A stretch of 64,000 bases of DNA from an uncultured archaeon (GTDB lineage Archaea; Asgardarchaeota; Thorarchaeia; Thorarchaeales; Thorarchaeaceae): the NCBI GenBank assembly GCA_964558645.1, contig CAZLEV010000001.1, forward strand, positions 221,568 through 285,567, in the 5' to 3' direction. The notes under the pieces are model-generated. The model did not search any database and was not told the origin of the DNA. It worked only from the letters and a program-made list of their open reading frames with translations. The position numbers were made by a program, and so were the translations under genes. Of the stretch, positions 1-64,000 are shown piece by piece. How positions within the stretch are numbered: position 1 is the stretch's first letter; the number at the start of each line of letters is the position of its first letter.

Positions 1-239
1 GAGGTGTCAATTTGACTCAAATCAAACGATTCTTCGAAACGTGACAGCAATGCCGAAAAATAGGCAAGCTTCCGTGCCCTTAGTAGACTAACAGCGATTA
101 CCATACTTCCTGCCGCAAGCAGGGCAAAGGTAGCTATCATAACCTCTTCGCCAACTCGGAATTCATCCCTCAGGATTAAACCGTGTCTTTTAGAGATGTG
201 GAAGTGTGCATGGCCTACCGATTTGAGAAAAGATGGCAT
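1..239 (-). CDS. Partial CDS running off the left edge; hypothetical membrane-anchored protein
   Basis: Read by hand: ATG at 239, then open to position 1 (MPSFLKSVGHAHFHISKRHGLILRDEFRVGEEVMIATFALLAAGSMVIAVSLLRARK...), with one hydrophobic segment. Not in the ORF track. Confidence 0.55.
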   Translation of the reverse strand, partial: MPSFLKSVGHAHFHISKRHGLILRDEFRVGEEVMIATFALLAAGSMVIAVSLLRARKLAYFSALLSRFEESFDLSQIDT

Positions 240-276
240 CTTCCATTGAATGTGATGGATCCGAGCTGGCGAGCTC

Positions 277-1257
277 TTAGACACAGCTCTTCGCTTCGAT
301 TAGATCCCGGAGTGCCATCATCCAGAGATGGTACCTCAGAGGAATCGATGTATCGTGAAGTCCATCCATCGGTTTGCAGATCATGATCATGACAGAGCCG
401 CACAGTTTGCATGGTGGTTTTCCACCGACACCAAGAGTCACAGCTTCACCTGTGGTGGAGATACCAATTCCATGGGTGTGGAAATCCTCGGGGTCCTCTG
501 AAAAACGATAGTCGAAGCTCACATCAGGCAACGGATAGATGCTCGCCTGACAAAGCTTCATGTCTACATCTACTCTGATATTCTCCAGATTGTATTTGGA
601 TATGAGATCACGAGAGCCAAATCCGCGAGGAATGAAGATTGGCCGTGAGCTGTATGTTTCTAAGACCACCCGCTCCTCTAGAACCCCTGCGAAGTCGCCT
701 CCATGGCCAGCCAGAGTCATCATGTCATCCTTGACCGAGAAAGACTCTAGACCACTTCCTGTAGCGTGCCTCACAATAGACCTGCTGTCATTTGTCCCAT
801 CGGACGTAGAATCATGGTAAAACCAAGGGAAGGTGATCATCGGATTTAGTCTGTCACGGTATTCCTTCTTTCTTGCCATTATTTTCCAGATGTTCTTATT
901 GATAACGAAGACTGCCAATGATATAGGCTGAAGTACCTTGCTTTCACGCATGATGTAGTCGGAAATTGGCTCCTTTCTTGTTTGGCGCAGGATTCGCCGA
1001 AGCTGCTCGTATGACAGCTTCGTGTCCCCCGTTGTCTGAAGACTAAGCTCTTGCTGTTGTTCAAGAGGAATCTGATGGCCCCTCTCTGCTTCGAATTGCC
1101 GTAGAGCTTCTAGTCCAAATCTGTATCTGGTTAGCAACGCACCACTCTCAGACGACTGGTTGTTCGGTTCAGGTATGCCCATTGAGATGGCTTGGCCTTT
1201 GACCTTTGTGTTCAATGCGGATTGTGCGAACCAGTATCCTGCTTCCTTTCCTCTCAA
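277..1257 (-). CDS. Hypothetical protein with a C-terminal CxxC
   Basis: 326-aa ORF; KPPCKLCG near the C-terminus; no family recognised; start uncertain. Confidence 0.7.
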   Translation of the reverse strand: MRGKEAGYWFAQSALNTKVKGQAISMGIPEPNNQSSESGALLTRYRFGLEALRQFEAERGHQIPLEQQQELSLQTTGDTKLSYEQLRRILRQTRKEPISDYIMRESKVLQPISLAVFVINKNIWKIMARKKEYRDRLNPMITFPWFYHDSTSDGTNDSRSIVRHATGSGLESFSVKDDMMTLAGHGGDFAGVLEERVVLETYSSRPIFIPRGFGSRDLISKYNLENIRVDVDMKLCQASIYPLPDVSFDYRFSEDPEDFHTHGIGISTTGEAVTLGVGGKPPCKLCGSVMIMICKPMDGLHDTSIPLRYHLWMMALRDLIEAKSCV

Positions 1258-1582
1258 TCAACACTTAATCTGCATATTGCTCTCGAGAGCTCGACGCTGT
1301 TATGCGTCAATCGGATGAACAAATGAGCGAGATGACAAGACTTCAAACAGCACACCGGTATTGTCCATCCTGAGCTTGGGGTACCTATGCGGCTATTACA
1401 GCAAAGACGTATATAGCACCTCACCATATCTCAGAGGTGTTCAAGCCGGGAGACTTGTTCAGCAAGTACATGAAAAGCCCATTGGGTTGTGGATGGTAGT
1501 AAAGAGTATCTGGAAAGTCACAGGTTGATCCAGTTCCCGTTGAATGGGATCAATGGGCGTATCTGTTTGACGCGGCAGACAG

Positions 1583-1618
1583 GAAAAACCCCTTCGTGGG
1601 CGCCCTAAGGGCGCTCAC
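1583..1618 (-). terminator. Hairpin plus T-tract downstream of the ABC ATPase
   Basis: GTGGGCGCCC-TAA-GGGCGCTCAC (1596-1618), followed on the minus strand by GAAGGGGTTTTTCC, ~10 nt after the stop at 1628. Confidence 0.5.
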
Positions 1619-1627
1619 CCCCTATTT

Positions 1628-2707
1628 CTAAATCTCGCCCCATCGGTGACAGTATATGAAATGCCCCGGTTCGACTTTGCGATACTCGGGTATCTCTTCC
1701 CTGCAAATATCAATACAATACTCACATCTGGGATGGAACGGGCATCCACTGGGAAGGCTTGACAGATCTGGTGGGGAACCCGGTATACCTCTGAGCCGAG
1801 GCCTCTCCTTGCCTGCCTTCATCCGCATCATCGCTATCTTGGGATATGAACCCATCAGTCCTCGAGTATAGGGGTGGTCTGGGTCAAGGAATATTTTTTC
1901 TGCAGGGCCCACTTCCATGAATTTCCCTGCATACATGACGGCTACACGGTCTGCCAGCTCAGCGATGACGCCAGCGTTGTGGCTGATTGCCATGAGTGAT
2001 ACACCAAATTCATCTCTTACCATTTGAAGCACATTGAGAATCTGGCTCTGTATCGTGACATCTAAGGCAGATGTGGGCTCGTCAGCAATTACAAGATAAG
2101 GACCTGAGATTAGCGACATAGCGATGAGGATACGCTGAGCCTCTCCTCCACTGAAGGTGCCAGGATCCATGACAAAACGTATACCTGCATCTGCCAGACT
2201 GACCAAGCCCAGATATTCCAACACCTTGCGTTTGAGTTCGATGAGACGAATATTCTCCTCATGAATCTCCATCGGCTCGCCGGTCTGATAGCCAACGCTA
2301 TACTGAGGATTCAGTGCGCGGGTCAGTCCCTGCGGAATCATGGAGATCTGCTTCCCTCTCATCTTGACCAGTTCTTCTTCTTCCATTTGTGTCAGGTCTT
2401 GCCCACGGAAGTAGACACGACCTTGGACTCCGGGGCGGTCTTGAGAGTCCGACTGAGATGATTCGTCGAACTCCTGTCTGAGACCTGGCACATTAGATGT
2501 TCCTGCTGCGTATCTGGCAACTCGTTCAAAGAGTCCGATGACTGCAAGGGCAAGTGAGCTCTTGCCGCAACCTGACTCGCCGAGAATCCCAAGACACTCC
2601 CCGGTGTCAATGTGGAATGAAACCCCATCGACTGCTTTGATGACACCCTTCTTACTCGCATAGTATGCCTTGAGATTCTCGACTGTGAGTAGTCTGTCAC
2701 CGTTCAT
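1628..2707 (-). CDS. Oligopeptide/dipeptide ABC transporter ATP-binding protein (OppD/DppD-like)
   Basis: Walker A GESGCGKS, signature FSGGEAQR, Walker B IADEPT, C-terminal HPYT domain with CPFHPRC...C...CH. Confidence 0.93.
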   Translation of the reverse strand: MNGDRLLTVENLKAYYASKKGVIKAVDGVSFHIDTGECLGILGESGCGKSSLALAVIGLFERVARYAAGTSNVPGLRQEFDESSQSDSQDRPGVQGRVYFRGQDLTQMEEEELVKMRGKQISMIPQGLTRALNPQYSVGYQTGEPMEIHEENIRLIELKRKVLEYLGLVSLADAGIRFVMDPGTFSGGEAQRILIAMSLISGPYLVIADEPTSALDVTIQSQILNVLQMVRDEFGVSLMAISHNAGVIAELADRVAVMYAGKFMEVGPAEKIFLDPDHPYTRGLMGSYPKIAMMRMKAGKERPRLRGIPGSPPDLSSLPSGCPFHPRCEYCIDICREEIPEYRKVEPGHFIYCHRWGEI

Positions 2708-2806
2708 CTTATTCAGGTTCTCAGGCCGAAACGATACGTTAAAAGACTATCAATCGGGCAAGCACAAGCTGCTATAGCACAATCTGTCAAGAACCGGTGT
2801 TGAAAG

Positions 2807-4000
2807 ATGTATGAGGTAAGTGAAGGAAGGCCTGAGTTCAAAGATGACGTGATTCGTATCTTCTGGAAAGCCTTCGAGCCAACTCGTAACCTTGACGAGA
2901 TGCGACAGGAAGATTGGACAGACTACTGGAACAACCAAGACAATGACGACTTCGCCTATGTTGCATTACACAATGGTAGACCGGTGGCCAATGTTTCATT
3001 CTTTGGCAGTATGCAGAACAAGATTCGGGGAATGCCTGTCAGGTTCGCAGGTGTCTGGGGTGTCGCAACAGAGCCGAATCACCGTCGGTATGGTCTTGTG
3101 CGTAGGCTCCTAGAGCCTGCCTTCACACGGATGAAGAAGGAAGGCATGGTCCTCTCCATTCTTGATCCCTTCTATGTTCCCTTCTATGAGAAGTTTGGAT
3201 ACGCCGTGGCGGAGAGCCGTACGCGGCATCAGTTCTCTCCCCGCGAGTTTCGGAAGGTCGAGATGGACGATGAGTTAGAGGCACGAGAGCTTTCGGACCC
3301 CGAGGAGTCAGAGATGGTTCTCGAGGTTGAGAGGACGATGTCGAGATTTGGTTCGCGAGCATTTCATTTCGGGAGGAGTATTGAGCGGGCAATCAAAAAG
3401 GGGCACTTCTATGTAATCGAGAAGGGCTCTCAACCCGTCGCAACCACGAAGTTCACTTTCGATCGCAAGAACGGTGATTTATCTCTAAATGCGGGTCTTT
3501 CATACTACAAGGCCTCGGAGTATTTCTCCTCCATCGTGAGACTGGTTTCTCAATATGCCGTGAACTCGAAGCAACTCACTTGGTACTGCGATAATCAGGC
3601 TCCTGTCAGATTGTTCACGAAGCATCATGATTCGGTTGTGACCCAAGAGGCCGGCGGAATGATGATGCGTGTTGTGGATATACAGGGATACTGTCGTTCA
3701 ATTGCTGTTCCAGAAGAGGCTGACCAACGAGTTACTCTCTCTCTGAAGGATGAGCAGTGTAGCTGGAACTCGGGAGAGTATGAGCTGCAACCCGATGGTG
3801 GGAAGCTTGAATGCAATCTAATAGAGTGCGATTCTACAGACATCAAACTGGATGCACTTGGGCTGTCAAGGGTCGTTTCAGGACTCGTCGTGGCGAGTAC
3901 ACTCAGGGGCCTGGGAATCATTGACTGTTCGAAAGAAACTGCAGCTAAACTCGATGCTCTGTTCCCTCCAGACAACTTCGTATCTTATGAGAGATTCTGA
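2807..4000 (+). CDS. Eis-family GNAT acetyltransferase (tandem GNAT + SCP2-like C-terminus)
   Basis: GVATEPNHRRYGL acetyl-CoA motif, FYEKFGY, MRVVD...W NSG.Y.L C-terminal pattern and terminal F, typical of Eis; 397 aa. Confidence 0.85.
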   Translation: MYEVSEGRPEFKDDVIRIFWKAFEPTRNLDEMRQEDWTDYWNNQDNDDFAYVALHNGRPVANVSFFGSMQNKIRGMPVRFAGVWGVATEPNHRRYGLVRRLLEPAFTRMKKEGMVLSILDPFYVPFYEKFGYAVAESRTRHQFSPREFRKVEMDDELEARELSDPEESEMVLEVERTMSRFGSRAFHFGRSIERAIKKGHFYVIEKGSQPVATTKFTFDRKNGDLSLNAGLSYYKASEYFSSIVRLVSQYAVNSKQLTWYCDNQAPVRLFTKHHDSVVTQEAGGMMMRVVDIQGYCRSIAVPEEADQRVTLSLKDEQCSWNSGEYELQPDGGKLECNLIECDSTDIKLDALGLSRVVSGLVVASTLRGLGIIDCSKETAAKLDALFPPDNFVSYERF

Positions 4001-4072
4001 GTGTGACACCACTGCTACTTCAGACGTAACTCTTTATACGCGCACCAGTAACTTGGCGAGTAGGTGCAGACT

Positions 4073-5260
4073 ATGAACGAATCCGTGGTCTACTTCACAG
4101 ACAGAGCTGCAGAGTCAGGATACAACATGCTGGACAAACTGGAACAAATATTCACCAGGCTGGGACTTGCGGACGACATCGAGCCCGGTGAGAAGGTCAT
4201 GATAAAGACTCACTTTGGTCAGTACGGCAATACAAACTACATTCGTCCCGCATACGTGAGAAAGATTGCTGACTTGGTTAAGAAGGCTGGTGGAATCCCA
4301 TTTGCTGCTGAAACTTGTGGACTGGGATATGGAACGACCGGTGTATTCTCAGGTAGGACGACGGCCCCTGATTACTTGGGGATGGCATCTCAAAACGGCT
4401 TCTCTGAGGCCACAATCGGCTGCCCCATCATCATGGCTGATGGTTACTGGGGCGTTGACACCTTTGATGTTGAAATCGACGGCGAGTTCATGGACAGAGT
4501 GGATGTTGCTGCTGCAGTACTCGATTGCGATAGAGTGATCATGCTCACCCATGCGAAAGGTCACGGTCTCAGTGGCCTCGGAGGTACGTTGAAGAATCTG
4601 GGCATTGGTCTAGTCGGTAAGCGGGGAAAGGCAGCTATGCACAATCTCGGCGACTTTGAGATTGACCCTGAGAAATGCCTTGGACCTGAGTGTTCCAAAT
4701 GCCTTAAGGTCTGTCCCACACGGTGCATCACGATGCAGGATGCAGCGCAGATAGATAATGACCATTGCGTCAATTGTGGGCATTGCCGTTCAGTGTGCAA
4801 TAATGTAGATGCAAAGGCTATCTCTGTGACGTGGAGGAATGCCGATGATCAGCCTCTCCGATTTGTGGAGAATGCCTTGGGTGTGCTAGACTCCATCGGT
4901 CGCGATCGTTTCTATCACATCAATCTGGCTATTGATATCAGTGACCTGTGTGATTGTTGGGGGGTTGGGGCTCCCTTGCTGGTTCACGATATCGGTATTC
5001 TCGGTTCGCGCGACCCCCTCGCAGTCGATCAGGCAACTCAGGACAAGATTAACGAGGCTCCCGCAAACCCCGATTCCCTTGTTGGTGACCTTGAATGTGG
5101 CGAGTGCAAGTTTGCCCACGCGCTCAGTGCAAGGAGCACGAATGTCGACGAGCCCGTAGACCGTGCCGAGATCCAGTTTGCCCACGCCGAGAAGATGGGG
5201 CTTGGAAGCAGGAAATACAACCTGGTTCAGCTGACTAAGGATGATTTCAGCAAGGACTAG
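4073..5260 (+). CDS. DUF362 domain protein with a 4Fe-4S ferredoxin insert
   Basis: IKTHFG..GN..YIRP, THAKGH..GG.LKNLG.G, CxxCxxxCP and CxxCxxCxxxC, CDC, S.DP.A.DQA. Confidence 0.88.
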   Translation: MNESVVYFTDRAAESGYNMLDKLEQIFTRLGLADDIEPGEKVMIKTHFGQYGNTNYIRPAYVRKIADLVKKAGGIPFAAETCGLGYGTTGVFSGRTTAPDYLGMASQNGFSEATIGCPIIMADGYWGVDTFDVEIDGEFMDRVDVAAAVLDCDRVIMLTHAKGHGLSGLGGTLKNLGIGLVGKRGKAAMHNLGDFEIDPEKCLGPECSKCLKVCPTRCITMQDAAQIDNDHCVNCGHCRSVCNNVDAKAISVTWRNADDQPLRFVENALGVLDSIGRDRFYHINLAIDISDLCDCWGVGAPLLVHDIGILGSRDPLAVDQATQDKINEAPANPDSLVGDLECGECKFAHALSARSTNVDEPVDRAEIQFAHAEKMGLGSRKYNLVQLTKDDFSKD

Positions 5261-5276
5261 AGGAGAAGAATCAGAT

Positions 5277-5801
5277 ATGGAGACACAGAATTGGTTTCGT
5301 AAGAGACTCATTGACGCACACGAGAGGCAACGTACCCATCTGTACCGTATCATCGGAGACCTGTCTCCAGATCTGGTCGAGGAGAAGGTTTCTGATGAGC
5401 AACGATTTCCTGACATACTCTCTGTCTTGCGACACATTGGCAACTCGGAGACCTACTGGTTCCACAAGAATGGCAATGACCTCCTTCCCCCGCTCAGCAC
5501 TGGAGGTTTCAATGCGGTGGTAAACCACCTAAAGGAAGTGTCCGAAGCGATGGTCGAAATGATTCGTACCTGCTCTGAAGAGGAGCTTCGAGTTGTGCCC
5601 CCCACAGCAGAGCGAGGCCCCTCGATTTCTTGGTGTGTCCTGAGGACTTTCCAGCACGGCATCTATCATGCAGGTCAGATTGCTAAGATGCGGCATATGA
5701 TGGGCGCACCATCTCTTGAGGTAGATGACGCTTCGTGGAACGCGGCGGTTGACGCCTCGACAGAGATTATTGGGGACTTATTGGACGAGTCCTGGAAGTG
5801 A
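5277..5801 (+). CDS. DinB family protein
   Basis: LRHIGNSE..W and HGIYHAGQI His motifs. Confidence 0.85.
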   Translation: METQNWFRKRLIDAHERQRTHLYRIIGDLSPDLVEEKVSDEQRFPDILSVLRHIGNSETYWFHKNGNDLLPPLSTGGFNAVVNHLKEVSEAMVEMIRTCSEEELRVVPPTAERGPSISWCVLRTFQHGIYHAGQIAKMRHMMGAPSLEVDDASWNAAVDASTEIIGDLLDESWK

Positions 5802-5810
5802 TGGTCCGCG

Positions 5811-6290
5811 TTGCGAGTTCTGTTCGTCTATGAATCAAGGAGAGGTTCTACTGAGACCATTGTGGGTTGGATGATTGAGGCTCTGGTGTCTGCTGGTCAC
5901 ACCGTTGAGGTCTCCAAACCTGATAATGTGGCAAGTCTAGCGGCAGACCTAATCGTCATTGGCAGTCCGATATACTTCGAAGGTCCATTGGATGTGGTTC
6001 AAGACTTCGTCAAGGAGCATGCGGCTGAACTCCGAGATAGGACTGTCGCGGTGTTTATTCTTGGATGGGCTAGGAGAGCCTATGGTCGCCTTGAGTCACA
6101 CATCCGAAGTAACTATCTTGGTCCCCTTGTAGACCCCATTGATGATGGGGTTGTTGACCGCCACATGTTTCGTGGATGGATATGGACGGTTGACTCTGAG
6201 CAGAAACAGGAGGCTCAGGAGTGGATTCTCGATTGCGTGCATTTGATGACCGAGAGCCTCGAACAAACTGAAGAATCACCTGCTGATTAG
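5811..6290 (+). CDS. Flavodoxin-domain protein (HemG-like)
   Basis: VYESRRGSTETI FMN-binding loop; IVIGSPIY. Confidence 0.8.
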   Translation: MRVLFVYESRRGSTETIVGWMIEALVSAGHTVEVSKPDNVASLAADLIVIGSPIYFEGPLDVVQDFVKEHAAELRDRTVAVFILGWARRAYGRLESHIRSNYLGPLVDPIDDGVVDRHMFRGWIWTVDSEQKQEAQEWILDCVHLMTESLEQTEESPAD

Positions 6291-6317
6291 CTAACCAGTT
6301 AATCTGCTCCCCTCACT

Positions 6318-6842
6318 CTACCTCCCGAAGTCGTAGAGCCTCGGGTCGACTTTTCGCCACGAATTGGTCCGCTTCCTGAATGCCTCCCGTTCTTCCTCAG
6401 TCGTCGGAACGATATCGAAGGTGCAAGTATCATCGCCCGCCGCCTGACACGTCAGGTGTATCATTTTGGCATCTTCGTCGAATGCCATGAACTTTGCAGC
6501 GTCCACGTAGCAGTACATATGGCCAACATCTAGTGCGTTCTCTTCCTCGAAGACCTTAGCGAAAGTACAACCTTTCGAGAAGAGCCTCCCCTGTTCATCT
6601 TCTCCATTGGCATCATAGAGCCCCAGCTCGGTAAGATCGGGGTGTCCCTTGTTCACTCTGTCTGCCACTCTGTGACCATATTCAATTATCGCTTTCGCGA
6701 TCAGGTTCTTTCCCTTCTCTTCTCCGAATTCGTCCACCGAGACTCTTGAGAAGGCTATATGGAGGAGTGCTACTCGTGAGAGAGCGCCTTGTGTTGCTTT
6801 GACTGCATCTTGCAGAGGAATCGTTTCGAAGTCTTTTCCCAT
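6318..6842 (-). CDS. L-2-amino-thiazoline-4-carboxylate hydrolase / V4R-like protein
   Basis: GCTFAKVF...GHMYCYVD...C.A.GDD.C.F Cys pattern; start set at MGKDFE. Confidence 0.7.
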   Translation of the reverse strand: MGKDFETIPLQDAVKATQGALSRVALLHIAFSRVSVDEFGEEKGKNLIAKAIIEYGHRVADRVNKGHPDLTELGLYDANGEDEQGRLFSKGCTFAKVFEEENALDVGHMYCYVDAAKFMAFDEDAKMIHLTCQAAGDDTCTFDIVPTTEEEREAFRKRTNSWRKVDPRLYDFGR

Positions 6843-6934
6843 TTCAAAAACCAGTCTAGACTTGGGTGTATGAGTAATAAGCAATTAGGAAGAAGACGTG
6901 TTCTTGCCTCGCCAAGCCTTCGCTCGTAACCTTC

Positions 6935-8059
6935 TTAGAACTCCGGCAGTTCCTCGTATCGATGACAGAAGATCCAGTAGTCATCATCCACCTCGCGATA
7001 CTCTGGAACCTTCTTTTTGCAGATATCGATGCAGTACTCGCATCTTGGATGGAAGATGCAGCCTGACGGCGGGTCTGCCATGTCCGGTGGCTCTCCGGGT
7101 ATTCCGCGCAGTACAAGTCCCTTGTCCCTGATTCGACGCATTATCTCCATAGTCGGATTGCTCATGACGAAGGCGCGAGTGAAGGGATGACCGGGATGCT
7201 TTAGCACGCGTTCGGCATCGCCAAACTCTACAATACGCCCACCTGTCATCACTGCAACCCTATCGGACATCTCGGCAATAACTCCCTGATCATTGCTGAT
7301 GAGCAGGATACCGATGTCGAGGTTCTTCTTCACCAAGTCGATAGCCTCGAGGATACGGCGCTGCACACCTACATCGACCGCTGTAGTTGGCTCATCCATG
7401 ATAAGGAGATCTGGATTCGTGATGAGTGCCATTGCGATGAGTATGCGCTGATCTTCACCGACACTGAACTCGCTCGGTTTCTGTTTCTTGCGTGTGTCAA
7501 CCGCGGGGAGCTCCACGAGGTCAAGAACCTCAAGGACACGTCGCAAGATGTACCGCTCCGGGAGCAGATTGTCTTCGTCGTGGACAATCAGGCTCTCGGC
7601 GGTCTGGATATCGATTGGCGTGTATGGGTTCATCGCCTGTCTGGTGCCCTGGGGAATGTAGGTGATGTCGTATCCCCTGATTTTCCTGTATTCCTTTTCA
7701 TCCATTCCAACGAGATTCTCCCCCTTGAACCAGATACGCCCCTCAACACCAGGGAGCGTCTCGCCCATGTCTTTGGACGTCAGACCTTTCTTTCTGGCCT
7801 CATCTCTTATCTCCCAGAGCTCTTTGTGCCTCTTGTCAGAGGCAAGCGAGGCATAGTATCGGGAGACCTGGTCGAATATTCCGAGAATCGAGAGGGCCAC
7901 TGAGGTCTTGCCTGCCCCAGATTCGCCGAAGAGCCCTATGGTTTCTCCCTTTCGAATGTAGAATGACACATCCTCTACAGCTCTCACAATGCCCCTCTTG
8001 GATGTGTAATATGCACGAAGGTTCTCGACCTTGAGAATGATGTTCTCTTGCTCTGACAT
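6935..8059 (-). CDS. Oligopeptide ABC ATP-binding protein with degenerate signature and H-loop
   Basis: GESGAGKT, FSVGEDQR, MDEPT, ISNDQG, HPFT, CIFHPRC; paralogue of 1628-2707. Confidence 0.9.
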   Translation of the reverse strand: MSEQENIILKVENLRAYYTSKRGIVRAVEDVSFYIRKGETIGLFGESGAGKTSVALSILGIFDQVSRYYASLASDKRHKELWEIRDEARKKGLTSKDMGETLPGVEGRIWFKGENLVGMDEKEYRKIRGYDITYIPQGTRQAMNPYTPIDIQTAESLIVHDEDNLLPERYILRRVLEVLDLVELPAVDTRKKQKPSEFSVGEDQRILIAMALITNPDLLIMDEPTTAVDVGVQRRILEAIDLVKKNLDIGILLISNDQGVIAEMSDRVAVMTGGRIVEFGDAERVLKHPGHPFTRAFVMSNPTMEIMRRIRDKGLVLRGIPGEPPDMADPPSGCIFHPRCEYCIDICKKKVPEYREVDDDYWIFCHRYEELPEF

Positions 8060-8310
8060 AGCTTACTCGTTGCCGTATAGCCAATTATATCCTGTGACGA
8101 ACGCATTACAGCAGCCACAGGGATTGCGGTTCTGGGATGAAGTGGCCCGAACCTACTGGTCCATCTCATATACTCGAACCGTCTTACGCTTGTTATGATG
8201 TCTTCCAAGCGCCCTACTTCTATTCGAGGTCTGGAGTGCTTTGGCGAAACAGCCTGTATGACCAATAGGATTAAAATCTACTCGAGTGTGCCCGTGCTAG
8301 AGAGCTAACG

Positions 8311-9522
8311 ATGTCAGCCGGACAGCGTTCTGTGTATGCAGTCTATCTCACCTATGCGCTGCAATCCATGGGACAAGCAATATCGTGGCAGTTCGTGACA
8401 TTCTTTGTGAAGCACGAACTGGGGGTATCATCCTTTCTCCTGCTTACGCTGGTCTGGGCTGCTCCTGCCTTGGTTACCATGGCTGCCGTCAACGTCTGGG
8501 GCTCTCTGTCCGACAACATGGGCCGTCGAAAGCCATTCATGATCCTGGGTTTCGTGGGCTATGCGGCGACCTTCGCCTTGTACTCCTTTGTCACAAATGT
8601 GGTCCAATACTTCATCATTGCCCTTGTCGGTGCTGCATTCTCCGCCGCGGCACTTCCTGTGGGACAAGCGTATCTGACAATAGGCATCAAAAACAAAGGC
8701 GAGCGTCTTGGATTCTTCCTGGTTGCCCAATCGGCCGGCTGGTTCTTTGGTGCAATCCTGAGTGGTCTGCTGTACGACGTTATTGGCATGTTTGTTCTTT
8801 ACAGATTCTCAGCGACTCTGTGCATTGTTGCGACGATTGGTTGTGTACTGTACGTCAAAGACTTGGAGGTCGTGCCCCAATACAAAGAGGACCGCATAGG
8901 CATGAAGCAACTCCTTTCGACACCCGGGATGGTGCGGTTGGTTCTGGCCGCTGCCTTCAGCGCAATCGGAATCAACTCTATATCGTATGTGATGGCGATA
9001 ATGATAGTCGACGAACTCGGTGGTATGACAGCATACGTTGGACTTGCAAACTCAACAGCGACTGCCCTTGCTGTCATTGTTACTGGGTATATTGGAAAGT
9101 TGGTTGACAGGAAAGGGCCAGTTAGAGTCATGGTCATTGCATATCTATCTTACTCGCTATTCGCTGTGGGGTTCGCATTGGCTCAAGATCCACTTGTGGC
9201 CACTATCCTATACGCGCTTCCCATCTATCCGTTGGCCAGCACGGCCGCATATGGCCTTGCCGCCCTGCTGTCAAGTGACAGACAACGTGGTCGTGCAATG
9301 GGGTTGGTCAATGGCGCTCAGAATGCAGGTGCCGCTCTTGGACCAGTTATCGGTGGGTTGTCCGCCGAGTTCGTCTTTGGGCGAGCTCAGCCAATCTCAT
9401 GGATTAACATGGTCTTCAATATGCTCGCTCTCATTCTAGCGTTTAGCCTTCTTCGATTGGGTGCAGAGCTGCACGCCCGTAAGGATGAAGACCTCTCCAG
9501 TGTCACAGAGATGCTTCGGTGA
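8311..9522 (+). CDS. MFS transporter
   Basis: ~12 hydrophobic helices; WGSLSDNMGRRK and GKLVDRKG motif A. Confidence 0.92.
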   Translation: MSAGQRSVYAVYLTYALQSMGQAISWQFVTFFVKHELGVSSFLLLTLVWAAPALVTMAAVNVWGSLSDNMGRRKPFMILGFVGYAATFALYSFVTNVVQYFIIALVGAAFSAAALPVGQAYLTIGIKNKGERLGFFLVAQSAGWFFGAILSGLLYDVIGMFVLYRFSATLCIVATIGCVLYVKDLEVVPQYKEDRIGMKQLLSTPGMVRLVLAAAFSAIGINSISYVMAIMIVDELGGMTAYVGLANSTATALAVIVTGYIGKLVDRKGPVRVMVIAYLSYSLFAVGFALAQDPLVATILYALPIYPLASTAAYGLAALLSSDRQRGRAMGLVNGAQNAGAALGPVIGGLSAEFVFGRAQPISWINMVFNMLALILAFSLLRLGAELHARKDEDLSSVTEMLR

Positions 9523-9525
9523 CTT

Positions 9526-10719
9526 CTATTCCTCTTCTATCGGTATCTCTTCTCCGTTGATGAAGACCTTCTCAGGTTTGCTGTAGAAGGTGAAGGGATC
9601 CCCTGACCAGATGACAACATCAGCGTCCTTGCCTGGCTCTAACGATCCAACTCTATCCTCGAGACCCAACATCTCAGCTGGATTCACGGTTACAGCCTTG
9701 AAGGCCTCCTCTTTTGGCATTCCAAACTTGATTGCGTACATGGGAAGCAACTGGAAATGGATCATGGGGGTCAGCGAGTCGGTCTGAAGTGCTACTTTCA
9801 CACCGGCCTCATGCAATACAACCGCAGTCTTGAACGACCTCTCTCTGGTCTCCGGCTTCGAGACCCAATACATCGTGGGTCCGACCACTGCTGGTACTCC
9901 TGCCTCTGCGATGAAGTCTGCAATCTTGTGGCCCTCAGTGCAGTGTATGATCACCACTCTGAGATTGAACTCCTTCGCAATGCGAATCACGGTAGCTATG
10001 TCATCGGCCCTGTGGGCATGAGCATGTATTGGTATCTCTCGCTTCAGGACCTTCGCAATGGTCTCAAGCCCGAGATCTTTCTCTGGCGGCTTCGGAGGGA
10101 CCTCGCCCTTCTCTTTGGCCTCTTTGACCTTCTTTCCAAATGTGGTCCATTCATTCAAATAGTTCTGAGCTTTTGTGAGGGTCTTCCTGAGTGTTGCAGC
10201 TACCCCCATCCTTGTCGATGGTGTCTTCTTCTGCTCACCGTAGACCCGTTTTGGATTCTCGCCGAAGGCAACCTTCAGGCCCGAGGGTGAGAGGACCACC
10301 ATCTCGTCTACAACTGATGCTCCAGTTGGCTTGATCACAAAGGCCTCCCCCGAGATCACATTTGCGGAACCAGGCCCCGTGTTGATGCAGGTCACGCCTC
10401 CCCTGACGGCTTCCTTAAGAGACGGTTCAAAGGGATAGAAACTGTCTATGCCTCTCATCTCTGGTGTGACAGGCTCTGTGGCCTCATTGCCATCCATTCC
10501 AGCCCAACCAATTGAGCCATCGAAGAGCCCTTGGTGAGTATGGGCATCAACAAATCCGGGCACAACATACTTGTCAGATGCATCAATGACCTCTGCACCT
10601 TCAGGGATCTCTAGATCTTTTCCTATGGCAGTGATCTTCCCTTTGTCGATAATGACTATTCCGTCTTGTATCTCTCCGTTCACTGGACAGAGAATTGTGC
10701 CACCCTTGATTGCTATCAT
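9526..10719 (-). CDS. Metal-dependent amidohydrolase
   Basis: PGFVDAHTH, HAHRADD, IHCTEG, GSLEPGKDAD. Confidence 0.92.
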   Translation of the reverse strand: MIAIKGGTILCPVNGEIQDGIVIIDKGKITAIGKDLEIPEGAEVIDASDKYVVPGFVDAHTHQGLFDGSIGWAGMDGNEATEPVTPEMRGIDSFYPFEPSLKEAVRGGVTCINTGPGSANVISGEAFVIKPTGASVVDEMVVLSPSGLKVAFGENPKRVYGEQKKTPSTRMGVAATLRKTLTKAQNYLNEWTTFGKKVKEAKEKGEVPPKPPEKDLGLETIAKVLKREIPIHAHAHRADDIATVIRIAKEFNLRVVIIHCTEGHKIADFIAEAGVPAVVGPTMYWVSKPETRERSFKTAVVLHEAGVKVALQTDSLTPMIHFQLLPMYAIKFGMPKEEAFKAVTVNPAEMLGLEDRVGSLEPGKDADVVIWSGDPFTFYSKPEKVFINGEEIPIEEE

Positions 10720-10842
10720 TTGTGATTCTCCGCTTCAGAGTCAATACTCTCTCTGTCAAAAGTGTTAGTGTTTGTGTGAAGAGCCATCCCTCACCTAGTG
10801 CATACTTGGTTGATTGCTTGAAATACCGATATACTCGGGCGA

Positions 10843-11298
10843 CTACGAGCGATCTCCATTCCTATACTGCATCACACTCTCTATGAACTCCGTGGTTTCT
10901 ATACTCTTGTGCAATCCAAAGTCTGGGAGGTGGAACGAGAGTGTTGACTCTTGCGTTCTTAAGATGAGCATATCGTTGTAATCGCCCGTAAAGGCTGGGT
11001 GTTTGGCCGCCTCCAGCTCGACGATCTCATCCCATCCAAAGAATCGCTTCCACCCGAATATGTTGTAGAGGACACCATCATCATCGATCTGCAAATACCA
11101 CCGATGAAGCACCCTTGACGGTATCCACATGTCAATGAGTCCAAACATGATGATGAGTGGGAGTATCACGATAGCAAACGGTTCAAGCCACGGGTCGGAA
11201 CTAAACCAGAATGAAACAAGCAAAATGATGACTAGGAACGGTGCACAGGTGAGTCCGTTGAACCACGCGTTGGTTTCGCTTCTCTGGCGATACGCCAT
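10843..11298 (-). CDS. Membrane protein (2 TM + PH-like soluble domain)
   Basis: Two N-terminal TM helices, then IDDDGV...FGW.RFFGWDEI. Confidence 0.65.
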   Translation of the reverse strand: MAYRQRSETNAWFNGLTCAPFLVIILLVSFWFSSDPWLEPFAIVILPLIIMFGLIDMWIPSRVLHRWYLQIDDDGVLYNIFGWKRFFGWDEIVELEAAKHPAFTGDYNDMLILRTQESTLSFHLPDFGLHKSIETTEFIESVMQYRNGDRS

Positions 11299-11420
11299 GC
11301 ATAGATATACTCATTACTCTGAGATAAGTTTATCGAGTGATTTGTTTGAGCAAAAGTCAACCGTTACAAATGGGTTTAGAGCCCTGCGATTTCGCTCTAT
11401 TCTGGAGATGATAGGCCGTA

Positions 11421-11452
11421 GGGAGAGAAACAGCGGAGTGTTTCTTCACCCC
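11421..11452 (-). terminator. Hairpin downstream of gap
   Basis: GAGAAACA-GCGGAG-TGTTTCTT stem ~30 nt after the stop. Confidence 0.35.
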
Positions 11453-11478
11453 CGATACGACCTGTGTTCCTTCTTAAG

Positions 11479-12483
11479 CTAAAGCTTCTTAGCAACAATA
11501 GCCGCTAGGTCGGCCAGTCTGTGGGCATATCCTGCCTCGTTGTCGTACCACCCAAGAACCTTTACTAGATTGTCTTTGACATTCGTCGACAGCGCATCAA
11601 AGCTGCACGAGTGTGGGTTTCCGATGAAATCGGAGGATACGAGCGGTTCATCCACATAATCGAGATAGGGGGCCAATGAACCCTTTGCTGCTGCATTCTT
11701 GAAGGCCTCATTCACTGACTCAACAGTGGCTTCCTTCTTCACGGTGACAGTCAAATCCACAATAGATCCATCCATCACTGGAACTCGCATAGCCATACCA
11801 TCCAGCTTTCCATCAGCCTTTGGATAGACTAAGCCAATAGCCGCTGCCGCGCCTGTTGTTGTCGGGACGATATTCCAGCATGCCGCCCGTGCTCTCCTGA
11901 GATCCTTATGAGGCCCATCAAGCATAACCTGATCATTCGTGACTGCGTGAATTGTTGTCATGAGTCCGCATTCTATCCCAAATGCCTCATCGAGCACTTT
12001 TACCAAGGGGGCCAGACAGTTTGTAGTGCAAGATGCGTTTGAGATAAGATGATGCTTCTCGGAGTCATAGTCCTCATCGTTGACACCTAATACTACAGTG
12101 AACATCGGCCCTTTGCATGGGGCACTGAGAAGAACCTTCTTTGCTCCTGCATCGAGATGCTTCTTGGCGTCCTCTGGTTTCCTGAAGAATCCAGTTGACT
12201 CAATCACAATATCGATGTTCATCTCTTTCCATGGAAGATTTGCCGGATCTCTTTCCGACAGAACCTTGAACTTCTTTCCATTGACGATGATGTTTCCCTT
12301 CTCATGAGATACCTCTCCTTCAAAGGGCCCCATGACGGTGTCATACTTGAAAAGATGTGCGAGGGTCTTCTCGTCTGTGAGGTCATTCAAAGCCACAACT
12401 TCAAACTCCTTCATATCGAATGCGGCACGGAGAAAGCCCCGACCGATTCGTCCAAATCCGTTGATAGCCACACGTACAGTCAT
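11479..12483 (-). CDS. gap: Type I (bacterial/eukaryotic class) glyceraldehyde-3-phosphate dehydrogenase
   Basis: AINGFGRIGR, ASCTTNCLAP catalytic motif, HKDLRRARAA S-loop, WYDNE.GY. Confidence 0.97.
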   Translation of the reverse strand: MTVRVAINGFGRIGRGFLRAAFDMKEFEVVALNDLTDEKTLAHLFKYDTVMGPFEGEVSHEKGNIIVNGKKFKVLSERDPANLPWKEMNIDIVIESTGFFRKPEDAKKHLDAGAKKVLLSAPCKGPMFTVVLGVNDEDYDSEKHHLISNASCTTNCLAPLVKVLDEAFGIECGLMTTIHAVTNDQVMLDGPHKDLRRARAACWNIVPTTTGAAAAIGLVYPKADGKLDGMAMRVPVMDGSIVDLTVTVKKEATVESVNEAFKNAAAKGSLAPYLDYVDEPLVSSDFIGNPHSCSFDALSTNVKDNLVKVLGWYDNEAGYAHRLADLAAIVAKKL

Positions 12484-12651
12484 TAATTGTCACACCTGCT
12501 TTGGTTGGACTAACCACGTTTTTGCTCTGCTATAATTGTTGCGCAACATCTTGTCTTGCTATATCTCATTCTATCTCGAGCCAATCCGTGCCCGATTTCA
12601 CAATCGGTGGCTATTTCAGATAGTACGGCAATGTGCTTACGATGAAGAGCC

Positions 12652-13995
12652 ATGACCGAAGACCTTCTTCCGTTCATAGATGATTATCGTGATTCCTCCA
12701 TGCGGGACCTCAGCCGTTTGATCAAGCTGCCCTCGGTGGCTGCCAAAGGAGAACACATGGATGAAACAGCTCAGGTTGTTGAGGAGATGCTACGCAAGGC
12801 GGGTTTCAAGACCGATATACACGAGACCTCAGGCTGTCCCGTTGTGACTGGAGAAATAGATGTGGGGGCGGAGCGGACGCTGCTTTTTTACGACCACTAC
12901 GACGTCCAGCCGGCTGAGCCCTTCGAGCTGTGGGAATCGCCTCCATTCGAAATGTCCGTTCGGGGCGACCGCATCTACGGTCGAGGTGTGGCTGATAACA
13001 AGGGAGACCTAGTGACTCGGATTTGGGCTGTTAAGGCGTTCCAAGAGACTGACACACAGATTCCTGTCAACCTGAAGTTCGTCGTTGAGGGCGAGGAGGA
13101 GATCAGCAGCCCTCATCTACACGAGTTCGTGGAGGGTAATCGTGAGTGGCTCAAGGCTGACGGCGGAATCTGGGAGTTCGGTGGGTCGGGCATCGATGGG
13201 AAACAGGAGGCATGGTTGGGTCTCAAGGGAATTCTCTATGTTCAGCTTGAGGTTGAGGCACTTTCGCACGATGCACACTCCTCATTGGGATGTGTACTTC
13301 CATCAGCCGCGTATCAGCTCGTCTGGGCACTGTGCTCTCTGAAGGGGGTAGATGAACGAATCATGATTGATGGCTTCTATGATGACCTCAAGCCTCTGAC
13401 TGATGCAGAGCAACAGGCTCTGTCTCTGATTGAGATGCGGGAAGAGGATGTCAAGAAGCACTACGGTATCGACTCCTTCATTCTGGGTCTGGAGGGTGAC
13501 ACCCTCAAGGAGGCATACTACAATGGGCCAACCTGCAACATCTGTGGGATTGACACCGGCTACCAAGGTGAGGGGTCGAAGACTGTACTACCTGCCAAGG
13601 CCACCGCCAAGCTCGACTTCAGACTCGTTGAGGGAATGGACCCTGATGTTGTTCTGAAGGGCCTGAGGGCTCATCTCGATAATCATGACTTCAGTGATGT
13701 CAAGATAGCATGGCATGATGGCTATCCAGCTGCCAAGACTCCAGTTGATCATCCCTTTGTAGAGATTGTATCTCGGGCGAATGAGGCTGTCTATGGGCAC
13801 AAGCTGGTAATCCAGCCAACAAGCCCAGGTTCAGGTCCACTCTATCTCTTTGACGGTTTGGCCCCGATGGTATCCATTGGCTGTGGTGATTTCGAATCCA
13901 GAGCCCACTCACCCAATGAAACAATCCTCACTGCTAATCTCGTAAACGCAACCAAACGGATGGCTGTACTCATCAGCATGATGGCCGACTACTAG
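12652..13995 (+). CDS. M20 family dipeptidase / ArgE-DapE-like peptidase
   Basis: HYDVQP, GRGVADNKG, EGEEEI.S, AHSPNE. Confidence 0.93.
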   Translation: MTEDLLPFIDDYRDSSMRDLSRLIKLPSVAAKGEHMDETAQVVEEMLRKAGFKTDIHETSGCPVVTGEIDVGAERTLLFYDHYDVQPAEPFELWESPPFEMSVRGDRIYGRGVADNKGDLVTRIWAVKAFQETDTQIPVNLKFVVEGEEEISSPHLHEFVEGNREWLKADGGIWEFGGSGIDGKQEAWLGLKGILYVQLEVEALSHDAHSSLGCVLPSAAYQLVWALCSLKGVDERIMIDGFYDDLKPLTDAEQQALSLIEMREEDVKKHYGIDSFILGLEGDTLKEAYYNGPTCNICGIDTGYQGEGSKTVLPAKATAKLDFRLVEGMDPDVVLKGLRAHLDNHDFSDVKIAWHDGYPAAKTPVDHPFVEIVSRANEAVYGHKLVIQPTSPGSGPLYLFDGLAPMVSIGCGDFESRAHSPNETILTANLVNATKRMAVLISMMADY

Positions 13996-13999
13996 ATGA

Positions 14000-15592
14000 T
14001 CAGGGGAGAGGTGGTCTGATTTCGATCTCCTTTTCCCACTCAACAGAGTAGGTGTATTCGATTCTGATTTCCTCATCTGGCTTGATATCAAGTTCCCACT
14101 CGATGACGCCCAGTTCCATAGTCTTGTACTCGTGAGTGAAATCTTCGAGTTCCACGGATATCTTCTCCGAGTCGCTATGTGGAACCCTGTCAATGACACG
14201 CATTGTGACATCTCTTTTGGCGAAACTTTGTATCTCCAAACCATACTTGTACTCACGACGCTTCTTTCCTCTTGTGAGGCCTGCTTTCTCCGTTTCTTTC
14301 TTGAGCATCTTCTTCTCAGCTTTCATGTCGTATGCGTTTCTTGCGCCAAGATAGAACTCCTCCCTTGGGGCTATTGTCGTCGTGGCTGTCTCGCTCAGGA
14401 AGTTCCCGTTGGAATACACCTTCACTTTTCCTGGAAGAATCAACGAGTCGCCGTTGGTGATCCGATTCTGAACAATGAAAGAGTCCATTGCATATGCATT
14501 CCAGTAGTAGACCTCTTGGCTGCTGAATTCCTCTTCAAGTAGTGTTATCGGATGTTGGTCCGTGTCTGCCGGTATTGTCACAGCACCTTGAACATTGAAT
14601 ACCATGCCTCCGCCCGCAGTTTCTGCAGCCCGTGCTGTGGCAGTAGTCATCTCTTCGAGACGACCAATCATCTCGTCGATAGCTGCTCCGTCAGCTAGCC
14701 TTCCAGAAGGAAGTTTCAGGTCGCCCAAATCGCGCTCTACCCTTCTTCTCTCTTCATATACCCTCTGTGGATCTGTAGTACTGATGTAATACGGACTCGG
14801 TTTCACTCTAGTGACTGGCCTAGCCGAGGCTGTCGAAACCGTGAGTTCTACATCTCTCCAGTCCTCAGAGCTGTAGTTCCAGACTATTGCCAACCTCTTC
14901 ATTGCGCTCTTATCGCCCATCAGATCGATGTCGTATTGAGGTAGCCATCGAGCCTCTCCTATCTGATAAGTCACCTCTAGAGCAACTTCGCACTCCTCCT
15001 TGACATCCAGATCTACAGTAATTTCTTTCTTTGATTCAACTCTTCGCTCCCCCTCGATCTTCGACAGTGCCGCTTTGACCTCTGCAATCTTGGCATCTAC
15101 CCCCTCGAGCTTCAGTTTTAGTTCGCGTATCTTCGCCTGTGCTTCTATTATCATGCCTGTGCTCTTCTCGTCCAATGTCGATATCGCACCAATCTCACTG
15201 TCTCCGAAAGCATAGCGATTCCCAAATTCGGCAGAGAAGCTGTCCACGACCATCCGTAGGCGTTCCACTCTGCGTTCTTGGATGGAGATCTGTTCGCTGA
15301 TGTCCAGTCTCTCTTCTTCGAGATCCTCAAGCTTCTTCCTCAGCTTCTCCAGATCACCCTCGGGCTCGAAGACTTCCTTCTTCGTCCTGATATCTATCCC
15401 CCTGATGCTTGCTTTACCCTTGCCTTTTACACGAAAGCTGTCTTCTTGAGCATGACGTGTGATACCGCCGAGCAGGATGTGTTGCTCTCCAGGCTTCACC
15501 TTTGCAGTACCTCTTCTTGTTATTCTCGCCCCATCGACGAAGACGGTCACTTTTTCTATTGGTGCATCAATTTCTGTGCTCATCTCTCTCAC
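14000..15592 (-). CDS. DUF4140/DUF4139 (MuiA-like) protein
   Basis: VTVFVDGA.ITR.G, coiled coil, A.W.P.YDI, S.EDW..VELTVST. Confidence 0.88.
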   Translation of the reverse strand: MREMSTEIDAPIEKVTVFVDGARITRRGTAKVKPGEQHILLGGITRHAQEDSFRVKGKGKASIRGIDIRTKKEVFEPEGDLEKLRKKLEDLEEERLDISEQISIQERRVERLRMVVDSFSAEFGNRYAFGDSEIGAISTLDEKSTGMIIEAQAKIRELKLKLEGVDAKIAEVKAALSKIEGERRVESKKEITVDLDVKEECEVALEVTYQIGEARWLPQYDIDLMGDKSAMKRLAIVWNYSSEDWRDVELTVSTASARPVTRVKPSPYYISTTDPQRVYEERRRVERDLGDLKLPSGRLADGAAIDEMIGRLEEMTTATARAAETAGGGMVFNVQGAVTIPADTDQHPITLLEEEFSSQEVYYWNAYAMDSFIVQNRITNGDSLILPGKVKVYSNGNFLSETATTTIAPREEFYLGARNAYDMKAEKKMLKKETEKAGLTRGKKRREYKYGLEIQSFAKRDVTMRVIDRVPHSDSEKISVELEDFTHEYKTMELGVIEWELDIKPDEEIRIEYTYSVEWEKEIEIRPPLP

Positions 15593-15595
15593 ATC

Positions 15596-17203
15596 CTACG
15601 GTAGTGGTGGGTAGACCGCTGTGCCTCGTTTCCATTCAACCTCGTACCCGTATTCGATTGTATGCTTGTCCTTAGTTGGGATCTCTAGATTCCATGTGAT
15701 AACTCCCAACTCCTGCTTGTCTGGTCCGAGCTTCTCTACGTCTGATTTTACCTGAAGTTCTGGCTCGTTGCTATGGGGGATTCTGTCAATGACCTCTATC
15801 TCAATAGGAGCCTTTGCCAGATTCTCAATGGTCAATCTATACTTGTATCCTCTCCTCAGCTTTCCCCTCGTTAGACCCGCCTTGTAGATGGTCTTGTCAA
15901 CCAGTTTCTTATCGGCCTTGACATCATGGGCAATGCGAGTACCAAGGGTCCTCTTCTCCCGTGGAGATGTGAATGGGATCGTTGTTTCACCTACATATTC
16001 GCCCTCTGCATAGATCTTCGCTTTGCCAGCCATGAGAACACTGTCACCGTTGGTCACTTCATTCTCGGCTACGACATCAGCCATTCCGTCAGGATACCAG
16101 TAATGTAGAGTCTTCGACTCCAGGTCTTCTGAAATAAGGTCTACCGGCCTCATCCGTCCTGACTCAACCGTGACAAGAGATGGAATCTCGTATCTGGCTA
16201 TACCTCCCTCAACTTCTTCAAACTCCGCCTCATCAATCTCCATTTCGGGGGCGGGTGGAGGAGGCGGTGCAGCTGCAAGCTTCGCGCTTGGAGGGGCCGC
16301 CTCTTTGGCCATGAATCTTGCTCCTCCTCCTGTCATGGCCATCGCTGGCCTCGGAACGAACTCTCTGAGAATCAGCGGTCTTCCCTCGATGGCCTCCACA
16401 GGCCTAGCCTGTGCGCTTGAAACCACCATCTCTACTTCTTTCCAATCCTCTTGGGTGTGGTTCCTCACAAGGGCAATCCGCCGCATCTTGGCAGACTTCT
16501 TATCAAGGTCAATGTCGTACTGCGGTCTCCAAGATGCAGACGAACACTGGTAGTCCACATTGAGCAGGATTTCCGATGTCTTCTCTACCTCAAGACTCAC
16601 TTGAATGTCGAAGGTTTCCTTTATGAGTCGGGTTCCCGATTTCTCCGCCATTTGGTGTCTTAAGACTTCGATCTGATCGACAATATCCTTTCTCTCCTTG
16701 GACAGGGCTGCCAGTCTTTCTTTGATCTGCTTTATCATTGACATTGAGGTGCTGTCCATTTCCGCGAGTCTGTCGACTGCGACTTCTCCACCTGCAAAGG
16801 TCCGTCCAAATGTTTCCGAGAAGTCATCCAAGACCCCGTTTACTCCGTTCATGCGACCTTGATTTGTTTCGATGGTATCATCTAGCTCCTGTAGCTTCTT
16901 CTCAAGTTCACGCAGACTCTTCCTGTCATCTGATACATCATCCTCAGCCGTGACAAGTCTAGTCTGTTTAACGACATCGTAGTTGGTGATAGTAGCCGGT
17001 CCCTTCCCAGTGACCCTGAAGCTCTCGCGACCCGCGTCGATAGTTACACCCCGAATCCAAATCCTGCGCGACCCGGACTCGAGCTGCTTGCTTCCTGTTC
17101 TCGTGAGGAGGGCACCATCGAGAAGAACGGTGACCTTACTGATCTTGGTCTTCAAATCGGTCAAGGCAATCTCCTTGCTCTCTGTGTACAGAATCATGCC
17201 CAT
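15596..17203 (-). CDS. DUF4140/DUF4139 (MuiA-like) protein, tandem paralogue
   Basis: Same motifs as its neighbour, plus a Pro/Ala-rich linker (AAPPPPPAP). Confidence 0.88.
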   Translation of the reverse strand: MGMILYTESKEIALTDLKTKISKVTVLLDGALLTRTGSKQLESGSRRIWIRGVTIDAGRESFRVTGKGPATITNYDVVKQTRLVTAEDDVSDDRKSLRELEKKLQELDDTIETNQGRMNGVNGVLDDFSETFGRTFAGGEVAVDRLAEMDSTSMSMIKQIKERLAALSKERKDIVDQIEVLRHQMAEKSGTRLIKETFDIQVSLEVEKTSEILLNVDYQCSSASWRPQYDIDLDKKSAKMRRIALVRNHTQEDWKEVEMVVSSAQARPVEAIEGRPLILREFVPRPAMAMTGGGARFMAKEAAPPSAKLAAAPPPPPAPEMEIDEAEFEEVEGGIARYEIPSLVTVESGRMRPVDLISEDLESKTLHYWYPDGMADVVAENEVTNGDSVLMAGKAKIYAEGEYVGETTIPFTSPREKRTLGTRIAHDVKADKKLVDKTIYKAGLTRGKLRRGYKYRLTIENLAKAPIEIEVIDRIPHSNEPELQVKSDVEKLGPDKQELGVITWNLEIPTKDKHTIEYGYEVEWKRGTAVYPPLP

Positions 17204-17250
17204 TTATCTCTTGAGTCTGAAAGATTCTCCCCTTATGAGCGAGAGGGTAA

Positions 17251-17796
17251 CTAGGACTCTCTCCGTTTCATCCCATAGACCACTGTCCATATCAGCGCAA
17301 GCGCTATGGAGAGAAAGAGAAGAGTCAGCTTGATGGAACTCATGACGGATGCCAGAAGAAGAACCTGTGGCGACGTAGACTGATAGGCATTGAGTTGGGA
17401 CCAGACGAGGACATTCTCGGTGTAATCGAAGGCCGCTGCAATGAAGGGTAGAACTATTGCCACGCGAAGCCTGTGGTCGGGTGCGAGAACCCGTCTATTG
17501 ACCAACGCGATGCATGAGGAGAGGGTGATTGCCAGACTGATTGGGAAACCGGTATCGCAGAGCTGGAAAAGTCGATACACAAAAACCCCGTCATCGCCTA
17601 GGGCCGCAAAGAGGAGGTTTGCATCCTCCGGGGAGTACGCAAGCCTCATGTCCAAGGGTAGCAGGCCTCCCGAGATTGAGAGGAATTGCGGGAGTAAGAA
17701 TAGCATCATTATCATCGAGAATATGATTGTTGCCCCTAGAGCGGCCAAGAGGATTCCTCTATTTGCTGTTTCGTGTAGCCAACGAATCATATCCAT
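17251..17796 (-). CDS. Membrane protein (4 TM)
   Basis: PLDMRLAYS, D..FP, FDYTEN pattern with four hydrophobic helices. Confidence 0.75.
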   Translation of the reverse strand: MDMIRWLHETANRGILLAALGATIIFSMIMMLFLLPQFLSISGGLLPLDMRLAYSPEDANLLFAALGDDGVFVYRLFQLCDTGFPISLAITLSSCIALVNRRVLAPDHRLRVAIVLPFIAAAFDYTENVLVWSQLNAYQSTSPQVLLLASVMSSIKLTLLFLSIALALIWTVVYGMKRRES

Positions 17797-17925
17797 GCTC
17801 TATACTAGATGCTGTCTACCTATAATCTGTTGTCTTTGTTGAGAGATTCTAAGATTTTGCCCTGCAATCATATCAAGAGAAACAATTATTGGCGCTGGTA
17901 ACCATTACGTAGTGAGGGCATTCCT

Positions 17926-18777
17926 GTGCAAGAGTCAAGACCAATCAGATCTGCTGTCCTCGTGTTCTTGATGCTATTGGCTTCTATCATGATACAGGGA
18001 ATTCCCGAGGTTGTAGCACCACCGTTTCCTGTTGATTGTACAAGCGGATTTGTGTCTCCCCTGATGAGTGACATCACTATGGATAAGGCCCGCCTCAACG
18101 CTTCAGCTGTCATGACTAACATCTCGAACTCAAACTACAGCTACGCGGTTCACGGCATTTACAGATTCGACCTGCGAAACTCTCGGAATTATAATGCTAC
18201 TATCATACTCGCCCATGCAATGACGGGATCTATGACTGTCCATTCTTTCTCGTTAGACAATTGGATTGATGGTGAAGAGGAGAACTGCACCGCCATTCTC
18301 TATCAGTCAACTGAGCTCCTAGGCCGGTACGACACCTGGGCGCGGTATTCATCAGTCTATCACATTCTCAATGTTACCTTGGTCAACACAACCTCTGTTG
18401 CTCTGTTTGTTGCAGTGTCATTTCAAATCTCGGCTACTGGAGATATCCTGAATCTGGGACTCGCTGCAAGCGATTCCCTGCCTTGGAATCACTCGGCATT
18501 CCAGACAATAGTTCTCTCGGTATTCAACACAACCGTGTTCAGAAACATCAGTTTTGAGCCCCCTGCTAGCACTAGTACTCTCGATGTACTGGACCTAACT
18601 ACTGCACGTTGGGAACTGAATATGACGAGTTTCAGTGAGAAGTACGTCCTTACCGAACTTGTGCAGAACATTTACGAGCCGCCAGGATACGACCCGTTTC
18701 CAGCAATTGCTCTGGTTGTGTTGATCATCCTAGGGGGCCTAGTCGTCGTGAAGAGATATGCTAGAAGCCAAGACTGA
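17926..18777 (+). CDS. Exported, C-terminally anchored surface glycoprotein-like protein
   Basis: N-terminal signal-like segment, many N-x-S/T sequons, C-terminal TM followed by KR. Confidence 0.7.
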   Translation: MQESRPIRSAVLVFLMLLASIMIQGIPEVVAPPFPVDCTSGFVSPLMSDITMDKARLNASAVMTNISNSNYSYAVHGIYRFDLRNSRNYNATIILAHAMTGSMTVHSFSLDNWIDGEEENCTAILYQSTELLGRYDTWARYSSVYHILNVTLVNTTSVALFVAVSFQISATGDILNLGLAASDSLPWNHSAFQTIVLSVFNTTVFRNISFEPPASTSTLDVLDLTTARWELNMTSFSEKYVLTELVQNIYEPPGYDPFPAIALVVLIILGGLVVVKRYARSQD

Positions 18778-18811
18778 AGTGCCGGAGATAGATTCCAGAC
18801 TGCACAGCGCT

Positions 18812-18969
18812 TCAATGAAGTCGCTGACTGCGAGGACGAAGGAGATCGTAGTAGAAGCCGTCCGCTATGCCGGTCCGATTCCTATCTTGGCGTCAGGGAA
18901 CATCTTCAGGACAGCTTGAGCCATTACATGAGATAGGGCGTGTCTGAGTCTGTGTAGGCCCTCTTCCAT
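18812..18969 (-). pseudogene. thrS: Fragment of bacterial-type threonyl-tRNA synthetase (N2 editing region), frameshifted
   Basis: [34 protein letters not shown] and, after restoring 1 nt, (I)ADGFYYDL. This matches the ThrRS RHS.AH.MAQAV..LFP..K..IGP.I..GFYYD motif. Confidence 0.8.
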
Positions 18970-19049
18970 TCTGGTTCAGCTCGCTATTCGCTATGCTCTA
19001 CTCGGTCAAGTCAAGAAAGGTTTGTACCTGAGAGTAACGAAGACCCAAT

Positions 19050-19808
19050 CTATTCGATTTCTGGATAGAGTCTCAACGTGTTCTCACGGATGATCTCTCG
19101 CAGTTCTTCTCTACCTCTCTTGAGAATAGAAGCTATCTCGTCTAAGACCAAGGGCACATTGCTTGGTTCATTTCGTTGTCCTTTCTCAGCCCCAAGAACA
19201 GGACTGTCCGTTTCGAGCAACAGATGCTCAATTTCGGTAGCCCTTACAAGCTTCTGCTTCTGCCTGGACCTAACAACCGAATTGGGAACTGAGAAGTAGT
19301 AGCCGAGCTCGCGTGATGCTTCTCTGGCGTAACCAGCACGTCCGTCAAAGGCATGCATATGCACTCGGGTGGCGTTGGCTTGCTCCAATACTTCGAGCGC
19401 TTTTTTCCCGGCTGACCTCGAATGAACCTGAATCGGTTTTTGCAGTTCATCTGCCAAGCTGATGAACTCTTGGAACACGTGTTCTTGTAACCCTCTCTGG
19501 ACATGGTTGCGTATGATGAAGTGATCCAGTCCCACTTCACCGACTGCAGTAATCTCCTCCGCGTGTTGCCGGATGTACTCCATTGCCGCGTCATAGGGCT
19601 CGAACTGTGTGGGGTCTAGGCCGATTGAAGCAAAGACCCCATCATGTGAGTGTGAGAGCCTAAGGGCCGTATCCCAGGTTTTGGGACTTATCGCCGAAGT
19701 AATCATAGCAATCCGGAATCCGAGCGCGCGCTTGATGACTTCCTCACGGTCATCAGAGAACTCATCCTGCTCAATGTGGCAGTGAGTGTCGATGAAGTCC
19801 CAGTTCAT
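19050..19808 (-). CDS. tatD: TatD family nuclease
   Basis: IDTHCH, VGEVGLD, VHSR.A, HAF.G, LLETDSP, NEP. Confidence 0.93.
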   Translation of the reverse strand: MNWDFIDTHCHIEQDEFSDDREEVIKRALGFRIAMITSAISPKTWDTALRLSHSHDGVFASIGLDPTQFEPYDAAMEYIRQHAEEITAVGEVGLDHFIIRNHVQRGLQEHVFQEFISLADELQKPIQVHSRSAGKKALEVLEQANATRVHMHAFDGRAGYAREASRELGYYFSVPNSVVRSRQKQKLVRATEIEHLLLETDSPVLGAEKGQRNEPSNVPLVLDEIASILKRGREELREIIRENTLRLYPEIE

Positions 19809-19927
19809 GGCCGATAGCCTCTGGTGAGTCAGCTTCCATTCTACTATATCAAACTGAGGATTCGGACTCCTGCGGTCAAGAACATTTGGCCATAGTATTA
19901 TGAAGGATGCACGCCATGGATTAGGCT

Positions 19928-20452
19928 ATGAAACCACAAAGCGTTTCTCTGGAGGATGGTCGGACAGTCCTTCTTCGACAGCGAACACGGAAAGACGCGG
20001 AGGGCCTCTACAATCTGTTCTCATCACTATCAGAGGATGCAAAACGCTGGACAATGGCACCCATCACTCGACAACGTATTGAGATGTGGCTGTCTCAGGA
20101 AGAACAGGTCATTGCGATTGTTGCGGTTTCGGATGAGAAGATCATAGGACAGTCCGTTGTCTTCATGTACGGTCATCACCGATACAAGAACTGTGCAGAG
20201 CTTGGAATCCAGGTGCATCAAGACTTCCAAGGTGTTGGGCTGGGAACAGTCATGACAGAGCGATGTATCAGGCTAGCGGAGGAGGCGGGTATTCACCGCC
20301 TGTCATTGGAGGTAGTCGCAGAGAACCATGTAGCAATCCACCTCTACCAAAAGCTCGGGTTCCAAGAGGAAGGCCGGAAACGAGAGGCATTCTTTGGAGA
20401 TGACGGAAACTACCATGACATGGTGATGATGGGGCAGATTCTGGATCGATGA
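19928..20452 (+). CDS. GNAT N-acetyltransferase
   Basis: VHQDFQGVGLGT, N..AI.LY.KLGF.EEG. Confidence 0.9.
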   Translation: MKPQSVSLEDGRTVLLRQRTRKDAEGLYNLFSSLSEDAKRWTMAPITRQRIEMWLSQEEQVIAIVAVSDEKIIGQSVVFMYGHHRYKNCAELGIQVHQDFQGVGLGTVMTERCIRLAEEAGIHRLSLEVVAENHVAIHLYQKLGFQEEGRKREAFFGDDGNYHDMVMMGQILDR

Positions 20453-20558
20453 ACCACTACCGGCAAGTCTAGGACTGAATCCCATGTGATTTCCAAACGA
20501 ACGCCAGCTGAGGGAACACTCAAATGGCAAATTGCGTCATGAGCAGGAAGGTTTTGCT

Positions 20559-21062
20559 ATGTCTTCGTACAAATGGCGAGAGTTCGACCCGCCTGAGAAG
20601 GGCCTGAATGAGGGTGAAACCGTGGAATGGAGCCAGAAGGCGGGGGTCGAGTTCACCCTCATCTTCTGTAGCGTTTGCCTCCCCTTGGCCTCCGTCTTTT
20701 TCGCCTATCCCATTGTTCTATTCTTGGGAGATCAGATTGGGGCGACTGTTCTCATAGGCGTGGGGATCATGATTCTCTACTTCTTCGGTCAGATGATAGG
20801 AAGGAAGAGGACGAAGTACTTCCTGACTTCAGAGCGCCTGCTTGAAGTGAGGGGCGGCATAGTCGAATATGAGATTCCGTTGGCGAATCTTCGAGGTTTT
20901 GCCCCTGCGGATTTCATGAGTACCAAACTATCCCATGATGATGGGCCCTACAACTACTACAACATAGTCATAGAGGATCCGGTACAGGGCAGTTCTATAC
21001 GGATGACGGCCATGCGTGAAGATATAGTTGAGATCGTTCGTGGACTCGGAGATTCGGGGTAG
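20559..21062 (+). CDS. Membrane protein (2 TM + bPH-like domain)
   Basis: L.EGE.V.W, two TM helices, T.Y.LTS.R. Confidence 0.65.
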   Translation: MSSYKWREFDPPEKGLNEGETVEWSQKAGVEFTLIFCSVCLPLASVFFAYPIVLFLGDQIGATVLIGVGIMILYFFGQMIGRKRTKYFLTSERLLEVRGGIVEYEIPLANLRGFAPADFMSTKLSHDDGPYNYYNIVIEDPVQGSSIRMTAMREDIVEIVRGLGDSG

Positions 21063-21105
21063 GTATCTGCAAATGTTTATCTGACTGAGCACAGAGCGAG
21101 GTATC

Positions 21106-23184
21106 ATGCCGACCCCTCCCGCTGCTAAGAAGGAGCCTCATGAAACAGAGATACACAATAGAGTTCTCAAGGACGATTACTTCTGGTTGAGAAACAAGGA
21201 TTCAGAGGACGTTCTCGAGTATCTCAGTGCAGAGAACGAGTACACCCTGAAGATGATGAGAGGGACAGAAGAGCTTCAACAGGAACTTTTTGAAGAGATG
21301 AAGGCACGTATCAGAGAGGACGACCAGAGTGCTCCAATCAGATATGGAGATTACTACTATTACTACAGGCAGATAAGAGGCAAGAACTACAAGGTGCATT
21401 GTAGGAAGGAGGGCTCTCTTGAGGCCCCGGAGCAGGTCATCTTAGATGAGAACGCCCTTGCAGAGAGTCAGAAATATCTCAATATCGGATCTTTGAAGAT
21501 CAGCAATGACCAGACCCTCCTTGCGTATACAGTGGACTTCTCAGGCGATGAGACCTATGAGGCGCATGTCGTTTCTCTACTGACTGGTGAGATTGTTGAC
21601 CGATTAGATCGCATTGGTGCCCAACTTGAATGGGCTGAGGACGATTCTGCACTATTCTACACCGAGCTTGATGATATCCACAGGGATTACGCAGTTTCAC
21701 GCCATTTGCTAAGAACTGAACAAGAGCAGGATGGACGAATCTTTGAGGAGGATGACACCCGCTTTAGCGTCCGTCTGAGAAAGGCAGCTGACGAAACATA
21801 TCTCTTCATCTACTCGGTAAATTTCCCTTCAGAGACCGTGGAAGTAAGATATCTTGATCTGGAGGACGATAAGCAGAAGCTCTTCACTTTGTTCTCAAGA
21901 AAGCTAGAGTCAGAGTTTGTTGTGGAGCATCATGAAGGGAGCTTCTATTTTCTTACTGATCATGAAGACGCAATCTCTTTCCGATTGATGAAGACTTCAG
22001 TCGAAAGCGTTGGAGAAGACAGCTGGCAATCGGTCAGAGAGAGAATGTTCGTAGCAAGGATGCCCGAGCTTGTTGTTTTTCGTGAGCACCTAGTCATCTT
22101 ATCGAGAAGTGAGGGATATGCCTCACTCACCGTACACAATCTATCATCCGGAGATGCACATGATATTCAACTCCAAGAGGATATCTACGACATCAGTCTA
22201 TCTCTTGCACGTTTCTCCCAAGTCTTCTACTTCGGAAATCCTGAATACGACACTGAAACACTGAGGTTCTACTTCAGCTCGCTTGTCACGCCACAGACAT
22301 CCTATGATTATAACATGGTCACGCGGGAGCTTGAAACGAAAAAAGTACATGAGATTAGGGGCTTCGATCCATCTCAGTATACCGCCGAGAGAAGATATGC
22401 TAGCGCTTCTGATGGTTCCAAAATACCAATCTCATTGGCGTATCGCAAGGACACTCCACTGGACGGGAGTTCTGCACTGCTCCTGTATGGCTACGGCTCT
22501 TATGGCTATGGCATGGACCCTAGCTTTGATCATAAACGACTGAGCCTCTTGGAGCGGGGGATGATCTTCGCCATTGCGCACATTCGGGGCGGTGGCGAGT
22601 TCGGAAAGAGATGGTACCATCAGGGTAAACTACAACACAAGATGAACACTTTCACTGATTTCATCACATGTGCAGAGTACCTTATTTCGGAGGGCTACAC
22701 AAGAAGCGATAGGCTCTGTGTCTGGGGTGGTAGTGCAGGGGGCTTACTGATGGGCGCTATCACAAATATCCGTCCCGACCTCTTCGGATGCGTTGTGGCG
22801 TCGGTACCCTTCGTTGACGTGATCAACACGATGCTTGACGACACAATTCCCCTTACCACCTTCGAGTATACGGAGTGGGGTGATCCACGCATCGAGGAGC
22901 AGTTCGAATGGATGATGTGTTATTCTCCCTACGACAACGTGGAAAGGAAGGACTACCCGCCCATACTGATTACAGCAGGCTACAATGACCCCCGCGTGCA
23001 GTACTGGGAGCCCGCGAAATGGACTGCAAGACTTCGTCGCATGAAGACCGACCGGAATAGGCTGTTGCTTAAGACCAAGATGGAAATAGGGCACTTCAGC
23101 TCAAGTGGCCGGTATGACTACATGAAAGACTACGCATTCAACTACGCATTCATTCTTGATACACTGGGTCTGAACCACTCCTAG
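21106..23184 (+). CDS. ptrB: Oligopeptidase B (S9A)
   Basis: DDYFWLR, LYGYGSYG, GGSAGG nucleophile, DPRV.YWEPAKW.A.LR, GH. Confidence 0.95.
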   Translation: MPTPPAAKKEPHETEIHNRVLKDDYFWLRNKDSEDVLEYLSAENEYTLKMMRGTEELQQELFEEMKARIREDDQSAPIRYGDYYYYYRQIRGKNYKVHCRKEGSLEAPEQVILDENALAESQKYLNIGSLKISNDQTLLAYTVDFSGDETYEAHVVSLLTGEIVDRLDRIGAQLEWAEDDSALFYTELDDIHRDYAVSRHLLRTEQEQDGRIFEEDDTRFSVRLRKAADETYLFIYSVNFPSETVEVRYLDLEDDKQKLFTLFSRKLESEFVVEHHEGSFYFLTDHEDAISFRLMKTSVESVGEDSWQSVRERMFVARMPELVVFREHLVILSRSEGYASLTVHNLSSGDAHDIQLQEDIYDISLSLARFSQVFYFGNPEYDTETLRFYFSSLVTPQTSYDYNMVTRELETKKVHEIRGFDPSQYTAERRYASASDGSKIPISLAYRKDTPLDGSSALLLYGYGSYGYGMDPSFDHKRLSLLERGMIFAIAHIRGGGEFGKRWYHQGKLQHKMNTFTDFITCAEYLISEGYTRSDRLCVWGGSAGGLLMGAITNIRPDLFGCVVASVPFVDVINTMLDDTIPLTTFEYTEWGDPRIEEQFEWMMCYSPYDNVERKDYPPILITAGYNDPRVQYWEPAKWTARLRRMKTDRNRLLLKTKMEIGHFSSSGRYDYMKDYAFNYAFILDTLGLNHS

Positions 23185-23248
23185 CCGGAGCGCGGTCGTC
23201 TGCGTTGTTGTGACAATGCTCTGGTTTTTTATGTTAGACTGGGACTGA

Positions 23249-24019
23249 ATGCGTATGCGAGCTGCAATTATCGGCGGGTCCGGATTCTATCGTTTCTTTG
23301 AAGGAGAAACAGGGAAGAGAACTACTCCCTATGGAGAGAGCAGCCCTGTCACGGAGTTTCAGGTAAATGATGAAACAGTCTTCTTCTTGCCCCGGCATGG
23401 TAGGGAGCACTCAGTACCTCCCCACCTCGTGAACTATCGGGCGAATGTGTACGCTCTTCGTGACCTTGACATCACGCACGTTGTGGCGACCAATGCCGTG
23501 GGTAGTTGCCGCACCGAGATGAAACCGGGTGACATTGTTGTGCCCGATCAACTCATAGACTCTACGGTCGGTAGGGTGTCAACCTTCTTCGTTGGAGACT
23601 CCGATGAGAAGATACCGGCTGAGTTCAAGACGGTACAGCATACGGATGTGAGTTATCCCTACGAGGGAGAGGTCAGACAGGCACTTCTTGATGCCCTTGC
23701 CGAACATGATGACATCATCTACCATTCAGTGGGTACGTACGTCTGCAACAATGGTCCTCGGTTTGAAACCGCCGCAGAAGTGAAGATGGCACGCATACTA
23801 GGAGGGCATATTCTGGGAATGACTTCTGCACCTGAGGCGTTTCTGGCACGGGAGTTGGGCATGGACTACGCGACCATCTGCTTGATTACTAACTACGGGG
23901 CGGGGATGCAGGATTCGGTGTCCCACGAGGAAGTACTCGAGCTGTTCAACGAGCGCATCGAAGTTGTCAGAGATATCATTCTCGACTGCACGAAATCTCT
24001 CCTTATGATGAAGAGGTAG
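23249..24019 (+). CDS. mtnP: 5'-methylthioadenosine/purine nucleoside phosphorylase
   Basis: IIGGSG, RHG..H..PPH.VNYRAN, GPRFET.AE, GMT..PE..LARE. Confidence 0.9.
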   Translation: MRMRAAIIGGSGFYRFFEGETGKRTTPYGESSPVTEFQVNDETVFFLPRHGREHSVPPHLVNYRANVYALRDLDITHVVATNAVGSCRTEMKPGDIVVPDQLIDSTVGRVSTFFVGDSDEKIPAEFKTVQHTDVSYPYEGEVRQALLDALAEHDDIIYHSVGTYVCNNGPRFETAAEVKMARILGGHILGMTSAPEAFLARELGMDYATICLITNYGAGMQDSVSHEEVLELFNERIEVVRDIILDCTKSLLMMKR

Positions 24020-24253
24020 CAGAACCTGAGATATCGTGAGCATCTATGTACTGAGAGACTCGTAGATCATCTTTCTCTTCTGCGAGAGTCGATGCATCGA
24101 ATCATCATGGCGCGAAACGCCTCTCAGAAGCCTCGAGAAACTCAGGTCTTCTTCTGATTCATCGCATCTTGAGGAAACAACTTGGAGCGAAGAGCGCAGT
24201 CTATAAATGATAAATCCTGCTGAGAGAAATCCTCAGGTATTCGGTCTGACGAG

Positions 24254-24568
24254 GTGTGCTTATTGGATGATTCTGGTATACGGGTTAAAATCTTCGAGAG
24301 CCGAGGCGAAACATCAGTCTTCATTGATGCCGAGGTCAATAATCAAGGCGACTTGGTCATGTCCGGTCAGGACATTGGAAAAGCGCCTGAAGAGTACTTC
24401 GGAGACTCCGACTATGAGTACTGGGTTGTTGTGAAGGACGAGCATAAGGACCGGGTGCTTCTTTCCCTGATGGAAGAAGTATATGGTGGCAACTCTAAGG
24501 CAGTGACAGCTTTCATACAGCTGATGAAATCGAAAGGCATCCCATACGAGTTTAGTACTTGGACGTAA
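24254..24568 (+). CDS. Hypothetical protein
   Basis: 104-aa ORF with natural composition (GQDIGKAPEEYFGDSDYEYWV); start uncertain. Confidence 0.7.
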   Translation: MCLLDDSGIRVKIFESRGETSVFIDAEVNNQGDLVMSGQDIGKAPEEYFGDSDYEYWVVVKDEHKDRVLLSLMEEVYGGNSKAVTAFIQLMKSKGIPYEFSTWT

Positions 24569-24740
24569 CTTGGAGTCGCCTCCTTCACGGAATCACTGTG
24601 GGTTGCTAGGTCACTCTTTACAGAAGTAATGACTACTAAGGAGTGGGTTGCTGTCACAACGGGAGGCACCCAACGACCCAGTTGCCCCTGACCAGCAGAT
24701 TGATTCAACGGGCATCAAAGAGTCAATCCTCCTCGCAGGA

Positions 24741-24975
24741 GATTGAAACAGTGAATTGCATTTGTCCCGGAGCCATAGACACTCCAATGCTGGAGCGCGT
24801 TAAGGGTTGGCAGGGGAGCTCGAAGAGGTCCGTGCCAGAAGGGTCAAGGGCTATCCACTTGGGCGATTTGAAAGACCTGATGAGGTTGCGCAATCTGTTC
24901 TCTTCCTCTCGTCTGGTATGTCCTCGTTGATCCGCGAAGTAGTCCTTGTAGTTGATGGTGGTTTCAGTTCGCTTT
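24741..24975 (+). pseudogene. C-terminal remnant of a short-chain dehydrogenase/reductase
   Basis: VNCICPGAIDTPML in one frame and PLGRF..PDEVA..VLFL.S...VDGG in another; Rossmann N-terminus absent. Confidence 0.8.
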
Positions 24976-25260
24976 GGGTCTGGGCAGAACCAAGTACGGT
25001 AGCATTCAAGAAGGCAACGCTTGCGATTCCTGTCATCTGGGTCCTACGAATCATAGAGCGGCCAGATTAGAACCCGCGAAGCAGTCATATCATGTGGTGG
25101 ATTGGCAGAACCTTTCTCTTCGTGGTTTCTGTTCTGTTTCCAGGGGTTCATGGACTGATGAAGGAGCTGTATATCGATGAGATTTGATTAGATCTGAACG
25201 CTTCATATGCATTATTCCATTTGAGCGCAGCCTCATGACCTCACCGCAGCAATCGAAGTT

Positions 25261-28062
25261 CTAGCCAGCTGTCCTCAGCCCGTCTGCAAGTTGTGCTCTA
25301 AGATAGTGTTTGGTTACTACATGGGTGAGGACTAGCGGTGCGATGAAGCTCAGAGCTATAATGATGGATAGTGTGAGATGTGGGATGCTAAGAGCCATGG
25401 GTAGTCTTTGCCAGTTCACCGATCCGGATACACCAGTATGACTGAGCGGTGTTCCTAGGATTAGAAGGCTCAATAACAAGCCCAATGGAATACCGATGGC
25501 TGCGGCAATTGCTATGCTGAGAAAGCTGTCAAGCAGAAGAGCCTGTTGCACAGACTCAGTTTCTGAGCCAAGTGCACGAACCACAGAGAAATGCTTCCTC
25601 AGTGATTCATTCTTTTGCACAGCGATGAGTGCCATTCCGATGGAGAGATAGATGATGGTGAAGATGACATTGAGGGAGAAGACCCCGTGTATTGTACAAG
25701 CGCTTCTTGAATCAACGATTGCCTGTTGCTGGCTCATGGTAGATTCAATTGTTAGAATATTATGACCCCCTACTTCCCAAAGCTCACTGATGACAGCCGT
25801 ATGATTTGCATCAGGAGCCAACCGCAAGTAGAATTTATCCACCCGCGAAGTGTTAAGCCTATCATGGAGAAGATTCATGTTGAGCAGTATGAACTCGTCC
25901 TCTTCAGGCGCACCTGGCAGATAGGTGGGGCTGTCCTCAGTTGAGTCCTCAGACAGAATATCGATGATTGTTACATTGAACTGCGTTCCTATTCCCTGCT
26001 TCAACAACCTCAGGGTTACTTCGTTTCCGTACACAGGGGCATAGCTGACATCCTCTTCTACATCATATCCTATAACCGGGCGGAAGGATGAGAGCACGTG
26101 TGTCCAGTTGTCAGCCATCGCGGACACGGCCTCTTCAGGATTCTGCCCTTCAGCAAAACAAGGCAAGAAGAAGGCGGCTGAGGCCCATTCGTCCGGTTGC
26201 ACCCCGTATACGGAAATCTGACGATCGTGTACCACGGTAGCATAGGGGCCGATTGTGAGATATGACACTCTCGCCTTCTCGATGAGCATTCCGCTCACAT
26301 GTTCAACACCAGCAATGGCCTGAAGCGCATCTCCTAGGTCCTCAGTGCTGTTCTCCATGGATGGGTTGAGTTCCATCAGAATGTCTGCCCCAACGTCAAA
26401 GGCAAGAAGATTCCTCACGTGATTGGAACCAGTATCCGATACAATCGCAGAAAACATCGCAGTCATGAATACGAGGGCGATAAACATCACACCCAAAGCC
26501 TCGGTCTTCGGCTTCATTCTTGAATAGCCCCCCATGACACTGGTTCCTCCGACGCGTCTTGGGTCGGCAATCTTTCTCATTAATGAGGACTTGAGATGTG
26601 CCGTAGGACGGGCTAGAAACTTCGTCAGGGATATGATGAAAGCTCCGAATGCGACCACTGTCATGAAAGAGGTGAATGGGCTCCGAGAGGAGGCAGCATA
26701 AGCACCCATATACGGAAGTAACATCATGACCACTACACTTGATATGCCAGCAATTGCTATTTCGATGATAGGTGCGTAGGTTTCCTCAGTTTCGGTCTTG
26801 TCCTCATGTACCTCCCTATGGGTTTCAGATGGAGACAACAGAAGAACCCGGATAATAGATAAGACCGACGCAAAGAGTCCCATGCAGAAGGAGAAGCCGA
26901 ACACGAACAAGACTGCTTGCGGCTGCAATACCACAGAGAATGCACTTGTACTGAATACCAAGAAACCCCTCATATTGCCGGAGAGAAGGGCCGCCAAGAA
27001 ACCTATGGCTACTGCCCCCGCTGCTCCCAAGAAACCTGTGAGGAGAGAGATGTCCAGAACCCAAGCGGCTGCGGCCCTGCTGGAGGCACCTCTCATACGT
27101 AGCATCCCGACTTCATTGCGGCGTTTGTCAGAAACTAGTTCACTTGTGTAGTTCACTAGAATGATGCCCATAACGAAACTCGGGATCGTAAAGGCAATCG
27201 CTATGGCAATCATACTCGAGCGCCATGATGCATAGCCGCGTACAACACTGAGGGCAGCCAGTTCTGTAATGCTCGCATGGGGTGCAATGTTCTGGGCAAT
27301 GGTCTTTCTGAGAGTGTCGATTTGCTCTTCTGCCTCAGCCGTATCTGAATTTTGAAGAAAGGAGGGTTGCATTTTTACCCAGATTCGGTGACTCAATGCG
27401 TTACGAACTCCGTAGCCAATGAGGCCGAATTCCGTTTGAAGAGTACTCTTCGTCATAATTGCCCTCAAGATTGGTATTGAATCTTCACCCTGTTTGTATC
27501 TCCCCCATAGGTTGGTTGACTCGAAACTCCCTCGTACTTCTAGCGTCCTTATGATATAATGTGTATCACCCCATTGGCTTCTCGGTTCAACCACTGTGAC
27601 ATTGTATGGATCGCCAATTCTAAGGCCTGCTTCCGTGAATATGCTTTCATCAACATAACAGCCGCCTTCTGTCAGTTCTAGGCTCTCTGGAGAAAGCTGG
27701 ATACAGTCAGCATACGTTTCAAGAAAACTATCCGCAACTCCGAGATGTACGTATCTTCTGTAGGGAGAAAACCACAGATAGTCGTAGTGGCCATCAATGG
27801 TCAGTACATGCTCTGATGCAGCTATCTGATCTTGATTCGCCAAGAAATCCATGATTTCTGTGGTCGAGCCATCTCCTTGAGAATAGAAGGTGTTCGTGAA
27901 TTGTATCTTCATATGGATGGGGGTACTATTAGCTAGTTCATCCAAAACATACGGGCCGGTGCTGTCTGTATAGAAGAGAATACCGGCCAGAACGCCTGAA
28001 GATAGGGAGAATACTAGGAGTGTGACCAATGTCTGGGTAGCGTCAGATTGTAGGCGCTGCAC
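25261..28062 (-). CDS. Large FtsX/MacB-type ABC permease
   Basis: Two repeats of TM + extracytoplasmic domain + 3 TM; RRNEVGMLRMRGAS, VGADI, FSVVRALG. Confidence 0.88.
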   Translation of the reverse strand: MQRLQSDATQTLVTLLVFSLSSGVLAGILFYTDSTGPYVLDELANSTPIHMKIQFTNTFYSQGDGSTTEIMDFLANQDQIAASEHVLTIDGHYDYLWFSPYRRYVHLGVADSFLETYADCIQLSPESLELTEGGCYVDESIFTEAGLRIGDPYNVTVVEPRSQWGDTHYIIRTLEVRGSFESTNLWGRYKQGEDSIPILRAIMTKSTLQTEFGLIGYGVRNALSHRIWVKMQPSFLQNSDTAEAEEQIDTLRKTIAQNIAPHASITELAALSVVRGYASWRSSMIAIAIAFTIPSFVMGIILVNYTSELVSDKRRNEVGMLRMRGASSRAAAAWVLDISLLTGFLGAAGAVAIGFLAALLSGNMRGFLVFSTSAFSVVLQPQAVLFVFGFSFCMGLFASVLSIIRVLLLSPSETHREVHEDKTETEETYAPIIEIAIAGISSVVVMMLLPYMGAYAASSRSPFTSFMTVVAFGAFIISLTKFLARPTAHLKSSLMRKIADPRRVGGTSVMGGYSRMKPKTEALGVMFIALVFMTAMFSAIVSDTGSNHVRNLLAFDVGADILMELNPSMENSTEDLGDALQAIAGVEHVSGMLIEKARVSYLTIGPYATVVHDRQISVYGVQPDEWASAAFFLPCFAEGQNPEEAVSAMADNWTHVLSSFRPVIGYDVEEDVSYAPVYGNEVTLRLLKQGIGTQFNVTIIDILSEDSTEDSPTYLPGAPEEDEFILLNMNLLHDRLNTSRVDKFYLRLAPDANHTAVISELWEVGGHNILTIESTMSQQQAIVDSRSACTIHGVFSLNVIFTIIYLSIGMALIAVQKNESLRKHFSVVRALGSETESVQQALLLDSFLSIAIAAAIGIPLGLLLSLLILGTPLSHTGVSGSVNWQRLPMALSIPHLTLSIIIALSFIAPLVLTHVVTKHYLRAQLADGLRTAG

Positions 28063-28071
28063 TAAGAATAT

Positions 28072-30891
28072 CTAGAAGAGCCTCCCTTTCTGTTGTGTTT
28101 CATCCCAAGCAAGATGTGCAATCGTCGATAGGGGCATATTCATCTCGAAAGCTGAGAGCGCAAGAGCTACGACAGTGGCAGTCATGAACACCGCAAACAA
28201 CATACCCAGTAGAATTGACCAAGGAATAACGAGAATAATCGGATATGGAAATGAGGTCAATGCAATACCTGAGGACAGAATTAGCAGCTCAATCCCATTA
28301 CTGATCATGATTGGCGTTGTAATCAACAAGAGCATGCTGGAGTAGAATGAGAGGGTCAGCATCTGAGTCAGATTGTATCCTAGAACCTCTCGTTTCCCTG
28401 CTCCCAGCGATTTCAGAAGAGCTGTTTCTCTTATCCTTTGTTGTCGAGTAGATACGGTGTATGTGACCAGTGTAATAGGAATCAGAATGAATGTAAGAAC
28501 AGAGAGCATTGTATGAACTGAGCGGTCCAACATGTATCTTTCACTCTCAGTATGCTCTTTCACGATCTCAAATGCCGCTGCAGACCCGCTGATCGCATCG
28601 GCTGCAGAACCCGTGTTCTCTATTATGTTTCGACGAGCTGCACTTCCGTTGGCAGTATCTTCGGTTCGAGCACATATGTAACCATTGCTGATATCCCCGG
28701 ATCCGAGCTGACTCTGAGCCAATGCCCGGTTGATCCAAATCCTGCCCCGTCCAATCCTACCCGAGTATTGATTCTTGATTGGAGGGTGGTATCCATGAAC
28801 CGAGACCATAGAGTCAGGTAGTTCGCTTACTACCCCCAAAATGACAAATGTCAGGGTTTCAATCAAAGACCCGTTCCTTCTAAATGCATTCAGTGTATCT
28901 CCTTCATATACGCCGTATGACGCGGCAATGTCCTGAGTTAGCACTGCGCCGTTGAGAATCGTATGAAGCTCCTCGAGGTAGTCCATGAGGTAAGAGGATT
29001 CGAGGCCGATTCCCTGAGCGTCATATCCAGTGTATGCATAGTCCAGCGGATCAACAGCGACAAATTCGAGCTTCTCCTGTAGCTCGGTTGACAAGGATAA
29101 TCCATAGACGCTAATGAGAGAGGCTGACTGAATATCCGGATGATTCTCCGAAACGGCAAGAATATCATCCCATAGGTTCGATTGCGACTTCCTGAGGCTG
29201 AATGCAATATCTCCCCCGATTGCAAAACGGGTTTGGTTTAGAATCGTTTGGTCAAGAGTTGTATCAAGAATTGCGTTGTTCCAAATCAGACTCGTTGAAA
29301 GCATGAGTATAAGAATTGCAAGTGCAGCCTGTATCTTCTGGGTCTGGACACTTCTGATACCGACAATTCGCTTCGACGCAAGACCTCTACCTCTTAGGAA
29401 AGAGGATATCTTGCTCAGAGGCCTTCCCAATTCCTTTGTGACAAGATCCCCGAGCGCTACCACCGCTACATACGGAGCAATACGGATTATCAGTGTAGCT
29501 ATCAATGATGACTTGATTGCTGTCGGTGCCTGTGATATTCCTACGACAAGCAGAAATGAACAGACAACAAGGGCTACATCCCATTGAACACGCTTTAGGT
29601 TCATCGGAATTCTAGAAATCCCTGAATTGGAAGAATCAGATTTACCTGCAAGGAAAGGGGGTATCAAGAAGGCTCCCAAGACTACACAGGGGGCGATCAC
29701 TCCGTAGAGAATAAGAGCAAAGATTGAATCCAAGGAAACGAGTATGCCGAGCTGAATTTCGAGGGCTCCTCTCTGCGCCAAGCTTCCTATCATCAAACCG
29801 ATTTCGTCAAACAAGATGCTCAGGCCAATCGAAGGCACAATTGCAATGACTGCAATGGTCAGAACCTCCTTGTAAGCCAGCCCCATGATCTGACGAGAAG
29901 AGGCACCTCGTGATTCCAGTGTTTTGATTCTCCTGTTATGGTGCTTCATGAAGATAAGCAGCCCCTGAATCATAACAAGAACTCCCACAAAGAGAAAGCT
30001 CTGGATTCGGATGAGCTGTGTTAACCGAGCAGAATTGAGCCAGTTTGAATAGCTTTCGATTCCCTTTAGCAGCAGATTATCCACGAAGAACCCGGTAACA
30101 TGCCTCTCCGAGTATCTTGGGTCCAGTTGTCGGATGCTCTCATCAATCTCTTGGAGGTAATGTAGGCTTCTGGAGGGCCAAAAGGCACTGATATGCTCCC
30201 GTTCTACATCGAGATACACGTAGTCTTCTCTCCCACGATCTCCAATGAGCTCGAAAGGTACGACAGCATAGGCTGAGGTGTAGTAGTATGATACCTGGTT
30301 GTCCGTTGCTCCCAGACGGTACACTCCTACTAGCTCAAGAATGCGCTTTGTTGCCTCCTGTTGGAACACGTATTCTACAATGTCTCCGGGGCCCACATGA
30401 TAGCGGTCTGCAACCCAGTCAACAACTGCTATTTCGCTGGCATTTTCTGGATATCTCCCAGTTGTGAGATTCATGATGCTCCCGAACATTTCGGTAAAAT
30501 CTGGACCGAGACAGGCAGCCCGAGTCGTAGTATTCAACTCTGGATCCAATGGATCTCCAGATACTAAGAAGCCGCTCGAAGGAGTTCTGTTGTGATGAAG
30601 GGGATATGCGTATATCATGGCCCAGGCACTGTGTAGGTATGCAGCCTTCGTAACTCCTGGTATAGCACGGATTTCGTTGATGTGCTTGAGTCCCTCGCTA
30701 CCAGTTATCACAGCTGAAGCTGGCCCAACATTTGTGCTTGAGTGCCACGTCACCAGAGAGTAGGAATCCAGATAGGCAAGTGTGCTTCCCAAAATGGTGT
30801 TTGACATCGTTAAACAGATTATGAGGTACCCTAAGCTTCGACACCTTGAGATGCTCAAACCTATCTGAACTCCATCTCTTAGGTTGTTCAT
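28072..30891 (-). CDS. Large FtsX/MacB-type ABC permease
   Basis: GRYPENASEI, LESRGAS, IGGDI, RETALLKSLGA. Confidence 0.88.
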   Translation of the reverse strand: MNNLRDGVQIGLSISRCRSLGYLIICLTMSNTILGSTLAYLDSYSLVTWHSSTNVGPASAVITGSEGLKHINEIRAIPGVTKAAYLHSAWAMIYAYPLHHNRTPSSGFLVSGDPLDPELNTTTRAACLGPDFTEMFGSIMNLTTGRYPENASEIAVVDWVADRYHVGPGDIVEYVFQQEATKRILELVGVYRLGATDNQVSYYYTSAYAVVPFELIGDRGREDYVYLDVEREHISAFWPSRSLHYLQEIDESIRQLDPRYSERHVTGFFVDNLLLKGIESYSNWLNSARLTQLIRIQSFLFVGVLVMIQGLLIFMKHHNRRIKTLESRGASSRQIMGLAYKEVLTIAVIAIVPSIGLSILFDEIGLMIGSLAQRGALEIQLGILVSLDSIFALILYGVIAPCVVLGAFLIPPFLAGKSDSSNSGISRIPMNLKRVQWDVALVVCSFLLVVGISQAPTAIKSSLIATLIIRIAPYVAVVALGDLVTKELGRPLSKISSFLRGRGLASKRIVGIRSVQTQKIQAALAILILMLSTSLIWNNAILDTTLDQTILNQTRFAIGGDIAFSLRKSQSNLWDDILAVSENHPDIQSASLISVYGLSLSTELQEKLEFVAVDPLDYAYTGYDAQGIGLESSYLMDYLEELHTILNGAVLTQDIAASYGVYEGDTLNAFRRNGSLIETLTFVILGVVSELPDSMVSVHGYHPPIKNQYSGRIGRGRIWINRALAQSQLGSGDISNGYICARTEDTANGSAARRNIIENTGSAADAISGSAAAFEIVKEHTESERYMLDRSVHTMLSVLTFILIPITLVTYTVSTRQQRIRETALLKSLGAGKREVLGYNLTQMLTLSFYSSMLLLITTPIMISNGIELLILSSGIALTSFPYPIILVIPWSILLGMLFAVFMTATVVALALSAFEMNMPLSTIAHLAWDETQQKGRLF

Positions 30892-31207
30892 GTGAACGCT
30901 CCTTCGTGTGGACGCCCTTGACTGAGGCAGTTTCTCGACGAGTCTGAATGTCCTTATGATTTAATAAACCTCTGTCAACCTCATTGACGGGTAGATTGCA
31001 GCTACAAAAAACCTAGACAAAGCTAGACATTTCTTGGGGTGCTTGTGTACCTCGGTACAAGACTAGTTCATAGTTCATCTGGCACCGCTGTGTTGACCTC
31101 ACGGAGTGAAGTTCCACTGCCGTTTCTGGACGGACAAGACTCCGGTGTCGAGGTTTGTCCAGCTTACAATGAACGGTGAGTCACGTCAGGCATAGGCGTA
31201 CTGCAAA

Positions 31208-32626
31208 TCATGAACCAGCCTTGCGCAGATGTATATCTATCCTCGTTCCTCCCATCTCTGAGTTTCGAATCTCGATTCTGCCACCATAACTTCTGACGAT
31301 CTCCTTAACAAGGAAGAGGCCTAACCCGGGCGAACCACGTGTTTCCGGTTCGAAGCCACTGTTGAGGATGTCTTCAATAATGCCCTGAGGAATGCCCTTT
31401 CCATCATCCTGTAAGGTGATTATGATGTTACTCTCATGAGTCTGTGCAGTGAGTCTGATTTCGGTGCCGTCAGAATGCTCGAGTGAGTTCTCTATTAGAT
31501 TACTCAATAGGGGTTTCAGGAGTTTTCCTCCCTGAACCATCAGTTCTTGTTCTGGAAGACTTGTCCTTACACTCATTCCTTCGCCAAACTGTCGTAGGTT
31601 GCTCTCCGAAATCACGGATCGAACAACGGGGACAATATCGATGGATTCGAGATCCTTCTCTCGTTCGACATCCCGTAACAGTCTTACTCTTTCGATGATA
31701 TCTTGCTGGCGTTCGAGTCCAATCAGGGCCTTGTTGAGGATTTCGGATTGTTCTGCTGTCAGGTCTGTGTTCTTGAGGATCTCAAGAGCGGCCTGAACGA
31801 CCTGAATACTATTACCTACATCATGAGTGAGCAAAGAATGAAGGAACTCCCTGCGCCTCTCCGTCTGTTTCTGTTCGGTTGTGTCAAGAGTGATTTCTAC
31901 AGCTCCCACAGTAATGCCGTTCTCGTCTTTGACTGGAGCACCGGCGACCAACCACCACCTCCCATCGGGTGTTTCTCTCTCTCCGCTCTCTGGCTTTCCT
32001 TCTATCCGCGATTTCCGAACGGGACAGACTTCACACGGTGTTTCACGGTCAGCCCAGATCTCGTAGCACCTTTTACCTTGCAACCGTTCAGCAGTTTCAC
32101 CAACAGATTCTGCCGCCGACCTATTAGCCCAAATGATTCTGTGATCCAAGTCTTGTAGCAGGATGTGAAACGGGGAACTGTCGAGAATCGCGGCCTTTTC
32201 TCTCTCAGATTCGGCAAGCTTGAGTTCGGCTTTTCTCTGCTCTCTTTCTGCTTGGTAACGATTAGCCTCTTGCACTATCACTCTTGCAAGCATCTGATAC
32301 TGCGTCTGTACATCGTGGCTCTTCTGCATGTATCGGTCAGCTCCCAGATTCAGCGCTCTTATTGCAACTTCCTCTCGCCCCTTCCCAGTTAACAGAATGA
32401 ATGGGATATCGGTCTCCCTTCGGATTATCTCCAGTAGCTGAAGCCCGTCCATCTCTGGCATGGCGTAGTCAGAGATCACGATATCGTATTCCTCTTCTCT
32501 GAGCAGATTAAGTGCATCTCTTGCAGAAGTTGTAGAAGTAACGTTGAATCTTTCATCTTCCTTTGTGAGAAACACCTTTGCTATCTCAAGGAAGTCCTCC
32601 TCATCGTCGACATGCAAGATCTTCAT
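31208..32626 (-). CDS. Hybrid REC-PAS histidine kinase
   Basis: ILHVDD...ISDYAMPEMDG receiver; PAS with CYE..C..CP; THDVGN H-box; N, D.G.GI and GLGL boxes. Confidence 0.92.
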   Translation of the reverse strand: MKILHVDDEEDFLEIAKVFLTKEDERFNVTSTTSARDALNLLREEEYDIVISDYAMPEMDGLQLLEIIRRETDIPFILLTGKGREEVAIRALNLGADRYMQKSHDVQTQYQMLARVIVQEANRYQAEREQRKAELKLAESEREKAAILDSSPFHILLQDLDHRIIWANRSAAESVGETAERLQGKRCYEIWADRETPCEVCPVRKSRIEGKPESGERETPDGRWWLVAGAPVKDENGITVGAVEITLDTTEQKQTERRREFLHSLLTHDVGNSIQVVQAALEILKNTDLTAEQSEILNKALIGLERQQDIIERVRLLRDVEREKDLESIDIVPVVRSVISESNLRQFGEGMSVRTSLPEQELMVQGGKLLKPLLSNLIENSLEHSDGTEIRLTAQTHESNIIITLQDDGKGIPQGIIEDILNSGFEPETRGSPGLGLFLVKEIVRSYGGRIEIRNSEMGGTRIDIHLRKAGS

Positions 32627-32987
32627 TCGATATACCCCTTGAAGTCCCTCTGTTCGGGAGGTTCTCACTCCTAGGTTATCAGGTGGTTACAGATTGGGCT
32701 CTATGTCATATAACAGTTTACAGAGCGTATCTTACACGTGTGTTCTAAGTGTTGTGGGTTACTACCTGGATATCGTTGCAGTCCGAGAAGACTGACTGAC
32801 GTTATCGATGAGGAGTTCACCAAAGTCCAATGAAGAATAGCTGGGAATATGCCTGGGTGACAAAGGGCCAGACTCTCAGCACTCGTCAGAGGCGAGAGAA
32901 ATCGTCACGCTTGAGGGGGCACGCTTTGCCGAAGTTATCAAGGGATGCGAGATGTCCGATTGAGTAGGGACGGACTGTAGGAATCTG

Positions 32988-33413
32988 CTATTCTTCCATC
33001 TGCCCTCGGGTATCATAGTATGTGGTTGCGGGGCATCCTGGGCAATTGAATTCTGATTTTAGAGAGCACTTGGAGCAGTCAGAGCCGCAGGGAGATATGT
33101 CCTCTTCAGAACCCTCCAAGTGGATGGGCATTTGGAACTCCTCAATAGGCTTATCGATGAAAGAGAGCTCTACAGCATCTGCACCCAGAGCAGTCGGATT
33201 GTCTTCTAGGTAGGTGAATAACCCCCGCATATCATCTTGCAACGCGAATACACCATAGTAGACATTCTTGGTTGTTCCCGATAGTATGAGTCTTGGGCAG
33301 TCCTTCATACTCATTGCATTGTCTTGTGCCTGCCCGGGTGTTGCGAACCTCGCTCGCATAATGCCAAGAATATGATTCGGATTCTCGTTCATAATAGAAT
33401 TGGCCCCTTTCAT
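32988..33413 (-). CDS. Hypothetical protein with a C-terminal Cys cluster (DUF3795-like)
   Basis: SPCGSDCSKC......CPGCP. Confidence 0.7.
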   Translation of the reverse strand: MKGANSIMNENPNHILGIMRARFATPGQAQDNAMSMKDCPRLILSGTTKNVYYGVFALQDDMRGLFTYLEDNPTALGADAVELSFIDKPIEEFQMPIHLEGSEEDISPCGSDCSKCSLKSEFNCPGCPATTYYDTRGQMEE

Positions 33414-33547
33414 GCCTATGATATGATTTTGATGACAGGACTCAGATGTAGTATTGTTCTAGTTTCAGACTATCGCTTACAGCAAATCCCAGAAGTCCCA
33501 ATGACGGACCATTGCATGCACAGCCCACTAATCAGTTTAAGATGACC

Positions 33548-33595
33548 AAGAAAAAGCAGAGATGGACTGAGCCCTGTGGTAGAGAGTTCAGTCCA
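33548..33595 (-). terminator. Hairpin plus T-tract after rubredoxin
   Basis: Minus strand TGGACTGAAC...GCTCAGTCCA, then TCTCTGCTTTTTCTT. Confidence 0.55.
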
Positions 33596-33602
33596 GGTTT
33601 GC

Positions 33603-33773
33603 TCAATCCTCTATCTTTTCAAAATCAGCTTTTCCCGCGCCGCACATAGGGCAGACCCAATCATCAGGAATATCCTCAAATTTCGTTCCCGGCTCGACAC
33701 CCGAGTCAGGGTCACCTTTTTCCTCGTCGTACACCCAGCCACAAACTAAGCACTCATAACGAGCCAATGTCAT
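33603..33773 (-). CDS. rub: Rubredoxin
   Basis: Hand-translated 56 aa: [56 protein letters not shown]. Below the ORF-track cutoff; GGAGAG RBS-like upstream. Confidence 0.97.
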
Positions 33774-34082
33774 ATCTCTCCTATTGTTCGTGTCAGCGTT
33801 GACTGCTCTGTTGTCTTAAAGAGTTTACTGTCGTCAGTAGGTGGCGACTATCAGTCGCTGTTCCACGCGTTTGTGGTCGGGCGTCCATCTCCATGAGAAG
33901 TCCTCAAGCTTATACCCGTATGTCCACGAGCCCGGTGGGCCGGTCTTGGTATGTCGCTAATTGCCGCTCAATCACTGAATCCTGATCCAGACAGGTGGTT
34001 TTAAGCTCGTATGAAGGCCGGCCTCATGTAGCATATGGACGATTTTGTATGACTGTATTAGACACTGGATAGACTGAAGGGC

Positions 34083-34994
34083 ATGTTTCTGGGTGCATCA
34101 GTAGGGGCACAGGACGTCGCAGTCTCTTCTCCTACTTTCCAAGAGCAACGAAACCGCAGAACGTGGCACACGTACAAGGTCATTCCCATCCGACTCACGG
34201 GGACCATCACGACCGAGAAGTCCCCCTACTGGAAGGAGTACGGCCGGTGACACATCACCGCGGGCGGGAACCTGATCGATGTGGTACGTGGGTGTCGTGG
34301 TGATGTCCTCCATGACAACCGGGGGTGTTTCGGAGACTGCTATGCAAAGGACGCATCCCGACGGTTCCGCGTCCTCTTCAATAAGCCCCAGCGCATGGAG
34401 TTCAGGAAAGACCCCCTCACAAGAGATGTTGACCGGCTTGGAGATGAGTGGGTTCGCAGCGGTGTTGTCGGAGCCCTTGCCTTCGCGTGGAACCTCCCCC
34501 GCGATGTCACCCACTTCCTCGACCAGTGGGGCATCACGGTAGTACATCTCACCCGCTTCTGGGAGGAACCTGACGACCTGCTTCTTGCGGAACTTGCCCG
34601 ATATGAGAGCATCATCTACGGCTCAGTCAGTATCCTCGACCCGCCAGCCATCCGAAACCGTATCCTGCACAACCTCGACAGGTACGAGGAGTTCGGTGGT
34701 CGTTCTGTTTGTAGAGTGGTCACAGTGGCCGTCAGAGACGATTCGGAGCTCTGGGACCTGCAGGCTGACCTTATGCACCTAGACTCAGTCCTCGGACAGC
34801 CTTTACGATTCCAGGGGTCAAACCCCTTCATCGATGTGTTCAATCTAGACATCTGCGAGCCCATCCCGGCCAACACCGCAGGCAAGCCCTCTCACAAGTG
34901 GAAGAGCGCGGGTCAGCTCTATCCGAAGCGTGCCTGTGTCGGTCACTGCTGGTCGTGCTACCATCAGTGTGTCGGTAACGTGAGGTGCTGGTGA
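34083..34994 (+). pseudogene. Cys-rich, radical-SAM/DUF5131-like protein interrupted by an in-frame TGA at 34248
   Basis: Frame open from ATG 34083 to 34994 except for one TGA; VRGC-x-GCFGDCYA motif and C-terminal CxxxCxxCxxxC. Could instead be intact from GTG 34281. Confidence 0.5.
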
Positions 34995-35007
34995 TGGGGT
35001 TGTCTGA

Positions 35008-35841
35008 CTACAGCCCGAGGATGACCTCTCGTTCCTCAGGGCTGTACCTGTCCAGTGCAGCCCGCAGCTCTGGATGTTCTAAGAACATGTCGAGTTCTCT
35101 CAGCGTGCGAAGCATCGAGTGTGGGGTGTCCCTGGACTCATCACGAATCCTGTCACAGAGTGCCTCAATCACAGCAGGGTCTTCTCGTATCCATGCGAAT
35201 CGCTTCACCATGATGGCCGCATCGATGAGGCTCTTGTCCTGTCTGATACTCTCGATGATCCTCGGTTTTGCTCTCACGAAGGCGCGATGGAAGTCCTCAT
35301 CCTCTGCAAGATACGGGACGTATGCCACCAGGGCTGCGTGATGCCAGTTCCTGCGTATCGATTCGAGGATATCATCTCTCCGTGCAAGGATGGCACGCTT
35401 GATCTGTGGATGGTGACACAGCCCCAGCCCAGCACACACGATGTGAACCTGGAACAGGATACTCTCACAGCTGGCGATGTTGTACGCTATGGCCTGTCGG
35501 ATGATGTCGAGCTCCCGGTACTCACGGACGAAAGAGATAGCGTCGACCAGAAGGGTGTTGCCCCCTCGAAGGCCGTCAGCAAAGGCCAGCTGAACCTCCT
35601 CCTCCAGCCAGAGCTCCCTCAGGTCGCGGAGGACAACAACGAAGTAGTGAGCCACCACGCGGTTCATCAGGATGCGGTGGGTCAGGGACGCGATAAGGCC
35701 GTTGGTCTTGTACAGCTCGTAGAATCGGTCCTTATGGTGGCGGAGCAGGTGAGCCTCGTCAGGGTATTGATAGTCCTCTCCAGTGGTCGATACCAGCTCG
35801 ATGAGCGCATCGGCAATCTGTTTGTCGATGGGCAAGTCCAT
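35008..35841 (-). CDS. Hypothetical alpha-helical (repeat-like) protein
   Basis: 277-aa ORF with recurring 'P.I..AI...I.ESIR' helical units; GGGGGA upstream. Confidence 0.7.
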   Translation of the reverse strand: MDLPIDKQIADALIELVSTTGEDYQYPDEAHLLRHHKDRFYELYKTNGLIASLTHRILMNRVVAHYFVVVLRDLRELWLEEEVQLAFADGLRGGNTLLVDAISFVREYRELDIIRQAIAYNIASCESILFQVHIVCAGLGLCHHPQIKRAILARRDDILESIRRNWHHAALVAYVPYLAEDEDFHRAFVRAKPRIIESIRQDKSLIDAAIMVKRFAWIREDPAVIEALCDRIRDESRDTPHSMLRTLRELDMFLEHPELRAALDRYSPEEREVILGL

Positions 35842-36095
35842 GCTATGTCCCCCCTCTCAGAGTCCCAAACTACCTATATAGACTACGCCATTAGGAGGCG
35901 ATATCGTTTTTAGTTCTCTTCTTCAATTGATGGGTATCATGACTATTGAACGGGGAGTACTGGAGAGCATCTGCAGACTTGTGATGGAGATGAGCATGAG
36001 AAAGCGTCGTGGGCTACACACCATGACACTGAGGAGGATCAAGAGGCTCTTGGAGGGGAAGGGTCTAGTCTAAACCTCGATTGGAGTGAAGACCA

Positions 36096-37388
36096 ATGGA
36101 TGAGCAACCAAGCGAAGACGGAATCAGGGGAGGCCTTCATGGGGACTCCTCTGTGGAAGAACCAGACGAGAGATACCCCCCATCCAACGAGAAAGTCTTG
36201 TTTCTCCTCAACAAGCACACAGGCGTTGCACCGTATTCGCACGAATTCCAACTGGGCGGCTTAGACCCTCAGATGCTCTCGGGGTTCGTAGGTGCCATGG
36301 GGAGTTTTCTGGGAGAATTCGCTGGTTCCGAGGAGTCGACGTGGAAGACGGTCTATGGCGCAGATAGCACGTTTGTTGTCGAGACAGGAAAGTGGATTGT
36401 GGGTGTCTTGGCCGTATCCAGAGAAACAGGCCGATTGAGAAGCCAATTGCGAAGTATTGTGAGGGAGTTCGAGCAGACGTTCGGCGCTCTCAAGGACGCA
36501 GATGGTCTAGAAGGTAGAGTCTTCGAGCAGTTCGACCAGTTCGTGCGCAGAGTCTTCAGTAGAGAGCGGATAGCAGCGCAGTCGGTTCTCTATTGGAGGC
36601 GAAAACGCCCTGAGGACCTGTTCGTGTCGTTAGAAAGTCCTTCAGATTCGTACCACCTGACCAAATCTCTCATGTACCTCAGGAACGGCATGTCTGTGAG
36701 CCAGATATCTCAAGAAACAGAAGTCCCTCTGGACAAGGCGAAGGACCTTCTTTCGCACGCGTACTGGCGTGACATGATAGATGTCAAATACGTTCCGTCA
36801 CCCAATGACATCCTCGAGCTCTCAGAGGGCGCGCTCACCAAGGCACTGAATCCGGAGAATCCTCTTGGGTTGGCCACTGACACACGAAGCCTACTTGGAG
36901 CTCTCGATGGTCGGACCAGTCTGGACGTACTGAGTGCCCGAATTCAGCATGGTGAAAGAGATGCTGTTCTTCAGGAAGTTGGCCGCCTTATCTCCATGGG
37001 TGTCGTGAGCAGAATCACGATCGAAAAGAAGCTGCTCCTTGTCAATGAATGCGTCCTGACTAGGCTCGCACAGGCATGTTCTGAGTTGCTTCAGAGTGCT
37101 GAACTTCGGGGGATACTTGGACAGTTGATTCATGAGGGGGTTCCTCATCATCCTTGGCTCGCCAGAGTTCGAGTGGATGTCGACCTATGTGTGATCTGCA
37201 GTGCAGACGGATCTCTGAGTCCGCAGGATCTTGACTGGGCCTCTCAGGCACTCGAATATCTCACTGAACGTTTTGTCGATTCACTCTCTACGAAGCTCAA
37301 TAAACGCGATGCACAGGACCTGCTGCACTACGCTCGAAGGCACTGTCAGGAAGATTGGGTTTCCGAGTTGAATGAAGGACTCATCTAG
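36096..37388 (+). CDS. Longin-like domain + tandem winged-helix protein
   Basis: N-terminal LFLLNK.TGV..YS......DPQMLSGF.GAM.SF..E...LR..L..IV.EFE..F (longin-type); two wHTH-like segments (RNGMSVSQISQET; LDGRTSLDVLS...GVV). Confidence 0.7.
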   Translation: MDEQPSEDGIRGGLHGDSSVEEPDERYPPSNEKVLFLLNKHTGVAPYSHEFQLGGLDPQMLSGFVGAMGSFLGEFAGSEESTWKTVYGADSTFVVETGKWIVGVLAVSRETGRLRSQLRSIVREFEQTFGALKDADGLEGRVFEQFDQFVRRVFSRERIAAQSVLYWRRKRPEDLFVSLESPSDSYHLTKSLMYLRNGMSVSQISQETEVPLDKAKDLLSHAYWRDMIDVKYVPSPNDILELSEGALTKALNPENPLGLATDTRSLLGALDGRTSLDVLSARIQHGERDAVLQEVGRLISMGVVSRITIEKKLLLVNECVLTRLAQACSELLQSAELRGILGQLIHEGVPHHPWLARVRVDVDLCVICSADGSLSPQDLDWASQALEYLTERFVDSLSTKLNKRDAQDLLHYARRHCQEDWVSELNEGLI

Positions 37389-37978
37389 AGATGGCGGACT
37401 GCCTATCCAAAGAAGACTCACTGGGCGATCATCGAGACCTAGATATGCATATACCATAGTGCACAACTGAGACCGAACGTAATCAAGGGTTGCTGCCGCC
37501 GCTCTAAGTATTTGTTTCTCTACAACTACACTTTGACTGGTTCTGCGCGCATCGTAACATGCAATTCAAGAAGTGGAGGCAAGTTGCATATCAAGGACTG
37601 TCTGGTGAAAAACGGGTGTCGTCGCACCTGAGTCTCACTATTGGCACCCCCTCCTGCTGTGAGCCAGATGTACTATCTCCGTCTATCTCGCATCCTCCAT
37701 GAACCCGCCTGCTGTACTCAAGTCGCCGGGAGAGGCGCGACTCTTCTTGAATGACATCCCAGGTCCCTATATACCTGCTTCTCTCCGTCTTCATCGCTTT
37801 CGTGGTATTGCGTCATCACCTCGCGATGGCATGAGCGAAACGAGAGGTACACGCCCCGAATTCATGTAGGAACCACTGTTACGTATGAAATATCGTTATA
37901 AACTATTGAGGATGTTTTCTTGTATGTGCAGGAGCCCAAAGCCTGTTTGCACTAAACGACAAGGGGAACAACGGCGGA

Positions 37979-39067
37979 ATGGAAGACCTACAACTATTGG
38001 TATCCCTAATAGAAGGAACCAATGACCTCATTCACAGCGTGAAACCCAATGGACACTTCGAGTTCGTCAACAGAGCATGGCTTGAGACCATGGGGTATGA
38101 TGATACGGAAGTTGACCAGCTTGAACTCAAGGAGATTATATTTCCAGGCGAGATGAAGAAGCACCAACAGACTGTTGCAGGGATTCTCAAGGGACAAGCG
38201 CGAACGAATGTTCAGACGACTTTCGTCACCAAGCATGGCGATATGGTCCATGTGGAGGGGAATCTCTTTCCTCGAATGGAGGGAAACCAGATTGTGGCAG
38301 CCACAGGCTTCTTCCGTGATGTCACAGACAGGAAGAGAACCCGCGAGAAGCTGAGAGAGTCGCGAGCGAGAATCGAGTTTCTTGTTGATCTGATGGTGCA
38401 TGATCTGACTAACATCAATCAAGAGATACTCTCAACCTTCGAGGTCCTGCTGTACAATCCTTCCATTCCCAAGCGGATGGAGGGCTTTATCCGTGAGGGA
38501 CTAAGCGAGGTTGACCGAGCTTCGAACCTGATCTCAAACGTACGCAAGCTCACGCGTCTAGATACCCTCACTCCAGTCCAGAAAGAGTGGGAATTCACCA
38601 AGATCCTTCGAGAAGCCGCCAGCTCCGTGAAGAGCGACTTCCAGTCAAAAGAGCTGGATCTTGAGATCAATGTGGATGAAGGCGCCTACTACATCGTTGG
38701 CGATGAGTATCTCAAGGATGTTTTCTACAGTCTGTTCCATAATTCGATGAGATTCGATGATAGTGAGAGAGTGAGAGTCATCGTGGATACCGAAGAGGTG
38801 GAGCACACCCCATTCCTGAGGGTCGAGGTGAAGGACTTCGGACCGGGTATCCCTGACGATGACAAGGAGGCCATATTCCGCAGGTTGTCGCATCGTCGTG
38901 AGAGCATCATGGGTCTCGGGTTAGGCCTTTCTCTGGCGAAGAAGATACTCGAGAACAACGGTGGATATATTCGGGTCGAGGACCGGATAGAGAACGATCA
39001 CACAAAGGGCGCGAACTTTGTATTGCTTCTTAGACACAAACGGGGCACTGAGATACAGGAGGAATGA
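37979..39067 (+). CDS. PAS histidine kinase
   Basis: PAS (VNRAW...MGY...DVTDRK), VHDLTN H-box, D.GPGI, GLGL. Confidence 0.92.
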   Translation: MEDLQLLVSLIEGTNDLIHSVKPNGHFEFVNRAWLETMGYDDTEVDQLELKEIIFPGEMKKHQQTVAGILKGQARTNVQTTFVTKHGDMVHVEGNLFPRMEGNQIVAATGFFRDVTDRKRTREKLRESRARIEFLVDLMVHDLTNINQEILSTFEVLLYNPSIPKRMEGFIREGLSEVDRASNLISNVRKLTRLDTLTPVQKEWEFTKILREAASSVKSDFQSKELDLEINVDEGAYYIVGDEYLKDVFYSLFHNSMRFDDSERVRVIVDTEEVEHTPFLRVEVKDFGPGIPDDDKEAIFRRLSHRRESIMGLGLGLSLAKKILENNGGYIRVEDRIENDHTKGANFVLLLRHKRGTEIQEE

Positions 39068-39069
39068 TA

Positions 39070-39441
39070 ATGGCTCGGATAATGATTGTGGACGATGATA
39101 TATTTCTTCACAAGGTGCTAGAGCGGATTCTATCGATAGGAGGGCATCAAGTTGTTGGCCATGCCAGTGACGGTGCAGAGGCCATCGAGGAGTTCATGAA
39201 GATGAACCCTCGACCGGACATCATTCTAATGGACCATCGAATGCCGGTGATGAATGGAATCACGGCAACAAGAGAGATTAAGCATCTGGACCCCCATTCA
39301 AGGATTCTCTTCGTCAGCGCAGACGATTCTGTCGTAGATGAGGCAGTAGATGCAGGTGCCGTTGGGTTCCTGACCAAGCCGGTTCGCGCTGCGACTTTGT
39401 TGGCCTCTATCGAAGGCCAGGTGGAGCAGAAATCATCATAA
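39070..39441 (+). CDS. Stand-alone response regulator receiver (CheY-like)
   Basis: IMIVDD, DIILMDHRMPVMNG, SA, FLTKP; abuts the kinase stop. Confidence 0.93.
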   Translation: MARIMIVDDDIFLHKVLERILSIGGHQVVGHASDGAEAIEEFMKMNPRPDIILMDHRMPVMNGITATREIKHLDPHSRILFVSADDSVVDEAVDAGAVGFLTKPVRAATLLASIEGQVEQKSS

Positions 39442-40046
39442 TAAGTCTTCTCCGCTATCTTCACGCCGCTGGCAGACACGTTGCGGGAGATGTTTGCTTG
39501 ATAATGTTCTAGGTGTTGCATGCAAGCAGATGAGTCGCGAACGAAGAAACGCCATCCATGCCTTCGTGAGCATCCTGCCCAGAAGAAACATCTTTTTCAG
39601 ACATATTCTCCATCCTCTCTTGGCAGAAGGTAGATTAGACTATCAAGAAGGTCACCTCGCAGATATGCCATAGAGGATTACTCCTCCAACCGTAATGACA
39701 ACTTCTTGAGCATTGCATCAAAGACTCACTCGGATATCCGCTTGGCCGGAGAACCTTTTCGGACCAGACATACTCCCCCAAGGACCGATATCTATATCAA
39801 ACTCATGAGGTATCTAGGTCTAGTCCATCAGTCGCAGGGTTTCGCTCGAATGAGCTGCAGAAGACTGGCTTCCGCATCGCGCGATTCATCTGCAAAGACC
39901 ATAGTATCTAGATGAAGACCATGAGGCATACGTATGGATATGGTATCCGGGGATCACCAGAGTGGAGTATTTAGGTACCTTGGGCTCCACAGTCTGTGCG
40001 GAAAGCGCTGAGCTCACAGGCGATTCGTGTACGTGCAGTGATAGTC

Positions 40047-41141
40047 ATGGCTAGGAAACAGAACTCTGACGAATCCGACACTAGTGAAGAAGAGATCGCC
40101 GGCGAATTGGCTCACTTGGAGAGAATCGCCCATCAGATGGTGTGCCTCCGCCACGCTTCAAGGACCCTATCTGATCCAGAGCGGCCGCTCTTGGAGGTTC
40201 TCGACACTCTGGTGCACATGCTCCCCGAGGGTTGGCAGGCACCAGATCTTGCGGTGATGAGGGTCATCATCGACGACAAGGAGTCAGCTACGACGGGATT
40301 CATGGAAACCGACCTCTGTATCAAGTCCGACGTGATGATACGAGGCAACAAGCGGGGAGTGGTTCAGGTGTGTTATCTCTCAGATGAAACGAGGGTTGTC
40401 CCTGACGGCTTCCTTGATGGAGAGATCACGCTCCTGGACACAATCGCGGACGAGATTGCAGCCTTCGTTGACAGAAAGGATATGCTGCGGGCCAAGGAGC
40501 AACAGCACCGAGAGCTGGGTATCATCGCCTCGCTCCTCAGGCACGACGTTCGCAACGACTTGGGCGTCATCCTGAGCACTCTGGATCTAGCTCGAATGAT
40601 AACCGCGGAGGACGACAGCGAACTTCAGGACATTGTGGACACCATCGAGGCCACCTGTGAGAGAATCCTGTCTCTGGTTTCTACACTGGGCGAGTCCGCT
40701 CGAGTGGCAGATATGGATGTGTGTACCCTCTTGTCTCTGGTATCCAAAAGGGCGGAGGAAGTCAACAGGAATCTCTCAGTTCGTGTGAAGGTCGCCAAAT
40801 CCGCTCGCAACATCAAGATTCCGGACAGCAGACTTATCCCTGCCGTCTTTGACAATCTTCTGAGAAACTCAGCTGTATATGGCGGAGCCGACCCACAGGT
40901 CATCATTGATGCCTCGATGAAAAATGGGGAGCTTGAGGTCATCGTGTCTGATGATGGACCTGGAATTGCTGATGAGGTGAGGGGTCGGCTCTTCGAGAGA
41001 GGCGTGACTACCTCCGGCTCCGGACTCGGGCTGTATCTTTCGAGGCAGATCATCGAGGGAGTTGGGGGGAACATAGAACTAGTCGAGGGACATGCATCAT
41101 CGGGTGCCACATTCCTCATCACCCTGCCAATCAGAAGATGA
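40047..41141 (+). CDS. GAF-like sensor histidine kinase
   Basis: GWQ.P...G...V.Y.....FL..E..LL sensor; RHDVRN, N...Y, DDGPGI, GSGLGL. Confidence 0.9.
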   Translation: MARKQNSDESDTSEEEIAGELAHLERIAHQMVCLRHASRTLSDPERPLLEVLDTLVHMLPEGWQAPDLAVMRVIIDDKESATTGFMETDLCIKSDVMIRGNKRGVVQVCYLSDETRVVPDGFLDGEITLLDTIADEIAAFVDRKDMLRAKEQQHRELGIIASLLRHDVRNDLGVILSTLDLARMITAEDDSELQDIVDTIEATCERILSLVSTLGESARVADMDVCTLLSLVSKRAEEVNRNLSVRVKVAKSARNIKIPDSRLIPAVFDNLLRNSAVYGGADPQVIIDASMKNGELEVIVSDDGPGIADEVRGRLFERGVTTSGSGLGLYLSRQIIEGVGGNIELVEGHASSGATFLITLPIRR

Positions 41142-41455
41142 CAACTTGCCTTACTAGCAGACAATGAGGGGCGATATCTGATCGTTGCAGTAGAGTAACA
41201 TAGGGATACGGATTGCTTGGTCTTCTTCGACCAATGATTCGATGGCCGCGGTATTCAGTGCTTGTGAAACCGGGCCACATCAAAGACCCGCGTGGTTTGG
41301 CGGGATTGATGAGAAATACGCAGCGTCATGTCACGAATTAGTTTATATCGTTAGGTCTGTTAGTAGACAGATTAGGGATTAGAGACCGGGTTAGCGAAAT
41401 GCTCCATGTATTCTTTAGAGACACATTGTATCATGGTGCACTCGGGTAGGTCATC

Positions 41456-43471
41456 TTGGGTCCCAAGGGCGTGACTGGATTGAACCCCGAAGAGAAGGCA
41501 GATCGGCATTATGATACTAGCCCCCGCTATGCTGCTCTCGTCAAGAACATGGTGAATGCCTTCGCTCGACACAGAATCATCACAGATGATGAGGGACGAC
41601 CAATTGACTACGAGTTTCTCGAGGTGAATGGTTCCTTCGAGGACATGACCGGACTCAAGAGAAAACAGGTGCTGGGACGACGTGTGAGTGAGTGCATTCC
41701 AGGGATCAGGGAGGACGAGTTCGATTGGATCGGGACATACGGAGAGGTGGCTCTGACCGGTAAGAGCATATCCTTTGACCAGTATTCTAAACCGCTTGAC
41801 CGATGGTATTCAGTCACCGCTTTCAGCCCTCAGAAGGGAGAGTTCGTGACCATCTTCACTGAGATCACCGAACATGTGAAGACCGAGGAACATCTACGAA
41901 GGACTCTGGAGGAGCTCGAACGGCTTGACAGGGCCTATCGAGTGCTAAGCCGGGGAAACCAGACCATGCTCAAGGCTCAGGAAGAAGACAGACTCTTGGA
42001 TGATGTCTGTCGAGTAGTAGTGGAGAATGGAGGATACCCACTGGCCTGGATTGGGTACTTGGGTGACAATCAGGGACAGACCGCAACCCCAATGGGTGTC
42101 TACGGTAAGGACTACGGTTTCGTTAAACAGACCATACGCGTCATGGACAGAGACCCTGGCGAAACCCCCTGTGGACTAGCACTGAAGAAAGGAAAACCCT
42201 TCGTCCATCGTGAGTCGGACCACCGACCTAGTTATTGGTGGGGGCGAGTGATGAAGCAACACGGTTTCGAGTCGGTCACTATATTCCCATTGAAGGTGGC
42301 AGGGAGCATGATAGGATTCCTCAGCATCTACTCACACGAACCGAGTGCATTCGCGATGGAGGAGGTCGCAGTTCTAGAGGAGCTATCGCGTGACCTTTCT
42401 TATGGCATAGAAATGGTGAGAACTCGAGAGGAACGCAATGGTCTTCAATGGGAGATAAATAGGAAGTCTGTGTTCCTCGAAGCAATCCTCAACTCTACAC
42501 GGGATGGACTGCTGGTGGTGAGTAACGATAGGGAGGTGCTCTACACCAATGAGCGCTTTCTTGATCTCTGGAAGATTCCGAGGAGTATCGCGGAGTATGC
42601 GAACGACTATGAGCTCATCAGCCATGTGAGAGAGCAGCTGATCGATCCTGATGAGTTTGAGCAAAGGATTGCCGATATGATGAGCTCCACAGATTCCTCC
42701 GTCGATGTCCTTCATTTCAAAGACGGTCGCGTGTTCAACCGCGCGTCACAGCCACTGCTCCATGAGGGTAAGATGATAGGACGGGTCTGGAGTTTCACTG
42801 ATGTCACACCGATTGCCCGTGCCAGGAGTACAGCTGAACTCTATTTGGACCTCCTCACCCATGATATCAGAAACGCCATGCAGGGTATCAGTCTTGGAAC
42901 AGGTCTCATTGATGCCGCCGAAGATGATCAAGGACTGGTGGACTCTGCTCTTGAGCAGATACAAGAGGCAACGGACAGATGCATTCGACTCATTTCGAAG
43001 GCTCAGAGCATAAAAGGGATCGGGGCCGAGCCCCTGCGGAGGGTATCGTTGAGTCAGGCCGTGCGAGAATGCACTGAGGCTCTTCGGGCAGAGTGGCGAG
43101 ATACTAATGTGAGTGTTGAGATCTCGGATGATTCCGCTACTATTATGGCCGACTCTTATCTCGATAGGCTCATCATGAATCTACTGGAGAATGCAGTCGA
43201 ACACAACGACAGGGAATCACGAGAAGTGCATGTGCGCCTTGAACAGCTGGGGCCGGGATTCGAGCTCTCCATAGCGGACAACGGGCCGGGAATTCCCCCG
43301 CAAAGACGGGAGGAGTTGCTTGACCCAGATAGACGGTATGGTGGGGTCGGACTGCACATCGTATCACAGATAGTGGAGAAGTACGGCGGACAGATGGCGA
43401 TAGATGCTCGGAAAAAGGATGAACCATCTGCTGGGTCAGTGGTGAGAGTATGGATTCCGTCGGCGATATGA
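41456..43471 (+). CDS. PAS-GAF-PAS histidine kinase
   Basis: DYEFLEVN PAS, GAF (GYPLAWIG...FPL...G.L.IYS), second PAS, THDIRN, DNGPGI, GVGL; start uncertain. Confidence 0.92.
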   Translation: MGPKGVTGLNPEEKADRHYDTSPRYAALVKNMVNAFARHRIITDDEGRPIDYEFLEVNGSFEDMTGLKRKQVLGRRVSECIPGIREDEFDWIGTYGEVALTGKSISFDQYSKPLDRWYSVTAFSPQKGEFVTIFTEITEHVKTEEHLRRTLEELERLDRAYRVLSRGNQTMLKAQEEDRLLDDVCRVVVENGGYPLAWIGYLGDNQGQTATPMGVYGKDYGFVKQTIRVMDRDPGETPCGLALKKGKPFVHRESDHRPSYWWGRVMKQHGFESVTIFPLKVAGSMIGFLSIYSHEPSAFAMEEVAVLEELSRDLSYGIEMVRTREERNGLQWEINRKSVFLEAILNSTRDGLLVVSNDREVLYTNERFLDLWKIPRSIAEYANDYELISHVREQLIDPDEFEQRIADMMSSTDSSVDVLHFKDGRVFNRASQPLLHEGKMIGRVWSFTDVTPIARARSTAELYLDLLTHDIRNAMQGISLGTGLIDAAEDDQGLVDSALEQIQEATDRCIRLISKAQSIKGIGAEPLRRVSLSQAVRECTEALRAEWRDTNVSVEISDDSATIMADSYLDRLIMNLLENAVEHNDRESREVHVRLEQLGPGFELSIADNGPGIPPQRREELLDPDRRYGGVGLHIVSQIVEKYGGQMAIDARKKDEPSAGSVVRVWIPSAI

Positions 43472-43906
43472 TGGAAAGCGGGCTGCCGCCGATCATCCTA
43501 GTGCAAGAATGCAGGTTACGACCTTTCTGTTGTAACCGGTTGGATATCCAAGATCCTAGAAACCTTTAGGCCTACTGAGGGAGTAGATGATTAAGCGGAC
43601 AAACGTAGGGTCAGTGGTGGCGCTGCTCAAGAACTCAGATGTTAGGCGCGCGTGCATGGAGGTAGGGCATGGTTCCACAGCCCGTCATGACTAATATCTC
43701 ATAATAGGATATAAATGATTCCGTGACGGACGATGCCGCTTGCGGTATGGGTTTTACATATCTGACCGGCTTCCATCGGAGTCCCTCGCCGTTGATGTCA
43801 TCTCTGAAGGCACAAGCATTCCTGCACATGATAGTTGGCGGCTGACTGGTCAAACTGAGGTGACTGGATTACGTTGGATTATGGTGCCTATGATACTCCT
43901 CCGGAA

Positions 43907-43924
43907 GTACCGTCACATGACGGC
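43907..43924. promoter_or_regulatory. Palindromic operator, site 1
   Basis: GTACCGTCACATGACGGC; TTTTAT 8 nt after TGACGG; upstream of 44004. Confidence 0.75.
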
Positions 43925-44003
43925 TGATGACTTTTATCGGTGTTCTTTCAGTCCAGCATTGTCTGAATCTAGAACAACCTAGGTTCGAGCTGAGGAATTT
44001 ACA

Positions 44004-44210
44004 ATGAGTGAAAAGCAGCATAGAATTGACATTGCTTGGATCCTGGCAACTCTGGGACTTCTGGGAACTATCATGGTGGCCTTCGTGCATCTACTCACAC
44101 TTCAAGACCCTGTGAGTTCCATCGTGTACCAACTAGTGTGTGTGAGCTTCATTCTCTGTGGTATCTTCTTGGCTCTATACTCTCCTCCAACTGAGGAAGT
44201 GACAGTCTAG
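44004..44210 (+). CDS. Small 2-TM membrane protein
   Basis: 68 aa, two hydrophobic helices, GAGGA upstream. Confidence 0.7.
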   Translation: MSEKQHRIDIAWILATLGLLGTIMVAFVHLLTLQDPVSSIVYQLVCVSFILCGIFLALYSPPTEEVTV

Positions 44211-44557
44211 CGAGCCCACCAGCCTAGGGCAATCCGCTCACCTGATTGTTTCTGGATAGTGCAGTAGTCCCCTCTAGGCAATACGGTTGGGTTCTGCGTT
44301 GTCCTTCACTCAGCTATCTGAAAGATGTCCTGATCCAGATTGCGATGGTGCAATCTCGAGGTGTCTTCGGTCATAGCTAACTAGGTGAAGAACCATCAAC
44401 TATCATTCTCTCTAAGAGAATCATCATCGAGGAAAAGAGGTACTATCGTTGCGGGGAAGAGTTCTAACATGCACGAGGAGAGAAGCAGTATTTCCAGAGA
44501 GGACATCGGCCGCGTAGGGGTCTGCGCAATGACTCCGTTGGCGAGAGGAGGGGCGAC

Positions 44558-44575
44558 CAACAGTCACACGACGGC
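44558..44575. promoter_or_regulatory. Palindromic operator, site 2 (variant)
   Basis: CAACAGTCACACGACGGC upstream of the DUF3795 gene at 44636. Confidence 0.55.
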
Positions 44576-44635
44576 TGAAAGTAGAATAGTCCCCTTGCAC
44601 CTAGCATGTACTACTAACAAGGGAGATGGCACAAC

Positions 44636-44899
44636 ATGGATGAGAATCTACTTGCTCCGTGTGGACACTACTGTGGTTCCTGCGTAGTGTTCACAAAGGG
44701 AAAATGTCTGGGCTGTCGGGAAGAAGGAAAGAAGCGAGCTGCCGAGGGAATCGAGTTTTGTAAGATTCAGGAGTGTGCAACTCAACGGGGCGTTGCGTGT
44801 CACGAGTGTCCCGGCATGCCCTGTGACCGATATGGAGATTCGATATATAATAGCGGCTTCATCGATTGGATACGCGAGGAGCTTCAAAAGACCGCCTGA
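44636..44899 (+). CDS. DUF3795 family Cys-rich protein
   Basis: APCGHYCGSC.....CLGC...C.I..C......CHEC...PC. Confidence 0.85.
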   Translation: MDENLLAPCGHYCGSCVVFTKGKCLGCREEGKKRAAEGIEFCKIQECATQRGVACHECPGMPCDRYGDSIYNSGFIDWIREELQKTA

Positions 44900-44936
44900 C
44901 TCAGGCGATCTCATGATTGGGATCTACATAGCATAC

Positions 44937-45417
44937 CTAAGAGTGACCATGGCACATCTTGCCATTGAGGTGGTGCACAAAGTGGTCGCCCCTTCTCTTG
45001 AACCCTAGGCGGCGGTATAGAGTAGAAGTCGCATTTGCAGCCAGGAGGAAGACTTTGTCGACACCCATATTGGCGCACTCTTCCAAGACCTGACGAATCA
45101 TCTCGCTTGCGATCCCCTGTCTTCTCCGGTGGGGCTCTACAAACAGGTTGTGAAGGTATGCATCCACACCATTCGGCCCCTTGGGTCGTTGGTAGCGTAC
45201 ACATCGATGCAAGAGCACAGCCTCCCACCACTTCCTTCTCCTTGTATGCCAGAAAGCAAATGGGTCCATCATCCCAATTCTCTTCTAGGTGCTCCCTAAC
45301 CGATGCAGCCGTCAGCTCGAGTGAGTTACTATCCCATCCCATGGTTCGGAGCAGCTCGACTCGGTGGCGTACAATGAGTTCAACATGCGTGGGGTTAGCT
45401 CGAATCACTTGAATCAT
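44937..45417 (-). pseudogene. GNAT acetyltransferase with a +1 frameshift (paralogue of 55178-55657)
   Basis: N-half in ORF 44911-45417, C-half (PNGVDAYLHNLFVEPHRRRQGIA) in ORF 44937-45272; span 481 nt versus 480 nt in the paralogue; extra base near 45183. Confidence 0.85.
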
Positions 45418-45604
45418 GTATCTTCCACTCTCTTGCTATTCCTGCTAGGCTTGTGACAGAATGTACATGCCATGGTAATCATTCCCTCCGGGTGCCTCGA
45501 TGTTAGGTGCACCGAGGCCGGAAGAGATGTACGGAGTCTCCCTCACGCATCCGTTTGCCCTCGGAGATAGAGAGACCCTTTCAGTGGGTCACGAAATCAT
45601 GACC
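45418..45604 (-). ncRNA. Putative structured 5' leader, copy A
   Basis: Hairpins at 45587-45604 and 45494-45518 and a CTCTCTATCTC block, all shared with 55658-55847. Confidence 0.45.
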
Positions 45605-45640
45605 AGTGTCACATCCAGGGCGAAGGGTTCTTAGTGTCCT

Positions 45641-45658
45641 GCCGGCATGTGACTGTAT
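45641..45658. promoter_or_regulatory. Palindromic operator, site 3
   Basis: Minus strand ATACAGTCACATGCCGGC, then 8 nt, then TAAGAA; same layout as site 8. Confidence 0.65.
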
Positions 45659-45668
45659 CGGCCGGTCG

Positions 45669-45886
45669 TCAGATACAATACAGCGATGCCATGAGTTCGC
45701 TCAGTTCTGTTTCGAGTATCTCGTCTACTGGGGTGGCGGTTCCAAGCAGAAACAATGTGACCGGGGACAACTGGGTTTCGGTTCTCCGTGAGGGGATCTT
45801 GGCGAGCGCGATGCCGCTTCTCTACTTGATAGACCCCCAGGATAGGTGATTCAGCCACACCATCGGCACACATCATCCAACATCAT
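45669..45886 (-). pseudogene. Degraded HIT-family hydrolase remnant
   Basis: Across frames: MLDDVCRWCG*...NPVVPGHIVSAWNRH...VDEILETELSELM, resembling the HIT CxxC...NP..PGH.L..PKRH...EL.EL pattern. Confidence 0.4.
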
Positions 45887-46181
45887 GACCTAGTCTACAG
45901 TGTGCGTTCGCTTGAGAGTTCTCCCTCTCATCTCAAGACCCGCTGTATCTGATCACCTCTGTTCTCAGCACAACAGGCCACAGAGTGATACCGAGAGAAA
46001 CACAAGACCAACCCAGATGGCTGAAAGAGACGTGAGGTGAGCCATCGAGTGTCAAGGGGAAGGGGCTCAACACTCACATCAAAGGGAACATCCTCCCTAC
46101 GCCTCCAACCCGCCGTTCCCAGTACCGTACCGGCGTCCACGCATCAAATCTCAGCCCCTACTGGGAATTCGCTCTCGCCCC

Positions 46182-49100
46182 TCATAGGTTCCTCAGAATG
46201 AGACCAGGTTCTTCGAGCATCGCCTTTTGGGCAGCCAAGTAACAGATTACGACCATGACGAGAAACTCGATGAACAGGAAGGGAAGAATCGTAGCAAGAG
46301 GGAACGCAAGCGTGTATGCACGGAGCAGTTTGAACGGCGCAAGACCAAACGTCAGTACCGTCATGGCATAACCAAAAACGGATCCGATGATGATGCTTGT
46401 CGCAGCGGATGACATGATATTTCCTGCGAACTCTCCGAAGACTAGAGCCGTGATGTGTCTTCTTGTTCCTCCAAGTGCTCGAAAGGTAGCATACTCCATC
46501 TGTTTCTCATAGATTGCGGATGTCAGAAACAGGAGAATGCAGGCAAAGCTCAACGCCATTGCCATGTATACCATGACTTCACTCAGTCCCTGCAGGCCGG
46601 ACAGGAAAAGGGCCACCGATGGGGCAAGTTTCTCCCAGTCGAGGGTTTCGATTGAGCAGGCATCAACCCCGGGCAGGTTGTCGAGATAAGAAACAACTCT
46701 CGTGTGATTGGCGAAAGGTGCCAGTCTCACAAAGAAAAGATTTATGGACCTCTTGCTCACAATACTGGTAAGAAACTCTTGATTTACTAGCGCAAACCCC
46801 CCTCTTCCTACCTGGAACCCCAAGAGCGAAACGAATGCATCTACAGGGAGGTCCGCAGTTGCTGCCATACCTAGTCCTGGTGCACTCCTCATCACACCCA
46901 CAATTTGGAATTGGTGAGTGATGAGTTGACCCATTACGTCAAGACTGACATCGATATCCTCGCCAACACTCACATTCCAGGTGTCTGCGTAATGAGAGCT
47001 GACCACAATTCCGTTGCAAGTGTTAGAGAGCGCCGTAAGGACCTCCTCAGGAGAGGAATCAATGAAGTCGCTCTGTTGCACCTTCGCGATTGTGAGGAAC
47101 TCGTCTGGTACGATACCTTCGAGGAAGAATGAGTTGGAGCCAGCAGATGCTGCAACCTCAAAAATGGGAGTTGCCTGATAGACACCGGGAACAGCGAGCA
47201 GTGTCCTTTCGAACTCGAGTTCTCCCTGTTGAACTTGGACGCGAACATCCGCTCCTATCGCATGCTGCAATTCATATCTGATGTTCTGATCCAAACTTGC
47301 ACTCTGTACCAACACGATTGTCGCCGCACTGAGTGTTAGGTTTAAGATCGCCAACAGGGGAATGAGATGCCCTTTTCGTCTCCTGAGACTCCGACTCAGA
47401 TAGAGGCTCTTCTCTCCCAGGAGGAAGCTGATTCGCTCCAAGACGAGTGCAGCTGCGCAACGGATGACTTGAGCCGAATAATAAGCGGTGAGTAGCAGAG
47501 CTCCCGAAGTCACTGCCACGCCAGCTACAGCCATGACTCCTGCAGGAAGGAGCGCCGTCGGCAAGACTACTGCGATGGTGAGCAAGGTCACAAGAATCCC
47601 CAACTGGAGCTTGATATGGTGCTCTTCGGTCGCTCCGTGTTCGACGATTGTCATAGGTTGACCGATCTCGAAGACTGCCACGTTGCGAGAAACGTGGACA
47701 AGATAGGTCGTGGGAAGTACTAGCGATATCCCTCCTGCCAGCGCAAGTGAGAGCCATGGCACTGAGAGGTTGCTCCAGTAGATCAAATACTCGGTCGGAT
47801 TAAATGTCAAGAGGCCCATCCTGGAGTCGATGAGCGGTGCTAGGATTACGGAGAGCGCGATACCGACAATGAAGGTCAGTACGGATAGTATTGAGGCCTC
47901 GCACAGGAATGTGGCCAATATCTGATTATAGGAGGCCCCCTTGGCTCTCAGGGTGCTCACCTCTCTCTTCCGCCTGCGGACTGAGATGTCTGAAGTCAAG
48001 ACTGATAGCACTAGACTCATGACCAGCAAAGGGACTACCGCAACCGTGAGTATTCTACTCTGGGAGTAGGCTGCGATAATCCTATCGAGAAACATTGTCT
48101 CAGCGACTCCGAGAGCGTTAATGGTTGGATATTCTTCCTCAATGTAGGTCATGATGTTTCGGATGTTGGCACCCATACTCTCTACACCCGCCCGAAGAAG
48201 ACTCTGTTCTGAGGTCCGGATGAAGACTCTGGGCGGAAAGAAGCCTCTATCTCGTATCTCGTTGAGATTAGCCTCCCTCACTTGATCTTGTAGCATTATG
48301 ACTGCGTCGGTAAGGCCTAAGACTTCCACAGGTTCTTCGAAGGGGTCCCAATTCTTCCGATGGATTGAGGAGAACAGCCCGCTAAGCATGGAGCGTCGTT
48401 TTATATCGAAAATGCCCGCAACTCTCAAACCGTCTATGTCAAGCTTGCCGAGTTTCTCAGGAGTTTTTGACACCGCTGGATCTCCTCCAAATCTCAGAAG
48501 GTCAAAGCTCATCTCCATGCCTGTGCGGACCGGAATCCCGTACACCTCATTGAAGAAGGATGCGAACCCGTTGGAGACGAGGACCTCTCCCAGACTCAGG
48601 GAGAACTCGCCCTCCCAGATGAACTCTCTGGACCAATAGTCGAGAGATTTGCTGTCAACAAAGATGACCCGGGTGTCTTTGAGCCCTTGTGCATAGTTCA
48701 TGTCCATCACACGATAATGGTGCCAATCGGAATCTTGCGGCATCCTGACTATGCCGATTGTAGTAGGTGAGAGGTCGGTCGATTCCACGAATATGCTCTC
48801 TTCCGCAGCCTCCTGAGCCTGGAGAAGATGTTGGATGTTCAGCTCAGAACCTGATTCTCTCAGGGCAATCTGATAGCTGCTGTCCTGAAAATAGTCGTGG
48901 GATGCAAGAGTCATCCCTGTCGAAGTCCAGATGAAGACAGTCGTAGGAATGGCAAGGCTCAGGCTCAACACGAAGACTGTGGCAATACTCTGGAGCTTGT
49001 GGTCTTTCAGAGAAGACAGCGCGTGACTTGTTGGCCAAATCAGACCGGCAACAATCGTGCTTCTCTGGTCATTTCTCGGAGCCGGCATGACCCATCCCAC
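46182..49100 (-). CDS. Large FtsX/MacB-type ABC permease
   Basis: RRKREVSTLRAKGAS, IGADVRV, EYATFRALGG; 972 aa. Confidence 0.9.
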   Translation of the reverse strand: MGWVMPAPRNDQRSTIVAGLIWPTSHALSSLKDHKLQSIATVFVLSLSLAIPTTVFIWTSTGMTLASHDYFQDSSYQIALRESGSELNIQHLLQAQEAAEESIFVESTDLSPTTIGIVRMPQDSDWHHYRVMDMNYAQGLKDTRVIFVDSKSLDYWSREFIWEGEFSLSLGEVLVSNGFASFFNEVYGIPVRTGMEMSFDLLRFGGDPAVSKTPEKLGKLDIDGLRVAGIFDIKRRSMLSGLFSSIHRKNWDPFEEPVEVLGLTDAVIMLQDQVREANLNEIRDRGFFPPRVFIRTSEQSLLRAGVESMGANIRNIMTYIEEEYPTINALGVAETMFLDRIIAAYSQSRILTVAVVPLLVMSLVLSVLTSDISVRRRKREVSTLRAKGASYNQILATFLCEASILSVLTFIVGIALSVILAPLIDSRMGLLTFNPTEYLIYWSNLSVPWLSLALAGGISLVLPTTYLVHVSRNVAVFEIGQPMTIVEHGATEEHHIKLQLGILVTLLTIAVVLPTALLPAGVMAVAGVAVTSGALLLTAYYSAQVIRCAAALVLERISFLLGEKSLYLSRSLRRRKGHLIPLLAILNLTLSAATIVLVQSASLDQNIRYELQHAIGADVRVQVQQGELEFERTLLAVPGVYQATPIFEVAASAGSNSFFLEGIVPDEFLTIAKVQQSDFIDSSPEEVLTALSNTCNGIVVSSHYADTWNVSVGEDIDVSLDVMGQLITHQFQIVGVMRSAPGLGMAATADLPVDAFVSLLGFQVGRGGFALVNQEFLTSIVSKRSINLFFVRLAPFANHTRVVSYLDNLPGVDACSIETLDWEKLAPSVALFLSGLQGLSEVMVYMAMALSFACILLFLTSAIYEKQMEYATFRALGGTRRHITALVFGEFAGNIMSSAATSIIIGSVFGYAMTVLTFGLAPFKLLRAYTLAFPLATILPFLFIEFLVMVVICYLAAQKAMLEEPGLILRNL

Positions 49101-49370
49101 CCGTGTGTCTCCTCACATCTTCAGACTGAGACCACGGAAGCAGGTAAGAGCCTGTGCCTTCTGCGTCTTGATTTCTTCCGAGCGTTTCTGTATATGTCTG
49201 TGAGATTCAGGATAGTCACACGGCCGAGCGGGAAAGCAGTGTTCAACTGGACGTTGCCTGCATCTCTGTTTCACTGCTACTGGCGCCACATTGCAAGAAT
49301 CCCATCGATTGACTGTCTTCACCATCATCCATCAGCATGGACGAGCTCAGTGGGAATGATAGTAAACTTT

Positions 49371-49388
49371 GTACCGTCATATGACAGC
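49371..49388. promoter_or_regulatory. Palindromic operator, site 4
   Basis: GTACCGTCATATGACAGC, preceded by GTAAACTTT (minus strand AAAGTTTAC, BRE/TATA-like). Confidence 0.78.
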
Positions 49389-49476
49389 ATCCGGGTAAGC
49401 CGCAAACTCAACGCAATGTTTCTCAAGGAACACTTGGTCTCTGATGGCCCCCCTGAGCCAATTTGTATGGCTTGAC

Positions 49477-50180
49477 TCATGTTTCCAGTCGAGGAAAGGA
49501 CTCGATGATCCGACTGAGATTGATCTCCTCCCGTTTCGATTCGGGAGCCTTCCGGAAGAGCTCGAGATAAGGAACGATTGCAGCGATGAGCTTGTTCTCC
49601 GCCTTTCGGAGATGGTCTGAATGTCTGCCCTTCGTGGCATTTGATAGTATCCGTTCGTGTAGGCAGTGAGGAGCGCCTCAATCTGCTTGTCGGTGAGTTC
49701 AGAGAACAGAGCATCAGCGGTGAGGGTGAGGGAACTGGCTATGAATCCATCAAAGGGCACCTTCCTGAGGATCTCATACGTGATGTCTCGCTGATCTAGA
49801 AGACGCATAACCTCTCTTACGTCCGACTGCTTGAAAGCTATAAGCCGATAGTGTTCCCACCCCTCCATATAGACCACGGGGCTGATCTGAAGCAGATTAC
49901 AGGCGTCAAACAAGACGGTGACAGAGTTCTCAGCATTGCATTGGCAGTCCTGAATGATCGCGTGGATATTTCCACAATCCGAGAAATGTTCTATCGTTAC
50001 TCCGATTTCTGTCGCCGCCTTTAGGAGATGCTCGGTGTCCTCATCCTCCTTTGTCACGAACTCCATGATCTCATATTGCCGATTGCACCAGAGGAACATC
50101 TTGACGTCGGAGAAGTCCCGTGACAGATTGGCAAAAGGGCAGTCATGAGTCAGACGCAAGAGAATCTCGAACATCGTCAT
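49477..50180 (-). pseudogene. Bat/HTH_10-type transcription regulator with a 43-bp deletion in the HTH
   Basis: Colinear with 59638-60384 (747 nt) but 704 nt long; junction CATCTC at 49609-49614; original C-terminus (HLRKAENKL...FPRLET*) is in the shifted frame. Confidence 0.9.
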
Positions 50181-50188
50181 ATGACAGA
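50171..50188. promoter_or_regulatory. Operator site 5, overlapping the regulator start codon
   Basis: ACATCGTCATATGACAGA spans the ATG at 50180. Confidence 0.65.
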
Positions 50189-50216
50189 ATCTGTACTCAG
50201 CGCATATATGTCCTGA

Positions 50217-50234
50217 GTCGTCATGTGACGGTAC
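50217..50234. promoter_or_regulatory. Operator site 6, upstream of the regulator TATA box
   Basis: Minus strand GTACCGTCACATGACGAC, then 8 nt, then ATATAT; ATG about 25 nt further on. Confidence 0.78.
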
Positions 50235-50413
50235 CATACTCCGGTGGCCATTTCTTATGATGCCGTCCCAAGACTCGGACAGGTCCTCTGTGAGAGGGGG
50301 GACTGATGCTACTGTGCGGAGATGATACCTGCTCTGTGTCGACATTGATGAACACATCAGATCCCCCCTTCAGATGCGCGATACCGATTGGAGAAGAGAG
50401 TAGACCGGTAGGA

Positions 50414-50779
50414 CTAGTCAGCATCTCTCATCTCTCTCAGCAACTGAACCGCCTTAGCGTATTTCTCGGATTTTTGCGACCAAGATGTCAGATGGTCGCA
50501 CACGAAGTCATCGCACTCCGAGCAGTGACGCAGACCATGCTGGTCAACACAGCACTTCAATATGTGGCAGTCTGGGCTCCAGTGAATCTCACGGTCGCCC
50601 GGACAACCTCGGCAGTACATCTTCTTCTCCATAGCCTCTTTGACTCCCTCCTCCGGACCGATCCACTCCATACTCCGGTACCACTCAATCACTCTCTTGG
50701 CAGCCGATGTATCGGACGGCAAGAGTCGAATGTCACACTTCTCGCAGTCGATGCCGCAGGGCGCAATCATACTATCCAT
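50414..50779 (-). CDS. DUF3795 family Cys-rich protein
   Basis: APCGIDCEKC...CRGC.G....HWSPDC.I.KCC......HCSEC..F.C. Confidence 0.88.
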   Translation of the reverse strand: MDSMIAPCGIDCEKCDIRLLPSDTSAAKRVIEWYRSMEWIGPEEGVKEAMEKKMYCRGCPGDREIHWSPDCHILKCCVDQHGLRHCSECDDFVCDHLTSWSQKSEKYAKAVQLLREMRDAD

Positions 50780-50875
50780 GTCATATCACCTCCCACTCAA
50801 TCTGAAACTCAGAGCAGGAGAGTCTGCTCCAGTAAGTGGTCAGTTGACAGAGCTGTGCTATGTTCCGGACCTTCA

Positions 50876-51748
50876 TCAGCATCTATCACCACTATTCTCT
50901 TTTCTCAAGGTATTTCCCAGAGGTTGCAGAAGCTCCTCAAGAGAACCTAGTTCCAAATCGGGGATAATCACATCCCTGTAAGGTTCGTTTATGCTCCTAG
51001 TTGCAGGTCTCTCTATAAGTATCGACATGATTCCCGCGGCGTTTGCCCCAGCGATGTCGGTCTCAAGCAGGTTGCCAACCATCACCGTTTCATCGGGCGA
51101 GAACCCTGTCTTCTGGAGCAGTCTGCGGAAGGAGTCAGGAGATGGTTTACAGACCGTTGCAGCTCTGACACCGGCAGAGAACTCGATTGCTGCGACTAGA
51201 GCTCTGGGACCGATGGTGATCTCCTCATTTCCGAGGTATCTGGTCTGACAGATGGGTCGCTCATCTATATATAGAAGCCGAGCCCCATCTCTCACAAGTC
51301 GCACGGCAAAGGAGACCTCCTGAACCGTGAGCCCTCGATTCAGACCAACGATAACGAAGTCTGCTGGAGGGTTGACCACCACCTCTGCACCCTGAGCCAC
51401 AAGGTCCTCATGCATTGCACTCTCCCCAATTGCAAAACACCGTGCCCCGTCCTTCTCTGAGCTAATGTACTGCGCAGTCACTGACGAACCAGTGAAGACG
51501 AGATCTTGGGTAATCTTGAAGCCGGTCCTGTTCATCGCTTCCGTGATCTCTCGAACCGACATGAAGCATATGTTCGAATAGAGTGCGGTCGTCTTTCCGC
51601 ATGTCTGGAGAAGCCCATAGAGTGCAAGTGCGTCATCATAGAGCTCAGGACCGGTCAGGGATTTCCAGAGTGTTCCTCCTATGTCAAAGATCCAGAAATC
51701 CTTACGAACAGCACCGACCAATTCCCGGCAGATATCCGCCGTCTTCAT
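50876..51748 (-). CDS. HAD-IIA (NagD-like) hydrolase with degenerate catalytic motifs
   Basis: FDIGGTLW (DxD changed to DxG), KPS, MVGNLLETDI.GA (GD changed to GN). Confidence 0.85.
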   Translation of the reverse strand: MKTADICRELVGAVRKDFWIFDIGGTLWKSLTGPELYDDALALYGLLQTCGKTTALYSNICFMSVREITEAMNRTGFKITQDLVFTGSSVTAQYISSEKDGARCFAIGESAMHEDLVAQGAEVVVNPPADFVIVGLNRGLTVQEVSFAVRLVRDGARLLYIDERPICQTRYLGNEEITIGPRALVAAIEFSAGVRAATVCKPSPDSFRRLLQKTGFSPDETVMVGNLLETDIAGANAAGIMSILIERPATRSINEPYRDVIIPDLELGSLEELLQPLGNTLRKENSGDRC

Positions 51749-51850
51749 CTGTTGTCACCTCGAATGAGTCTCCACTCATTCACATCTATCAGTCCATCAG
51801 AGCATTCCAGGTGCATGACGGAACGTCATCTCCCTGCCGATGTAAACTTT

Positions 51851-51868
51851 GTACCGGCAGACGCCGGT
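51851..51868. promoter_or_regulatory. Operator site 7 (variant)
   Basis: GTAAACTTT-GTACCGGCAGACGCCGGT; same 15-nt GTAAACTTTGTACCG flank as sites 4 and 9. Confidence 0.6.
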
Positions 51869-51948
51869 AGAAGAGAGAATAACACTATTAGCCATCGTTC
51901 TGCTGTTGAACCCTGCAAGACAAGGGGCTCATCCAGAATTCCAAATAG

Positions 51949-52956
51949 GTGACATCGAAGATGTTGAAGACCGTCCAAGGGCTACTGTGCTGTCCGGCCT
52001 GTCATGGGGACTTGGCATGGAGCATTGACGAGGAGATTCAAGAGCGAATGGTTCATACTGAGGTCAGGTGTACCGGGTGTTCACGGGCCTACGCTGTCAC
52101 AGATGAGGTAGGTGTCTTTCTACTGAATGAGACTTCTGATGACGATCTCTGGAAGGTTGTGGAGAGTGGCCTAGCACGGAGACTGAGGGAGAATCCGCAG
52201 TATGAGGAACAACTGATGAACAGTGATTTCTCTTCACTCAATGCAGCGGACAAGCTTTTACATACTACAATCCTCGATGAACGAGGCATGTATGACCTTG
52301 CGAGGGCTAGACGGAAGACTGCTGTAGAAGAGTTGTACCCCTCCCCTTACCGTGAGCAATACAAAGCAAAGAAGGGGCAGCTCCTGACGCTTCTGGCTGA
52401 AGAGAATGCCGTGATAGTAGATCTTGCCTCGGGCATGGCGGGTCTGGCGGAAGCATTTGCTGGGCTCGAAAGCCCCGTTGTCTTCAGTGATATCAGCCCG
52501 AGTGTCCTCTTCAGGAACCAGAAACGACTACGACACTTCGGGCTCTACGACAAGACCAGTCTCTTGGCATTTGATGTCCAAAGGATGCCCTTCCGTGATA
52601 GCTCCATACCTGTCTTCACTTCCAATATCGGTCTCACAAACATACGAGACAGCAAGGGCTTTGTTCAGGAACTCTCGCGCTGCCTGAGAGGAAGGGCATA
52701 CTTCATCACTTTCTTCTTTCCTGACAACGGAGATAGAAACGCTCAGTTGCTGGAGCAGCTAGACATGGAGCTTGCATTTGAAGACAGACTGCAGAAGATT
52801 GCAGAGCGCCATCTGGAGGTCGAGATTCTGTATCGAGCCAGCTCAGAAATAAAGCCCACTGTGCAGAGTGAGATATTCGGTGTCGGGATTGACGCCCTCC
52901 CCGTGGAGCCAACAACGGTGACATGGGCAATAGTCAAGATGGACCCCTACCAGTAG
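51949..52956 (+). CDS. Trm112-like Zn-ribbon + class I SAM methyltransferase-fold protein
   Basis: LCCPACHG.L...CTGC...Y.V; VDLASGMAG, SDIS, DV..MPF.D. Confidence 0.75.
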   Translation: MTSKMLKTVQGLLCCPACHGDLAWSIDEEIQERMVHTEVRCTGCSRAYAVTDEVGVFLLNETSDDDLWKVVESGLARRLRENPQYEEQLMNSDFSSLNAADKLLHTTILDERGMYDLARARRKTAVEELYPSPYREQYKAKKGQLLTLLAEENAVIVDLASGMAGLAEAFAGLESPVVFSDISPSVLFRNQKRLRHFGLYDKTSLLAFDVQRMPFRDSSIPVFTSNIGLTNIRDSKGFVQELSRCLRGRAYFITFFFPDNGDRNAQLLEQLDMELAFEDRLQKIAERHLEVEILYRASSEIKPTVQSEIFGVGIDALPVEPTTVTWAIVKMDPYQ

Positions 52957-53296
52957 GCTCTTCTCTTTCTCCGACAGAGTCGTCCGTTCCAGAGGTGCAT
53001 GCTCCGGAGCGGATTACGGTAAGATATCCCCGCAGCTGATTGGCATATCCGAATATCCCCCTACTGAGCTTGTCGGCAATGCAATCGATGTCTGAATTCC
53101 GAACGCGCAGGACAAAGACAGATTCGAAACCGCGAAGAACTCATTGCTTGCTGGCGTGGGAAGGGATTTGGGATTTGAGCCAGAAGCCTGGAACAGAGCG
53201 AGCAAGGGGAAAAGCACGGATAGAACTGGTTCTCTTGGACCAATCTCCTCAGGCAATGGCTCAGCTCCGGCGACACGTTCAGAGCCAAGACCTCTC

Positions 53297-54142
53297 CTAG
53301 ATGAGGCGGTCAGTACCGTTCGCTCCCTCGCAACCACTACGGTCCAACTCGTGGCAGAGTCTGAAGGCTGTGACAGCGGTCTCTGTAGTCAGCAGGTTGC
53401 CCCAAGAATCACGGCAACTGAGGAGTCTGAGCAAGACATCCAGCCCGCGCTGGATAACATCATGACCTCCGGGAAGGCCTGCGGCTAGCATCGAATCCAG
53501 CAACCATGTTAGTGGTCGGACGCCAAGGGTGGGTAGCCAGCCAAGGGTCTTTTCCCTGCAGTACTGGATCGTATCCTCATCGATTTCTGCTCGGTCGGGG
53601 TACAGAGACAACAGACTCCATGTGTTATACCATGTTGCGCTCACGAGCTCTCGGTCATGCCACCGCTTGCTCAACCAATCTACCGCGGCGTTGATTAGGG
53701 GTTGGTCTCCGTGACCCAGGGATACCAGTCTCATGGGCACTGCTGCGGTGAAGTAGAACCTGTCGATTTCACTGTCAGACTGTAGCCATTCCTGCGGTGA
53801 GTGTTCCAGTTTCCGGGGAATCTCATAGAATGACCCGTCCGCATCCTGGATAGACCGGAGGAAGGTCACAGTCGTTTCCGTGACCATCGTGTCCTCAAGC
53901 CCGAACTCCCTTAACCATCGCATACAGTGGATGGTACCACCCAGCGAGCCCGTACGGGACTCTTCTTCCTCTGCGTTGGAGTAGTCCCAGCTCCCATTAT
54001 CGAACTGGTATCCCGAGAGAACCTCTGTTGCTCTATTCTTGCTCACCCTGCCCTGTAGGACCCTCTCTAGGCGAATAAGGTCAAGCCGGTTACCACTCTC
54101 TCGGATGTAGTCCAGTATCCCTCTCAGTCGCCTCTTCGACAT
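53297..54142 (-). CDS. Prenyltransferase/squalene-cyclase-repeat (alpha-alpha toroid) protein
   Basis: QW-like repeats YQFDNGSW and IQDADGSF. Confidence 0.7.
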   Translation of the reverse strand: MSKRRLRGILDYIRESGNRLDLIRLERVLQGRVSKNRATEVLSGYQFDNGSWDYSNAEEEESRTGSLGGTIHCMRWLREFGLEDTMVTETTVTFLRSIQDADGSFYEIPRKLEHSPQEWLQSDSEIDRFYFTAAVPMRLVSLGHGDQPLINAAVDWLSKRWHDRELVSATWYNTWSLLSLYPDRAEIDEDTIQYCREKTLGWLPTLGVRPLTWLLDSMLAAGLPGGHDVIQRGLDVLLRLLSCRDSWGNLLTTETAVTAFRLCHELDRSGCEGANGTDRLI

Positions 54143-54148
54143 GACCTC

Positions 54149-55111
54149 CTATCTCCCATCTCGTTTCTCTCTCAGTTCGACGAGCCTCTCTGCCAGAGTG
54201 CGGATATCGCCAAGATCATTCGCATCATGAACCAGGCGAACCCACCCATGTGGGAGCGTCGAGGGATTGTAGCATGCGGAGAGGCCAGCAGCCATTGAAC
54301 CAACACAATCTGCATCACCCCCGAGACCGGCTGCGCAGATTGCGGCCTGCTCGGCGTGACGGTGGCTGATGAATATGGCCATAGCAGCGCTCACCCCCTC
54401 CCACGCAGTGAAACCCGGATTGAGTCCGAACTTGCGCAACTCCTCTATGTCTGAGCCTTGGGTCACTGTCTGACGAACCCATTCTAGCCGTCGCGACACA
54501 CGGGGACAGTAATCCTCCTCACCAATTTTCGAGTACTCAGAGTGCTGTGCTGCCCTGATGGATGCCTGCAGGATATCTTCAGGTTCTAGGTCTTCAAGCG
54601 CTGCTGAGAAGGCAGCAGCCATCGCACTGGATGCTGCCACGGCACTGCGAGAGTTGTGACTACATCTCACCAGGAGCTCGGCGTCCTTCACAAGTCTATC
54701 GATATGCCGTATGGTGTTGATGATGCCTGCTCCGGCAATCCTGATAGGCGCGCCATTGCCGATACGTGTCATGCGCACTCCCTGCTGAGCGGCTACGACC
54801 AGTCTGCTCCAACTTGGCCATCCCTTCACCTCTTCTGAACAGAGGCTGTTGATCAGATGACTCTCGTCCACGCCTTCTCGTTCAACTATGGATCTCGCAA
54901 CAATGAGTGTCAGCCTTGTGTCATCTGTGACCTCCGCTCTCTTCCAAGAATATCGAGAATTCGGCTGGATCGGCTCTCTGAACTCCTGAATAGGGTCACC
55001 ATATCGGGTGGTAATCTCCGGTGGCCAGAATCCCTCGGTCATCTTTCCGAAGGCATCACCCACTGCTATCCCATTCAGTAGTGCCTCTGTCTTGTCAATT
55101 TGCGCCCTCAT
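54149..55111 (-). CDS. ADP-ribosylglycohydrolase (DraG/ARH family)
   Basis: G.AVGDAFG..TEG, TDDT, GNGA..R, SH, GGDAD..GSMA. Confidence 0.9.
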   Translation of the reverse strand: MRAQIDKTEALLNGIAVGDAFGKMTEGFWPPEITTRYGDPIQEFREPIQPNSRYSWKRAEVTDDTRLTLIVARSIVEREGVDESHLINSLCSEEVKGWPSWSRLVVAAQQGVRMTRIGNGAPIRIAGAGIINTIRHIDRLVKDAELLVRCSHNSRSAVAASSAMAAAFSAALEDLEPEDILQASIRAAQHSEYSKIGEEDYCPRVSRRLEWVRQTVTQGSDIEELRKFGLNPGFTAWEGVSAAMAIFISHRHAEQAAICAAGLGGDADCVGSMAAGLSACYNPSTLPHGWVRLVHDANDLGDIRTLAERLVELREKRDGR

Positions 55112-55177
55112 GCAGTATCACCTTCGCGTGAGTTCTCTGACCTCTTCCAACATCAATGTTTTGACCCTGAATGGGAC

Positions 55178-55657
55178 TCAGGTACAGTCATACGATGAAC
55201 CGTCTGCTAGATGGTGGATGTAGTAGTCGGGTCTTCTAAGAAAGCCCTGTCGCTCGTAGAGGGTGGACTCGGGATTTGCAGCGAGGAGGGTCACCTTGTC
55301 AATCCCCATGCTGCGAGCTTCTTCCAGTACATGACTGAGCAAGAAGCTCGCAATCCCCCGCCCTCTCCAGTGAGGTTCCACGAACATGTTGTGGAGATAC
55401 GCATCCAGACCATTGGGATTCCGACTGGTGGGCAGAGTGTGCATCAATCCAAGAGCACATCCTCCGACCACATGTCCGCCGTTGTGCGCGAGATAGCAGA
55501 TGAGTGCGTTTTCCCAGTTCTTCTTCAGGTAGTCCCTCACAAATCCAGCCGTCAGCTCAAGCGACATATCATCCCATCCCATTGTTCGGAGCATCTCAAC
55601 CCGATGACGGACAACGAGTTCAGTGTGTTCAGGACCGGATCGAATCACATAGACCAT
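55178..55657 (-). CDS. GNAT N-acetyltransferase
   Basis: YLHNMFVEPHWRGRGIAS, LYERQGF. Confidence 0.9.
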   Translation of the reverse strand: MVYVIRSGPEHTELVVRHRVEMLRTMGWDDMSLELTAGFVRDYLKKNWENALICYLAHNGGHVVGGCALGLMHTLPTSRNPNGLDAYLHNMFVEPHWRGRGIASFLLSHVLEEARSMGIDKVTLLAANPESTLYERQGFLRRPDYYIHHLADGSSYDCT

Positions 55658-55847
55658 AGTTCACATCTTCCTACAGATTTTGCAGGGGTTTCGTTGTTCG
55701 TGCTGAGTGGAAGTCTCCGAGTCCTCGGGGTGCCCCGGCAGCACTTTTGCCGAGGCACAAAGAAGTACTCGCAGTTCTTCCAGAGGGTGACTCTGTCCCA
55801 GGAGAGATAGAGAGTGTGCGTCTCATCGGTTCACCATATCGTGACCG
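55658..55847 (-). ncRNA. Putative structured 5' leader, copy B
   Basis: Hairpins at 55827-55847 and 55730-55758 and a CTCTCTATCTC block; stem covaries with copy A. Confidence 0.45.
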
Positions 55848-55880
55848 GCCTTGCTATGAGGTTTAGGACTTCTTAGTGTA

Positions 55881-55899
55881 GTGCCGTCACATGACGGCA
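55881..55899. promoter_or_regulatory. Operator site 8 (perfect 8-bp arms), between divergent genes
   Basis: TGCCGTCA-CA-TGACGGCA. Confidence 0.8.
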
Positions 55900-55984
55900 G
55901 AAGCAAGAAACGAGTCTTCGTATATCGAGATCCGAAGACCTGCGAAGTCTTCGTACTGGCATATCGATACTTCGCAAGCAGGAG

Positions 55985-56740
55985 ATGGAGACAAGAAGAA
56001 TGACACACTGCAAGAGTGACTGTGAAAGAGTGGAAGGGCTTCTAGCTGGCTGGAGTCTGTTGGTAACAGCAGGGCCGACTAGAGGATGGGTAGACAGGAT
56101 ACGTTTCCTCACTACACCGTCTACGGGGAAGATGGGGCTGGCTGTGGCACAGTGCGCCCGTGACCTAGGGGCAGAGGTAGCGTTGGTCATAGGACCCAAC
56201 AACCTGCCGGCTCCCGAGGGCATTGAGGTGTACGACGTGGAAACACCTGACGAGATGAAAGGGATGGTCATGAGTCTGCTTCGAAAGAAGATGATTCATG
56301 GGCTGGTCGCTGCAGCGTCCGTACTTGACTATGTTCCTGAGCATGTGGAGAATCGCAGGATTCCCTCGGGTGCAAGAGAGTTTGCAGTCAGGTTTAGGCC
56401 CACTGCAAAGGTCATCAATGAGGCAAGGTTGAGACACAAGGACCTGTACATCGTTGCCTTCAAGACGGAATGGGCCCTAGATGACAGCGAGCTTCACATG
56501 TCAGCCAGGGAATTGATGGACTCGGGAGTGGCCAACGTGGTCGTAGCCAATGATGCAGCAAGAAAGGGGGCTGGGTTTGGCTGGGACACTAACCAAGTCT
56601 TGATTACGGGACCAGGCGAATCATCTGAGATTCTCCCCCTCATGTCGAAGGAAGACGTATCTTATCATCTGCTCAATCGCATCGCAAGGGACATCAGTGA
56701 CTGGTGCCAAGAGAGACGCATAGGCGGTCCGCATCGATGA
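55985..56740 (+). CDS. coaB: Stand-alone phosphopantothenate-cysteine ligase-like (CoaB/DFP domain) protein
   Basis: LVTAGPT...D..RF....STGKMG.A.A, AASV.DY, AFK.E, VVAND...GF..DTN; no CoaC domain. Confidence 0.8.
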   Translation: METRRMTHCKSDCERVEGLLAGWSLLVTAGPTRGWVDRIRFLTTPSTGKMGLAVAQCARDLGAEVALVIGPNNLPAPEGIEVYDVETPDEMKGMVMSLLRKKMIHGLVAAASVLDYVPEHVENRRIPSGAREFAVRFRPTAKVINEARLRHKDLYIVAFKTEWALDDSELHMSARELMDSGVANVVVANDAARKGAGFGWDTNQVLITGPGESSEILPLMSKEDVSYHLLNRIARDISDWCQERRIGGPHR

Positions 56741-57750
56741 AGACCATGACGGTTGAGAACAAGCGTTTTAGCTGGGGTCGAGTGGAGAGCAAAGAGGAGT
56801 TTCAGGACTTCGTTCGCGGGCTGGAGCTGCAACCACCTTTCATTGTCAAACCGAACTGGATATGCGAGGACTATGGGCATTTCACCGACCCGCTGGTACT
56901 TGAATGGGTCTTGGAGGCGCTTCATCCCGATGGAGAGCTTGTGGTGACAGAGGCCTATTCAGCCAGAAACATGCTTGTCTGCGGGGCACCCAATACGGTG
57001 AGGTTCAATGAGCAACAACTTGAGATGGTCAGGGAGTCTGAACAGGGCTTCATGGATCGAACGGGTATTGGGGACATTCTTCAAAGGCTGGATGTTGAGT
57101 ATGTGAACGTTGCCGAGGAGATGCTCGCCGGTCGGGCTGTTGAGCCATCGATTGTACGCCAAAGAGTCGTAGACTTCTATGGAGAAGTGGCGAGAGAGGA
57201 GTTCTACACCTTCATCCCTACGAAGCTCTATGCTCTGAGAGAGGGAACTTTCATCAATCTGGCCAAGTTCAAGATCTTCTTCAGTATGTGCACAAAGAAC
57301 GTCTTTGGGATGATTCCCGAGTATGTGGGATATGGCTCCCGTTATGTCTACCATGGGGAGAAGGATATACATCTCTCAGAGAACATTGTAGACATCAACC
57401 GGGTCTATCGTGCACTCTTCAACGTTGTAGGAATCGTAGAAGGGGTTAGAACCTTGAGCTGCGAGCCCGGGAAGGGCACTGCCACTCACTCTTCCAAGTT
57501 CGGCTACGACTATGATGTCATGGAGGACTGCGAGCTCGTCTACTATGGCGACGATCCTCTATGGCTTGATGCTTTCATCCATCAACAATGTGGAAGAGAC
57601 CCCGTCAAGACAGACCATCTTGGGCGCGCACTGCATTTCTTCGAACCATGGCCAGAGAGAGTCCTATCAAGAGCGATAGAGGAAGGAAACCCCCTCCTCA
57701 GATGCTCGGAAGATGAAGAGACAGGTTCTCGTGAATGGGCACCTCTCTGA
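56737..57750 (+). CDS. DUF362-like protein
   Basis: IVKPNW, TDP..L..V, INLAKFK...CTKN.FG.IP; ATGA overlap with coaB. Confidence 0.7.
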   Translation: MKTMTVENKRFSWGRVESKEEFQDFVRGLELQPPFIVKPNWICEDYGHFTDPLVLEWVLEALHPDGELVVTEAYSARNMLVCGAPNTVRFNEQQLEMVRESEQGFMDRTGIGDILQRLDVEYVNVAEEMLAGRAVEPSIVRQRVVDFYGEVAREEFYTFIPTKLYALREGTFINLAKFKIFFSMCTKNVFGMIPEYVGYGSRYVYHGEKDIHLSENIVDINRVYRALFNVVGIVEGVRTLSCEPGKGTATHSSKFGYDYDVMEDCELVYYGDDPLWLDAFIHQQCGRDPVKTDHLGRALHFFEPWPERVLSRAIEEGNPLLRCSEDEETGSREWAPL

Positions 57751-57856
57751 TCCAGGAGAACTGGGTAGTGGGTGTTGCCTATCCCGTGGTCAGAGGAAAT
57801 GACACTCATGTTCTGCCGGCCCTCGTAGACATCAGGCATCGCGGGGTACCGGTAGC

Positions 57857-58894
57857 TCAGTGGTGGGATGGCCGCTCTCTCATCCGAATGGCTTCGGAGG
57901 GACAGACCGATGCGCACAGGCCGCATCCATAGCAGAGATCTGCCGGAGCATGGGCAAGTCCGCTCCTGAGTATCATGCACCCGAATGGGCAGGACTCAAT
58001 ACAGACACCGCACCCGATGCACAGATCATGATCAACGGATGCGAGATACCCTGAAGGCTTGATACAACCTCTCATGCCGAATCTTAGGAGGGCCTGGAAC
58101 TCATGGCAACAACACGCACAGCAGCTGCAGATGGCGTTTGCTTTCTGCTGAGTTGAAAACAGTGTCATGGTGACAAGGCCTTTTCCGTTTCCCATGTTCA
58201 TCACATCCAACGCGTCGCTGATGGTCAGAGGCCTCGCCTGACCGCGGGACAGATGATACTGCGCAACCTCATCGAGGAGGATGCAGGTATCCAGAGGCCC
58301 TTCGCATTGCCCAGACAGCTTCCGGCATGTGCATTCCGTGAGTGCTATCTTCTCCGCCTGTTCCAATACACGTCTCCGCATGTCATGGTCCAAGACCTGT
58401 CTCTGAACCGGAAGTGTCTTCTGTACCGGAATCACCTCAGACGAGTGCTCCAGCCTACCTTTCTTCATTCTTGACGCAATTGTCATCACATAATACCTGT
58501 TGTAGTACTGCCTCAACTTCTCACGCTGCCCCGCATCTAAGTGATCCAGCCGGCCCTCCTTGAGCTGTGTCTTGACTATCTCAGGGAGAGGCCTCATCAT
58601 ATAGCGTGTCTTCGTGTCTGTTGTGGACCGTGAGATGAAGCCTGTCAGGTACAGTCTACCGACCCGCTCACGGACTCTATCAGGAACATCACCGCCGAGG
58701 ACGTGATTCATCTCATCTACAGTGCGAGGTGTTCGGGCAATCGAGGCAAGAATTCGTAGCTCGTCCGATGAGAGAAGATGGTTCAGCGTACGCTGTAGTA
58801 TGACCGATACGGCTGGTGTTCGAAGGGGGAGTTCGGGAGACCGTTCTTCTTTCAGTTCCACCATCACCTGCTGTGACTCTGCAGACGATTCCAC
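57857..58894 (-). CDS. Winged-helix + Cys-rich + 2x[4Fe-4S] ferredoxin-domain protein
   Basis: C.CR......C..PLDTC, ICSCCACCC, CIGCGVCIESCP, CYGCGLCASVCP; GGAGGAGG upstream. Confidence 0.88.
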   Translation of the reverse strand: MESSAESQQVMVELKEERSPELPLRTPAVSVILQRTLNHLLSSDELRILASIARTPRTVDEMNHVLGGDVPDRVRERVGRLYLTGFISRSTTDTKTRYMMRPLPEIVKTQLKEGRLDHLDAGQREKLRQYYNRYYVMTIASRMKKGRLEHSSEVIPVQKTLPVQRQVLDHDMRRRVLEQAEKIALTECTCRKLSGQCEGPLDTCILLDEVAQYHLSRGQARPLTISDALDVMNMGNGKGLVTMTLFSTQQKANAICSCCACCCHEFQALLRFGMRGCIKPSGYLASVDHDLCIGCGVCIESCPFGCMILRSGLAHAPADLCYGCGLCASVCPSEAIRMRERPSHH

Positions 58895-59144
58895 TCAGAG
58901 GCCTCCTCCGCGCCGGTCCGCGGGTGATTCTTTCCGGAGTCTACGAGCCGTACTTTCCGGTCATGACTGATTCGGATTGGCCTGTGCCAATTCATCGGGT
59001 CATTCGTGGGAGGATGCCCCTCATCGTCGTATCTGCATGTCTTGTTGGGTCCGGGAGCAGTCCTGCAAGAGGCCCTACCTATCCTGACTGTTCGGACCGT
59101 TCTTGACCTTCATAGAACATGGTTCGATCTCTCTAGTAAACTTT

Positions 59145-59162
59145 GTACCGACAGGTGACAGC
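59145..59162. promoter_or_regulatory. Operator site 9
   Basis: GTAAACTTT-GTACCGACAGGTGACAGC. Confidence 0.68.
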
Positions 59163-59255
59163 AGCGGGTCAAGAGGAGGAGTAGAAGATGCACTCAGGAG
59201 AGCGATGAGAGGTGTGTTCGCACTCATCTGGCCTGGAGTGGAGGAGGGGCACCGT

Positions 59256-59453
59256 CTAGCGTCGCCACAAGGCAAGGACCCTCGCCTTGTGCTTCTCAAG
59301 CTCTTTCAGATGCTCCTCACTTACTCGGTGAAAATCGGGGTAGTCCCGTGAACAATCAGCGGGGACTTGCTTCTCGTTCTCAGGGGTGATTTCCTCCTCA
59401 TCTGCTTCATTCGCTTCACATGGGCCCCTGCGTTTCTTGACTAGTCGTGTCAT
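59256..59453 (-). CDS. Small hypothetical protein
   Basis: 65-aa charged ORF beginning about 45 nt downstream of operator site 10 and its TATA-like box. Confidence 0.55.
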   Translation of the reverse strand: MTRLVKKRRGPCEANEADEEEITPENEKQVPADCSRDYPDFHRVSEEHLKELEKHKARVLALWRR

Positions 59454-59498
59454 GTTGGGTCTTCACGACATCACCCACTGGAAATCGTCGTAAGTCTT

Positions 59499-59518
59499 GC
59501 ACCGGCATGTGACAGTAC
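59499..59518. promoter_or_regulatory. Operator site 10
   Basis: GTAAGTCTT-GCACCGGCATGTGACAGTAC. Confidence 0.68.
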
Positions 59519-59637
59519 TATCCCGGTTATAGAGGAGAGAACTTGGAGATTGAGGGGTGCTCAAGGTCATGAGGACTGTTGACTCAATCTGGGCCATATG
59601 AAACAGATCTGTCAGAGGAAGAGAATCTCACTTCTTT

Positions 59638-60384
59638 TCAGGCCTCGAGTCGAGGAAAGGACTCGATGACCCGACTGAGATTGATCTCCTCTCGCTTCGA
59701 TTCGGGGGCCTTTCTGAAGAGTTCTAGATAGGGAACGAGGGCTGCAACGAGCTTGTTCTCAGCCTTTCTGAGATGCTCCTGGAATGTCGTTCGAACTACA
59801 TCAGCTTTCCTAGATATGGTCCGAACATCTGCCCCGCGCGGTATCTGATAATACCCGTTGGTATAGGCTGTGAGGAGAGCGTCGATCTGCTTGTCTGTAA
59901 GATCAGAAAAGAGGGCATCAGCTGTGAGAGTCAGAGAGCTTGCTATGAATCCGTCAAAGGGCACCTTTCGAAGTATCTCTGACTCAATCCCGCGCTTGTC
60001 CAACAGCCGCATCATCTCAGAGAAGTGGCTCTGTTTGAATGCCACCAGACGGTAGTGTTCCCATCCCTCCATGTACACAACGGGACTGATCTGAAGGAGG
60101 TTGCAGGAGTCAAAGAGGACGCTGACCGAGTTATCTTCAGTGCACTGGCAGTCCTTGGTGACTGCGTGTATGTTTCCACAGTCAGAGAAATGCTCCACAG
60201 TTGTGCCAATCGAAGCTGCGGCCTCAAGAAGTCCATCGATGTCCTCATAACCGTGAGTCACGAACTCCATGATCTCATGGTGGCGGTTACACCAGAGAAA
60301 CATCTTCACGTCGGGAAAGCGCCGCGAGAGATTCGCGAATGGGCAATCGTGTGTGAGCCTCAGCAGAATCTCAAACATCGTCAT
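59638..60384 (-). CDS. Bat/HTH_10-type transcription regulator (intact)
   Basis: C-terminal LTDKQ..AL..AY..GYY..PR......I......RTTFQEHLRKAE.KL; N-terminal HDCPF, WCN and CQC residues. Confidence 0.92.
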   Translation of the reverse strand: MTMFEILLRLTHDCPFANLSRRFPDVKMFLWCNRHHEIMEFVTHGYEDIDGLLEAAASIGTTVEHFSDCGNIHAVTKDCQCTEDNSVSVLFDSCNLLQISPVVYMEGWEHYRLVAFKQSHFSEMMRLLDKRGIESEILRKVPFDGFIASSLTLTADALFSDLTDKQIDALLTAYTNGYYQIPRGADVRTISRKADVVRTTFQEHLRKAENKLVAALVPYLELFRKAPESKREEINLSRVIESFPRLEA

Positions 60385-60392
60385 ATGACAAT
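60375..60392. promoter_or_regulatory. Operator site 11, overlapping the regulator start codon
   Basis: ACATCGTCATATGACAAT spans the ATG at 60384. Confidence 0.65.
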
Positions 60393-60420
60393 ACTAGCGT
60401 TCTGTCCATATATGCTCTGA

Positions 60421-60438
60421 GCCGTCACGTGACAGCAC
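60421..60438. promoter_or_regulatory. Operator site 12, upstream of the regulator TATA box
   Basis: GCCGTCACGTGACAGCAC; on the minus strand TGACGG, 8 nt, ATATAT. Confidence 0.78.
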
Positions 60439-60569
60439 TACGCATAAATGATTCTTGACAGGCAATATCCGCGGGTTGCAGGTTGTCGACTGTGGCTGGT
60501 CAAATTGGCTTGGCCAACCACTTATCAGCAGAGTATCAACTCAGTCGGCAGACTTGGAGGCTGGATGAG

Positions 60570-61376
60570 GTGACCAGAGAGCACAGAATTCGCCCGATGA
60601 GGGCCAATGATTGGCATGCATTCAACCGAATCGACAAGGAGCTGTTTCCCGATGATGTGATGAGAGAGCGGTGGTTCTTGTTGACTCTGACTCTAGAGAG
60701 GGAGGAGTTTCTCGCCCTTGATGTCGGGGGTAGGCTAGCAGGTATGTTGATCTTGGCTCGGAGTGGTGAACATGTCGGACATCTCAGACGTATCGGAGTG
60801 GCAAAAGCTCACCAGAGAATGGGGTATGGTAGATTGCTGATGAGATATGCGATCGACTGGTTTCGAGAAGAGGGTTTCAAGAGGGCATATCTCTACACGC
60901 AAGACTTCAATATCCCCGCCCAGAACCTCTACAGGCAGTTCGATTTTCAGGTGAGCGGAACATCGTGGCAATACATTGTTCCGTTTCAGTCAGTGACCCC
61001 CTCTGGCGGATTCATCTGTCAGGAGATTGATGAGAGTGAAATCCGTGAGGTAGAGGCAAAGTATCCACGGGAATTCCCTGCGGAACGGATACAGAGGGAT
61101 CTGTCTTCGGACAGGTTCCGGGTGATGACACTGAGAGATCACTCACGTGAATTGAAAGGTGCCTGTAGGTTCTTCCCCGAACTGCCTGGCTGCACCTTTG
61201 CCATTGAGGAAACCGACTGTTTTGATGACTTCATCGCCGGATTACGTCACCTGTGTCCTGACTTCGACTATGTGCGGGTCACCTTCAGCGACTGTCCTCC
61301 TCTGGCTTACCTCTGCAGTGAACGAGGCTATGCACTGCACCATCGCCTCCTCAGGATGACTCTCGAACTGACCTGA
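60570..61376 (+). CDS. GNAT acetyltransferase (RimI-like N-domain + second domain)
   Basis: IGVAKAHQRMGYG, N.PAQNLY..F.F; start set at GTG 60570. Confidence 0.85.
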   Translation: MTREHRIRPMRANDWHAFNRIDKELFPDDVMRERWFLLTLTLEREEFLALDVGGRLAGMLILARSGEHVGHLRRIGVAKAHQRMGYGRLLMRYAIDWFREEGFKRAYLYTQDFNIPAQNLYRQFDFQVSGTSWQYIVPFQSVTPSGGFICQEIDESEIREVEAKYPREFPAERIQRDLSSDRFRVMTLRDHSRELKGACRFFPELPGCTFAIEETDCFDDFIAGLRHLCPDFDYVRVTFSDCPPLAYLCSERGYALHHRLLRMTLELT

Positions 61377-61467
61377 GACCGCCCTTCCGGTGGAGACGGC
61401 AGTAGGGCCAAATGTGCATTGCTTTCGAGTCAATGCCTACACCAAGTGAGAAGTTTATTGCTTCCGG

Positions 61468-61833
61468 ATGCCTGAGACGTGTGGAGTGCTTAGCCGTCGA
61501 GCCCCCGAAGGGGGAGGGCTCCTGGATACAGATGCTGGCATCATCAGGATCAACGTGGACGAGCATGACGGTTTCGCGGCCTATGGCACCCTGTCAATCG
61601 ACGCAATCATCCCTACGGGTATTGCTGGCCCGTTGTTTGTCCTGCTGGACATCGACCTTCCAGAGGGGTACGGCGGCAGGCTCCGCACCAACAAGGCTCC
61701 CATCTCCTTCGTGGAGCGGGTGGGCTGGGGTTACTATGGCAACGGGGTGCATGCCACAGCCGAGACAGTCTATGACCCAAGAATCGGGATTGGCTGTGGT
61801 TGCACATCCATCGTCGCCCGTCTCATCGACTGA
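61468..61833 (+). CDS. Hypothetical protein
   Basis: 121-aa ORF with strong GC3 bias; C-terminal GCGC. Confidence 0.55.
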   Translation: MPETCGVLSRRAPEGGGLLDTDAGIIRINVDEHDGFAAYGTLSIDAIIPTGIAGPLFVLLDIDLPEGYGGRLRTNKAPISFVERVGWGYYGNGVHATAETVYDPRIGIGCGCTSIVARLID

Positions 61834-61895
61834 CCACCTAAGCGACCCTCATCGATTACATACCGGCTTACATCGTCGACACAACACAAGACAGC

Positions 61896-62457
61896 ATGAG
61901 TCATGTATCGTTACTCAGAAGACACGGTCTTAGACAGGCCGATACCGAGTGGGCGGTCTCCTGCATCGCGCACTTGGATGATGTGACAGAGAGGGGCGAC
62001 TTGCCCGTTTTTCTCTGCCAGGAACACGTTATCGCACAGCACAGGGACAAATGGTCCTCAGTCAGTCCAGACGCCCCCCCGCAGGTTCTTCCTGAACCTC
62101 AGCCATGATATGGACCCCAAGAGCAGGGAGAGCCTGGCACCGCCCGTGCAGGTCTTCGACTCCCTCAGACACTGGTGTGACTGGGTCTGCATGAAGTGTA
62201 GGAGGCTGTTTCCGCTGGAAGAAGGCAAACTTGTGGTGATGGCAGATGTCAGGAACGTAATCATTCTGCATCTGCTTGGTGATTATGCCAACTTCTTTGC
62301 GGTTTGCCCCACGGAAATCTATCTTGCGCTGAGACAGATTGCAGAGCATAGGATACTAAGCTACGAGAGGAGTTCTTCACGACTGCGCTTTCTCAGCGTG
62401 CTTCCACACAAGCGAAGACCGGGGAAGCCCTTTCTAATCGGAAGTATGCAATCCTAA
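61896..62457 (+). pseudogene. Hypothetical gene possibly split at a C7 tract (62074-62080)
   Basis: Removing one C joins ORF 61896-62108 to ORF 62110-62457 (...PRRFFLNLSHDMDPK...CDWVCMKC...). Confidence 0.35.
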
Positions 62458-62593
62458 GAATAAGAGATCTCTGTGGGCTTGAGCAGGCTAGGCATGACCA
62501 TGCTCATTTTGCCATTTTGTTGTCACCTTCACAACGACATATAGGCGTCAGTTCGGTTCTCGTTTCTCTGTGAACTGAATAAAGGGATTCGGT

Positions 62594-62614
62594 TGAGCCC
62601 CCCTGAGGGACTCA
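62594..62614 (-). terminator. Hairpin downstream of the membrane protein gene
   Basis: TGAGCCCC-CTGA-GGGACTCA, about 15 nt after the stop at 62630. Confidence 0.35.
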
Positions 62615-62629
62615 GACCGTCTGAAGATA

Positions 62630-63982
62630 TCAATACTCCATGTCGGGCTGGTCATCTTCAACCACGTCGTGGTAGGGCTCTTCTTCATCGGGCTCCTCGT
62701 CAACGGTCTCTTCGATTGATTCCTCAGGTGTTGACGCTTCGGTTTCAGGTGCCCCTTCAATCTCAGTGCGCGGCTCGACCTCCTCAGGTTCTTCGTGAAT
62801 AGGCTCCTCGTCCTCAACGGCTGGTTCTGGCTCCATCTCTTCCTCTTCGGGAAGCACCTCCACTGGTTCCTCCTCGACCTCAGCCGGTTTGCTAAGCCTT
62901 CTCAAGAAGAGGAACTCCATGACGAGAGCTACGAATGGAAAGATGAAGAGCTTGACTAGGTCTCCTGCTGCAGCACCGAATGATGGGTCCGGGAAGAGAA
63001 TGGGAAACAACATGTCCGTGAAGTAGTATCCCGATGCAAGGAAGAACGTGATCATGGCAGCCGTCTGGGCAGAGATCTTGAGCCGTGTGTCCATCTCGGC
63101 TCTACTAGCTAGCGTCTGGCCCACTGAACTCATGGTGTAGAACACGAAGAAGATTGAGATTATCAGATCCACCGGCTGGAATGCCGCGGCAACAGTCTGT
63201 CCGGCATTGTAGATGAAATAGGCGGAGTAGAGAGAGATGAACAGTCCAAGGAGTGCAATATTGAACACGGTTGATGTGTTACGATTGCGCTTGATGATGA
63301 TTGAGTTGAGGAAGCTGAACAGCAGCGCAAGAGCAGTACCAAGCAACAGAAGCAGGAGTCTGAATGGATTGGCGAGGAGAGTTCCAAGGTTGGTCATAGT
63401 GGTGTATAGGAATGAACCGGCAATTGCCAGATAGCAGAATATGTTGCCGGCAAAGACAAGGCCCATTTTTAGATCAGAGATTCCTGTGGCCTGTACCTTC
63501 TCTGCATATCGCAGACTGGTTCGGGTCGAAAAATAGGCTTGGAACGAGATCCATCCGACAAAGGCGATTCCAAATATGAGTATCTCCAAGAACGGGAGGA
63601 AGAAGAAGAGAAGCATGGCGAAGGTCATACCACTGACGATTAGCCACGGTATGAGCATCACAAATGACCGAGAATACGACTCATCCGACGCCAGAAACCT
63701 CTCTTGGCGCAGTCCTGTGACAATCGTTGCGAAAAGGAAGAACATGGGCATGACTCCGCCCGTGGCTGCGAAGATGAAGGCGATGAATCCCCTAAGAACT
63801 GGATCTGCAATTCCAGCTGTCAGTGCCAATCCAAGCGTGCCTGTGATGGTCATCCACAGGATTCCGACAAGAAACACTGCCAGTAGCCATCTCAATCTCT
63901 TGTTCTGCCAGAACAGTCTGAGCCCTTCAACGAATGATGTGATCATTGGAATCTCCATATCTTTCTCTCCTAACCAATTCAT
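62630..63982 (-). CDS. Polytopic membrane protein with an acidic E/P-rich C-terminal tail
   Basis: ~10 TM helices, then ~85 aa of Glu/Pro-rich low-complexity tail; start may be 63958. Confidence 0.85.
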   Translation of the reverse strand: MNWLGEKDMEIPMITSFVEGLRLFWQNKRLRWLLAVFLVGILWMTITGTLGLALTAGIADPVLRGFIAFIFAATGGVMPMFFLFATIVTGLRQERFLASDESYSRSFVMLIPWLIVSGMTFAMLLFFFLPFLEILIFGIAFVGWISFQAYFSTRTSLRYAEKVQATGISDLKMGLVFAGNIFCYLAIAGSFLYTTMTNLGTLLANPFRLLLLLLGTALALLFSFLNSIIIKRNRNTSTVFNIALLGLFISLYSAYFIYNAGQTVAAAFQPVDLIISIFFVFYTMSSVGQTLASRAEMDTRLKISAQTAAMITFFLASGYYFTDMLFPILFPDPSFGAAAGDLVKLFIFPFVALVMEFLFLRRLSKPAEVEEEPVEVLPEEEEMEPEPAVEDEEPIHEEPEEVEPRTEIEGAPETEASTPEESIEETVDEEPDEEEPYHDVVEDDQPDMEY

Positions 63983-64000
63983 TTAGTGAGTATGTAAACA

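Follow-up and report, generated by a model that had tools for sequence, protein, structure and literature searches.

Archaeal activators characterized so far bind upstream of the BRE/TATA elements (PMC6737238); one of them, Tar (TK0271) of Thermococcus kodakarensis, has the site TGGACA-N8-TGTCCA (PMC6737238). Regulators with an HTH_10 DNA-binding domain include Bat, the bacterio-opsin activator of Halobacterium, as well as NarO (Haloferax volcanii) and DmsR, which have been described as activators, NarO also as a repressor of dms (PMC11218638, PMC10062603). The literature searched yielded no Asgard or Bathyarchaeia transcription factor, among those that are sequence-specific, whose binding site has been described, no described operator or function for the family PF24280 (HVO_A0563_N, named for Haloferax volcanii HVO_A0563), and no paper on the palindromic operator considered below.

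We analyzed a window of 64 kb (the whole stretch of DNA under study) from a 3.63-Mb Asgard genome of Thorarchaeia type. An accessory island of 16.5 kb (43907–60438) in this window carries copies of a palindrome with the consensus TACCG-N-CA-YR-TG-N-CGGTA, which includes a 14-bp palindrome; an HTH_10 factor encoded in the island very probably binds this element. Similar to Ptr2 (Methanocaldococcus jannaschii) and Tar, the palindrome lies directly upstream of BRE/TATA at several promoters, as in one regulon, but the factor belongs to another family (HVO_A0563_N plus HTH_10), the motif is another, the spacing is fixed at 8 nt, an extra site lies over the regulator's start, and activation is here suggested by position. 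With NarO and DmsR, as described, the regulator shares a C-terminal HTH_10, the lack of PAS/GAF, and the (here predicted) control of an accessory metabolic cluster, whereas those proteins are haloarchaeal and the hosts of the island-type regulator are non-halophilic Asgard archaea and Bathyarchaeia. Nor does the operator match the CGAAYATDKTYG semi-palindrome that has been reported for Haloferax mediterranei denitrification promoters. The genes concerned are as follows.

59638–60384, minus strand: intact regulator of 248 aa, HVO_A0563_N (Pfam PF24280, E 7e-18) plus HTH_10 (PF04967, E 5e-17), with its start codon within site 11
49477–50180, minus strand: broken regulator paralog, in which a 43-bp deletion shifts the frame where the recognition helix begins
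53297–55657, minus strand: putative operon downstream of site 8, with GNAT (55178–55657), ADP-ribosylglycohydrolase (ARH; 54149–55111), and a 281-aa protein without assigned family (53297–54142); Pfam
55985–57750, plus strand: CoaB-like ligase (DFP C-terminal domain) and DUF362 protein; Pfam; paralogous pair on contig C4
60483–61376, plus strand: GNAT acetyltransferase, divergent from the regulator; Pfam; paralog on contig C4

In the intact regulator, both domains score far above their gathering cut-offs (HVO_A0563_N, residues 6–140, 65.3 bits against 27; HTH_10, residues 162–213, 61.8 bits against 23.1), and hmmscan to E 10 gave these two domains only. Because no GAF, PAS, or BAT domain was detected, the regulator is not an ortholog of Bat, with which it has the HTH_10 domain in common, and the Bat assignment made in an earlier sequence-only reading of this DNA has to be given up in favor of HVO_A0563_N. 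Alignment of the homologs leaves three invariant Cys (C32, C79, and C81, the latter two as Cys79-x-Cys81), together with the helix RTTFQEHLKKAENK. Of the two regulators in the window, one is intact; the other is a pseudogene, since its tblastn match splits at residues 193/194 and a 43-bp gap appears when it is aligned with the two intact copies. The AlphaFold2 model is poor (mean pLDDT 62, HTH part below 50), no PDB relatives were found by sequence, and the best structural match, Ta1207 (5m86; E 1e-5, TM 0.39), is not strong enough for a fold assignment. The homodimer prediction scored 0.38 against a mark of 0.42, which leaves the dyad symmetry of the site as the one indication of a dimer. The tree does not settle the branching of the window regulator, and we claim no donor for the island. 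The genome also encodes other HTH_10 proteins, for example on contig C23 beside a similar palindrome.

The sequence-only reading had listed twelve operators. The clustering is real: YGTCANNTGACR (YGTCA-NN-TGACR) has eight exact matches in the 64-kb window against 0.40 expected (maximum among 100 shuffles, three), and seven of these lie within 43.9–60.4 kb (43911, 49375, 50175, 50219, 55885, 60379, and 60423); the eighth, TGTCAAGTGACA at 9269, is outside the island and scores low. Five of the twelve are degenerate: 44558, 45641, and 59499 have two mismatches to CGTCACATGACG, and 51851 and 59145 are weak, retain the outer CCG/CGG arms alone, and score in the noise. Many of the sites in the island are linked by duplication and hence not independent of one another, and several have identical flanks (GTACAAAGTTTAC). 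Scored with a matrix trained solely on homologs' sites in other genomes, the island ranks first in the 3.63-Mb genome. In the genome-wide frequency check that the reading had proposed, there were 12 matches scoring at least 18 versus 1–4 in each of five genomes simulated with a Markov-1 model. This island holds seven of the 12, a paralogous one on contig C4 three, and contig C17 two. One of the latter (31599, score 18.3) was counted as chance because it sits inside a CDS. With gene starts corrected, all 12 sites are intergenic or on a start codon, and every one of them is followed, in at least one orientation, by a TATA-like 8-mer that begins 9 nt past the 12-bp core (8 nt past the 14-mer); the sequence-only reading had seen similar placements for nearly all copies and for ten sites, respectively. 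The sites, with their matrix scores, are listed below.

Site 1: 43907–43926, plus strand; score 25.6; then TTTTATCG at 43932–43939, at the common spacing
Site 2 (degenerate): 44558–44577, plus strand; score 13.7; upstream of a DUF3795 gene, 44636–44899 (Pfam DUF3795, E 1e-7)
Site 3: 45639–45658, minus strand; score 15.7; then TAAGAACC on the minus strand; some 225 nt ahead of a GNAT-like ORF, 44911–45417
Site 4: 49371–49390, minus strand; score 24.2; then GTACAAAGT-TTACTATC on the minus strand, at the common spacing; upstream of a 71-aa ORF (49113–49328) and an FtsX permease (46182–49100; Pfam FtsX)
Sites 5 and 6: 50171–50234; scores 18.1 (50171) and 24.3 (50215), with CATATATG between them; promoter of the broken regulator copy
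Site 7 (weak): 51851–51870, GTACCGGCAGACGCCGGTAG; score below 12; GTACAAAGT-TTAC flank common to sites 4 and 9; between a HAD gene (50876–51748, minus strand) and a methyltransferase gene (51949–52956, plus strand)
Site 8: 55881–55900, GTGCCGTCACATGACGGCAG; score 26.5, the genome maximum; between the GNAT–ARH operon (minus strand) and the CoaB-like/DUF362 pair (plus strand); kept in the paralogous promoter on C4
Site 9 (weak): 59145–59164, minus strand; score below 12; GTACAAAGT-TTAC flank; upstream of an Fe-S protein gene, 57857–58894 (Pfam Fer4)
Site 10: 59499–59518, minus strand; score 15.4; CCGGCA half-site; upstream of a 65-aa ORF, 59256–59453
Site 11: 60375–60394; score 18.8; spans the regulator ATG and the predicted leaderless transcription start
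Site 12: 60419–60438, GAGCCGTCACGTGACAGCAC; score 21.6; 8 nt from the regulator promoter's ATATAT (60408–60413, minus strand); in plus-strand reading, ATAAATGA and then the GNAT gene at 60483
Candidate 13th site: 41320–41339, plus strand; core CGTCATGTCACG at 41324–41335 with one mismatch; 6–7 nt before TTTATATC; upstream of a PAS-GAF histidine kinase gene, 41456–43471

The candidate at 41320 is the exception to the otherwise sound statement that the first 43 kb hold no strong copy, and it may be a chance match because its spacing departs from the rule. The genes that had been proposed as targets (DUF3795, the GNATs, the ARH operon, the CoaB-like/DUF362 pair, the Fe-S protein, HAD, the methyltransferase, and the permease) do lie downstream of sites. 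By NCBIfam, every match of the target enzymes, including the CoaB-like/DUF362 pair, fell below the curated cut-offs. The candidate regulon is not limited to this island: the paralogous island on C4 has six more sites, which brings the two islands to 18. Paralogous promoters of the window and C4 are approximately 72% identical, with sites and TATA box retained and the intervening DNA diverged, as seen for sites 5 and 6. Site 2 and its gene have paralogs on C4, the weak site 7 corresponds there to a better one (73723, score 16.7), and the arrangement at site 10 is mirrored by a site at 69151 followed by a 70-aa paralog; within the window, site 3 aligns with site 8 plus its leader. The small ORFs 49113–49328 and 59256–59453 and the C4 paralog are alignable and have a DYPxxHR motif, and we claim no homology to the conserved divergent ORF of about 80 aa at Bathyarchaeia loci because hhalign gave a probability of only 4%. 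The window stretch was listed for two marine-sediment DNA runs only and for no RNA run, and contigs from the second run, which belongs to another study, contain the island sequence without any difference. A multicopy repeat flanks the island at 61535–62486.

The assignment of the palindrome to the HTH_10 factor is based on the same palindrome occurring, at the same distance from TATA, at the factor's own gene in other genomes, where the sequence-only reading had advised looking. Homologs of the regulator (40–58% identity) are encoded by Bathyarchaeia as well as by Ca. Atabeyarchaeum and further Asgard archaea, and CCGNCA-YR-TGNCGG precedes the homolog in about 45 loci of Asgard archaea and Bathyarchaeia. 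Of the Bathyarchaeia and Ca. Atabeyarchaeum loci, 16 include sequence ahead of the regulator gene, and in every one of these the ATG has one or two copies no farther than about 100 nt away; this is also true of most further Asgard loci. In nearly all of some 47 tabulated loci, an ATAWRT box (ATATAT, ATAAAT, ATAAGT, or ATATGT) follows the 14-mer at a distance of exactly 8 nt. The operator is therefore conserved in the regulator's own promoter across homologs, as in an autoregulated local factor, and at these loci and the island sites it lies directly upstream of BRE/TATA, the position of BRE-proximal archaeal activators. The center of site 12, 44 nt before the regulator ATG, matches the homologs, and a site over the start codon is also found in Ca. 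Atabeyarchaeum (L003) and the C4 paralog.

Furthermore, the operator varies with the recognition helix: RTTFQEHL pairs with CCGTCA..TGACGG, and RTTFLEHL with CCGACA..TGTCGG. The Leu-type helix (Gln to Leu) marks a Thorarchaeia-family clade, so this co-variation represents essentially one evolutionary event. Exact CCGACAYRTGTCGG was found in five of 61 related genomes, once each and always at the promoter of a Leu-type regulator, and in none of the 55 genomes without such a regulator; the sixth carrier has one mismatch. This 14-mer variant separated carriers from non-carriers, whereas the strict 12-mer CGTCAYRTGACG did not in the 61 relatives; there are chance matches, and the GACA variant is the one found in the commonest clade. 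In one genome (G026), a RSTFQEHLRKAEKK protein with CCGGCATATGCTTG is a candidate for a further independent helix/operator change.

We consider it probable that the palindrome is the operator of the HVO_A0563_N plus HTH_10 factor at 59638–60384, which would control its own gene and neighboring genes, with the −44 site most likely activating. The factor would bind the palindrome, probably as a dimer; in most genomes, between one and three sites lie where the factor itself is encoded, and in this genome the unit of operator, 8 nt (the BRE position), and TATA appears to have been copied before about 18 transcription units in the two paralogous islands. A site that adjoins the BRE, with its center about 44 nt ahead of the start, most likely aids TFB/TBP binding, and such help would matter most where target TATA boxes are poor. 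The extra site over the regulator's own start codon is most likely for negative feedback. The three invariant N-terminal Cys probably tie binding to metal, an Fe-S cluster, or redox state.

The sign of regulation is read from promoter position and geometry, and a site next to the BRE might just as well block TFB. It also speaks against activation that locally acting factors commonly repress their own genes. The same factor and operator may thus form a repressor system, in which the BRE is covered, TFB is excluded, and a ligand or redox change de-represses the island; we regard this as rather unlikely, although not to be neglected. About 4–5 nt separate the 20-bp extended motif from the TATA box, so that it overlaps the BRE position, the sole perfect site in most genomes is in the regulator's own promoter, which is the usual autorepressor layout, and the site spanning the start codon is repressive by position. 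Simple occlusion, however, needs no base-pair-exact spacing across two phyla, and with repression from the −44 site, the second, clearly repressive +1 site would be superfluous. The TATA boxes point both ways: those of the targets (TTACTATC, TAAGAAGT, and TTACGACG) are poor for this genome, whose promoter hexamers are TTTATA, TTATAT, and TTTTAT, which argues against repression, whereas the regulator's own promoters carry the site despite good boxes (ATATATG here).

It is very improbable that a different protein binds the palindromes, with their adjacency to the HTH_10 gene being coincidental or indirect. The other HTH_10 proteins of the genome, such as the one on C23, lend this some plausibility, binding by the regulator being itself predicted from sequence; however, the motif accompanies the gene both in Bathyarchaeia and across several families of Asgard archaea, shifts with the recognition helix, and is restricted to carrier genomes among those searched. 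That the copies are non-regulatory (leftovers of segmental duplication, mobile-element ends, or restriction-modification targets) is scarcely credible, because in spite of the paralogy of the islands, the identical flanks, and the repeat at the island border, sites are kept where flanking DNA diverged, TATA spacing is fixed, unrelated genomes have the motif at the regulator promoter only, and no unit is flanked by paired copies in the manner of terminal inverted repeats.

An operator of the HTH_10 factor with activation from the −44 position is thus our preferred reading, and what it would control varies. A tblastn search of 27 island proteins against 18 homologous loci recovered the regulator only, and by Pfam, DUF3795 (preceded by a site in Ca. 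Atabeyarchaeum, where it adjoins the regulator) and a phosphoribosyltransferase-domain protein alone recur. Since target genes differ between lineages, the motif is uninformative on function. More tentatively, and we would not rate it as the likelier outcome, the regulators could form an uncharacterized class of Cys-based (metal, Fe-S, or redox) sensor-activators, common to Asgard archaea and Bathyarchaeia, that contact the basal machinery from a base-pair-exact distance to TATA, and a self-contained one-gene circuit could have grown into a two-island regulon as the cassette spread by duplication before about 18 unrelated accessory genes. Comparison alone defines a factor–operator pair, with a 14-bp site and a fixed 8-nt spacing to TATA, in which a single operator position (T versus A) corresponds to a predicted specificity residue (Gln versus Leu). 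This would be the first cis-element for the uncharacterized Pfam family PF24280, and the pair may provide a handle on how, among the closest archaeal relatives of eukaryotes, a regulator contacts TBP and TFB.

The 64-kb window contains eight exact matches to YGTCANNTGACR, where shuffles predict 0.40 and never gave more than 3; seven of the eight lay within 43.9–60.4 kb, the 16.5-kb island for which the sequence-only reading had proposed 12 palindromic operators. The five remaining proposed sites are degenerate: three lie within two mismatches of CGTCACATGACG, and those at 51851 and 59145 retain mainly the outer CCG/CGG arms. The window is C1:221568–285567 in an assembly of 37 contigs and 3.63 Mb, across which the strict pattern occurs 25 times, and 10 of these occurrences fall in two places, the island and C4:65.9–70.0 kb on another contig, where the copies have the same flanking bases as in the island. 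We then scanned the assembly with a 20-column matrix built only from sites adjoining homologous regulators in other genomes, with five Markov-1 simulated genomes as control. Scores of at least 18 were reached 12 times (1–4 per simulated genome) and scores of at least 20 eight times (0–1 per simulated genome). The proposed concentration in the island is thus borne out genome-wide, as it holds seven of the 12 matches at 18 or above; the C4 island holds three and C17 the other two, of which one falls within a CDS. Chance alone should give about 31 matches of at least 12 in 3.6 Mb, or ~0.14 per 16.5 kb; therefore, beside the seven exact sites, those at 45639 (15.7), 59499 (15.4) and 44558 (13.7) are locally significant, and 51851 and 59145, scoring below 12, have only their context in their favor. 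A second sediment metagenome, produced by a different study, contains the identical island sequence. In addition, a core copy with one mismatch stands at 41320–41350; 6–7 nt after it comes a consensus TTTATATC box, and both lie upstream of the histidine kinase gene bordering the island. An isolated intergenic site, ATGCTGTCAGATGACGGTAC (C2:340049; L021:4050–4069; score 17.8), precedes a metallo-beta-lactamase-fold gene by ~70 nt and is a possible further member of the regulon beyond the two islands.

Genes of the island and its border (window coordinates)
41456–43471, +, PAS-GAF histidine kinase
44636–44899, +, DUF3795 protein
44911–45417, −, GNAT-like ORF
46182–49100, −, FtsX/MacB-type permease, preceded by a 71-aa ORF
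49477–50180, −, regulator copy 1, HVO_A0563_N (PF24280) + HTH_10 (PF04967)
between regulator copy 1 and the HAD-IIA gene, 214-aa protein with no assigned family
50876–51748, −, HAD-IIA hydrolase
51949–52956, +, Trm112-like/SAM methyltransferase
53297–55657, −, 281-aa protein without assigned family, ADP-ribosylglycohydrolase, GNAT
55985–57750, +, CoaB-like ligase and DUF362 protein
57857–58894, −, protein with two 4Fe-4S motifs
59256–59453, −, 65-aa ORF
59638–60384, −, regulator copy 2, HVO_A0563_N (PF24280) + HTH_10 (PF04967)
60483–61376, +, GNAT

The regulators had been labeled Bat/HTH_10. A domain search found no GAF, PAS or BAT domain in either window copy; both combine HVO_A0563_N with HTH_10, and the regulator is a member of HTH_10 and PF24280, not Bat. 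Of these two genes, copy 1 is frameshifted, with 43 bp missing where the recognition helix begins; both its operators and its TATA box are intact. A third copy, on C4, is intact and 80% identical. Homologue alignment revealed three invariant cysteines in the N-terminal domain, C32 (in WCN) and C79-x-C81, with other invariant residues including Ser67-Asp68, Gly107-Trp108 and Arg112; the cysteine of HDCPF is clade-specific. The signal could plausibly be metal-, Fe-S- or thiol-based. A distant HTH_10 paralogue (C23:24569–25210; L020) shares 28% identity across its C-terminal half, and ~16 nt ahead of its predicted start stands a related palindrome, CACCCGTCACAGGACGGCAT.

Pattern-based retrieval yielded 18 loci with regulator homologues (41–58% identity), mostly from Bathyarchaeia MAGs and one from Ca. 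Atabeyarchaeum deiterrae. The motif, predicted to recur upstream of HTH_10 homologues, did so in all 16 loci that include upstream DNA: each has CCGTCAYRTGACGG-type palindromes, either one or two, no farther than ~100 nt from the regulator ATG. The Ca. Atabeyarchaeum locus shares the exact window layout, in which a first site precedes the TATA box and a second spans the ATG, and has a third ahead of a DUF3795 gene just downstream of the regulator. Its genome belongs to the same phylum as that of the window, by which the window falls in Asgardarchaeota. Elsewhere, the genes behind the sites differ: in one Bathyarchaeia locus they are an Fpg glycosylase and an aldo-keto reductase, and in the main Bathyarchaeia clade the distal palindrome serves a conserved ~80-aa ORF divergent from the regulator (L016:5628–5876, L017:5628–5876, L018:5629–5877; also L008, L012, L013 and L015), which had no Pfam match and no demonstrable kinship to the small ORFs of the window. 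The regulator family was found in 55 of 301 sampled Asgard genomes, across six taxonomic families. The island is accessory, since the regulator family was found in 8 of 36 genomes of the window's taxonomic family and in neither of two same-genus genomes (95% and 87% complete).

Recognition helix and operator vary together. All homologues using CCGTCA..TGACGG have the helix RTTFQEHLKKAENK, and a clade with RTTFLEHLKKAENK within the taxonomic family of the window (support 100/100) has CCGACA..TGTCGG at the same position without exception. The exact 14-mer CCGACAYRTGTCGG occurred in 5 of 61 related genomes, once in each, 37–51 nt before the gene for a Leu-type regulator (Gln-to-Leu in the recognition helix); a sixth Leu-type carrier has it with one mismatch, and it was found in none of the 55 related genomes without such a regulator. 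Two variant pairs, RSTFQEHLRKAEKK with CCGGCATATGCTTG and RTTLQEHL with CCGTCATATGCCGG, agree in direction. This co-variation is strong circumstantial evidence tying factor to motif, and not proof, because the genomes are related and the change of helix and operator is one event.

Spacing was tabulated for ~47 loci with a recognizable site. In nearly all, exactly 8 nt separate the proximal 14-mer from a following ATATAT, ATAAAT, ATAAGT or ATATGT, and the TATA-like box originally noticed behind most island sites fits this rule at all 12, in at least one orientation. In most Asgard loci the site center is 43–44 nt from the downstream ATG, a distance that implies leaderless regulator mRNAs; in the main Bathyarchaeia clade and one Asgard family it is 55–56 nt away. 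The box is ATATATG at the regulator promoters and TTTTATCG, TTACTATC, TTACATCG, TTACTAGA, TTACGACG, TAAGAACC, TAAGAAGT or ATAAATGA at target promoters; compared with the promoter-enriched hexamers of this genome (TTTATA, TTATAT, TTTTAT and TATAAG), most target boxes are poor.

The dyad-symmetric site adjoins the BRE position, and its distance from TATA is constant to the base pair. Archaeal activators characterized so far bind upstream of BRE/TATA (PMC6737238), and activator roles are described for NarO and DmsR, HTH_10 proteins of haloarchaea, and for NarO also repression of dms (PMC11218638, PMC10062603). The regulator resembles Ptr2- or Tar-type activators in the position of its predicted site. 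The −44 sites would probably activate, with which the poor TATA boxes of the targets agree; pure repression, by occlusion of the BRE, seems less likely. Beside activation from the −44 sites, the site across the regulator ATG (window, C4 and Ca. Atabeyarchaeum) would exert negative feedback.

The regulon had been placed in a single island. The window cluster stands, and six more sites, with an intact regulator, lie in a more compact paralogous island on C4 (C4:64600–74900; L019:4600–14900; ~70–74% DNA identity), whose genes are DUF3795, CoaB-like, DUF362, Fe-S protein, small ORF, regulator, GNAT, phosphoribosyltransferase-domain protein, 214-aa protein, HAD and methyltransferase. The phosphoribosyltransferase-domain gene, absent from the window island, also stands beside the Ca. 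Atabeyarchaeum regulator. Many island sites are paralogous, but they are not mere remnants of duplication: this is excluded because paralogous promoters retain the two palindromes and CATATATG amid DNA diverged between and beyond them, and because the sites are conserved across two phyla.

The island enzymes (CoaB-fold ligase, two to three GNATs, HAD phosphatase, methyltransferase, ADP-ribosylglycohydrolase, Fe-S proteins and permease) suggest small-molecule modification, synthesis or detoxification. Three paralogous ORFs of 65–71 aa (49113–49328, 59256–59453 and L019:8894–9106), each directly downstream of a site, share a DYPxxHR motif and a C-terminal helix and had no Pfam match. Leaders of ~220 nt from the eighth and third sites to the GNAT paralogues (55658–55880 and 45418–45640) share conserved blocks, also present in the C4 island (L019:5700–5890), that contain the inverted repeats CCTCGG...CCGAGG and GGTCACGATATCGTGACC and may be structured leader RNA. 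The right border DNA (61535–62486) is multicopy, with 74–97% matches on C6, C8, C13 (three), C24 (two) and C26, often at contig ends; its ORFs had no Pfam match, and it may be a repeat or mobile element.

We found no paper on HVO_A0563, the operator, or a comparable regulon in Asgard archaea or Bathyarchaeia. Judged from sequence, the regulator is presumably a local factor that controls its own gene through a palindromic operator, which is a known kind; what distinguishes this regulator–operator pair is its conservation across two phyla and its exact TATA spacing, and what distinguishes this genome is the local expansion to about 18 sites.

Follow-up and report, generated by a model that had tools for sequence, protein, structure and literature searches.

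A candidate cis-acting structured leader upstream of paralogous GNAT genes in a single Thorarchaeota lineage

The source assembly is a Thorarchaeota genome of 3.63 Mb in 37 contigs, with an RpoB domain 98% identical to that of the isolate TEKIR_12S, and the 64,000-nt stretch analysed here is referred to throughout as the window. On its minus strand, residues 55178–55657 encode a 159-aa GNAT protein (GNAT B; Pfam Acetyltransf_1, E 7e-14), the start codon of which is fixed by an in-frame stop 6 nt upstream. GNAT B is the first gene of an operon that continues with an ADP-ribosylglycohydrolase gene and a gene for a 281-aa protein, and it is preceded on its 5′ side by an untranslated stretch of about 190 nt, leader B. 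The paralogue GNAT A (44937–45417, minus strand) is read in two frames, split by a 1-nt insertion in a run of G near 45180, whereas its orthologue (P0004, from cassette A′) is unbroken and 159 aa long; the frameshift is due either to recent pseudogene formation or to an assembly error in the homopolymer. Both of the GNAT genes described in the earlier note are therefore present, with the correction that GNAT A is frameshifted in the assembly. A toxin-antitoxin reading of these genes was considered and rejected, as only generic GNAT matches were obtained and no antitoxin-like neighbour of GNAT was seen. In cassettes A and C the next gene after GNAT is a small DUF3795-like one, encoded on the other strand (window 44636–44899, plus strand; L019 about 4711–4974), with its own operator 60–61 nt upstream, and not a minus-strand ORF of 88 aa.

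The paralogous unit of operator, weak TATA-like hexamer, leader of about 190 nt and GNAT gene occurs three times in the genome, twice in the window and once on another contig. The third leader (leader C, G000:C4:65723–65890, minus strand) was absent from the earlier note and was located by a motif scan and with a covariance model, R1, built on the leaders. This model has exactly three matches in the 3.63-Mb genome, with E-values of 1e-34 to 1e-36, and the match between leaders noticed earlier is thus beyond chance. Copy C has the same neighbours as copy B, namely a divergent coaB-like gene and genes for DUF362, Fer4 and HTH_10 proteins; a search for relatives of the coaB-like protein returned bacterial sequences of 30–44% identity and was uninformative. 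Directly upstream of the start codon of the GNAT remnant in copy C lies a MITE-like element of 555 nt (C4:65119–65673), and of the GNAT gene itself 27 codons are still recognisable, the remainder being deleted. Without the insertion, the layout of copy C is operator, leader and GNAT, matching A and B. The 555-nt repeat (L019:5120–5674) is non-coding and has about 17 further matches on 11 contigs at 68–89% identity. Its ends (GATAAACCATTTCTGACA ... GCATTTCTCTTGA) are conserved, an imperfect duplication of 7 bp borders it, and it has the appearance of a MITE-like mobile element. Protein searches gave one orthologue per cassette on metagenome contigs, A′ (L276), B′ (L274) and C′ (L277), for a total of six sequences. 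The contig carrying C′ has the 555-nt element at the same site.

Operator B is a perfect palindrome of the form CCGTCA-NN-TGACGG (CCGTCATGTGACGG) at 55884–55897 and is common to GNAT B and the divergent coaB-like gene. The genome contains three perfect sites where 0.21 would be expected, two of them ahead of leaders B and C. Operator A (45642–45655) is degenerate with two mismatches, and the operator of the orthologue A′ has only one. The GNAT start codons are found 226 nt (B) and 224 nt (A) from their operators, in agreement with the figure of about 225 nt given previously, and most other operator-adjacent starts lie at 37–103 nt. The exception, at 59148, is 253 nt from a Fer4 ORF, and in the orthologous contig a small gene is called in between. 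The GNAT promoters consist of the operator, 8 nt, the hexamer TAAGAA or TAAGGA, and 23–24 nt leading to the first base of a 5′ palindrome; in B the weak TATA-like hexamer TAAGAA occupies 55870–55875 (minus strand). The spacing from hexamer to palindrome is equal in A and B, and the last spacer is 24 nt in C. Judged from this promoter geometry, the probable transcription starts lie near 55846 for B and near 45604 for A; no convincing TATA-like element was found near the GNAT start codon.

The promoter of the HTH_10 regulator gene itself reads operator, 8 nt, ATATAT, 23 nt and ATG, a geometry from which the regulator mRNA would be leaderless. The regulator family and the operator are widespread, occurring in 36 of 85 genomes of the same family, mostly as the variant CCGACATATGTCGG before the regulator gene. 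This palindrome or a close variant lies about 37–50 nt upstream of most of the sampled same-family regulator orthologues (loci L146–L174), and the operator-regulator pair is on this ground much older than the leader. For the regulator in the window (59638–60384), the best non-self matches come from Bathyarchaeia and an Atabeyarchaeia genome with 54–58% identity (L175–L192), the best same-family match has only 52% identity, and two genomes of the same genus have no regulator. The closer matches outside its own family and the absence from these two genomes hint at horizontal transfer of the cassette. Between operator B and the start of the coaB-like gene (window 55914–55976, plus strand) there are interlocking inverted repeats built on CGAAGAC/GTCTTCG, which are absent from the paralogous region of copy C.

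Three elements shared by leaders A and B had been singled out in the earlier note, and all of them were found in the sequence at the positions it gives. The first is a 5′ palindrome, P1, which reads CGGTCAC-gatatg-GTGAACCG in B (55827–55847, minus strand) and GGTCATG-attt-CGTGACC in A (45587–45604, minus strand). The second is an identical CU-rich 11-mer, CTCTCTATCTC, at 55804–55814 in B and 45564–45574 in A (both minus strand), which is predicted to be single-stranded and for which no conserved pairing partner was found. It is unchanged in A, B, C and B′ and carries a single change in each of A′ and C′. The 11-mer occurs 16 times in the genome; among the 13 occurrences outside the leaders, 12 overlap an open frame of at least 120 aa on either strand and the remaining one lies in ORF-free sequence on contig C6. 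The third element is a stem with a 7-nt loop (55730–55758 in B, 45494–45518 in A).

When the paralogues are compared, 58% of four-fold sites differ, against 29–43% of the positions in the leader core (57–71% identical), which is defined as the predicted start through the end of the upper stem. Between paralogues, decay is seen in the spacer from TATA-like hexamer to start, in the loop and in the stretch downstream of the hairpin, and the 3′ part of the leader (55658–55717 in B, minus strand, ending at the GNAT ATG) is poorly conserved and cannot be aligned between them save for GAAGAT near the start. The orthologue pairs give a weaker signal. For A/A′, divergence is 8.9% over the whole leader and 10.8% and 20% at four-fold sites of the adjacent genes and of all genes, respectively, the comparison with the adjacent genes giving p 0.55. 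For B/B′, the core without its loop diverges by 6.4%, as compared with 13–18% at four-fold sites (p 0.005–0.05, a significance reached for this part only), and the P2-to-ATG segment shows 12% divergence, which is about neutral. For C/C′ the values are 6.7% over the whole leader and 4.9% at four-fold sites. On these sequence comparisons, short-term constraint between orthologue pairs appears weak.

With six sequences available, the stem described earlier proved to be part of a larger structure, a two-tier hairpin of about 54 nt that in A, A′, B and B′ comprises a lower stem of 8–9 bp, an internal loop, an upper stem of 9–11 bp and the 7-nt loop. In hairpin B (55718–55771, minus strand) residues 55762–55771 pair with 55718–55726 to form the lower stem (CGAGU.CUUC with GAGG.ACUCG), which is followed by a 3×3 internal loop and by an upper stem of 55748–55758 with 55730–55740 closed by the loop at 55741–55747. 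The upper stem of hairpin A (45480–45533, minus strand) is formed by 45510–45518 and 45494–45502, with the loop at 45503–45509. Across A, A′, B and B′, 98.5% of cells are paired over the 17 pairs of the hairpin; four pairs have changed on both sides and several further pairs change via G-U. The exchange of TG/CA for CA/TG on which the earlier note had relied was borne out, copy C adds a third covarying variant, GG/CC, and one upper-stem position shows GC, CG, UA and UG across the six sequences. The covariation score of the hairpin was matched by 0 of 500 shuffles, a statistic of little power since the six sequences represent three old lineages with two samples each; in a control in which the 3′ partner was slid by 1–3 columns, pairing fell to 37–49%. 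Imperfections are a U-U mismatch in the lower stem of A′, C opposite C in the uppermost stem pair of C′ and, in both C and C′, loss of the 3′ half of the lower stem through a 10-nt deletion. The two-tier hairpin is the one structure that RNAalifold supports when run on three, four and six sequences, every other helix that it predicts being broken in some copies. An A-specific helix (GGGUCUCUCU/AGGGAGACUC) was not kept in the other copies, and a B-specific outer helix (GGAAGA/CUUCC) was kept neither in the other copies nor in B′.

The pairing is also specific to one strand. All G-U pairs of the hairpin are valid only on the GNAT-sense strand, and each of the two substitutions that distinguish the stems of B and B′ yields G-U. 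In the four A and B leader sequences, predicted folding favours the sense strand over the opposite one by 1.5 to 8 kcal/mol, with values of −20.3 and −17.0 kcal/mol, respectively, for the upper stem of B and of −13.7 and −12.2 kcal/mol for hairpin A. The G-U substitutions together with the better folding of the sense strand point to a GNAT-sense RNA and away from a DNA palindrome bound by protein. Between copies, the loop sequences are unrelated. Substitutions between B and B′ are clustered, affecting five of the seven loop bases (55741–55747) and six of nine positions at about 55704–55712 as compared with about 6% elsewhere in the leader, and this clustering in the loop and after the hairpin suggests multi-nucleotide events and not independent point changes. 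An inversion of the loop was considered as the source of the change, and by eye the sequences do not fit it.

We favour, with moderate confidence, the explanation that the stretch is a structured 5′ leader, specific to this lineage, which affects GNAT expression in cis. According to this model, transcription would start about 23 nt after TAAGAA, itself 8 nt downstream of the operator of the HTH_10 regulator, and given a start beside the operator the GNAT mRNA would exceed those of the other regulon members by about 190 nt at the 5′ end. Some 130 nt at the head of the leader have persisted through the old triplication of the cassette, and they hold the CU-rich tract, predicted to be single-stranded, and the hairpin of about 54 nt, with pairing maintained and the loop not. 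Neither a terminator-like site nor a T-run was found after the hairpin, and transcription should for this reason read on into GNAT. The leader would then most likely set GNAT expression after initiation as a cis-acting RNA element, either as a platform that binds a protein or small molecule or as a determinant of stability or processing. In the copy with a dead GNAT, constraint has gone and so has part of the lower stem, which fits a cis role tied to GNAT, at counts that are small.

P1 may act either as RNA or as DNA. It is present in six of six copies with 83% of cells paired, but none of its pairs has changed on both sides and five of the six copies are imperfect: B and B′ have a bulge, C and C′ a mismatch, and A′ a mismatch at the top; only A is without defect. 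Its half-sites GTCA/TGAC resemble those of the operator, and P1 is positioned where the regulator genes have a second operator, so that it may be a DNA site. The 5′ hairpin proposed in the earlier note is thus present in both leaders, whereas its interpretation as RNA structure is not supported. The same observations raise the rather unlikely alternative that the conserved blocks in general work chiefly at the DNA level, where the HTH_10 regulator or a second factor would use them as promoter-proximal sites, with P1 serving as a second operator and the hairpin as a by-product. The dual-operator promoters of HTH_10 regulator genes indeed share with the GNAT promoters the operator, the 8-nt spacer, the TATA geometry and a second palindrome over the predicted start, and the operator and TATA-like hexamer are unchanged in B/B′ and in C/C′. 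These regulator promoters are, however, leaderless, with 37 nt from operator to ATG as opposed to a leader of about 190 nt at GNAT, and the spacer within the second palindrome is 2 nt, as it is in the operator, and not 8 nt as in P1. Moreover, sites on DNA would not account for a large hairpin kept by two-sided changes and by G-U pairs, which are mismatches in duplex or opposite-strand DNA, and hairpin B′ taken as a DNA palindrome has three mismatches in 11.

If the leader acts as RNA in cis, a more specific proposal is that the hairpin and the CU-rich tract form a ligand- or protein-binding sensor RNA, which would add a post-transcriptional checkpoint to the Cys-rich HTH_10 regulon; we regard this as unlikely. 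A check against Rfam 15 gave no match at gathering score anywhere in the window, and in E-value mode the three 3.2-kb loci around the genomic leaders matched only a miRNA model by chance (E 0.37, 40 bits below the cut-off). The earlier note had called the leader riboswitch-like, and the resemblance to riboswitches lies in the long leader before an enzyme that modifies small molecules and in conserved single-stranded tracts beside a conserved helix. Riboswitches nevertheless differ from the GNAT leader, in which a single irregular hairpin was supported and neither a multi-helix fold with a junction or pseudoknot nor an expression platform was found, the loop varies freely, and the distribution covers one species-level lineage. 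The expression platforms looked for were a terminator and masking of the start site, and for the latter the probability that the region from −20 to +6 is unpaired was the same in native leaders as in those with a shuffled core (z 0.2–0.5, in a thermodynamic model only). Partition-function models likewise showed no effect of the CU-rich blocks as a mask over the start region. The genome uses Shine-Dalgarno sites of the GGAGG type, and GGAAGAT near the GNAT start is not among its preferred words. A pseudoknot between the loop and the remaining leader was rejected for lack of a consistent complement of the loop. A riboswitch is accordingly possible but unsupported.

Other known motifs were set aside by inspection. 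The internal loop (UUU/CCC in B, UUCCG/ACCCG in A) has no tandem G-A pairs of the kind expected for a kink-turn or L7Ae site, an archaeal SECIS element does not suit a GNAT gene without in-frame TGA and a hairpin without a GAA/A internal loop, and C/D box and H/ACA readings were ruled out. The closest likeness is to orphan structured 5′-UTR motifs, which are known from comparative genomics, usually from tens to hundreds of diverged examples in many taxa, with ligand unknown. Like these, the GNAT leader is non-coding, lies upstream of one gene family, combines a compensated hairpin with conserved unpaired nucleotides and has no Rfam match. It differs in being represented by six sequences from a single Thorarchaeota lineage and in possessing one irregular hairpin.

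The earlier note had also suggested a small RNA. In this alternative the first 130 nt or so would be released by processing or termination and would act in trans on purine-rich start regions. The layout of 5′ hairpin, CU-rich seed and 3′ hairpin does resemble that of base-pairing sRNAs, no single-stranded piece is better conserved than the CU-rich 11-mer, and the Shine-Dalgarno sites of the genome are of the GGAGG type. We consider it distinctly improbable, because no T-run follows the hairpin and because C and C′, which are detached from GNAT, are unconstrained and have lost part of the lower stem; the unit is, in addition, always fused to GNAT.

The cis-acting leader has to be weighed as well against the absence of any present function, in which case a segmental triplication would have copied the leader along with GNAT as non-coding DNA, or it would be a MITE-like repeat, its decay in either event unfinished. 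Restriction to one lineage is in keeping with this. A search with R1 of 85 genomes of the same family gave no true homologue, the single match (E 0.096) having an unpaired stem; orthologues were found only on metagenome contigs. Pattern scans gave 55 matches in metagenome contigs and 33 in species genomes, which we attribute to chance as none of them fits R1, and the stem pattern matched six genomes of the family, about equal to a reversed-pattern control. At the loci of GNAT homologues in relatives, neither operator nor leader was found, and in most of them a gene for a membrane protein lies a short distance ahead of GNAT. The orthologue pairs of A and C diverge at about the neutral rate, and genes in cassettes A and C are damaged. 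Against these points, the core remains 57–71% identical with covarying stems while four-fold sites are near saturation (58%) and the flanks cannot be aligned. A mobile repeat would be expected to show dispersed copies, terminal repeats and target duplications; the three leader copies have none of these and all share the same gene context, unlike the 555-nt repeat beside copy C. Lack of function is therefore very unlikely, and the absence of leader homologues in relatives, set beside the widespread operator-regulator pair, indicates that the leader is a recent addition within one lineage.

Coding potential was examined in all copies. As claimed in the earlier note, there is no shared intact ORF: the copies are separated by two 2-nt indels, each frame is stopped in at least one copy and no frame is open across all of them. 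Leader A does contain a uORF of 22 codons with a CxxC motif (45414–45482, minus strand), the stop of which overlaps the GNAT start as ATGA. It is open in A′ with two synonymous and four conservative changes; the corresponding frame of B′ has no ATG, GTG or TTG, and in C the region is closed by stops. Among bacteria, leader RNAs of acetyltransferase and resistance genes include a proposed and disputed aminoglycoside-sensing leader as well as leader-peptide attenuators. The GNAT leaders are comparable in preceding a GNAT-type acetyltransferase and, in A, in having a uORF coupled to the GNAT start. They differ in their archaeal host, in the lack of a conserved ribosome-stalling or Shine-Dalgarno-masking structure, and in the uORF, which is confined to A and A′ where an attenuator would call for a short ORF common to the copies. 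That the leader codes, or once coded, for a small protein or leader peptide is thus highly improbable despite the uORF of A and an open frame with CxxC in B that ends 4 nt before the GNAT ATG, as the A and B peptides cannot be aligned, B′ has no start codon, C has stops, the conserved core itself carries the 2-nt indels and the stops, and the excess of third-position changes (8 of 16, by hand count) is not significant.

To our knowledge, descriptions of cis-acting RNA elements from Asgard archaea are few, and control after the start of transcription is little understood in this group; a search of the literature on Thorarchaeota riboswitches found nothing relevant. The weight of the present finding is limited by its confinement to one uncultured lineage. 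Within that lineage the three cassettes form a natural decay series, with B seemingly intact, A carrying a frameshifted GNAT, and C split by an insertion and left with a damaged hairpin. Should the leader prove to be a sensor RNA, it would count among the earliest cis-regulatory RNAs to be defined for an Asgard archaeon, with a recent origin in a single lineage. If functional, the cis-acting leader would provide a compact test case of layered control, in which an operator and then an RNA element stand before an operon that modifies small molecules.
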